In this document: in pieces, positions 1-35,998 of the stretch
Position numbering within the stretch: the first letter of the stretch is position 1
Layout of the letters: every line of letters starts with the position of its first letter
IMG/VR virus record: IMGVR_UViG_3300005332_000003
Location: 1-35,998 of that record
Source: a virus
Taxonomy: Duplodnaviria > Caudoviricetes
Length of the DNA: 35,998 nucleotides
Direction: 5' to 3' (one strand)
Made by a program: the position numbers and the translations under genes
The notes under the pieces: generated by a model
Databases searched by the model: none
Told to the model about the DNA's origin: nothing
Seen by the model: the letters and a program-made list of their open reading frames with translations, nothing else

Positions 1-23
1 AAAAAAAAAGGGAAACCGCCCAA

Positions 24-230
24 ATGAACAAGCCAAAAGACGTCAAGCCGATGATGCCGCTCAAACACGACTTCGTTGCCAGCCTCGACCGCTTCATCAA
101 CGAGGCGGGACTGCTCGCCGATGCGGTGGAGTCTGCGCTGCAGCTTGGCGCGGTCAACGACCGCGCGCGCAAACTGGTCGAGGATCGGATCAAGGCGTTC
201 CAACGTGCCCGGTGGGGCGAGGAGGAATGA
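24..230 (+). CDS. hypothetical protein (68 aa)
   Basis: ORF with GC-rich third codon positions, colinear with downstream genes; no recognised motif. Confidence 0.6.
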   Translation: MNKPKDVKPMMPLKHDFVASLDRFINEAGLLADAVESALQLGAVNDRARKLVEDRIKAFQRARWGEEE

Positions 231-242
231 GGCGGGCCGGCA

Positions 243-395
243 ATGATCGAGATCATCCTCAAGATACTCGGCTGGCTGCTCGTGGTCGCCGGCGTGTTGA
301 TTGTCATCGTGATCGTGGTCAGTGCGATCTCGTACCTCCACTACCTGCGTTCGATGCGGCACGTGCCGCGGAAGCGCGACGACGACGACGAGTGA
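243..395 (+). CDS. small single-pass membrane protein (50 aa)
   Basis: Read directly (not in ORF track): MIEIILKILGWLLVVAGVLIVIVIVVSAISYLHYLRSMRHVPRKRDDDDE, a long hydrophobic stretch followed by a charged tail. Confidence 0.6.
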   Translation: MIEIILKILGWLLVVAGVLIVIVIVVSAISYLHYLRSMRHVPRKRDDDDE

Positions 396-466
396 TGACC
401 CAGGCGCCGGGGGAGGTCACGGCGCCTATAATGGGCGTGGTCAACGATCACGAGGACCACACAACA

Positions 467-997
467 ATGAAACGACCGCACGACCCGACGTCCACGCCCG
501 AGGACCTGATCGCCTTCGCCTCCGAGTGGGCGGGCAAGGTGTTCCGCCGCGACGGCGAAATCCACCCGATCTGGCACGCCATCACCCGCGGCGGCGAGCA
601 CCTGATCCTGCCGACGCCGTGGGGCGACAGCTACGACCGCGACCTGCAGACGGCGATGGTCCGCGTGCTGTTCGACCTGAAAGACGTTGTGCGCTACGTG
701 CTCCTGCACGAGGCATGGATGGCCGACTTCCGCGGCACGCGCCTGAGCGGCGAGCAGGCCGAGGCGCTGCGCGAGGAGTTGAACCGCGACGGTGTCAAGA
801 ACCGCCCCGACCGCATTGAGGTCGTCATGATCCAGGCCGAGGTCGAAGGGCACGTCGCACGCTCAGCCTTCCGCCGCATCGTGCGCCCGCCCAGGCGCCG
901 CGCGATCCTGGCACCGCTCGACATGTTCAACCTCGCCGGGGCGAACGCCGAGGGGCGGCTCGTCGGGATGCTGCCGGTGCGGGGAGGGATGCAGTAG
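467..997 (+). CDS. hypothetical phage protein
   Basis: 3' part of ORF 212..997; ATG 467 preceded by GAGGA, with TATAAT at 427-432; alternative start at 395 (TGATG overlap). Confidence 0.7.
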   Translation: MKRPHDPTSTPEDLIAFASEWAGKVFRRDGEIHPIWHAITRGGEHLILPTPWGDSYDRDLQTAMVRVLFDLKDVVRYVLLHEAWMADFRGTRLSGEQAEALREELNRDGVKNRPDRIEVVMIQAEVEGHVARSAFRRIVRPPRRRAILAPLDMFNLAGANAEGRLVGMLPVRGGMQ

Positions 998-999
998 TG

Positions 1000-1218
1000 A
1001 TGGGCTACGCATTCGCAATGGGACTGTGTTTCGGGTGCAAGCGGCCGTTTACGTTCAATCCGGTGCGCGTTCCGAGCGTCGTCGTCGACGGCGAGCGGTA
1101 TCCGATCTGCGCGGGCTGCGTCGAGCGCGCCAATCCGCTTCGCGCCAAGAACGGTTTACCGCTGATCGTTCCGCTTCCCGGTGCCTACGACCCCTGCGAC
1201 GAAAGCGAACTGGAATGA
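1000..1218 (+). CDS. small zinc-finger-like hypothetical protein
   Basis: CxxC (CFGC) and CxxC (CAGC) pairs; ATGA overlap with next gene. Confidence 0.7.
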   Translation: MGYAFAMGLCFGCKRPFTFNPVRVPSVVVDGERYPICAGCVERANPLRAKNGLPLIVPLPGAYDPCDESELE

Positions 1219-1478
1219 CCGACCCCGACGACGACCTTGAGCGCGAGCAGTTCAGCGTCGCCATCTTTTTCCCAGATGGCCGATACACCTACGCCGTGCG
1301 GTGGATTGCGGCCGGTGACGCCGTGCGCATATTCCGCACGTTGTGCGAAAGCGTGCTGGCGCGCGAGGGAGTCTATGCGCGCATCATCGTCACCGACGGC
1401 GGCGACTTCACCAGCATGGAATGGGTCAACGGCAAGGGTTACACGTACCCGCCCGAATTGGTGAGGTTCAACGGATGA
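1215..1478 (+). CDS. hypothetical phage protein
   Basis: MTDPDDDLEREQFSVAIFF...; ATGA overlaps at both ends. Confidence 0.7.
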   Translation: MTDPDDDLEREQFSVAIFFPDGRYTYAVRWIAAGDAVRIFRTLCESVLAREGVYARIIVTDGGDFTSMEWVNGKGYTYPPELVRFNG

Positions 1479-2038
1479 CCGCGACCGTGACCTTGGAGCT
1501 CGTGGCGGCGCTCCCGCGCAAGTGCGGCGACTGCCAACTGTGTTGCAAGCTGCTGCCCGTCGCCGAGATCGACAAGCGCGCCGGCCACCGCTGCCGCCAT
1601 CAGGCGCACGCCAAGGGGTGCCGCGTCTACGGTGCGGGCACCATGCCGGCATCGTGCCGGCTGTGGTCGTGTGCGTGGCTCACCGGCGCCGATACCGGGT
1701 CCCGGCCAGACCGCGCGCACGTGGTTGTCGACATGCTGCCCGACTTCGTCACGATCACGCACGACGACGGCACCGCTCCGCAAACGATCCCGGTGGTGCA
1801 GGTGTGGGTCGACCCGAGCTTCCCCGACGCGCACCGCGACCCGGCGCTGCGCGCCTACCTCGCCAAGCGCGCCGCGGACGGCGTTGCCGCGTTAATCCGG
1901 TTCAATGAACGAGACGCCTTCATGCTGCTGGCTCCCGAAATGACGCCGAGCGGCGAGTGGATCGAGGCGCACTCCAACGTCGCCCCGGTGAAGCAGCACA
2001 CGTTCGCCGAGATCGCCAAGGCGCTGTCCGGTCAGTAG
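1475..2038 (+). CDS. YkgJ-like Zn/Fe-chelating cysteine-cluster protein
   Basis: CGDCQLCCK (CxxCxxCC), then C..H, GCRVY and PASCRLWSC pattern. Confidence 0.7.
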   Translation: MTATVTLELVAALPRKCGDCQLCCKLLPVAEIDKRAGHRCRHQAHAKGCRVYGAGTMPASCRLWSCAWLTGADTGSRPDRAHVVVDMLPDFVTITHDDGTAPQTIPVVQVWVDPSFPDAHRDPALRAYLAKRAADGVAALIRFNERDAFMLLAPEMTPSGEWIEAHSNVAPVKQHTFAEIAKALSGQ

Positions 2039-2865
2039 TCGCGCGCGGGAAACTGCAGCCGCAGCGTCGCCGGATCGGCCTCCAGCCGTTCGATCATGCC
2101 ACCTGGACCGCCGGCCGCGACGAGCGCCGCGCGCGGGAACATGCGCGCAACGGCCGCCTGGGCGCTCGGCGGCACGTCCTGCGCCTCGTCCACCAGCACC
2201 AGCGGGCAGTCGTCTGCCGGGTACAGCGCGCCGGCGAGCACGTCGCCGTCATCCACGAGACGCTCGCGGTGGCGAAACTCGGCGTAGAAGTCGGCCGCCT
2301 CGGCAACGAGCGAGAACGCCTGCGGGACCCGCGCGCCGCGCGCAACCTGGTCGGAGTGGATTTCAGCCAAGCTGCGGCCGGTGACGCGCGCACGCTGGTC
2401 GAGCTCGATGATGATCAGCACGTCGCGGTGCCGGCACTTGAGGAACGCGACGTCGGCGGGGCTGTCGGTCAACCCGGCCGCGCGCTTGATCCGCGCCGTG
2501 AACTCGGCCGCCGCCTGTCGGCGGTGGCGGTTGTTGACCTGGATCGCGCCGACGCTGCGCGCGTAGGCGACCGCCGCAATGGTCCCGGCGAGGTCGTCGC
2601 GGAAGAACCACTCCAGCGATGTCCCTGGCTCGATGGTGTCGGCGACGGCGCGGCACAGCAGGTGAGCGTCGGCCGGCGCCAGCGCCAGCAACCCGAACTG
2701 GACGACCGACATGCCCCATTGCTCGGCCGCTTCGGTGGCGATCGAGGCCAGCGCCGTCGTCTTGCCGCTGCGCAGCGGGCCGCGGATCGTCGCGGTGAAG
2801 CGCCGCCGGGCGGCCAGCACCGGCCGCAGCGCCTCCACCGCCCCGAAAGTATCGGCAACGTCCAC
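2032..2865 (-). CDS. truncated UvrD/Rep-like (SF1) P-loop ATPase domain protein
   Basis: Walker A GPLRSGKTT, Walker B LVLVDEAQD, degenerate motif III (AAGGPGG); start uncertain (GTG 2865 chosen to avoid overlapping terS). Confidence 0.6.
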   Translation of the reverse strand: MDVADTFGAVEALRPVLAARRRFTATIRGPLRSGKTTALASIATEAAEQWGMSVVQFGLLALAPADAHLLCRAVADTIEPGTSLEWFFRDDLAGTIAAVAYARSVGAIQVNNRHRRQAAAEFTARIKRAAGLTDSPADVAFLKCRHRDVLIIIELDQRARVTGRSLAEIHSDQVARGARVPQAFSLVAEAADFYAEFRHRERLVDDGDVLAGALYPADDCPLVLVDEAQDVPPSAQAAVARMFPRAALVAAGGPGGMIERLEADPATLRLQFPARDY

Positions 2866-2885
2866 CGGAAACGGTATAGTGCGGC
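2852..2885 (+). promoter_or_regulatory. putative promoter for the terminase operon
   Basis: TCGGCA-N17-TATAGT followed by GC-rich GCGGC, upstream of terS. Confidence 0.4.
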
Positions 2886-2902
2886 GCGGCGAGGCGGCGA
2901 CC

Positions 2903-3373
2903 ATGACAGCCGAGATTATCCCTATCGAGGACGCGGCGGCAGTGTTCGACCGGGACCGCCGGGCGTTCCGCCTGCGGCTCGCCGGCGTTTCCGTGCTGCG
3001 CATCGCCGAAGAACTAAACTGCAGCCCCGCACAGGTCGAGGACTCTCTCGTTCGCATGTGCGGCGGTGTGACGCCGGAGCTCCGCGCGCGCACCATCAGG
3101 ATCGAGCTCGAGCGGCTCGATGAGCTCCAGAAGGCGCACTACAAGCACGCGATGGACGGCGGCATCGCCGCCACCACGGTCCTCCTCAAAATCATGGAAC
3201 GGCGCGCCAAGATGCTCGGGCTCGACGCGCTGCCCCAGGCCGATCCGCTCGCCGGCACGATGGCGAAGCAGGAGACCTCGACCGAGCGCATCCGGCGCGC
3301 CGTCGAGGCCATCATCAACGAACCCGAGGTGATCGACGGCGAGGCCGTCGAAGTCAGCAACGACGGAGGCTGA
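2903..3373 (+). CDS. terS: terminase small subunit (HTH type)
   Basis: AFRLRLAGVSVLRIAEELNCS HTH and ELERLDELQ...KIMERRAKMLGLD pattern; lies upstream of terL. Confidence 0.75.
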   Translation: MTAEIIPIEDAAAVFDRDRRAFRLRLAGVSVLRIAEELNCSPAQVEDSLVRMCGGVTPELRARTIRIELERLDELQKAHYKHAMDGGIAATTVLLKIMERRAKMLGLDALPQADPLAGTMAKQETSTERIRRAVEAIINEPEVIDGEAVEVSNDGG

Positions 3374-3375
3374 TC

Positions 3376-3585
3376 ATGGGCGTCCTCAGAGCGGCGCGCC
3401 GCAACCGGCTGCGCTCGTCGCAATTCGCGCTGCCGGGCTCGCGCAAGTATCCGGTCGACACGCGCGGCCGTGCGGCCAACGCCAAGGCGCGCGCCACGCA
3501 GCAGTACAAGCGCGGCCGCATCAGCAAGTCGACGCGCGACAAAATCCACGCCAAGGCGAACAAGAGGCTGCGCCGCAAACGATGA
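3376..3585 (+). CDS. small highly basic protein (DUF6582-like)
   Basis: SQFALPGSRKYPVDTRGRAANAKARA motif; very Arg/Lys-rich; ATGA overlap with terL. Confidence 0.7.
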   Translation: MGVLRAARRNRLRSSQFALPGSRKYPVDTRGRAANAKARATQQYKRGRISKSTRDKIHAKANKRLRRKR

Positions 3586-4922
3586 AGCTCGTTCCCACCG
3601 ACCGCTTTCTGGCGGAGGTCCAGCGCGTCCACGCGGTGCGCGATTCGATCCGGCGCCTGTCGCCGACGAAACGCGAGCGCCTGGTCGCGCACCTGGGCGA
3701 CGAGTCGGCCGACGAGTGGATCATGCAAGCGCGCAGGGCGCAGTTGCCGCCGATGGACCTCGGGTGGTGCTGGCTGTTCCTCGGTGGCCGCGGCACCGGC
3801 AAGACGCGTGCGCTCAGCGCGGCGGTGCACATGGCGATACGCGCCGGCATCGGTCGCGTCCACATGATCGGACCGACCACGGCGGACCTGCACGACGTCA
3901 ACCTGGAAGGACCGGCCGGCTTGCTGTCGACCGCCGGCAACGATCCGCGTCCGCGTTGGGTGCCGTCGAAGAAGCGCCTGGAGTGGCCGAGCGGCGCGAT
4001 GGCCGTGTTCTTCTCCGGAGAGGAACCCGACTCGTTGCGCGGCCCGCAATGCGAGGTCGCCGTCGTCGATGAAATCGGCCGTATGCGCTACCAGCAGGCG
4101 GTCTGGGACATGATGATGCTCGGGCTCCGCCTGGGCGATCAGCCGCGCGTGATGGTGGCGACCACGCCGCGGCCGACACCGTTCATGAAAAAACTCGTCG
4201 CCATGTCCGACATCAGGATCACCACCGGGTCCACCTACGACAACGCGCGCAACCTGTCCCCGGCGTTCATCGCCAAGATCAAGGAGCTCTACGAGGGCAC
4301 GCGGCTCGGCCGGCAGGAGCTCCACGGCGCGATGATCCTCGACCCGCCGAACGCCTTGTTCAAAGACGAGTGGCTGCGCCACGACGACATCGACGAGGAG
4401 CGCATCGAGCAGGCAACCGTCGGTGTCGATCCCTCGGGCGGTTCGGACGAGATCGGCATCGTGGTGTCGGCGCGGCTCGTCGACGGGAGCTACGGCGTGC
4501 TGGCGGATCGCTCAATGAGCGGCTCGCCGGCGAAGTGGGGTGACGCCGTGGTGCGGGCGCACGACGACTTCAACGCCGACGACGTGGTCGTTGAAAAGAA
4601 CTTCGGCGGCGACATGGCGACGGACGTGGTGAGCCAAGCCGCCGAGCGCGCGAAGCAGGCGGGGCGCCGCCCTGACAGCCTGATCCGCATCAAGCCGGTC
4701 ACCGCTTCGCGCGGCAAGGCGATGCGCGCCGAACCCGTGAGCCTGCTCTACGAGAAGGGGAGGGTGGTGCACCGCCGCGGGCTCGACCAACTGGAGGCGG
4801 AGATGCTCACGTTCTCGCGCGACTGGGACCGCGCGGTTGACGGTTCGCCGAACCGCCTCGATGCGATGGTGTGGGGCGTGACCCGCCTGTCGCGCGTCGT
4901 GATGGAAATTCCGATGGCGTGA
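3582..4922 (+). CDS. terL: terminase large subunit (Terminase_6-type ATPase plus nuclease)
   Basis: Walker A GGRGTGKT, LRGPQ, Walker B VVDE, TTP coupling motif, nuclease GVDP...D and SPNRLDAMVW. Confidence 0.95.
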   Translation: MKLVPTDRFLAEVQRVHAVRDSIRRLSPTKRERLVAHLGDESADEWIMQARRAQLPPMDLGWCWLFLGGRGTGKTRALSAAVHMAIRAGIGRVHMIGPTTADLHDVNLEGPAGLLSTAGNDPRPRWVPSKKRLEWPSGAMAVFFSGEEPDSLRGPQCEVAVVDEIGRMRYQQAVWDMMMLGLRLGDQPRVMVATTPRPTPFMKKLVAMSDIRITTGSTYDNARNLSPAFIAKIKELYEGTRLGRQELHGAMILDPPNALFKDEWLRHDDIDEERIEQATVGVDPSGGSDEIGIVVSARLVDGSYGVLADRSMSGSPAKWGDAVVRAHDDFNADDVVVEKNFGGDMATDVVSQAAERAKQAGRRPDSLIRIKPVTASRGKAMRAEPVSLLYEKGRVVHRRGLDQLEAEMLTFSRDWDRAVDGSPNRLDAMVWGVTRLSRVVMEIPMA

Positions 4923-4932
4923 GGAGGCGATC

Positions 4933-5103
4933 ATGCCGCGAGGTGGAAGGCGAGGCGGGAGCCACGGGCCGTCGATCAAGAACCCGGCGACCTACGAGGC
5001 GTTGCGCCGCAAGTTCGGCAAGTCGAGCGCCGCTGCGATCTCCAATGCGGCGCTGAACAAGGGTTACCGCAAAGGCGTCCACGGCCGCAGCCGGCGGCGA
5101 TAG
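4933..5103 (+). CDS. small basic protein (56 aa)
   Basis: GAGGAGG RBS; MPRGGRRGGSHGPSIKNPATYEALRRKFGKSSAAAISNAALNKGYRKGVHGRSRRR; not in ORF track. Confidence 0.7.
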   Translation: MPRGGRRGGSHGPSIKNPATYEALRRKFGKSSAAAISNAALNKGYRKGVHGRSRRR

Positions 5104-5113
5104 GAGGAGGGCG

Positions 5114-5203
5114 ATGCAAATTCACATGGTCTGCGTCTATCAGTGCCAGCCGCAGGTGCCGTGCACACTGCCGTCGGCGTGGCCACCACCGCCGGCGCCG
5201 TGA
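5114..5203 (+). CDS. Cys/Pro-rich peptide (29 aa)
   Basis: Strong AGGAGG RBS; MQIHMVCVYQCQPQVPCTLPSAWPPPPAP; fills the gap between neighbouring genes. Confidence 0.6.
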   Translation: MQIHMVCVYQCQPQVPCTLPSAWPPPPAP

Positions 5204-5204
5204 A

Positions 5205-5648
5205 ATGCACGCGACGTGTGCCACCAACTGCCCGCCACCCGGCACGGCCTTGCCGGCGCCGTGGCCACCGTCGGCCAGCCCGACCAGCGGCGGGGCCGCG
5301 GCGGTCGAGTACACCGCGCGGACCAACACCACGGCGGCGGCCGATCCGAGCGACGGCAATGTCGTGTGGAACACCGCGGCGGAAGGTAACGCCACGCGAC
5401 TGTTCATCAGCGCCAAGTCAAGCGGGAAGGCCGACACGTCTCACCTGTGGAGCAACGTGCGCGCGGGCCGCAGCCTCACCATCCAGCGCAAGAGCAATGG
5501 CGAGGTGATCGCGCGCTACACCGTCAACGACGTGGTCGACAACGGCGGGTGGTTCACCGTCAACGTGACGCCGGGCAGCAACTCCGGGCTGCCGTTCGCC
5601 AACAACGACGCGCTGATCGTCACCATCAGCGCCGCACCAATACCGTAG
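5205..5648 (+). CDS. putative head fibre/decoration protein
   Basis: Cys/Pro-rich N-terminus followed by a Thr/Asn/Gly-rich beta domain resembling phage fibre modules (TTAAADPSDGNVVWN...GWFTVNVT...FANND). Confidence 0.65.
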   Translation: MHATCATNCPPPGTALPAPWPPSASPTSGGAAAVEYTARTNTTAAADPSDGNVVWNTAAEGNATRLFISAKSSGKADTSHLWSNVRAGRSLTIQRKSNGEVIARYTVNDVVDNGGWFTVNVTPGSNSGLPFANNDALIVTISAAPIP

Positions 5649-5657
5649 GAGGTTCGA

Positions 5658-5873
5658 TTGGCTTGTCTCCCATGCCAGCAGCAGCGCCGAGCGTTCATCC
5701 AGGCCGCGCGCGCCCTGGACGTGCGTGGGGCCGCGCGCGCGGTCGCCACCGCCGCGGCGATCAACGCCGACAAGCTGCGCGGCGTCGATGTTCAGGCGAA
5801 GTACGGTGGGAGCTCGCAGCGTCCGACCATCAAGGCGACGCCGTACCGCCGCCCACCTGACCGAACGGTGTGA
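5658..5873 (+). CDS. hypothetical protein with N-terminal CxxC
   Basis: TTG start after GGAGG; MACLPCQQQRR; abuts portal. Confidence 0.65.
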   Translation: MACLPCQQQRRAFIQAARALDVRGAARAVATAAAINADKLRGVDVQAKYGGSSQRPTIKATPYRRPPDRTV

Positions 5874-7150
5874 CCATGCCGACGTGGCTCCCGGCTGTGT
5901 TCCGCAAGCAGGTGGCGGCTCCACCCGCGACGACGACGCCTCCGGTGGAGGGCACCTCGGGCTCGCTCGTTGGCTTCAACCGCACCAACGAGATCATGCT
6001 GCGCGAGTACACGCGGTCGATCTACCTGTGGCGCTGCGTGGACATGATCGCGCAAATGTCGTCGTCGATCGTGCTCGACGTTGCCCCGAGCACGTCGCGC
6101 GACCTGAGCGCGGAGGAGCGTGAGGTCGACGCGCTGATCAAGAAGCCGAACCCGCAATGGACCGCGGCGCAGTTGCAGTACTTCGTCGCCGCCAGCCTGG
6201 GCGTGGCAAACCGCACGTTCCTCAAACGGGTGCGCTCCGAGCTCGACGGCGCCACCCTGGAGCTATGGCCGATCCCGGCGAACGAGGTCGTGCCCAAGTA
6301 CGTCAACGGTTCGCAAGTCATCGTAGCCTGGGAACGCCAGACCGCGGCGGGCAAGGAAGAATACCCGGTCGACGAGGACGGCGACTGCGATCTGATCTGC
6401 ATTCGCCGCCCGGCGCTCAACGAGGCCAGCGACAAGTCGCCAGCCGCAGTCGCCATCGCTCCGGCGGAGGTGTTCACCCGCATCCTGCAGCGGTGCTACG
6501 ACATTGTCACCAACGCCTCCAACATCACCGGGATGCTGTCGACCGAAACCGAGGTCGCCAAGGCGGCGGTCAAGGAGATCAAGGACACGCTGATGAAGTA
6601 CCGCACCGGCGCCGGCGACAGCGGCGGCGTGCTGGTGACGGCGAACGCCAAGTGGGACCTCACCCGTCTGTCCGAGGACCCGTCGCAGGCGCTGTCGGTG
6701 TCGATCAAGGACAGTTTGGCGCGCGACGTGTGCATGACGTTTGGCGTGCCGACGCAACTGGTCGGCATCCCCGGCACCGACACGTACAACAACCTCGCGC
6801 TGGCGCGCGTCGGCCTGCTCACGGACACGGTGCTGCCGGGCTACATCAATTTCTACGTCGCGGCACTCAATCAGGCGCTGATGCGGGACGAGCTCCAGAC
6901 CGCGCGGATCGTTCCGAACGTCGCGGCGATCCCGTCGATGGCCGCCTCGCGCCTGCAACTGGTCGACACCGCCAGCCGGGCGACCATGCTGTCGATCAAC
7001 GAGCAGCGCGGGCTCCTCGGGTATCCGCCCTTCGAGGACGACGACATGGCGAACGTCCCGGTGCAGTTGGAAATGATGCGGCGCCAGCGGCTGCAGGTGG
7101 AGATGATGGCCGGCAACGCCGCGGCGCAACTCACCGACGAGCCTACCTGA
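5870..7150 (+). CDS. portal protein (HK97 family)
   Basis: WRCVDMIA, KPNPQWT, ELWPIP, ARDVCMTFGVP..LVGIPG..TYNN, LSINEQRGLLGYPP motifs; position after terL; start 5870 or 5876. Confidence 0.9.
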   Translation: MTMPTWLPAVFRKQVAAPPATTTPPVEGTSGSLVGFNRTNEIMLREYTRSIYLWRCVDMIAQMSSSIVLDVAPSTSRDLSAEEREVDALIKKPNPQWTAAQLQYFVAASLGVANRTFLKRVRSELDGATLELWPIPANEVVPKYVNGSQVIVAWERQTAAGKEEYPVDEDGDCDLICIRRPALNEASDKSPAAVAIAPAEVFTRILQRCYDIVTNASNITGMLSTETEVAKAAVKEIKDTLMKYRTGAGDSGGVLVTANAKWDLTRLSEDPSQALSVSIKDSLARDVCMTFGVPTQLVGIPGTDTYNNLALARVGLLTDTVLPGYINFYVAALNQALMRDELQTARIVPNVAAIPSMAASRLQLVDTASRATMLSINEQRGLLGYPPFEDDDMANVPVQLEMMRRQRLQVEMMAGNAAAQLTDEPT

Positions 7151-7878
7151 TGCTGGTCGACGCCGAGACCGACGACGAATTCCAGGCGTACCTCGACCAG
7201 ATGGAGCAGCGCCTCTACCTGGACATGGTGCCCGTGCTCACCGCCGGCGTGCGGCTGCAGGTCAAGCGCGGCAGCATCCAGGCCGAGGACTACGTCAACG
7301 CGCGCGGCGCGCCGATCCTGCTCCGCCACTACACGCGCGTGTACCGCGACCAGTACCGGGCCGTGAGTGCCGCCGAGCGGGAGGCCGAGGCCAAGGCGGC
7401 GAGCATCACCCGCTTTCTGGCCGAGCAGTTGCGGTGGATCGCCCGCGAGGCGGGCCGACAGATACGCCGCATTTCCGAGTCGCTGCGGCGTGACATCGCC
7501 GACATGGTGCTGGCGATGGTGCGGGACGGGAAGTCGAACGACGTGATCGCCCGCGAGCTCTCGCGCCAAGCCCCGGAGATCGCCAAGCCGCGCGCCGCCA
7601 CCATCGCCCGCACGGAGACGCACAACTCGGCGCTGGCCGCCGTCGACGCGGCGCTCGCCTACAAGAAGATCAAGGTCCGCACCAAGACGTGGTGGAGTGC
7701 CCAGGACAAGCGGGTGCGCGACACGCACCGCGAGGCGCACGGCCAGACCGTGGACTACGACCAGCCGTTCACGGTCGGCGGTGCGGCGATGATGCGACCC
7801 GGCGACGACAGCATGGGCGCGGGGCCGCAGGAGATCATCAACTGCCGGTGCGCCGTGCTGTTCAACCTGCGGCGCTGA
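7150..7878 (+). CDS. minor head protein, MuF/SPP1 gp7 family
   Basis: RAATIARTET, KTWWSAQDKRVRDTH...HGQ, PGD...EIINCRC. Confidence 0.9.
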   Translation: MLVDAETDDEFQAYLDQMEQRLYLDMVPVLTAGVRLQVKRGSIQAEDYVNARGAPILLRHYTRVYRDQYRAVSAAEREAEAKAASITRFLAEQLRWIAREAGRQIRRISESLRRDIADMVLAMVRDGKSNDVIARELSRQAPEIAKPRAATIARTETHNSALAAVDAALAYKKIKVRTKTWWSAQDKRVRDTHREAHGQTVDYDQPFTVGGAAMMRPGDDSMGAGPQEIINCRCAVLFNLRR

Positions 7879-7879
7879 C

Positions 7880-7912
7880 AAAAAAAAGGCGCCGGGGGGA
7901 AACCGCCGGCGC
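7880..7912 (-). terminator. intrinsic terminator oriented on the minus strand (may be bidirectional)
   Basis: Stem GCGCCGG(7889-7895)...CCGGCGC(7906-7912) with an A8 run at 7880-7887, i.e. hairpin plus U8 on the minus strand. Confidence 0.75.
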
Positions 7913-7936
7913 AATCCAGGTGCAACGATTCACGAT
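7880..7936 (-). ncRNA. candidate small RNA (~57 nt)
   Basis: Minus-strand TTCCCC-N17-TAGAGT promoter (extended TG) at 7971-7943, start A at 7936, ending at the U8 terminator. Confidence 0.4.
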
Positions 7937-8006
7937 GCCGGCACTCTAGCACGGCGGCGCCGCGCGGGGAAGCGGAGGCGTTTCCTACCGGATCAGGTGA
8001 GGCCAC

Positions 8007-8035
8007 TTTACCGCATCAGGGAATAGGACTAGCAT
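8007..8035 (+). promoter_or_regulatory. putative promoter of protease/capsid operon
   Basis: TTTACC-N17-TAGCAT in the intergenic region. Confidence 0.5.
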
Positions 8036-8058
8036 CCGCCTCCATCCCGTGGCGGGGG

Positions 8059-8772
8059 ATGGCCGCGATGCTGTTCAGCGACATGACGCTCGCTCACCTG
8101 GAGACCAAAGCGGTCTCCGACGGCGACGAGGTTGCGCACTTCACCGGCGTTGCGTCCACGAGTGACGTGGACCTGGTCGACGACATCATCGAGCCCGGCG
8201 CGTTCGGGAAGATCAATCCGAAAGACGTGGCGTTGCTGCGCGACCACATCGGGTCGCAGTGCATCGGCGGCTGGTCGTCGTTTGAGCAGGACGGCAAGCA
8301 CCTGCGGGTCGAGGGCGACATCTCGCTCGCCATCCCCGTCGGCCGCGAGACCTACACGCTGATGAAGCAGGGGTTCTTGTCGGGCATCAGCGTCGGCTAC
8401 CGCATCAAGAAGGGCGGCATGATCTTCGACGAGGCCAGCGGCATCCGGCGGATCAAGAAGGCCACGCTGGTCGAGGCATCCATCGTTTCCGTGCCGGCGA
8501 ACCGTGGCGCCCGCGTGCGCGCCGTCAAGTCACTGATCGGCTCGGCCGACGAGCTCCACGAGTGGCTCGCCGACGCCGGTTTCGACGAGCAGCAGATCGC
8601 CGTCATCAACCGCAAGGGCTTCGACGCGCTAAGGCGCGAGGAGCGTGGCGGTCTCCGCATCCACGCGGTCGACGGTTTCGGTGAGTTGCCGACCGACGAT
8701 CAGTGCGCCGCCCTGGCCGCGGCTATCCGCGGCTTCTCCCAAGACGTGAGGCAGCACCATGTCGACAGTTGA
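8059..8772 (+). CDS. prohead maturation protease (HK97 family)
   Basis: FTGVAST..VDLVDDIIEPGAF, LLRDH, LSGISVGY, LVEASIVSVPAN. Confidence 0.92.
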   Translation: MAAMLFSDMTLAHLETKAVSDGDEVAHFTGVASTSDVDLVDDIIEPGAFGKINPKDVALLRDHIGSQCIGGWSSFEQDGKHLRVEGDISLAIPVGRETYTLMKQGFLSGISVGYRIKKGGMIFDEASGIRRIKKATLVEASIVSVPANRGARVRAVKSLIGSADELHEWLADAGFDEQQIAVINRKGFDALRREERGGLRIHAVDGFGELPTDDQCAALAAAIRGFSQDVRQHHVDS

Positions 8773-10117
8773 GGACCGTATCGCCGAACTGCTCAAGGAG
8801 GTGCAGACCGCTCGCACCGACATCGCCAAGGGCGACGACGCACGCATGGCGGCGCTCGCCGAGCTTCGCTCCGATGTCGAGAAGGGGTCGAAGTCGGTCA
8901 CGGAAGTCACGGCCAAGATCGACCGCATCAGCGCCGACATTGCCGCCAACGCGACCAAGGTGGCGACGCTGGAGACGGCCATCGACAGCCTGTCCAAGAA
9001 AGTCGGCCGCCCAGGTGGGCAGGAGTTCTCCGACGAAGCCAATCGCAAGGCCGCCGTCGGGCTGCTGGAACTCAAGCACCTACTGCGCGTCCCGAAGCGC
9101 GACGTCGAGCACCCGTTCACGCCGACCGAGGAGCAGATCGCCGAAGCGGTGACCGCGATCAAGGCCGTGCGCGGCCTGCTCAAGACCACCGACATCAGCA
9201 GCCTGCCGGAGGATCAGCGCAAGGCGCTCACGTCGTTCAACCTCGGCTCGTCGGGCTTCATCCTGCCGCCGGAGATGTCAGGGCGCGTGCTGTCGTGCCT
9301 GGAGGACATCACGGACGTCACCGGGCTGATGAACAACATCACGATCAGCGGCCCGAGCATCAAGTTCATGGTCGACGACGCGCGGCTGCTGGAGGCGGCG
9401 TGGGCGTGCCAGACCGATTGCTTCGCCAACAACCCGGCGGCCGATCTGACGAAGGGGCTCGGCGAGCTCGAGCTCAAACCCGAGACGCTCCGCTTCATCG
9501 TGTGCACGTCGCGGGACATCCTCGAGGACGCCTCCGTCGACATCGAGAATTGGATGCTCACCAAGGTCAACTGGGCGTTCCGCAACACGATCAGCACGGC
9601 GATCATCAGCGGCGACGGCCAGGGCAAGCCGCTCGGCATCCTCAACCCGGCGGCCGGCATCCCGATCTGCGACACATCCGACGCCACGCCGGCCGGTCAG
9701 TTCACGTGGCAAGACCTGATCATGCTCAAGTGGCAGGTGCCGATGCAGTTCCACGGCGGCAACGGCAACGGCAACGGCGGTCGATACCTGATGAACCAAA
9801 ACACGTTCGGCCTCACGCTCACCATGAGCGATGCAATGGGTCGGCCGATCATGATCGCAACGCCGACCGACAACGGATCATTCATCGTCAACGGGTCGCC
9901 GGTCCAGATCGTCACGCAGATGCCCGACGTCGCGCCGGGCGCAACGCCGGTCGCCTTCGGCAACTGGAACATCGCGTACATGGTGGTGAACCGGAAGGCC
10001 GTCGCCATGCAGCAGGACCCATACAGCGCCGGGTTCTGCATCCTGTTCAAATTCGAGTCGCGCGTCGGTGGCGGCGTGATCTGTGCCAACGCCGCGCGAC
10101 TGATGCGGATCGGCTGA
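8759..10117 (+). CDS. major capsid protein (HK97 fold) with N-terminal delta domain
   Basis: Coiled-coil N-terminus, GFILPPE, ILEDASVDIE, GDGQGKPLGIL, MPDVAPGATPVAFGNW, DPYS...RVGGGV. Confidence 0.95.
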   Translation: MSTVEDRIAELLKEVQTARTDIAKGDDARMAALAELRSDVEKGSKSVTEVTAKIDRISADIAANATKVATLETAIDSLSKKVGRPGGQEFSDEANRKAAVGLLELKHLLRVPKRDVEHPFTPTEEQIAEAVTAIKAVRGLLKTTDISSLPEDQRKALTSFNLGSSGFILPPEMSGRVLSCLEDITDVTGLMNNITISGPSIKFMVDDARLLEAAWACQTDCFANNPAADLTKGLGELELKPETLRFIVCTSRDILEDASVDIENWMLTKVNWAFRNTISTAIISGDGQGKPLGILNPAAGIPICDTSDATPAGQFTWQDLIMLKWQVPMQFHGGNGNGNGGRYLMNQNTFGLTLTMSDAMGRPIMIATPTDNGSFIVNGSPVQIVTQMPDVAPGATPVAFGNWNIAYMVVNRKAVAMQQDPYSAGFCILFKFESRVGGGVICANAARLMRIG

Positions 10118-10128
10118 CGGAGGAGCAC

Positions 10129-10548
10129 ATGACGTTTTCAGCGGCCGGAACGATTCTCGTCTACGACGCGAAGTCGCCGAACTGGGCCGACATCGGACCC
10201 GGCTACGCCTACGCGGTCGTGCTCGCCAATCAAACGGCGGCCGACATCGCCGACGGCGACTTCACGATCCAGAGCGCAAAGCCGTCGGCGTCGAACCCAT
10301 GCGCGCCCGATGCCGCAACCTGGGCGGACGTGCAGGTGCAGCCGGAATGCGACGCGGCCCCCGGCTCGGTCGCCGGTCCCGCGAAGATCGTGCTCAGCGC
10401 CCAGGCGCCGCTCAAGGCGCACTCGCAATGCCAGTACTCGGTCCCGTGTCTCACCGGGCAGTTCATCCGCGTTGTGCAGAGCGCGACCGGCGGCGTCGGC
10501 GTGGGCGTGTTCGTGGTGGTGACGCGGCTTCGTCGCATCTCCTACTGA
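10129..10548 (+). CDS. putative capsid decoration/cement protein
   Basis: GGAGGAG RBS; directly after MCP; beta-rich, 139 aa, 4 Cys. Confidence 0.65.
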   Translation: MTFSAAGTILVYDAKSPNWADIGPGYAYAVVLANQTAADIADGDFTIQSAKPSASNPCAPDAATWADVQVQPECDAAPGSVAGPAKIVLSAQAPLKAHSQCQYSVPCLTGQFIRVVQSATGGVGVGVFVVVTRLRRISY

Positions 10549-10558
10549 GGAGGCGCGC

Positions 10559-10927
10559 TTGCTGCTCGGCGAGGCGCAGCGGATCACCGGCGACGCCCGC
10601 ATCAGCTTCCGCGGCGCTGGTCCGGCGCGCTTCCGCCTGGAGCACGCGCGCGACTGCAACGGGGAGCCCGACAGCCTGTCGTGGTGTGAGGTCTCGCAGG
10701 CGTCGAACGGCGCCGTGGCGAGGCCGACCGAGGAGGGGCTCGCGCACGGGCGTGTGCTTCTCAACGGCGTCCTGGTCGACGTGATCGACGGCGACACCGA
10801 GGTGCTCTACCGCCGGCACAATGCCGGGTGGCTGCGGGTCGTCGCGCACGACCAGGACGACGAGGAGGAGGTCAAGCGGTGCGGCGCGTACACGCTCACG
10901 CTATCGGCGACGGAGACGGTGGCATGA
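10559..10927 (+). CDS. hypothetical virion-associated protein
   Basis: TTG start after GAGGAGG; ATGA overlap with next gene. Confidence 0.65.
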   Translation: MLLGEAQRITGDARISFRGAGPARFRLEHARDCNGEPDSLSWCEVSQASNGAVARPTEEGLAHGRVLLNGVLVDVIDGDTEVLYRRHNAGWLRVVAHDQDDEEEVKRCGAYTLTLSATETVA

Positions 10928-11169
10928 GCAAGGTCGTGCTGATGAAGCAGGATGCCGTCTACTCGTCCGACAACGGCATCACGCTGACGTCGTATGCGGC
11001 CGACGAGTTCTACGAGGTGCCCGACCACGTCGCCGCCGGCTTGTTTCGCCGTGGTGCCGCGGTGCCGGCCAAGTTCCAGGTCGGCGAACCGACCGTCAAG
11101 GAATCGCCGCCGGCCGAGCAACCGACCGAGGCGCTGCCCAAGATCAAACTCAAAGGAGGCTCTCGATGA
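10924..11169 (+). CDS. hypothetical protein
   Basis: MSKVVLMKQDAVYSSDNG...; ATGA overlaps at both ends. Confidence 0.65.
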   Translation: MSKVVLMKQDAVYSSDNGITLTSYAADEFYEVPDHVAAGLFRRGAAVPAKFQVGEPTVKESPPAEQPTEALPKIKLKGGSR

Positions 11170-11339
11170 CCCACGCAAATTGCCCCACGACGTGCCCGGC
11201 ACCGCCGGCACCCTGCACGCTCGGCTGGTTCGCCTCGCCGTGCATGTGTACGACGACCGGAGCGGTCACCACGCAGGCGCAAGCGGCCGAAGCCGCGCCG
11301 CAGCAGACGACACACTCGCGCCGCCGCACGGCGGAGTGA
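11166..11339 (+). CDS. Cys/Pro-rich small protein (57 aa)
   Basis: AGGAGG RBS; MTHANCPTTCPAPPAPCTLGWFASPCMC... Confidence 0.65.
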   Translation: MTHANCPTTCPAPPAPCTLGWFASPCMCTTTGAVTTQAQAAEAAPQQTTHSRRRTAE

Positions 11340-11343
11340 ACCC

Positions 11344-11550
11344 GTGACGACCCCGGTGATCACAACGCGCGGCGCGCAATCAAGCGGCGGCACTCCGCGG
11401 TGCCGCAGCAGCTTGTTCGACGCGCGCCCCCGCGTCGCCGGGGTCGTCGCCCGCGCGAGCCCCGGCTCTGTTGCGATTGCCGGCGGCCCGCGCGTGGCGA
11501 AAATCGTGGCGCACAAGAGGGTCGGGCGCATCGTCGCCTGCCCGTGGTGA
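11344..11550 (+). CDS. hypothetical protein
   Basis: GTG start after GGAG; fills the gap in the operon. Confidence 0.55.
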   Translation: MTTPVITTRGAQSSGGTPRCRSSLFDARPRVAGVVARASPGSVAIAGGPRVAKIVAHKRVGRIVACPW

Positions 11551-11558
11551 GGTAAGCC

Positions 11559-11966
11559 GTGGCGATCTGCCAGCCGATCAACCCGTGCCCGTGCCACCCG
11601 TGGTCCATCGCACCGGGTGACACGCAGCCGCTTTACATCGACTGGGGTGGCTGGCTCGCGAGCGTGCCCGGCTACACGCTCAACGCCATCGAGTCGGCCG
11701 AGCTCACCGACCTGAACGTGAACCCACCGGCGCCGGCGAACCCCGACGAGATTGCACTGGTCTCGGGGATGGACATCGACCCGACCACATCGAACCCCGG
11801 CTTCACCAACATCGTCGGCACCGCGACCGAGAACATCGTCCAGGTGGCCGCCGACGTGCCGGTCGGCAAGGCGTATCGTCTCGACATCGGCGTCATTGCG
11901 CGCGACTGCAACGGACGCAAGATCGTTGCCCACGACTGCGTGTTCATCACCACGTCGCTGATCTGA
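11559..11966 (+). CDS. putative fibre-adaptor-like virion protein
   Basis: PGDTQPLYIDWGGWL...GKAYRLDIGV...NGRK pattern of small phage Ig-like adaptor proteins; GAGG RBS. Confidence 0.6.
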   Translation: MAICQPINPCPCHPWSIAPGDTQPLYIDWGGWLASVPGYTLNAIESAELTDLNVNPPAPANPDEIALVSGMDIDPTTSNPGFTNIVGTATENIVQVAADVPVGKAYRLDIGVIARDCNGRKIVAHDCVFITTSLI

Positions 11967-11968
11967 GC

Positions 11969-12535
11969 ATGGCCGACGACCTCGACCCCGCCGATCCCAT
12001 CGTCGCCGCCTACGAGATCGCCAAGCTGCAGGCGGCGACCGACGGCGCGTTCGACGAGCGCCTCACGCGGCATTGGTTTGAAGCGTCGTGGGACCTGTGC
12101 GCCGCGATGGTCGGGCTCGTGTTCCCGCCGCTGCCGATCGACGAGGTGGTCACGGTGGCGCCCGACGGGTCCATCCTGCTGTCGCATCAGCCGATGGGCG
12201 ACGTGCGCTTCTACAGCGGGCCGAACCTCGTCGCCGTGCTGCCGCCGAACTCGCCGTGCTTCTGGCCGCGGCCGGGATCGCTGTTCGATGATGAAACCGG
12301 GTGCGGGCTCAACTGTCCCGACCTGTGCTGCTACTGCAACGTCCGCGCCATCTACACGGGCGGCGGGGACATCGCCGTGGACTGCGACGAGATTCCGCCG
12401 TGGTTCGTCCAGGCTGTCGCACGGCTGTTTACATACGTGTGCGAGAACCGCGGCGATACTGAAATGGACGAGCACGTGCTGGCCAAGTCGGGCGCCAAGG
12501 CGTTCCTCGCCCCGCACCTTGCCTACGCGGTGTGA
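11969..12535 (+). CDS. head-tail connector (HK97 gp6-like)
   Basis: C-terminal YTGG...IPPWFVQAVARLFTYVCENRGD; position in the head module. Confidence 0.75.
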   Translation: MADDLDPADPIVAAYEIAKLQAATDGAFDERLTRHWFEASWDLCAAMVGLVFPPLPIDEVVTVAPDGSILLSHQPMGDVRFYSGPNLVAVLPPNSPCFWPRPGSLFDDETGCGLNCPDLCCYCNVRAIYTGGGDIAVDCDEIPPWFVQAVARLFTYVCENRGDTEMDEHVLAKSGAKAFLAPHLAYAV

Positions 12536-12537
12536 CA

Positions 12538-13104
12538 ATGACCGACCTTCGTGTTGAGCAATGGCCAATCGAGCGGCTGATGCCCTACGCCGCCAATGCG
12601 CGCACGCACTCCGAACATCAGGTCGGGCAGATCGCCGGGTCAATCCGCGAGTTCGGTTTCAACGTCCCGTGCCTCGTCGACGACAAGGACGAACTGATCA
12701 CCGGCCACGGTCGGCTGCTCGCGGCGAAGCGGCTCGGGCTCGCCGAGGTTCCAGTGATCCGCCTGGGGCATTTGACGCCCGACCAGGTGCGCGCCTTCCG
12801 CCTCGCCGACAACCGCATTGCGCTCAATTCCGACTGGGACCTCGACCTGCTCGTGCGCGAGCTCGACGAGATCGCCAAGAACACCGACCTCGCGCTGCTC
12901 GGCTTCGACAACGACGACTTGGCGCTGCACTTGAAGAACGGGTGGGACAGCGATCTGGCGCACGTGGCGGCGTTCGGCGAGACGCTCGACGGCGTGGAGG
13001 GGCGCATCGTGGTGCGGTGCCGGCAAGCGGATAAGGCGGCGGTGCGTGCGTGCGTGACCAAGGCGGTAGAGGCGGCCGGCATCGAGGGAGTCAGCGTTGA
13101 ATGA
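12538..13104 (+). CDS. ParB/Srx-like N-terminal domain protein
   Basis: PIERLMPYAANARTHS..QVGQIAGSIREFGF..P, GHGRLLAA, AFRLADNR; no HTH and no methylase domain. Confidence 0.9.
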   Translation: MTDLRVEQWPIERLMPYAANARTHSEHQVGQIAGSIREFGFNVPCLVDDKDELITGHGRLLAAKRLGLAEVPVIRLGHLTPDQVRAFRLADNRIALNSDWDLDLLVRELDEIAKNTDLALLGFDNDDLALHLKNGWDSDLAHVAAFGETLDGVEGRIVVRCRQADKAAVRACVTKAVEAAGIEGVSVE

Positions 13105-13945
13105 CGCCGATCCGTTCCTCAACCTGCTGATCTCGTTCCCGTACTGGGACAACGACAACGAGCGCCTGCTGCGCGCCAACGCTGCCTGCGTTCGCCTCGT
13201 CGTGGACTCGGGCGCGTTCACCGGGTGGAAGGGCGGCGACCCGGTGAAGCTCGATGACTACTGCCATTTTCTGAGCAACCTGCCGATTAAACCGTGGCGC
13301 TACTTCGTGCTCGATGTGGTCCACAATCCCGAGGCGACGTATGAGAACTATCGCATCATGCTCGACCGCGGCCTGAAGCCGGTGCCGATCTTTACGCGCG
13401 GCGAGTCGCCCGACCGCCTCGACCAGTACTACGCAACGTCGGATGTGGTCGGGGTCGGCGGCTTGGTGGGCACGCCGAAGAAGCTGGCGTTCATCAACGG
13501 CATCATGAAGCTCATCGCGGGGCGCCGCGTGCATTGGCTCGGCGTGACGACGCCATCGTTCCTGCACCACTATCGCCCGTACATGTGTGACTCGCAGAGT
13601 TGGGAGAGCATCGGGCGATACGCCATCGGCAAGGTGTATGTCGGGCGCGGTCAGTTTCGCACCGTCAGTCGCGACGACTTCCGCCAGCCGCCTGACGGCC
13701 AACTGATCGCCGCACTGCGGAGCTACGGGCTGCCCGCAGCTGCGCTGGCGAAAGAGGAGGGCTGGCGTGGCGGCAGGAGCGTCGCGCGGCGCCTGCACGC
13801 GCGCTCGTGGGTGCGCTATTCCCTGGACCTGCAGCGCCAGTGTGGCACTCTGCTGTTCATGGCGTTCACAACGGCAATGGCGGCTGGTCATCTTGTAGCG
13901 GGGTTCAACGATGAAAGGACTGGCAATCCTCTCCGGTGGCGCTGA
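13097..13945 (+). CDS. dpdA: DpdA-like DNA-guanine transglycosylase (TGT fold)
   Basis: TGT-like motifs VVDSGAF, LDVV, VGVGGLV, VHWLG, CDSQSW; overlaps queC. Confidence 0.7.
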   Translation: MNDADPFLNLLISFPYWDNDNERLLRANAACVRLVVDSGAFTGWKGGDPVKLDDYCHFLSNLPIKPWRYFVLDVVHNPEATYENYRIMLDRGLKPVPIFTRGESPDRLDQYYATSDVVGVGGLVGTPKKLAFINGIMKLIAGRRVHWLGVTTPSFLHHYRPYMCDSQSWESIGRYAIGKVYVGRGQFRTVSRDDFRQPPDGQLIAALRSYGLPAAALAKEEGWRGGRSVARRLHARSWVRYSLDLQRQCGTLLFMAFTTAMAAGHLVAGFNDERTGNPLRWR

Positions 13946-14582
13946 CAGCACCACCCTCGTCTGTCTGTTGAAGCGCGAAGGCCACGACCTCTCCGTCGTG
14001 TCGTTCGACTACGGCCAACGCCATCGCCGCGAGCTCGACAGCGCGCGCGCGGTCGCTCTCCACCTCGGCCTGCCGCACGACATCATCGACCTGTCGGCCG
14101 CCGGCAAGCACCTCACCGGATCGGCGCTGACCGATTCCGTGGCTGTGCCGCACGGCCACTATCACGAGGAAACGATGCGGCGCACCGTGGTGCCGAACCG
14201 CAACGCGATCATGCTGTCGGTCGCCTGGGGGATCGCCACGGCGCGCGGCTGTGACTTCGTTGCCTACGGGGCGCACACCGGCGACCACTACATTTACCCG
14301 GACTGCCGGCAGGAGTTTTGCTTGGCGCTCGCGCACGCGCTCAGGCTCGGCAACATCACCGCCGAGCGTCCCCAGGGCATGGAGTTGTGGACGCCGCTGA
14401 TCGGCATGAGCAAGGGCGAGGTCATCGCCCTGGGCGTCAGGATCGGGGCGCCCTACGAGCTCACCTGGACCTGCTACGAAGGCGGCGTGCTGCCGTGCGG
14501 CAAGTGCGGCGCCTGTACCGAACGCGCCGAGGCGTTCGCCGAAGCCGGCATTGCCGACCCGGCGCTGGCGGTGGCGGCATGA
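13911..14582 (+). CDS. queC: 7-cyano-7-deazaguanine synthase
   Basis: SGGADS, FDYGQRH, VVPNRN, YPDCR, TWTCY..PCGKCGAC; no glutaminase domain. Confidence 0.96.
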   Translation: MKGLAILSGGADSTTLVCLLKREGHDLSVVSFDYGQRHRRELDSARAVALHLGLPHDIIDLSAAGKHLTGSALTDSVAVPHGHYHEETMRRTVVPNRNAIMLSVAWGIATARGCDFVAYGAHTGDHYIYPDCRQEFCLALAHALRLGNITAERPQGMELWTPLIGMSKGEVIALGVRIGAPYELTWTCYEGGVLPCGKCGACTERAEAFAEAGIADPALAVAA

Positions 14583-15226
14583 ACCTGCACGTGGTGCATC
14601 GTCTGGCGCTGGCGAACGAGAACATCGCCGACGCGCTCACCCCGGCTGACCTGGATGCGATGCAGGTGGCGGCCGAGGCGCACCTGCAGGGCTTGTTCAC
14701 GGCGCTCCGCATCGACACCGCGCATGACCACAACATGCGGGACAGCGCCAAGCGTATCGCCCGGATGCTCGTGCGCGAGACCTTCGCCGGCCGCTACCTG
14801 CCACGCCCGGCGATCACCGCGTTCCCCAACGTGCGCGACCTCGACGAGCTCTACACGGTCGGTCCGATCACGGTGCGATCGACCTGTTCCCACCACCTTG
14901 CGCCGGTGGTCGGCCACGCCTGGGTCGGCGTGATCCCCGGCGAACTGATCATCGGCCTGTCGAAGTTCAGCCGCGTGGTCGAGTGGATCATGCGGCGCCC
15001 GCAGATACAGGAGGAGGCCACGGCGCAGATCGCCGACGAGCTTGAGCGCCTGATCGAACCGCGTGGGCTCGCCGTGGTGGTGAAAGCGCGGCACCTGTGC
15101 ATGACGTGGCGCGGCGTGTGCGAGCACGACGCCGACATGGTGACCTCGGTCATGCGCGGCCTGTTCCGCGCCAACTCCGACGCGCGCCACGAGCTCCTCG
15201 CGTTCATCGCCAAGAACGGGGCGTAA
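14579..15226 (+). CDS. folE: GTP cyclohydrolase I
   Basis: STCSHHLAP, IGLSKF, RPQIQE, HLCMTWRGV. Confidence 0.96.
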   Translation: MNLHVVHRLALANENIADALTPADLDAMQVAAEAHLQGLFTALRIDTAHDHNMRDSAKRIARMLVRETFAGRYLPRPAITAFPNVRDLDELYTVGPITVRSTCSHHLAPVVGHAWVGVIPGELIIGLSKFSRVVEWIMRRPQIQEEATAQIADELERLIEPRGLAVVVKARHLCMTWRGVCEHDADMVTSVMRGLFRANSDARHELLAFIAKNGA

Positions 15227-15227
15227 G

Positions 15228-15650
15228 ATGCTCGTCGTTCACCGCTATCACGACATCTCGTGCGGGCACCGGGTCGCCGGCCACGAAGGCCACTGCGCGC
15301 ACCTGCACGGTCATAACTACCGCATCCACTTCGTCTGCACCGCACCGCGGCAAGACGCGCTCGGGCGGATCATCGACTTCTCCGTCATCAAGGCGCGGCT
15401 GTGCCAGTGGCTGGAGGAGACCTGGGACCATCGTTTCATCGTGTGGGAGGAGGACCCGTTGCGCGACGGGCTGATCGCCCTGGACCCGAGCGTGGTGACG
15501 GTGCCGTTCAACCCGACGGCGGAAGCGATGGCCGCCTACTTGGTCGACGTGATCGGGCCGCAACAGTTGGCCGACCTGCCGGTGCGGTTGATCGAGTGCC
15601 GGGTCGAGGAGACCGCCAAATGCGGCGCGACCTACAACTGCTCCCCGTGA
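15228..15650 (+). CDS. queD: 6-carboxy-5,6,7,8-tetrahydropterin synthase
   Basis: GHRV..HEGHCAHLHGHNY, IDF, WDH, NPTAE, EET. Confidence 0.95.
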   Translation: MLVVHRYHDISCGHRVAGHEGHCAHLHGHNYRIHFVCTAPRQDALGRIIDFSVIKARLCQWLEETWDHRFIVWEEDPLRDGLIALDPSVVTVPFNPTAEAMAAYLVDVIGPQQLADLPVRLIECRVEETAKCGATYNCSP

Positions 15651-16303
15651 ACGAACTGTTCCCGACCATCCAGGGCGAGGGCACGTGGACCGGCACACCG
15701 GCGACGTTCGTCCGGCTCCAGGGTTGCCCGGTCGGGTGCCCGTGGTGTGACACGAAGTACACGTGGCCGATCGAGGGTGCCGACGAGCGTCCGCTGAGCT
15801 CCATCTTGGCGAAGGACGCTGCCACCTCGTCCACCTTCGCCAGCATCTCCGTTCCGGTGCTCGTCGCCGCCGTGAAGCAGAACCCCGAACGCCACGTTGT
15901 GCTCACCGGCGGCGAACCGTGCTTGTACGACCTCGGGTCCCTGTCGGCGGCGCTCCTCGAGGAAGGGTTCTCGGTCCAGGTGGAGACCAGCGGCACGCAC
16001 CCGGTGCGGATCGACTCGCGCGCCTGGGTGACGGTGTCGCCCAAGATCGACATGCCGGGCGGGTTCCCGGTGCTGCCGGCAGCGTTGCGGCGCGCCGACG
16101 AGATCAAGCACCCGGTCGGCACCCGGCGGGACGTTCAACGCCTGCTCGACCTGCTCGCCGATGCCGAGCTCGACCCGGTGCCGCCGATCTACCTGCAGCC
16201 GCTGAGCGGCTCGCCCAAGGCGACCGCCCTGTGCATCGAGGCGGCCCGGCACAAAGGGTGGCGGGTCTCCATCCAGGTGCACCGTTTCATCGGGGTGCGG
16301 TGA
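15620..16303 (+). CDS. queE: 7-carboxy-7-deazaguanine synthase (radical SAM)
   Basis: ELFPTIQGEG, FVRLQGCPVGCPWCDTK (CxxxCxxC), TGGEP, ETSG, VSPK; ATG 15620 after GAGGA. Confidence 0.95.
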   Translation: MRRDLQLLPVNELFPTIQGEGTWTGTPATFVRLQGCPVGCPWCDTKYTWPIEGADERPLSSILAKDAATSSTFASISVPVLVAAVKQNPERHVVLTGGEPCLYDLGSLSAALLEEGFSVQVETSGTHPVRIDSRAWVTVSPKIDMPGGFPVLPAALRRADEIKHPVGTRRDVQRLLDLLADAELDPVPPIYLQPLSGSPKATALCIEAARHKGWRVSIQVHRFIGVR

Positions 16304-16310
16304 TACCGCT

Positions 16311-16560
16311 CCGGGGATCGCCCCCAGGACGCGCACAGAGCGCCCGTGGTGAGCGATCCCGGCCGGGGGACCTGGGCAGGGGCGGGGCGCTGGAATCGCA
16401 CCCTGGAGCGCCCCTGCTCGCCCCTGGGGGCGCCTGGGGGAACCGTCCCCCGCCCCTGGGCGCCCTGGGGCGGCCCGTGGTGAGCGATCCCGGCGGGGGC
16501 TCCTCGGTGGGGGCCGGGCGGCCTGGGCGCATCCACGGCGCTCCCTGTGCGCCCTGGGGG
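16311..16560. repeat. GC-rich non-coding repeat region
   Basis: 22-bp direct repeat GCCCGTGGTGAGCGATCCCGGC at 16342-16363 and 16473-16494; partial inverted copy GGGATCGC at 16314-16321; about 9 CCWGG and many G runs. Confidence 0.8.
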
Positions 16561-16631
16561 CACCCTAAAAGGGAGGCCACCCCCACCGGGAACGGTGCGG
16601 TCGGCTACGGGCGGTGCTAGGCTGCGCCACC

Positions 16632-17132
16632 ATGTCGACCAAGATCGACGCAAACCGCCGGGCCGACAGGCGCAAGTCGCCATCGGTCGGCTCGCTCACC
16701 AGCCGGGTGACGGTCTGCACCACGCTGGAACGGCCCGATGGCGACGTCTCCACGCTGGTTGATCGGCCGGGCGTGATCCAGGTCCACGCGAGCGTGCGCC
16801 CACTGCGCGGCGTTGAGGTGCTCAACTGGAAAGCGGTCACCGAGGTGTATTCGGGGCTCGGCGGCACGCGGGGCGCGGCGCCAACGCATGAGATCGTGAT
16901 CCGCGACCCACCGGACGTGAAGGTGGACCTCAATCACTGGGTCTTCTGCCGGGATCGCTATAGCGAGACTTGGTACAAGGTGCGGTTCGTGGAGGACATG
17001 GGCGGCGTCCACCGCTTCCTCACGCTGCTCTGCACCATCGAGACCGTGAAGGACCGGCGCAGCGATCCGGCGACGCAGCCGCTGCCGCCGACTTGGGAGA
17101 CACCGGACGAGCCGGTGGTCGACCGGGTATGA
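16632..17132 (+). CDS. head closure / head-tail joining protein (SPP1 gp16-like)
   Basis: VGSLTSRVTV...VHASVRPLRGVE...THEIVIR...YKVRFVED...RFLTLLC. Confidence 0.75.
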   Translation: MSTKIDANRRADRRKSPSVGSLTSRVTVCTTLERPDGDVSTLVDRPGVIQVHASVRPLRGVEVLNWKAVTEVYSGLGGTRGAAPTHEIVIRDPPDVKVDLNHWVFCRDRYSETWYKVRFVEDMGGVHRFLTLLCTIETVKDRRSDPATQPLPPTWETPDEPVVDRV

Positions 17133-17548
17133 GCACGGTCACGACGACAATCACGGTGAAGGTCAGCGGCAAGATCACCGCGAAGATCGACGACGCGATC
17201 ATCGCCGAGTGGATCGACGACCGCCTCAACGATGGCCGCAACGTGTTCGTGACCAGCGCCAGCCGCGGCGGTGGTGGCGGCCGGGTCTACGGCAAGCACC
17301 GGGCGTCGGCGCCGGGCGAATATCCGGCCACCGACTCAGGCCGGCTGGCCAACTCGGTCGACTCCGAAATGACGGGACCGCGCTCGGGTGCGCTGTTCTC
17401 CGCCGTCGAGTACGCCGGATTCCTGACAAGCGGAACCTCCAAGATGGCGCCGCGCAAGATGCTCGCCGACGCCCTCCACGAGGCGCTCAGTCAGCGGCCG
17501 GCGAGCGACGAGCTCGCCAAGGCGGCCACGTTCGAGGGAGGCACGTGA
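17129..17548 (+). CDS. neck/tail completion protein (HK97 gp10-like)
   Basis: HRASAPGEYPATDSGRLANS...VEYAGFL..GTSKMAPR. Confidence 0.8.
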   Translation: MSTVTTTITVKVSGKITAKIDDAIIAEWIDDRLNDGRNVFVTSASRGGGGGRVYGKHRASAPGEYPATDSGRLANSVDSEMTGPRSGALFSAVEYAGFLTSGTSKMAPRKMLADALHEALSQRPASDELAKAATFEGGT

Positions 17549-18306
17549 TGGCGAAGAACGGCAACGCCAACGGCGTGCAATCGCTGCATTCTGACCGTCG
17601 ACCAGGTGCCCTCACCCCAGGCGGCCCGCCGGTGGTCGAGAGCCTGTTCAACGTCGTCACGCGGCGGGTGCGCGCCGCCCGCACGCTGTTCGGCGAGAAC
17701 GTGAAGCTCGTGCTCCGCCAACTCGACACTGAGCATTGGAGTTTGCTGCAGGTGCCGTATTGCCTCGTGGTGCCGACGGTGACGCGGCCGGCGGCGCTCC
17801 GGCCGATGGACGCGGACTACGATTCGATCATCAACCCGCGGTCCATCACGTTCATCGCCCAACTGGACGGGCGCGGCAGTGAGGCCGAGCACCTTGCGGC
17901 CAACGACATCGAGCTTGCCGAGAGGCAATTGATCGACGCGCTGGTCAACTGGCGACCGTTCCCGTGGTACAAGCCGACGGCCTACGCCGGCATGAAGCTG
18001 GCGGCGACCCGCGCGCCAGACGTCAAGGTGTCGTTCGTGTTCCTGTTCTACGAGGAGATCGTCCTGCCCGAGGAGGAGATCGGCGTGGACGACTTGGCGG
18101 TGCTCGACGGCATCACGGTCCACGTCAACGATCCCTGCTGCACGTGCCCGCCACCGGAACCGGAGTGTGTGCCGGCACCGAACATCTATGTTACAGGAGG
18201 CGGGTGCCCGGTCGCCGACCCGTGTTGTGCGCCCGAGCCATGCGTCTCGCCGCTAGAGGCAACGCGAGGAGGTCAGGATGACGACGTTCCAGCAGGCACG
18301 GGTTGA
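17548..18306 (+). CDS. tail terminator (Mu gp37-like) with Cys/Pro-rich C-terminal extension
   Basis: Position before sheath; LIDALVNWRP pattern; C-terminus DPCCTCPPPEPECVP...GCPVADPCCAPEPC. Confidence 0.65.
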   Translation: MAKNGNANGVQSLHSDRRPGALTPGGPPVVESLFNVVTRRVRAARTLFGENVKLVLRQLDTEHWSLLQVPYCLVVPTVTRPAALRPMDADYDSIINPRSITFIAQLDGRGSEAEHLAANDIELAERQLIDALVNWRPFPWYKPTAYAGMKLAATRAPDVKVSFVFLFYEEIVLPEEEIGVDDLAVLDGITVHVNDPCCTCPPPEPECVPAPNIYVTGGGCPVADPCCAPEPCVSPLEATRGGQDDDVPAGTG

Positions 18307-18544
18307 GACGAGGCCGCGCGCGAGCGCGCCGGTACTGCCGACGCGGTACATGACCGTGAAGGCGAAGGGCGAGGCGGTGGTGTATGCCGCCGACGGCGTG
18401 CCGATCCCAAACGACCGCTTCGTCAGCGTTCCCGTCAGCGCCGGCACCGTCCAGGCGGTGAAGTACGGCGACCTCGAGGAGGCCGAAGCCGTGCCGGCCG
18501 AGCAGCATCAGAAGCGGCACCACCGTCGCCACGACGCCGAGTGA
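18278..18544 (+). CDS. small pre-sheath protein (Mu gp38/DUF2635-like position)
   Basis: MTVKAKG...G.PIP...VPV....AVKYGDLEE; GGAGG RBS; immediately before sheath. Confidence 0.6.
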   Translation: MTTFQQARVETRPRASAPVLPTRYMTVKAKGEAVVYAADGVPIPNDRFVSVPVSAGTVQAVKYGDLEEAEAVPAEQHQKRHHRRHDAE

Positions 18545-18565
18545 CGCCGCGGCGGCGGCCGCGAC

Positions 18566-18579
18566 GTTTCACGTGAAAC
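18566..18579. promoter_or_regulatory. parS: parS centromere-like palindrome
   Basis: Perfect GTTTCACGTGAAAC, the 14-bp core of the bacterial chromosomal parS consensus TGTTTCACGTGAAACA; intergenic. Confidence 0.75.
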
Positions 18580-18588
18580 CTGATCCGG

Positions 18589-18622
18589 TAGACGCAATCC
18601 ACCTGAAGCGGTAATGTGCGCC
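18589..18622 (+). promoter_or_regulatory. putative tail-sheath operon promoter
   Basis: TAGACG-N17-TAATGT followed by GCGCC. Confidence 0.5.
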
Positions 18623-18660
18623 TCGCCGACGCAAACCCTCGGCGTCGGGGGGAGAGCGTC

Positions 18661-20202
18661 ATGGCGCAAAACGGAATCTCTATCCCGGCCGCTCGCGGCA
18701 ACTTCCTCACGTGGTGCATCAGCGGCTACTTGCCCCTGCAGGGGCTGTGCCGACCTCTGTTCATCGCACAGCAACTCGACGGCGCCGACGGCGTGCCGGG
18801 CGAGTACTACGTCCTCTACTCGGCCAACGAGGCGCGGGCGATGTTCGGCTCGGGCTCGGTCCTGGCGCTGATGGCGAAGCAGCACTTCGACTGCTGTCCC
18901 GAGCTCCCGCTGTACGCCGCGCCGCTGGCTGATCCATCGTCGGGCGCCGCGGCCGCGGTCAACACGATCACGATCACCGGGCCGGCGACGGACAGTGGCG
19001 CGCTCTCCGTCGCCATCCTCGACGAGATGTTTGCGGTCGGCGTGATCACCGGCGGCACCGCCGACAGCATCGCCACCGCACTCGCGGCCGAGCTCAATAA
19101 GAGCGTCGACCTGCCGTTCACGGTCACCGTCGCCACCAACGTCATCACGCTCACGGCGAAGAACAAAGGTCCCGCCGGTTCGTGGTTCAGCCCGATCTGG
19201 AACCCGAGCTTCGGCGACGCCTTCCCGGCCGGCGTGTCGGTCGCGACCGCTCAGACCACGCCGGGGACGGGCGTGGTCGATGCCGACCCGGCGATCCCGG
19301 CGATGAACTGCCCGTGGGACTGCATCGCGCTTGGCACCGAGGACGAGATCGCCGTCGACACCTTCGTCCAGTTGGTGCGGCAGAACTGGCGCTGCGGCGT
19401 CCAGGGCGATTTCAAGGACGGCCACCTGTTCCACAGCCGCACCGACACTGCCGGGCTGATCGCCGCCTACGGCCGCGACCGCAACAACCCGGAGGAGTGC
19501 GTTGTCCCGGTGCGCACCGGCTACAAGTATCCCGGCTACGTGATGGCGGCGGCGTTCACGTCGCGCGTCTGCTGCTCGGCGTGCGTCGATCCCTCGCGAC
19601 CGATCCAGTACGACAACGGCGTGCTGTGCAACCTGTACGATTCGGCCGAGTGCTCCAGCCTGTGGACACCGGAGGAGAAGCGAGCGTTCTATGACGCCGG
19701 CATCGCCAACTGGGACGTCGCCAACGCGCGCGGCGTTCGCCAGACGCAGTTGTGGATCGAGGAGCCGCTCACGACGTACAAGTACAACCCTACGACTGGC
19801 GCGCCCGACGGCGCATGGCAGCGGGTCGAGAACCGCTACACCACGGCGCGCTTCATCCGTGACCTGGGCACGTGGTATCGCGCCAACTACTCGTCGGTGG
19901 CACTGGTCAACGACGGCACCCGCATCCCGCAGGGCAAGCGCGCGGTGTCGCCGCGCATCCTGCAGGCGTCCATCCTGGCTTGGCTGCGTACGACGCAACT
20001 CGGCTTCACCGCCGAGGCCACCAGCGGCCAGCTTGAGCGGATGGTCCAGGTCGAGCGCACCAACACGCCGCAAAACTGCGACCCGAACCGCGTCAACGTG
20101 CTGATTGACCTGGACCTAGTCAACCAACTCGCTCGCATCGCAACCAGCGTGTCCGTGTCGCCGGAGTTTGCGTGTATTCCGCCGACCGCCATCGCCGCCT
20201 GA
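18661..20202 (+). CDS. tail sheath protein (Mu gpL-like)
   Basis: EARAMFGSGSVLALM, AVNTITITGPATDSG, LPFTVTV..NVITLTAKNKG, TTYKYN..GAPD, DPNRVNVL..DLVNQL; GGAGAG RBS. Confidence 0.9.
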   Translation: MAQNGISIPAARGNFLTWCISGYLPLQGLCRPLFIAQQLDGADGVPGEYYVLYSANEARAMFGSGSVLALMAKQHFDCCPELPLYAAPLADPSSGAAAAVNTITITGPATDSGALSVAILDEMFAVGVITGGTADSIATALAAELNKSVDLPFTVTVATNVITLTAKNKGPAGSWFSPIWNPSFGDAFPAGVSVATAQTTPGTGVVDADPAIPAMNCPWDCIALGTEDEIAVDTFVQLVRQNWRCGVQGDFKDGHLFHSRTDTAGLIAAYGRDRNNPEECVVPVRTGYKYPGYVMAAAFTSRVCCSACVDPSRPIQYDNGVLCNLYDSAECSSLWTPEEKRAFYDAGIANWDVANARGVRQTQLWIEEPLTTYKYNPTTGAPDGAWQRVENRYTTARFIRDLGTWYRANYSSVALVNDGTRIPQGKRAVSPRILQASILAWLRTTQLGFTAEATSGQLERMVQVERTNTPQNCDPNRVNVLIDLDLVNQLARIATSVSVSPEFACIPPTAIAA

Positions 20203-20214
20203 TAGGGGAGCCAC

Positions 20215-20589
20215 ATGGCGACGTGCATCAAGTGCAAGGGCGTTTTGAACTTCGTCATCCAGGGGCGCACGATCCGGCTGCAGTCGGACGGCGATGTCAC
20301 CGTGCTCGTCTCGCAGGAGAAACGCACGGAGACCTACGACGGCGAGTTCACCCGCGAGGACCGCAACCCGAAGATCATCGCCACGGTCGTCGTGCCCATC
20401 GACATGTACGTGCGGTACTTCCAGGAAATCTGCAACGTGCCGGTCGTGCTGGAGCTCTGCGACGGCCGCACGTTCTCGGCCGAGCACGCGAGCAACATCA
20501 GCGAGGAGCCCTACGACACCAAGAAGAACCTCCAGCCCCTCGAACTGATTACCGACGAGATTGTGGAGCTACTGCCGCAGGCGGCGTAA
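20215..20589 (+). CDS. tail tube protein (Mu gpM-like)
   Basis: 124 aa directly after sheath; VVLELCDGRTF pattern. Confidence 0.75.
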   Translation: MATCIKCKGVLNFVIQGRTIRLQSDGDVTVLVSQEKRTETYDGEFTREDRNPKIIATVVVPIDMYVRYFQEICNVPVVLELCDGRTFSAEHASNISEEPYDTKKNLQPLELITDEIVELLPQAA

Positions 20590-20604
20590 GGGTGAGGCCA
20601 CAAC

Positions 20605-21222
20605 ATGGCGCAGGAATACGCTCGCCTGGAACTGCTGCAGGAGATCACCACCACCACCGGCGCGGCCAGCAGAGAGATCGTCATCTATCGCCCGACCTGC
20701 CGCGCCATGACCGAGGTCGTGGATGCGGTCGGCACCGCCATCCAGGTGCAGCGGTTCGTGTCGGCGTGCTGCCGGGCTATCAACGGTTCAGCCGAGCCGC
20801 TGGAGTTCAAGGGCGATCAACTGTCCGCGGCCGATGGCGCCGAGCTCGCGTCGGTTCTCAACGCCATGTCGGACGAGGTCGATGCCATCGTCATCGACGA
20901 GAACGGCGACGGTGTGAACGAGCCGATCACGTACACGCTGATGCATCCGATCAAGGTGAGACCGGACGACGCCGACACCATCACGCAAATTCAGTTCATG
21001 GCGCGGCGCATCGGCGAGGTGTCGGAGTTTCTCGATGCCAAGGGCGAGACGCACGAGTTCCACGCCTTCATGCGCGCGTTCGGTACGCTGCTCGGCACCA
21101 AGCTGCCGATGAACGACGCGGTCATCAACGCGCTCGACTTCGCCGACTACCTGTGCATTCGGAGACGCATCATGGGAAAGCTCGTGAGGTCGCGCGGGAG
21201 GTGGAAAAGAACGTCCACCTGA
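20605..21222 (+). CDS. tail assembly chaperone
   Basis: Between tube and tape measure; two apparent TAC-like halves (L.QEIT...EIVIYRPT and LMHPI...TQIQF...ALDFADY). Confidence 0.75.
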   Translation: MAQEYARLELLQEITTTTGAASREIVIYRPTCRAMTEVVDAVGTAIQVQRFVSACCRAINGSAEPLEFKGDQLSAADGAELASVLNAMSDEVDAIVIDENGDGVNEPITYTLMHPIKVRPDDADTITQIQFMARRIGEVSEFLDAKGETHEFHAFMRAFGTLLGTKLPMNDAVINALDFADYLCIRRRIMGKLVRSRGRWKRTST

Positions 21223-21359
21223 TCGCGACGCACCTCCGCTGGCCGCCGGGGTCGTGGGACCACCTGAGCATCCGTCGCGCGTCACGTATCTTCGAGGCGG
21301 TGGCCGAGTACAACAAGGACCACGCCACCACGCTCTCCCTTGAGGACCTGAGCGAGTAG
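21174..21359 (+). other. programmed -1 frameshift site and extension of the tail chaperone (G-T type product 20605..21359)
   Basis: In-frame G GGA AAG slippery heptamer at 21174-21180; the -1 frame stays open to 21359 and encodes LIATHLRWPPGSWDHLS. Confidence 0.85.
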
Positions 21360-21363
21360 TCCG

Positions 21364-23550
21364 ATGGCCGAAGTTACGTCGCGAGCCATACTGGAAGTCG
21401 ACGTCAAGGGCGAGGACAAGGTCAAATCGCTCAACAAGGCGTTCGATAACCTGCAGAAGGGCGGCGGCACAAAGGCGTTTTCGCTCGGCGACAGCCCGAA
21501 GAACCTCTCCAAGTTCATCGCAGAGACGAAGCGCACGCCGGAGCAGTTCAAGGAACTGATCGCCGACGCGCAGGCGCGCGGCAAGCCGCAACTCGCTGCC
21601 GCCCTCCAGAAGCAGATGGAGGCGGCGAACGAGAACGTCGGACAGTCGGTCAGCAAGATCGGCGAGACGATCAGCAGCGGCGCGAAGGGATGGGGCGCGT
21701 CGATCACGAACGCGATGCAGCAGACGGGCGCGACCGTGAGCCGGTGGGGCGCGAACTTCGCGTCCGGGCTCGCGCGGGTCGGCTCGACAATTGGCACCAC
21801 CGTGCACGGGTGGGCGAGCTCCGTCGCCGGGCTTGTCGGGCGCGGCCTCACTGCTGGCCGTGGTCTCATGGGCGGCATCGCGTCACGGTTTGCCGACTGG
21901 AGGACCAGCTTCGCCGGGAAGGTGACGGACAAGGCGTCGGAGGTGCTCGGCCTCACCGGCCGGTTCGCAAGTGCGCTCGGCACCATCGGGACCTATGCCG
22001 CACGCGGCACGGTCGGACTCGCGGCGTTCGCCGCCGGGCTCAGGTCGCTGATGTTCGCCTTCAGCGCCATCGGGGACGCGCCGGAGGCGGCGAAGAAGGC
22101 GGCCGAGGCAAACATCAAGGACTACACGCACGGTCTGGAGTTGGAGAGCAAGAACCTCACCAAGTCGGCGGAGCGCACCAAGGCCGGCACGATCCTGATG
22201 GGCGACAGCTTCTCCGACCTGGAGACGAGCATACACGGCACGCTCAAGGACATCCGCTCGGGCGAGGCCAAGGACGACGTCGCCGAAGCCGCCGGGCGTT
22301 GGGACGTCACGAGGAAGCGGCTGAAAAAGAACATGACCGACCCGCTGGAGATGCTCCAGCGGTTCACAGCCAAGCGCGAGGAGCTCGACTGGAAAGCGGT
22401 CGCCGGCACGCCCAAGGCGAAGGCGAAGGCGGAGCAGCAACGCAAGCAGTTGCTGTCCGACGCGGAAAAGATATTCGGCAAGGACTTCGCGGCCGCGGTC
22501 AGGTCGGGGAGCACCGAACTGTTCAAGGAGGCGAAGGAACGCGCCGCCCGCGTCCAGGCGATCGAGGGCGAGGTCAACAAGCAGCGTTACGAGCAGGCGG
22601 TCCGCCTGCAGATGGCCGAGCGCGAGCGCATGGCGACCGAGTCGGCGCTGCAAAAGCGGTTCGGCGATCAGGTCACGGAGAGCCAGCGACGCCTCTCCGA
22701 CGCGCGCACGCGCTACGCGCAGACGGTCGGGCCGGCCGAGGCCGACCTCAAAGCTGCGGTCTCCAACTTCTGGACCAAGTTCCAGACCGGGTGGACCAGC
22801 GCCATGACCGCCGGTCCGCTGGCGAACATCCAGTCGGCGATGGCGGCTGCCATCAACAAGATCAACACCGAGGCGCTCGGCCAAAAGCTCGGCGAGGTGG
22901 CAAACAAGATCGAGGAGTTCGTGCTCGGCCTCGACGAGAAGGGCAAGCCGAAAAAGGGGCTCAAGGACTTCATCGAGGAGACGGCCGTTCCCCCGTGGTT
23001 CCGCGAGGGCGCGCCGAAGATACCGGGGTTCCAGTTCACTAAGGATACGTTCTTTCCCAAGGACCTCCCGATGATCGAGGTGCCGTGGACGCTCGGCAAG
23101 TTCCTCGGCCTCAAAGGCGTGTGGGAGGGCGTGGGCAAGTTCCCGGGGATCGACATCAGCGGCATGCCGGGGCTCAAGCCAGGAGTCCAGCAGGCCGCCG
23201 AGACCGGCCAAGTCAGCCAGATAGGGGCGGCGGCGGGGCGGGAGTTCAACACCACGGCGAACCTGTCGCCGCAGGCGATGAACGCGCAAAAGATCATCAA
23301 CGAGGTCAGTTGGGCGCAAGCCGCCGGCTCCGCCAAGACGACCATCGAGGGCGTCAGTTGGACCAACGCCGCGCAGAACGCAGTGTCGACGATGACGGCC
23401 GGGGCATCGTCCATCGGCTCGGCAATCGGCAGCGCCTTCGTCTCGGCAGCCCGCGCGGGCATTGGCAGGCTGTCGATCCCCGTGGTGGGCGGCGGCGGTG
23501 GCGGTGGGGGCGGCGGCAAGCCGTCGACTGATCGTGACGAGGCAGACTGA
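21364..23550 (+). CDS. tape measure protein
   Basis: 728 aa, Ala/Gly/Lys-rich helical composition, after chaperone. Confidence 0.85.
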   Translation: MAEVTSRAILEVDVKGEDKVKSLNKAFDNLQKGGGTKAFSLGDSPKNLSKFIAETKRTPEQFKELIADAQARGKPQLAAALQKQMEAANENVGQSVSKIGETISSGAKGWGASITNAMQQTGATVSRWGANFASGLARVGSTIGTTVHGWASSVAGLVGRGLTAGRGLMGGIASRFADWRTSFAGKVTDKASEVLGLTGRFASALGTIGTYAARGTVGLAAFAAGLRSLMFAFSAIGDAPEAAKKAAEANIKDYTHGLELESKNLTKSAERTKAGTILMGDSFSDLETSIHGTLKDIRSGEAKDDVAEAAGRWDVTRKRLKKNMTDPLEMLQRFTAKREELDWKAVAGTPKAKAKAEQQRKQLLSDAEKIFGKDFAAAVRSGSTELFKEAKERAARVQAIEGEVNKQRYEQAVRLQMAERERMATESALQKRFGDQVTESQRRLSDARTRYAQTVGPAEADLKAAVSNFWTKFQTGWTSAMTAGPLANIQSAMAAAINKINTEALGQKLGEVANKIEEFVLGLDEKGKPKKGLKDFIEETAVPPWFREGAPKIPGFQFTKDTFFPKDLPMIEVPWTLGKFLGLKGVWEGVGKFPGIDISGMPGLKPGVQQAAETGQVSQIGAAAGREFNTTANLSPQAMNAQKIINEVSWAQAAGSAKTTIEGVSWTNAAQNAVSTMTAGASSIGSAIGSAFVSAARAGIGRLSIPVVGGGGGGGGGGKPSTDRDEAD

Positions 23551-24773
23551 TGGCAGCCGATTGCAACAATCCCGTATATCGCTCGGCGTCGTGGAAGGGC
23601 GTCGCGTTCCACGTGGAGAGCAGCGACGATGACTTTGGCCGGCGCGGCGATCTGTACGAGTACCCGTTGTCGAACGACGTCGGATACAAGGACCTCGGGC
23701 GCAAGGCGCGCAAGTTCAAAGTCGACGGCTACCTGATCGGCGGCGACCAGGTTGCGCAGACCGTGAGAATGGCGGCGGCGGCTGAGTCGCCCGAGCCCGG
23801 CATGCTCATTCACCCGATGTTCGGGCCGCAGCTGGTCGCGTGCGTCAAGCTCACCACGTCGGCGCAGTACCGAAAAGAGAAGCGCCGCACCAAGCTGTCC
23901 TTCGAGTTCGTTGAGGCTAACCCGTCGATGGCGCCGTTCCTGGTCGGGGCGGCGATTTCGATGCTGTTCTCCCTCGGATCAAACACGGTCACCGCGTCGA
24001 AGCAGAACGCGACGTGGGCACCCACCACTGCGGTGACGGCCACCACGCGCGACATCTCAAACAACCTCGCCGCCCAGGTTGCGCCGGCCGTCGATGAGAC
24101 GTCCTACGATGCTATTTCGGAACTGCAGCGCGGCGATCCGGTCACCGTGTTTCCGACGGTCGAGGCGGTCGCTGTACAGCAGCAGCAACCCGGCGCGCCG
24201 CGGGCGGTCGTCGTGCCGACGGCGGTGGTGCTGCCGCTGCCCTATCCTACGTTCTCGGACGCGATCGACCCGATTGACAACGGCACCGCCACGGTGCGGC
24301 GCATCCACGTCGACGCGCTGGCGCGGTTGCGCGAGTTCAACGGCTACGTCGTGGACCGCAGCGATGGCACGCCGAGCGTCGAGTCGCTGATCCTGTCGAC
24401 CCGGCTGGCGATGATCCGCGACTATGCGCTCACCGCCGCGCAGACCACGTACAAGACCGTGCGCGATGCCGTGGCCGACCTCGACTTCGTGATGGCGGTC
24501 TACGACGACGAGGAGCGGGCAGCGGCCGACCGCTGCGACGACGTGCTGGTCTCGGCGATCCGATCAGCCCGCGCGGAGGCGGCGCGCACGATCCTGTCGC
24601 AGAACATCCGGCTGCCGGGCGTGGTCGAATCCAGCGCCGACGGCGTGTGGCCGTCGGTCGTGGTGGCGCACAAGCTCTACGGCGACGGGACGCGGTATGG
24701 CGACGTCGAGTCCTACAACCCGTCGATGCCGCCGTTCTTCATCGGGCGCGACGTGGTCGCGCCATCGGTATGA
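23550..24773 (+). CDS. DNA circularization / tail protein (Mu gpN-like)
   Basis: YRSASWKGVAFHV...GRRGDLYEYP...DLGRKAR, PGMLIHPMFG, PSVVVAHKLYGD. Confidence 0.9.
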   Translation: MAADCNNPVYRSASWKGVAFHVESSDDDFGRRGDLYEYPLSNDVGYKDLGRKARKFKVDGYLIGGDQVAQTVRMAAAAESPEPGMLIHPMFGPQLVACVKLTTSAQYRKEKRRTKLSFEFVEANPSMAPFLVGAAISMLFSLGSNTVTASKQNATWAPTTAVTATTRDISNNLAAQVAPAVDETSYDAISELQRGDPVTVFPTVEAVAVQQQQPGAPRAVVVPTAVVLPLPYPTFSDAIDPIDNGTATVRRIHVDALARLREFNGYVVDRSDGTPSVESLILSTRLAMIRDYALTAAQTTYKTVRDAVADLDFVMAVYDDEERAAADRCDDVLVSAIRSARAEAARTILSQNIRLPGVVESSADGVWPSVVVAHKLYGDGTRYGDVESYNPSMPPFFIGRDVVAPSV

Positions 24774-24779
24774 GGCGCC

Positions 24780-25976
24780 ATGGCAAACGAGGCATTCGGC
24801 ACCGCCTACGTGGAGATTGGCGGCCAGCGTTACGACCGCTTCCTCACGCTGTCGCTCACACGCGCGAAGCAGGAGGCGACCTGCAGCGGCACCATCGTGC
24901 TTTCCTGGCCGGGCGCCGAGCAGTTCAACGCACAGAACCCGCCGGCGCAGGCGCTCGTCGACGGCGCCAAGGGCAGCATGTACCTCGACGGCCAACTGGC
25001 AGCGACGTTCCGCATCGACAGCCGCACGTCGAACGGTTCGCCCGATAACTTCAAACTCGACCTGTCGTTCCGCGGCCTCGCGGGCGCGCTGGTCGACTCG
25101 CACGCCGACCACGAGAGCGGGCAGGAGAACAAGAAAAAACCGGCCGACATCTGCAAGAAGCTGATGGAGGGCTACGAGCCCAAACTGATCGACAAGTCGA
25201 ACTTCGACCGCAAGCTGGAGCGGTTCATCATCGACGAGGGCGAGTCGGTGACGCGCGCCATGCGCCGCGCCACGCGCGAGTTCGGCTTGACGTTCTCCGA
25301 GAACGAGCAAGGCGACGTGGTGCTGCAGAAGAAAGGCACCGACGAGGGCAGCGGGCAGGCGCTCGTGCTCGGGCGCAACTTCGTCGAATGGGCGGTGAAG
25401 CGCGACATCTCTCCGCGGGCGTCGAAGGTCAAGACTAAGGGCAACGCCGTGCCCACCGACGAGAAGTACGGCAAGGACGCGGAGGAGATGGCCGGCGAGG
25501 CCATCGACAACTATGTCAAATACAAGCGGCTGATGCGCGTGTTGATTGACAGCGACCACGATAAAGAGACGTTGAAGAAGCGCGCCGTCAGCGAGGCGCG
25601 CCGGCGCAAGGCGCAAGGGCTCAACGTCGAGCTCACCATGTCCACGTGGAGCGACGACGGTGGCCAACTGTGGAAGGTCGGCCGCATGCACCACGTCGTA
25701 ATTCCCGTCGACCAGGTTGACGATGACCTGCAAATTTCTCAGGTGGTGTTCAACCTGACCGAGAACCAACGCCGCGCGCGCGTCACGCTCGTGCCCAAGG
25801 ACTCGTTCGGCGATGAGGAGGGCGGCGAGGACGGCAAGGACGGCAAGGGCAAGGACAGCGGCGAGGCGGCGGCCGGAAAGGACAGCAAGGGTGCCAAGGG
25901 CGGTGGTGGCGGCAGCGGCGACAGCGTGTTCTCCGATTCGATCACCGGCGCAATCGGCGAGGGGACACCGCAGTGA
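24780..25976 (+). CDS. baseplate hub protein (Mu gp44/gpP-like)
   Basis: GRxxxxxLVD-like [26 protein letters not shown]; position. Confidence 0.8.
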
Positions 25977-28258
25977 CCGTGAACAACTGGGAACACTGGC
26001 TGTTCGCGCAACACAAGCTGCGCAACGTGCTGCGGCGCGGCTACCTGCTCAAGACGTACTACGACAAGAAGCTCCTGCAAGCCAGGATCAAGACCGGCGT
26101 TGAGATTGAGAACGACCGCATCGACTGGCTGCACCCGGTCGGGTTCCTCGGGCGCGTGGCGCCGGCCAACAAGGTCGAGGTCCTCACGATGGACGTCGGC
26201 GCCGATCCATCGCGCCGCGTGATCGCCTGGGTGATCGGCGACCGTGCCACACACCCGAAGATCGAGGAGGGCGAGTCGATTCTGTACTCGCCCGGCGACA
26301 AGAAAAAATACATCAGGGTCTACAAGAAGCAGCAAAAGCAGACCGGCGGTGGTGGCGGCCGCGACGATGGCGGCGGCGAACAGAGCGAAAGCCGGGAGGG
26401 CATTCACACCGACGCTGACGACCTGCCGATCACGTCGAACACCAAGGACAGTTTCCAGGGCAACGCCGACAAGGGACAGGGCTTCACGACCAAAGCGAAC
26501 TTCGACATCAAGGCCGACCAGAACACGCAGTTCCAGGCGGCGAAGCACGTCCGCATCGGGACGACCTATCGCGAGGGCGACACCTACACCCAGGGCGTTG
26601 AGTACGCGGTGGACCATGTTGCCGGCGGAGGGGCGAGCATATCGCCGTCCACGGGGCTCCGCGCGGGCGAGACCGGCCGTCCCGATGGCTCGCAAGAGTG
26701 GAGCGCGAGCGGACAGGCCGGCAACGTGTCGCTGCTGGACATTGGCAGTCGGGTTGCGGCGCTCGAAGCCGGCAGCGGCGGCGACGGCGAGCCTGGACCG
26801 CCGGGACCACCCGGCCCGCCTGGACCAGCAGGACCGCAAGGACCGACCGGCCCGCAGGGACCGACGGGTGCCACGGGTGCGCAAGGTCCTGCCGGCGCCA
26901 CCGGACCAGCGGGAGCAACGGGCGCGCAAGGTCCGAAGGGCGACAAGGGCGACACCGGCGCAGCCGGCGCCACTGGCGCGCAAGGTCCCCAGGGTCCAGC
27001 CGGGCCGACGGGATCGACCGGCGCCACCGGACCAGCCGGTCCGACGGGTCCGCAAGGCGATCCCGGCCCGACAGGTCCGACGGGTCCACCCGGCACAACC
27101 GACTGGGCAGGCATCACCGGCAAGCCGTCGACGTTCCCACCCGATCCCGAAGCGGTGGACGACCGGGTCGCCGCGCTGCTCCAGGCGGGAAGCAACGTCA
27201 GCCTCACCTACAACGATGCCGCCAACACGCTGACAATCGCGGCCGCTGGTGTCACCGACGGCGACAAAGGCGACATCACGGTCAGCGGCGGCGGCGCGAC
27301 CTGGACCGTCGACCCGCAGGCGATCACCTACAGCAAAATCCAGAACGTGTCGGCGACCGACCGCATCCTCGGCCGCTCGTCGGCTGGCGCCGGCACGGTG
27401 CAGGAGATCGTCTTTACGCAGGCCGCTCGCGATCTTGCGGACGACACGACGGCCGCGGCGCAGCGGACCACGCTCGGGCTCGGCAACGTCGACAACACCA
27501 GCGACAACAACAAGCCGATAGGCAGCACCTGCGGGCGCTTCATTTGGAACACTGCCACGACCTGCTTTTTCGTCACGCTCGACGGCCAATGGCTTCGGGT
27601 CAACGGCGTGTGGCGCCAGATTCCGGGCGCTGGCATCCAGTTCGACGCGACTGGCTTGGCTGCATCGACACGCTACTACGCCTACGTGTTTGACAATGCC
27701 GGCACGCTCACCGGCGAATTTAGTACGACGGCGCGCACCAAGCACACCGACGGAACGGCGATCAAGAGCGGCGATCCAACGCGCGCCCTCGTCGGCATGG
27801 TCTACACCAACGCGAGCGCACAGTTCTACGACCTCGGCGTGGCGTCGTGGTTCAACCGGCGCGGCAAGGTCGGGAGCGCCACCATCACCACCACGCGCAC
27901 CACGACCGCGACAACGGACACCGAGCTCAATGCCGAACTTCGCGTCTCATTTGCCGCGTGGGGCGACGAGCCCGTCATCGCTACGCTCGGCGGCGCTGCC
28001 TATCCGGCCGCCATTGTCAACGCGCGCATCGTGAGCAGCATCTGCTTCGACGGCACCCTCCCAACCGAAAGCCCGAAAAGCACAATCGCGGGGGAGACAA
28101 CCGCGCAGGCGTACAAAACGCTTTCGTTGACCGTCATGAAATCGTTGGGCGAGGGCGGGCACTACGCCACGCTGTTCGCCCGCGTCGGCAACGCTGCACA
28201 CACTGGCACCTTCGACATGGACAACCCGGCGACCGTCGCCGTGATGATCCGGGGGTGA
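25973..28258 (+). CDS. baseplate spike (Mu gp45-like) fused to collagen-like and fibre domains
   Basis: N-terminal gp45 pattern (LQARI..G..IE..I..LHPVGF...EEGESILY), 35 Gly-X-Y triplets, C-terminal fibre-like domain. Confidence 0.8.
26786..27100 (+). repeat. collagen-like (Gly-X-Y)35 coding repeat
   Basis: Uninterrupted GEP GPP GPP ... GPP GTT. Confidence 0.95.
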
Positions 28259-28308
28259 TTTGACAAGGCGGGGCGCTCGGCGCTTCGATTGCGGGCGGGA
28301 GGGATGGC

Positions 28309-28887
28309 ATGGCGTCGATGATCAACCCGTGCGCGCCGGCACCGCCGCGCTGCCGCACCCGGTTCCTGCCGCTGTTCCAGCCCGGCATTTCGTCGCGCCG
28401 CATCCCCGAGTGCGGCCCCGACTACTGCGGCCTGCTCGACTGCGGATCGCCGAACTGGCGCGTGAGCAACGCCGGCACGCTGGATCGCTCGCGCTGGCTT
28501 GAGGGCTGGATTGCCACGCAACTGTTCACGCGCGGCGCGGTGTCGTGCGAGGAGCATCCGCTCGGCAAGCGCGACGGTGGCTGGTGGGCAGACGCCTTCC
28601 GCCGCGAGACGTTCAAGTCAGGGTCCAAGCTGTGGTCGCTGGCGTGGTCGCCGGTTACGAACGACACGCTCGTCACCGCCAAGCAATACGCCATCGAGGC
28701 GCTGCAGTACCTGCTCGCCTGGGGCATCGTGTCCACGCTCACGGTCGACGCGCTGTATATCAGCCGGCACGTGATGCAGTTGCGGGTGAAGGTCACCGGC
28801 CCAGGTGTCTCGACGTCGCTCGCGTTCGAGGGACAGGCGGTGCCGAATAGCGGCTGGCTGTGGCAGGAGTACAGGGCAGGGGCGTGA
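28309..28887 (+). CDS. baseplate protein (Mu gp46-like)
   Basis: GGWWADAF...GSKLWSL...AKQYAIEALQYL. Confidence 0.85.
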   Translation: MASMINPCAPAPPRCRTRFLPLFQPGISSRRIPECGPDYCGLLDCGSPNWRVSNAGTLDRSRWLEGWIATQLFTRGAVSCEEHPLGKRDGGWWADAFRRETFKSGSKLWSLAWSPVTNDTLVTAKQYAIEALQYLLAWGIVSTLTVDALYISRHVMQLRVKVTGPGVSTSLAFEGQAVPNSGWLWQEYRAGA

Positions 28888-28888
28888 C

Positions 28889-30082
28889 ATGGCACTGATC
28901 ACCTCGATTGATTGCGTGCTGCCGCGGCCCGACATCGGGCTGCTGCAGGAGCAGGTGCGGGTGGAGCTCTCCAAGCGCCTGCTCGGCGGTGCGCCGGTGG
29001 TGCCGATGAGTGCCGAGGACGTGCTCGCCTTCGTGATGGCGGGCACGACGAACCTGATGCACGGCTTCGTCACCCAGGCGCTGAAAGAGAACGATCCGGC
29101 CACCATGTGTTGCGACAACCTCGTCACCTACGGCGCCCGGCGCGACATCAACCTGCGTGCCTCCACCCGCGCCAAGGGCTACGTGGCGATCACCGGCACG
29201 GCCGGCGCGGCGATCCCGGCCACGATCCGGTTCGTGGGTGAGAGCTCGCGCGAGTACAAGCTCGACCCCGGCGTGACGTTCAACCCGACCGCCCTGGATA
29301 GCAGCGGCGGTGCGGTGCTGCGGGTGGTCGCCACCCTGGGCGGCTCGGCGTTCAACCTGGACAGCGGCGCGCCGCTCGTCGTCTCGACCACGTTCCCCGG
29401 CATCGACCTGCAGGCCACGATAGTCGGCAACGGGCTCACCGGCGGCACCGACGACGAATCGTGCGAGCAGTTGCGGGCGCGGATCATCGCCGCCGAAGGC
29501 GCCGGCGTCGTCACCACGAACGGCCAGTGGTACTTGCAGCAGACCGCCACGTATCCCGGCGTGACCCGTGCCTGCTTCGACGAGTGCGAGGGATGCTGCG
29601 ACCCGGCGCGCGTGGTGGTGTACCCGTTCATGGAGGGCGTGTATGGCGATATCGCCACGGCACCCTACGGCGTGCCGCCCGGCGAGGTGCTGTGCGAGAT
29701 GTCCGAATGGATGTTCGGCAAGGCACCCGGCCACGGCGAGGGACAGGCGCCAATGGGCATCGTCGGCCAATACGCCACGGCGTTGCCGACGGTGGTGACC
29801 ATCAACGCCTACTGCTTCCAAGGCTGTCCAGCCGGCGCGGCCGAGCGCATCCAGTCGGCATTGCGCACGCTGATCCGCGCCTCGACGTGTGTTGGCTCGC
29901 GCATCTGCAAGGAACAACTGCGGGCCGCCGCCTACACCGCGGTCGGCCCCGACGCCTGCTTCTCCACCGTTGAACTGGCGTTCGACAGCACTCTGTGGCG
30001 CGAGGACGCGGCTTACGCCTATCTCGCGTGCGCGCACTTCCTCGTCGTTGGCAATGTCAACCTGATCCCGACCTTCTCATGA
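28889..30082 (+). CDS. baseplate J / Mu gp47-like protein
   Basis: AKGYVAITGTAG, GLTGGTDDES.EQLRARI, PGVTRA. Confidence 0.9.
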   Translation: MALITSIDCVLPRPDIGLLQEQVRVELSKRLLGGAPVVPMSAEDVLAFVMAGTTNLMHGFVTQALKENDPATMCCDNLVTYGARRDINLRASTRAKGYVAITGTAGAAIPATIRFVGESSREYKLDPGVTFNPTALDSSGGAVLRVVATLGGSAFNLDSGAPLVVSTTFPGIDLQATIVGNGLTGGTDDESCEQLRARIIAAEGAGVVTTNGQWYLQQTATYPGVTRACFDECEGCCDPARVVVYPFMEGVYGDIATAPYGVPPGEVLCEMSEWMFGKAPGHGEGQAPMGIVGQYATALPTVVTINAYCFQGCPAGAAERIQSALRTLIRASTCVGSRICKEQLRAAAYTAVGPDACFSTVELAFDSTLWREDAAYAYLACAHFLVVGNVNLIPTFS

Positions 30083-30981
30083 CCGCCACCGGACCCGACG
30101 CACCAGCGATCAAGTGCTACACGCCCGACACCTGTTGCGGGCCGTCGCCGTGCGCCGTCGATGAGGACGAGTTCATCTGCCAGATTCGCACGCTCCTGCC
30201 CGAGGGCGAACCCTGGAACAACACCCGGCCGGCGACCGCCACCCCGCCGGTCAATCAGGGCGCCATCACCATCGGCTGCGCGCACGTCGGCTGCGAGCAG
30301 CTTGTGCTCGGCGGTTGCTGCGCCGACTCGGTCACGTGCGAGGACATCCCGGTGGCGCCGCAGTTGGCGGTGGTCGACTCCTTCGCCAGCGTGGCGCACG
30401 GCGCCGTCGTCGCGCTGTGCCGGATGCTGCACGAGCTCGACCCGTGCACCGCCGACCTCACGATCGAGTATTGGGCCGAGCGGCTCGGCGTCGGAAAGCC
30501 CGATCCCTGCGGGCCTTCCTTCTCCGACCAGGTGCTCGGCATCCTGATTTGCTTGTTCGTGAAGCTGCGGCAGCACGTGATCAATCTGGCGTACCTCGAG
30601 GAGCTCGCCGCCGCGTTCGGTGCCGATGTCGTGGTGCGCGATGCTGGCGACATGAATTGCGGTCCCACCGGGTGGTGGACGCTGGCGCGCGACCGCGCGA
30701 TGTGCGCGACCATCCAGCCGTGCCCCGACGAACCGTTCGACAAGGGCGGAAAACTGATGAGCATGGTGCCGTGCAGCCCGACGCCGCCGCCATCACTCAA
30801 CTTCGTGCTGTCCCCGACGGACATCACGCTGCCGGCGAACTGCAACCTGCCGCCGATCCCGGCAACGAGGCCGCACGATCCCGACCTCTACGCGGCGTTC
30901 AAGTGGCTGCTGCCGCTGATCCTGCCGCAAAATATCCTCGCCTGCGTGTACGAGCGCGACCCGGCCAACTGCATCGTCTGA
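30079..30981 (+). CDS. baseplate wedge protein (Mu gp48/YmfQ-like), very Cys-rich
   Basis: LLPEGEPW...ELDPCTA...WAERLG..PDPC pattern; follows J. Confidence 0.75.
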   Translation: MTATGPDAPAIKCYTPDTCCGPSPCAVDEDEFICQIRTLLPEGEPWNNTRPATATPPVNQGAITIGCAHVGCEQLVLGGCCADSVTCEDIPVAPQLAVVDSFASVAHGAVVALCRMLHELDPCTADLTIEYWAERLGVGKPDPCGPSFSDQVLGILICLFVKLRQHVINLAYLEELAAAFGADVVVRDAGDMNCGPTGWWTLARDRAMCATIQPCPDEPFDKGGKLMSMVPCSPTPPPSLNFVLSPTDITLPANCNLPPIPATRPHDPDLYAAFKWLLPLILPQNILACVYERDPANCIV

Positions 30982-31010
30982 CGTCCCGGCTACCGTGATG
31001 CCACCGCTTC

Positions 31011-31024
31011 CGGTATGCTGCGCC
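31011..31024 (+). promoter_or_regulatory. putative -10 element upstream of tail fibre
   Basis: CGGTATGCTGCGCC, matching the motif upstream of the sheath gene. Confidence 0.4.
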
Positions 31025-31046
31025 ACCCGAACGGGGATGGGGCGTC

Positions 31047-32963
31047 ATGGCCGCGATCTTTCCGCCCGCCTCACAAGGCGGCGTTCCGCCCGGCCCAAAC
31101 GTCTGCAACGGGTACACGCCCGAGCACGGCGTTTCCGGTGAAGGTCCGCTCTACGTCGCCAACGACTGCACCACGACGCTGACCGACTGCCAGATGAACG
31201 CGCTCACGAGCGAGCTCCTGGCCGCGGTCGACCGCCTGGGCTTCACCTACAACTCGGGCAGCATCACGAACCTCGCCGATGCGCTGACCGCGCTGTTCGA
31301 CAGCCTGTCCACCGGCAAGGTGGACATCAGCGGCGACACGATGACCGGCCCGCTGATCCTGGCCGCCGATCCTACCGTGCCGCTTGGCGCCGCGACGAAG
31401 CAGTACATCGACAACTCGCACCTGGACATTATCGGCCAACTTGCCGGCAAGGTGGCGAAGGCCGGCGACACCATGACCGGCCCGCTGACGTTGCCGGGGC
31501 CGCCGTCGGCGGCGCTCCACGCCGCCACGCGCGCCTACGTCGATGCCGGCGACACCGCCACCCAGGGCATGCTTGCGGCCAAGCTGGACAAGGCCGGCGG
31601 GACCATGACGGGCACGCTCGTGCTCGCCGGGTCGCCGGTGGCGAACGCCGACGCCGCCAACAAGCTCTACGTCGACACGCAGGTCACGGGCGCGACGACT
31701 GGGCGCTTCCTGCCGCTGACCGGCGGCACGCTCACCGGGCCGCTCGTGCTCTCGGGGCCACCGACCGCTCCGCTGAACCCGGTCACGCTGCAGTACTTCA
31801 CCGACAACATGGCGGCCGCGGGCTTGTATCCCGACGCGCCGAACGACGGGAAACTGTACGGCCGCAAGAGCAATGGCTGGACAGCGGGCGTTCAACTCGC
31901 CGGCGACACGATGACCGGCCCGCTGACGCTGTCAACGGCTACGCCCACGGGATCGCTGCACGCCGCGCCGAAGCAGTACGTCGACACTCAGGTCACGGCC
32001 AATCTCGGCGCCAAGGTGAACAAGGCCGGCGACACGATGACCGGCGCGCTCGTGCTCGCAGGCAATCCAGGCGCGGCGCTGGAGGCCGCGCCGAAGCAGT
32101 ACGTCGACACGCGCGTGACCCGAACCGGCGACACGATGACGGGCACGCTCAACCTCAACGTAGCAACGGCCGCGCAGGCGTGGAGCGTCAATGCCGGCGC
32201 GGCGTACGTGAAAGGCGACGGGTCGGCGCTCTATTCCGTCGCGCTCGACGTGCGGGGTGATCCAGCGTTCGTGCGCTTCTACGATTCCGGCGGGACAATC
32301 ATTCGCGCGCAGATCAATCCCGACGCGGCAGGCACTAGGCTCAATTTCACCATTGGCGGCACCCTCCAGGGATATTTCACCAACGCTGGCGTGCTCCACG
32401 TCAACAACAAACTGGAGATCAACAACTCCGACGCCTACCTCCTGTCCGAAGGACCGGGCGGCGACCTCTATTTGAAAGCGACCGCGCAATACTATTTCCG
32501 CTACAACGCGGGCGCGATCTACTGGTTCGGGTCCTCGGGCGGCGCCTATAACTTCGTCATAACATCGGCCGGCGACATCGGCATCAGGGGCGCCAATGCA
32601 ACCAAGGTAGGCGGCGGCCCGTGGCTCGATTCGTCCGACGCGCGGATCAAGGACCGCGTGCGCGACTACGAGCACGGCCTCGCCGAGATATGCCAACTGC
32701 AGCCGGTGACGTACCACTTCCTGGAAGCGACCGAGCGTGATCCGCGGCAACCGCATGTCGGTCTCGTGGCGCAAGACGCCGAGCCGATCATGCCGGAGCT
32801 CGTCACGCGGCAGATGATGACGCTCGGCAAGCTGCAGTTCGACGACATGCGGGTGCTCGACGCCGGCCCGCTGACCTTCGCCCTGATCAACGCCGTCAAG
32901 GAACTGGCTGCCGCCAACGATGAACTGCGCGCGCGTATCAAGGCGCTAGAGGAGATCGTGTGA
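31047..32963 (+). CDS. tail fibre protein with C-terminal peptidase S74 intramolecular chaperone
   Basis: Seven G[DG]T[ML]TG.L.L repeats, most followed by KQYVD-like motifs; SSDARIK, GLVAQD, terminal coiled coil. Confidence 0.88.
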   Translation: MAAIFPPASQGGVPPGPNVCNGYTPEHGVSGEGPLYVANDCTTTLTDCQMNALTSELLAAVDRLGFTYNSGSITNLADALTALFDSLSTGKVDISGDTMTGPLILAADPTVPLGAATKQYIDNSHLDIIGQLAGKVAKAGDTMTGPLTLPGPPSAALHAATRAYVDAGDTATQGMLAAKLDKAGGTMTGTLVLAGSPVANADAANKLYVDTQVTGATTGRFLPLTGGTLTGPLVLSGPPTAPLNPVTLQYFTDNMAAAGLYPDAPNDGKLYGRKSNGWTAGVQLAGDTMTGPLTLSTATPTGSLHAAPKQYVDTQVTANLGAKVNKAGDTMTGALVLAGNPGAALEAAPKQYVDTRVTRTGDTMTGTLNLNVATAAQAWSVNAGAAYVKGDGSALYSVALDVRGDPAFVRFYDSGGTIIRAQINPDAAGTRLNFTIGGTLQGYFTNAGVLHVNNKLEINNSDAYLLSEGPGGDLYLKATAQYYFRYNAGAIYWFGSSGGAYNFVITSAGDIGIRGANATKVGGGPWLDSSDARIKDRVRDYEHGLAEICQLQPVTYHFLEATERDPRQPHVGLVAQDAEPIMPELVTRQMMTLGKLQFDDMRVLDAGPLTFALINAVKELAAANDELRARIKALEEIV

Positions 32964-33679
32964 TGCCAACCACCCGCGTGATTGATCTATCGCACCACAA
33001 CACCATCCCGTCATCGCTCCAGCCGGCGCGCGATGCCGGCGTGTGGGGCGTGATCCACAAGCTCACCGAAGGGAGCAGCTACACGGACGACAAGGTGGAC
33101 TCGCGCTACTACCTCGCCAAGCAAGCGGGTCTGTTGTGGGGCGTCTACCACTTCATCCGACCGGGCAACATCGAGCAGCAGGCTGAGTTCTTCGTCGACC
33201 AGGCGGGCGCCCTTGAGGTTGCCGACGATGAAACGCTGTACGTGCTCGACTACGAGGACACGGGCGTGTCGCTCGACGACGCGCTGACCTTCATGCGCAG
33301 GGTCGAGGAGCTCACCGGCCGCGAGCCGGCGCTGTATTCCGGCCACGTGCTCAAGGAGGCGCTCGGCGGCAAGCCCAACGATGCGATTTCAGACTATCGC
33401 CTGTGGCTGGCGCAGTACTCGTCGTCACCCGATCTGCCGCCCGGCTTCGACAGCTATTGGCTGTGGCAGTTTTCCGAAAGCGGCAGCGTGCCGGGGATCG
33501 ACCCGCCGGTGGACCTCAACGCCTACGACGGCACCGAGGAGGCGCTTCGCTCCGACTGGTCTGGCGGTGCGCCCGTGCCAACACCGGAACCCGAACCGAC
33601 CGAGACCGTCGTTACGATCACCATCGCGGCGCCTCCTGGCGTCACGGTGGTCGTCAACACCGAGGAGGCGGAGCCATGA
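32963..33679 (+). CDS. endolysin, GH25 muramidase
   Basis: IDLSHHN, KLTEG, GVYHF, LDYE, LWLAQY, WLWQFS, VDLN. Confidence 0.92.
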   Translation: MPTTRVIDLSHHNTIPSSLQPARDAGVWGVIHKLTEGSSYTDDKVDSRYYLAKQAGLLWGVYHFIRPGNIEQQAEFFVDQAGALEVADDETLYVLDYEDTGVSLDDALTFMRRVEELTGREPALYSGHVLKEALGGKPNDAISDYRLWLAQYSSSPDLPPGFDSYWLWQFSESGSVPGIDPPVDLNAYDGTEEALRSDWSGGAPVPTPEPEPTETVVTITIAAPPGVTVVVNTEEAEP

Positions 33680-33966
33680 GCAGCAACGACCCACGCCCGC
33701 CGCCACAATCGACCATCCAGGCCGCGGGGCGCGTCGCCGAGGACGTCGTCGGCGGTCTGCAGAAAGCGCCGATCATGCTCGGCGTCATCGTGCTCAACGT
33801 CATCCTAGTCGGCGCCGCGCTCTATTTTTTGTCGACGCTGTCGGAGAATGCGCGGAAGCACCGCGAGGACTTGATGGCGCAGAACGCGAAGCAGTTCGAG
33901 GAGCTGATGCGGCTCTGCACGTCGCGCGACTACCGGCTACAGAGCGACGACGACGCGACGAAATAG
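33676..33966 (+). CDS. putative holin / single-TM lysis protein
   Basis: One TM (IMLGVIVLNVILVGAALYFL) followed by coiled coil; ATGA overlap with endolysin. Confidence 0.55.
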   Translation: MSSNDPRPPPQSTIQAAGRVAEDVVGGLQKAPIMLGVIVLNVILVGAALYFLSTLSENARKHREDLMAQNAKQFEELMRLCTSRDYRLQSDDDATK

Positions 33967-33975
33967 GGGGACGCG

Positions 33976-35328
33976 ATGTCCGGTATCTTCCCGAACGCGA
34001 GCGATGGCGGCCTCCCTCCCACGGCCGACCCCAACAACCCGTCGCACGCCTACGATCCCGTCCGCGATCCGGTGAGCACGTCGGCGCTCTACTACGGCAA
34101 CGGCTGCGACGTGCGGCTGCGGCCCGAGGTCGTCAACTCGCTGATCTCCGAGCAGGAGGCGCTCGTCGATGCCGCCGAGCTCGCCTACGATCCGGGGCGC
34201 CTGACGAACCTGCGGCTCGGGACGCAATACCTGATCCAGCGCGGGCTCATGTCCGGTTGCGCGCTTGTCGGCGGCCCGGCCGCGTACACCGGCACGCTGG
34301 ACCCTCCAGCCACCCGCTACAATGACTTCATGACGCTGCGGGTCGTGCCGCCCGTCACCAACACTGGGCCGGTCACTGTCAACTTCAACGGCCTGGGCGC
34401 CGTGCCGGTGCTGCGCAACGACGCGCTCGACCTGCGCGCCGACGACTTCCGCCAAGACATCCCGACGATCATCATCGCCAAGGCAAACAAGTTCTACGTC
34501 CCGTACCTCGTGCGATCACAGGTGCCGATCCTGCCGGTGGGTCCAATCGACGCCTGGGTGCGCACCGACGGCAATGACGCGACCGGCGATGGTTCCGCCA
34601 ACACCGCGGCCAAGGCGTTCCGCACGATCAACCGCGCGTTTCAGGTGCTCGGCAGCAAGTACCTGCAAAGCCCGTTGTTCACGATGAACATCCGGCTCGG
34701 CATCCCCGGCACTTACGAGGCGTTTCAGTTCGACGCCTTCGGCGGCTACGTCAACCTGTTCGGCGATCCGGCGAGCCCGTCGCAATATCGAATCGCCGGG
34801 ACGACCACCGGAACAATCCATTACAACGGCTACGTCAGCCGCACGAACGCAAACGTCCAGGGCGTGACCTTCGTCATGGACACGCCCGCGCCGACGCAAC
34901 ACTGGTCGCTCATTGCGACGAGCGGCGGGCAAGCGTCACTCGACAACTGCCGCTTCGAGGTCACCATCGGCAACAACAAGGCGACGTTCATTGTCGTCTC
35001 CGCCAACGGCATCTTCTCGTTCCGAAACAGTGTCGTCATCGACGGCGCCGGCGGCACCTATCAGAGTGCGATCTATTGCCAAGCGCAGGGAAACTGGTTT
35101 GGCGGCGAGATCGGCTCGACCCTCACCTTCCTGAACCTGACGGCGGCGTACGCATGTATCGACGTGGAGTTGCTCAGCCAGTTCTCGTATGTGTCGGCGA
35201 CCGTCGTCACCACCAACACGCACGGCCCGAAATACTACGCCAACGGCAACTCGCTGCTCGCCTTCGGCGTGCAACCTGTTCCGGGTGACTCGCCGGGTAC
35301 ATTGGCGTCGGGCGCGCAGCTAGTGTGA
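33976..35328 (+). CDS. second tail fibre / tailspike protein
   Basis: N-terminus paralogous to 31047 fibre; NTGPVTVNFNGLG; WVRTDGNDATGDG...AFRTI followed by a beta-helix-like region. Confidence 0.8.
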   Translation: MSGIFPNASDGGLPPTADPNNPSHAYDPVRDPVSTSALYYGNGCDVRLRPEVVNSLISEQEALVDAAELAYDPGRLTNLRLGTQYLIQRGLMSGCALVGGPAAYTGTLDPPATRYNDFMTLRVVPPVTNTGPVTVNFNGLGAVPVLRNDALDLRADDFRQDIPTIIIAKANKFYVPYLVRSQVPILPVGPIDAWVRTDGNDATGDGSANTAAKAFRTINRAFQVLGSKYLQSPLFTMNIRLGIPGTYEAFQFDAFGGYVNLFGDPASPSQYRIAGTTTGTIHYNGYVSRTNANVQGVTFVMDTPAPTQHWSLIATSGGQASLDNCRFEVTIGNNKATFIVVSANGIFSFRNSVVIDGAGGTYQSAIYCQAQGNWFGGEIGSTLTFLNLTAAYACIDVELLSQFSYVSATVVTTNTHGPKYYANGNSLLAFGVQPVPGDSPGTLASGAQLV

Positions 35329-35338
35329 GGAGGCCGCA

Positions 35339-35485
35339 ATGGACCGCAACATCGACGACTCTGCCGTGATGCGTCTCGTCGCGACGCTACAGCAGCAGCA
35401 GTCGCAGCCGTCGGCGCTGACGCAGTTACCGCAACAGCAGGCTACACCACCGCCACCGGCCGACGACGAGGAGGACGAGCGATGA
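35339..35485 (+). CDS. small Gln/Pro-rich protein (48 aa)
   Basis: GAGGAGG RBS; MDRNIDDSAVMRLVATLQQQQSQP...; ATGA overlap with next gene. Confidence 0.55.
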   Translation: MDRNIDDSAVMRLVATLQQQQSQPSALTQLPQQQATPPPPADDEEDER

Positions 35486-35700
35486 TTGAGCTCGCAATTT
35501 CGATCCTGTGGCTGGCGCTCGGCATCATCATCCTGCTCGGGGTGGTGTGGCTGGTGCTCTACGGCATCAAGGTGTTCACGCCGATCCCGCCCCGCATTGA
35601 GCAGTTGGTGTGGATCGTGGTGCTGATCCTGATCCTGATCGCCGTGCTGTCGCTCCTCGCCGGTCATGGAGGCTCGCTTCGGCCTTCGCTCCTCCGGTGA
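35482..35700 (+). CDS. small two-TM membrane protein (possible holin)
   Basis: Two hydrophobic helices separated by PIPPRI; GAGGAGG RBS. Confidence 0.7.
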   Translation: MIELAISILWLALGIIILLGVVWLVLYGIKVFTPIPPRIEQLVWIVVLILILIAVLSLLAGHGGSLRPSLLR

Positions 35701-35760
35701 ATCACAGGTCGAGCCGCTGCCGCCGTATCCGCCGCCGCCGCCGCCGATCTGCGTCGGGTG

Positions 35761-35998
35761 CTAACGCCTGCTGGCACGGCCCATTGTCTTGCGCTTCGAC
35801 CGCCGCGAGGCGATGCGCAACGGCAGCCCCGCCGCCTTGGCGATCTTCCAGATTGTCTTGCGGTCGAGCCCCGTGCGCTCGCGGATCACGGCGATGGCGA
35901 CGCCGGTCTTGTAGAGCGTGATCACGGCATTGCGGCGCACCTGGTCGAGCGCACTATACCGCTTCCTGATGCCGTGGCGGCGCGCGATGTTGCACACC
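35761..35998 (-). CDS. helix-turn-helix protein (5' truncated by window edge)
   Basis: LYKTGVAIAVIRERTGLDRKTIWKIAK HTH pattern. Confidence 0.6.
   Translation of the reverse strand, partial: VCNIARRHGIRKRYSALDQVRRNAVITLYKTGVAIAVIRERTGLDRKTIWKIAKAAGLPLRIASRRSKRKTMGRASRR

What the first reader, a model, noticed from the sequence alone, without database searches (positions are those of the whole stretch)
8759..30981. Virion shell proteins are systematically cysteine-rich while the tape measure has none: a disulfide-crosslinked virion?
Seen (hand counts from the translations): gp48-like wedge 21 Cys/300 aa, baseplate J 15/397, sheath 15/513, head-tail connector 9/188, tail terminator 9/252, gp46-like 6/192, tube 4/124, adaptor-like 5/135, and MCP 7, all outside the delta domain. 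Many are CC or CxxC clusters in insertions or terminal arms (GCGLNCPDLCCYC, DPCCTC, CFDECEGCCD). In contrast the 728-aa tape measure has no Cys, the hub has 2, and the first ~500 aa of the spike have none. Knowledge: structural proteins of Mu, P2 and HK97 are generally Cys-poor and assemble in a reducing cytoplasm. Inference: the lattice-forming parts become covalently crosslinked by disulfides (or metal sites) after lysis, while parts that must move or be ejected stay free. This could stabilise the particle or gate sheath contraction by redox state.
Basis: partly seen in the sequence, partly recalled or inferred. Interest (0 to 1): 0.85.

Follow-up and report, generated by a model that had tools for sequence, protein, structure and literature searches.

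The report
Milano-like disulfide virion, no sheath lock
This uncultured phage's head, collar, tail and baseplate proteins carry conserved cysteines at many of the positions that cross-link the published phage Milano, so its particle is likely welded by disulfide bonds in the same way, but it lacks Milano's sheath-locking cysteine pair, which is likely a late addition to a much more widespread design.

Summary
The window is the head-tail module of a Mu-like myophage; its closest solved sheath relatives are Agrobacterium phages Milano and 7-7-1, whose virion-wide disulfide network is published. With cysteines hidden from the aligner, 29 of 89 window cysteines land exactly on Milano cysteines (null mean 3.0). 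Twelve of 15 sheath cysteines match six Milano disulfides, and cysteines are gained and lost in pairs, which favours disulfides over metal sites. Two overlooked genes encode a Milano-type decoration protein and a probable linker peptide; the 'adaptor' is a Milano-type collar.

New: among 81 cysteine-rich sheaths the two contraction-tolerant inter-subunit pairs are nearly invariant, while Milano's contraction lock (C47:C182) is in only 2 of 81 and absent here. Milano's sheath gate is therefore missing; a baseplate gate remains plausible. The cysteine-free tape measure is not diagnostic: cysteine-poor controls have none either. No bond was measured. The scan noted a Milano-like virion before on other DNA (e1-5347714).

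The parts
8759..10117 (+). Major capsid protein (HK97 fold), 7 Cys. C180, C217, C221, C249, C427, C442 = Milano/7-7-1 C186, C223, C227, C252, C440/444, C455/459. Both members of the two intrachain pairs of 7-7-1 (190:389, 302:460) are absent by column; C304 unassigned.
   Evidence: Pfam Phage_capsid; PDB hits RcGTA, 7-7-1 9hz8, Milano 8fwg; six Cys in 13 of 13 relatives, C304 in 11 of 13
10129..10548 (+). All 4 Cys align to Milano gp10 C60, C74, C99, C105.
   Evidence: PDB 8fwg_l1 E 1.2e-4; each Cys in 14 of 14 relatives
11166..11339 (+). 57-aa Cys peptide, probable capsid linker like Milano gp128 / 7-7-1 gp117 (C6 and C10 spacing; same gene position). Inferred, not shown.
   Evidence: SD and ATG, GC3 0.83; found upstream of the collar in 11 of 19 distinct relatives by a motif search; C6, C10, C26, C28 invariant in 12 sequences; no significant PDB hit
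11559..11966 (+). Collar protein: wall domain of Milano gp13 without its decorating domain (135 vs 230 aa). C4, C10, C12, C117, C127 = C19, C22, C24, C211, C221; the intra-ring pair C23:C229 is absent.
   Evidence: PDB 8fwc_J E 8.5e-5, two stretches flanking the missing domain; domain limits from PMC10491603
11969..12535 (+). Neck 1 / head-tail connector, 9 Cys; the Cys cluster lies in the loop matching Milano gp14's head-joining loop (C117, C120), and C139 matches C136.
   Evidence: PHROG 442 E 0.004; gene order and multiple alignment; no phmmer hit to gp14
16632..17132 (+). Neck 2 / head closure, 3 Cys (two align to Milano gp15 Cys)
17548..18306 (+). Tail terminator, 9 Cys, 8 of them in a variable Pro/Cys-rich C-terminal arm; partners unresolved
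   Evidence: assigned by gene order; no family hit; 3-9 Cys in 23 relatives
18661..20202 (+). Tail sheath, 15 Cys. Counterparts of Milano bonds: C19:C245 and C217:C331 (inter-subunit), C473:C505 (found by mass spectrometry in Milano), C30:C308, C78:C323, C79:C305 (intrachain). C221/C304 is an extra co-varying pair; C280 is an orphan. No counterpart of the lock C47:C182.
20215..20589 (+). Tail tube, 4 Cys. C4 and C73 lie at or next to Milano C3 and C82, but their Milano partners C19 and C43 are absent, so the pairing must differ.
   Evidence: C4 and C73 in 30 of 30 relatives; C7 and C82 in 29 of 30, lost together once
21364..23550 (+). Tape measure protein, 0 Cys (also 0 in Cys-poor controls)
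   Evidence: assigned by gene order and size
23550..24773 (+). Baseplate centrepiece (Mu gpN/gp43-like); C5, C98, C329 = all three Cys of Milano gp25 (C5, C100, C318)
   Evidence: C329 in 9 of 12 relatives
24780..25976 (+). Baseplate hub, 2 Cys, poorly conserved
25973..28258 (+). Central spike fused to a collagen-like repeat and a C-terminal domain; 3 non-conserved Cys; no HxH motif in the first 260 aa
28309..28887 (+). Baseplate wedge 1 (gp46-like), 6 Cys; C35, C45, C80 align to Milano gp28 C22, C32, C74
28889..30082 (+). Baseplate wedge 2 (J-like), 15 Cys; 8 align to Milano gp29 Cys (C3, 68, 69, 181, 223, 224, 302, 374); 7 are lineage-specific
   Evidence: 14 of 15 in 7 of 7 relatives; only 7 of 50,697 phage records hit, 6 of them Milano, 7-7-1, OLIVR4 and two Synechococcus-labelled phages
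30079..30981 (+). Baseplate wedge 3 (gp48-like), 21 Cys, 20 of them kept in at least 90% of covering homologues; only partly mappable to Milano gp30
   Evidence: model matches the Milano and 7-7-1 baseplate chains first (Foldseek E 5e-6, TM 0.40); no PDB sequence hit

Best explanation
The window encodes a Mu-like contractile-tailed phage whose capsid, decoration, collar, neck, sheath, tube and wedge proteins carry conserved cysteines at many of the positions disulfide-bonded in phage Milano, and these likely form a particle-wide disulfide network after assembly and release that likely makes the virion more resistant to shear and heat. Shown: the cysteines, their homology to Milano's and 7-7-1's solved bonds, their conservation, and their gain and loss in pairs. 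Inferred: the parts assemble non-covalently with reduced thiols in the cytoplasm; the lattice holds cysteine pairs side by side and they oxidise after lysis without a phage-encoded oxidase; the two inter-subunit sheath bonds that survive contraction in Milano stitch the sheath without blocking it; and because Milano's sheath lock is missing, any bond that must break at infection would lie in the baseplate, most likely between centrepiece C329 and wedge-2 C9.
For: Closest solved sheaths are Milano 8fop (E 2.7e-31) and 7-7-1 9hz7; the model's top four Foldseek hits are the same two phages. Gene order follows Milano from capsid to wedge 3. With Cys masked, 29 of 89 Cys in ten proteins align exactly to Milano Cys and 47 of 89 within one residue (null means 3.0 and 8.2; maxima 10 and 20 in 20,000 shuffles). 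Among 81 Cys-rich sheaths: C19 78/78, C245 80/81, C217 81/81, C331 81/81. Pair concordance: 78/323 80 of 81 (about 10 independent pairs, p 0.002), 79/305 81 of 81, 218/250 80 of 81, 221/304 79 of 81 (7 pairs, p 0.016); five mismatched control pairings were not significant. The first three are intrachain bonds in Milano Table S4. A wedge-3 pair co-varies (23 both, 40 neither, 1 discordant; 6 pairs, p 0.03). The MCP keeps both ends of 7-7-1's two inter-MCP bonds and both decoration anchors, and lacks both ends of its two intrachain bonds. In Milano, DTT removes the resistance to sonication and heat. No thioredoxin, glutaredoxin or Thioredoxin_4 match in 5 of 5 related genomes, with controls ringing.
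Against: No bond was observed: there is no isolate, and the structure tool gives no coordinates, so no SG-SG distance was measured. 42 of 89 Cys do not fall within one residue of a Milano Cys in the masked pairwise test; the tube, terminator arm, C-terminal wedge 2 and much of wedge 3 are rewired and their partners unknown. Co-variation identifies pairs, not whether they are inter- or intra-subunit, and the invariant inter-subunit Cys cannot co-vary at all. The collar's inter-subunit pair is both-or-neither in 21 of 21 by motif, but one row (L020) is ambiguous by column and there is only 1 supported independent pair. Pair 30/308 is discordant in 6 of 80. MCP C304 could be a shifted C302, which would blur the paired-loss reading; the Milano and 7-7-1 papers also list different partners for C186 and C302. 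Centrepiece C329 is absent in 3 of 12 relatives. The Erv search had no positive control.
Confidence: 0.85

Rival explanations
1. A sizeable part of the cysteine clusters (wedge 3, the neck 1 loop, the terminator arm) bind Zn or Fe-S rather than forming disulfides.
For: CC and CxxC-like clusters are abundant. Wedge 3 has one conserved His (H266, 59 of 64), and some of its Cys align with Cys in Cys-poor SfV and PPF1, so they predate the network. Most wedge-3 Cys are invariant and cannot be paired by co-variation.
Against: Where variation exists it comes in twos, not fours. Milano's homologous Cys are in disulfides by cryo-EM, some confirmed by mass spectrometry, and Pam3's wedge Cys clusters are also disulfides.
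Confidence: 0.1
2. One reading: sheath contraction itself is redox-gated, here by a different bond than Milano's (C221:C304 or the orphan C280 acting between subunits).
For: C221/C304 is a conserved co-varying pair that Milano lacks; C280 has no partner within the sheath (20 of 54 in the clade).
Against: The sheath extension domain that carries Milano's lock residue has no Cys in the window and in 52 of 54 clade sheaths. C221/C304 is dispensable in 10 of 54 and is replaced by Val/Ala, which looks like a buried intrachain contact (inference). C280 changes state 12 times on the tree.
Confidence: 0.12
3. The cysteines form mainly intrachain bonds or remain free thiols, so the particle is not covalently continuous.
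For: All statistically supported sheath pairs with a Milano counterpart are intrachain there; the tube's Milano partners are gone; Pam3's crosslinks were called sporadic.
Against: The four best-conserved sheath Cys are exactly Milano's inter-subunit ones, and the 5-Cys sheath P0135 keeps those four. The MCP kept the inter-chain set and lacks the intrachain set. All four decoration Cys are inter-chain in Milano.
Confidence: 0.05

Closest known systems
Agrobacterium phage Milano (Schmittlotzvirus; PDB 8FOP, 8FOY, 8FQC, 8FWG, 8FWC; PMC10811340, PMC10491603)
   Same: Gene order from capsid to wedge 3; HK97 head with decoration protein and collar; Mu-like tail; same Cys load in six core proteins (3.44 vs 3.41%); Cys-free tape measure; six of eight listed sheath bonds, all three centrepiece Cys and all four decoration Cys have counterparts.
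   Different: Only about 24-33% identity in the clearly matched structural proteins. No sheath lock C47:C182 and no C217:C249 pair; extra C221/C304 pair; collar without decorating domain and without C23:C229; tube partners C19 and C43 missing; no gp16-like Ig linker found; spike lacks the HxH iron motif and carries a collagen extension; 7-deazaguanine genes inserted between neck 1 and neck 2.
Agrobacterium phage 7-7-1 (PDB 9HZ7, 9HZ8, 9RKU; PMC12796354) and OLIVR4
   Same: Its capsid connectivity fits the window: inter-MCP C186:C459 and C227:C444 and decoration anchors C223 and C252 are kept.
   Different: 7-7-1 has the sheath lock residues and two intrachain MCP bonds that the window lacks. 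It is flagellotropic; host and receptor of the window's phage are unknown.
Synechococcus phage Yong-L2-223 and prophage-like loci in Bradyrhizobium (L102, L103, P0064)
   Same: Same Cys-rich architecture and the four core sheath Cys; also without the C47:C182 lock.
   Different: They sit on Milano's side of the sheath tree and have longer collars; no structure was found for them in the PDB searches.
Cyanophage Pam3 (PMC9942802) and siphovirus NBD2 tube (PMC13576161)
   Same: Inter-subunit disulfides in a phage tail; a redox step in contraction was proposed for Pam3.
   Different: As far as the passages read show, limited to wedge and fibre, or to tube rings; Pam3's baseplate is only a weak fold match (E 0.42).

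Membership tests
Milano-type disulfide-crosslinked myovirion (works like) | Cys enrichment confined to structural shell proteins | tested here: met
   3.53% vs 0.44% and 0.92%; 3.1-3.5% vs 1.0-1.4% in 5 of 5 related genomes, with my own crude gene caller
Milano-type disulfide-crosslinked myovirion (works like) | Cys at the positions of Milano's solved bonds | tested here: met
   29 of 89 exact with Cys masked vs null 3.0; sheath, MCP, decoration, collar and centrepiece mapping
Milano-type disulfide-crosslinked myovirion (works like) | Decoration protein and collar that bridge capsid, neck and sheath | tested here: met
   PDB hits to gp10 and gp13
Milano-type disulfide-crosslinked myovirion (works like) | Capsid linker peptide (gp128-like) | tested here: inconclusive
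   Same position and C6/C10 spacing, no significant sequence hit
Milano-type disulfide-crosslinked myovirion (works like) | Disulfide bonds present in particles; DTT-sensitive stability | not testable with these tools
   No isolate; no model coordinates returned
Milano-type disulfide-crosslinked myovirion (works like) | Contraction-blocking sheath bond C47:C182 | tested here: not met
   0 of 54 clade sheaths, 2 of 81 overall
Milano-type disulfide-crosslinked myovirion (works like) | Centrepiece-wedge bond (gp25 C318 : gp29 C3) that must break for contraction | tested here: met
   C329 and C9 present in the window; 9 of 12 and 7 of 7 relatives. Residues only; the bond is not shown.
Genus Schmittlotzvirus | High protein identity to Milano and 7-7-1 (about 89% between the two, PMC10811340) | tested here: not met
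   About 24-33%; separate branch of the sheath tree
Genus Schmittlotzvirus | Agrobacterium host, flagellum-dependent infection | not testable with these tools
   No genome locus found for the clade; only indirect hints of Alphaproteobacteria
Mu-like contractile tail module | gpL-type sheath, gpN/gp43 centrepiece, gp44 hub, gp46/47/48 wedge in order | tested here: met
   Pfam and PHROG hits; Mu 9khy and 9ki1 among fold hits

The most novel reading that the evidence does not exclude
The disulfide-welded virion is not an Agrobacterium-phage speciality but an old design shared by a broad, mostly uncultured branch of Mu-like myophages. Its ancestral core is two inter-subunit sheath bonds that tolerate contraction, around which other bonds are gained and lost pair by pair; Milano's redox lock on the sheath is a recent add-on. 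These phages would fire a covalently stitched sheath without reducing it, with any redox trigger confined to the baseplate.
Probability: 0.55. Interest if true: 0.6.

Novelty: new variant of a known kind. Interest (0 to 1): 0.4.

Why it matters
The phenomenon is published, so this is not a new kind of virion. What it adds is range and order of events. The Milano papers state that other myophages lack such cysteine levels and tie the network to the Agrobacterium host. A reviewer asked when and where the locks emerged, and the authors replied that they had no results (peer-review file). Here the network appears in a sister lineage of at least 54 sheath clusters at about 28% identity and in some twenty further clusters at the 50% level, almost all without the sheath lock. 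That separates armour from trigger, and makes the open question of what must be reduced at infection testable with two point substitutions in Milano. It also shows that co-gain and co-loss of cysteines can map virion disulfides from metagenomes.

Tried and rejected
Complex prediction of decoration dimer plus linker peptide: no answer, score 0.02; no evidence either way. PDB sequence search with wedge 3 found nothing, and with the linker profile only 7 hits at E 0.65 or worse, none from Milano. Genome-collection scan with the clade's sheath alignment: 79 candidate stretches, none confirmed, so no host was read off. A broad sheath alignment was too divergent to scan with. Phage-encoded thiol oxidoreductase: none in 5 of 5 related genomes for three families nor among 99 proteins scanned against Pfam; proteins under 130 aa were covered only by the family searches; the Erv search was uninformative. 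Rejected: tape measure without Cys as evidence of design; cysteine excess as a by-product of GC content (same genome, other proteins 0.4-0.9%) or of wrong-frame ORFs (third-position GC 0.83-0.93). Paper search for cysteine-rich + phage structural proteins + metagenom + disulfide: 0 papers. Earlier notes on this genome: none.


Full report
What the window is. The 35,998-base contig (67% GC) is a virus record on its own. Pfam and PHROG place terminase, portal, protease, HK97 capsid, neck, a Mu-like sheath, tube and baseplate, fibres and a GH25 lysin on the + strand. The same sheath protein is on record on a 63,932-base contig, and four relatives rated 99-100% complete are 63-68 kb, so the window is roughly the structural half of the genome.

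Observation. Every count in the finding is exact. Twelve shell proteins have 3.53% Cys, seven inner or moving parts 0.44%, seven other proteins 0.92% (groups drawn after seeing the counts). Five related genomes show 3.1-3.5% in shell proteins against 1.0-1.4% elsewhere (own crude gene caller). Two Cys-poor Mu-type controls have 1.05% (SfV) and 0.56% (PPF1) in six core proteins, against 3.44% here and 3.41% in Milano.

Closest solved relatives. The sheath's three PDB sequence hits are Milano, 7-7-1 and a third 495-aa sheath, 9khy, which names as Mu; the model (pLDDT 83.9) matches Milano and 7-7-1 first. Wedge 2 hits 7 of 50,697 phage records, six of them Milano, 7-7-1 (two records), OLIVR4 and two Synechococcus-labelled phages. 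The wedge-3 model (pLDDT 76.2) matches Milano's and 7-7-1's baseplate first, with a modest TM of 0.40. Milano's particle is crosslinked throughout by disulfides seen in cryo-EM and partly confirmed by mass spectrometry; DTT removes its resistance to sonication and heat, and contraction in vitro needed DTT plus guanidine (PMC10811340; PMC10491603).

10129-10548 encodes a decoration protein whose four Cys align to Milano gp10's four bonded Cys and are kept in 14 of 14 relatives. 11166-11339 encodes a 57-aa peptide at the position of Milano's linker gp128, with the same C6/C10 spacing; it was found in 11 of 19 distinct relatives by motif but has no significant PDB hit, so that label is inferred. 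The 'adaptor-like' gene is Milano's collar without the decorating domain.

Are the positions shared beyond chance? With Cys replaced by X before pairwise alignment, 29 of 89 Cys in ten proteins fall exactly on a Milano Cys and 47 within one residue; random placement gives 3.0 and 8.2 on average, at most 10 and 20 in 20,000 draws. The other 42 do not map.

Sheath. Twelve of 15 Cys correspond to six Milano bonds (Table 1 and text; Table S4; alignment). For the wider test I used 81 sheaths: 54 of the first 55 hits, window included (P0042 dropped as a fragment; P0056-P0060 not used); the 4 Cys-rich ones among 60 distant hits; Milano; Yong-L2-223; and 21 of 147 new representatives, picked for length and Cys pattern. 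The set is thus selected for Cys richness. Left out and checked separately: four with few or unrelated Cys, four fragments, and three over-long proteins, of which two carry the core Cys without the lock and one does not fit the pattern. Result: C19 78/78, C245 80/81, C217 81/81, C331 81/81. These are the two inter-subunit bonds that Milano retains after contraction. The pair that must break, C47:C182, is in 2 of 81 (Milano and P0209, 69% identical to it); 7-7-1 also has it; four more loci from bacterial genome records lack it. Variable Cys change in pairs: 78/323 concordant in 80 of 81 (13 and 14 changes; about 10 independent pairs, p 0.002), 79/305 in 81 of 81 (3 pairs, too few to test), 218/250 in 80 of 81 (3 pairs), 221/304 in 79 of 81 (7 pairs, p 0.016). 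Five mismatched pairings gave p 0.5-1. Pair 30/308 is discordant in 6 of 80.

Other parts. The MCP keeps both ends of 7-7-1's two inter-MCP bonds and both decoration anchors in 13 of 13 relatives and lacks both ends of its two intrachain bonds (PMC12796354); C304 is unassigned, and the Milano table pairs C186 and C302 differently. The collar lacks both C23 and C229, an inter-subunit bond in Milano; they are both-or-neither in 21 of 21 rows by motif, one row ambiguous by column, with only one supported independent pair. All three centrepiece Cys match Milano's. In 66 wedge-3 homologues Cys is the best-conserved residue (93%), and a pair absent from the window co-varies (23 both, 40 neither, 1 discordant; 6 pairs, p 0.03). 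The tube, terminator arm and C-terminal wedge 2 are rewired; partners are unknown.

Phylogeny and host. On quick trees built without the Cys columns, the window's clade and the Milano group are sisters (SH-aLRT 99, with a long-branch warning). With intermediate sequences and a mixture model, 37 rows of the Cys-rich lineage form one branch (95), two further Cys-rich rows fall outside it with weaker support, and the outgroup is not clean. Single origin is likely, not shown. No host is known. A GcrA domain in G003 (its link to Alphaproteobacteria is recalled), and Milano-side loci in Bradyrhizobium elkanii, B. lablabi, B. sp. Leo170 and a Bartonella bin point to Alphaproteobacteria; one locus lies in a Saccharibacteria bin, and Yong-L2-223 is recorded on Synechococcus. 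G002 has an integrase.

Mechanism. Shown: positions, conservation, paired change, absence of the lock. From the literature: homologous Cys are bonded in Milano and 7-7-1 and toughen Milano's particle. Inferred: non-covalent assembly in the reducing cytoplasm, oxidation after lysis templated by the lattice (no thioredoxin-type gene in 5 of 5 relatives), a stitched but unlocked sheath, and a possible gate at the centrepiece-wedge bond. Metal binding is not excluded for wedge 3, the neck loop and the terminator arm.

What is known and what was read. PMC10811340: parts 1-5 of 10 of the text (abstract to start of methods) and supplement passages, including Table S4 and the peer-review file; two supplement pages held no text, and Figure S7's alignment was seen only as its legend and part of its taxon list. 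PMC10491603, PMC9942802, PMC11915804: passages. PMC12796354: abstract, passages, part 2 of 4 of Results. PMC13576161: abstract and introduction. PMC6884629: search listing only. Searches listed no paper on this wider lineage or on the distribution of the lock; they cover open-licence papers only, and I saw 25 of 31 and 30 of 75 listings. Supplements of the neck and 7-7-1 papers were not read and may bear on conservation.

Verdict. Observation confirmed; interpretation right in kind but already published, and Milano's sheath gate is absent here. It works like Milano, is not a Schmittlotzvirus, and is a new variant that widens the range of the design and suggests that the lock is derived. Interest 0.4.

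Noticed in passing
window 12532-16303: ParB-like, TGT/DpdA-like, QueC, FolE, QueD and QueE genes: a probable 7-deazaguanine DNA-modification set, inserted between neck 1 and neck 2. The TGT-like gene hit no other fetched locus. The same site holds ParB plus two DNA methylases in G002 and an amidase in G003, so it looks like an insertion hotspot inside the structural module.
   Followed up: partly
window 25973-28258: Central spike fused to a collagen-like repeat and a further domain. Collagen repeats in 7 of 10 clade spikes, lengths 190-968 aa; none has the HxH motif that Milano's spike has (first 260 aa).
   Followed up: partly
G004 (L084:3753-4793) and G001 (L094:1931-2972): Two tandem copies of the decoration gene (132 and 213 aa, 4 Cys each), possibly for different capsid positions.
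   Followed up: no
window about 5655-5873: Small basic protein with an N-terminal CxxC just before the portal, with hits in 5 of 5 related genomes; recalls Milano's 42-aa virion-associated gp5.
   Followed up: no
window 21198-21359: Short open frame overlapping the end of the tail assembly chaperone; probably a frameshift extension, as annotated for Milano gp23. Slip site not identified.
   Followed up: no
P0064, P0066, P0142, L102, L103: These sheaths carry extra Cys at window positions about 175 and 286 together, a candidate alternative bond involving the extension domain.
   Followed up: no
L097:8067-8474 (G003): GcrA cell-cycle regulator domain in a related phage, which also carries Que genes and a family A DNA polymerase.
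   Followed up: no
window 31047-32963 and 33976-35328: Two fibre-like proteins with few Cys; the first has C20, C41, C48 near its N-terminus, which could tether it to the wedge as in Milano and Pam3. No sequence hit to Milano gp31.
   Followed up: no
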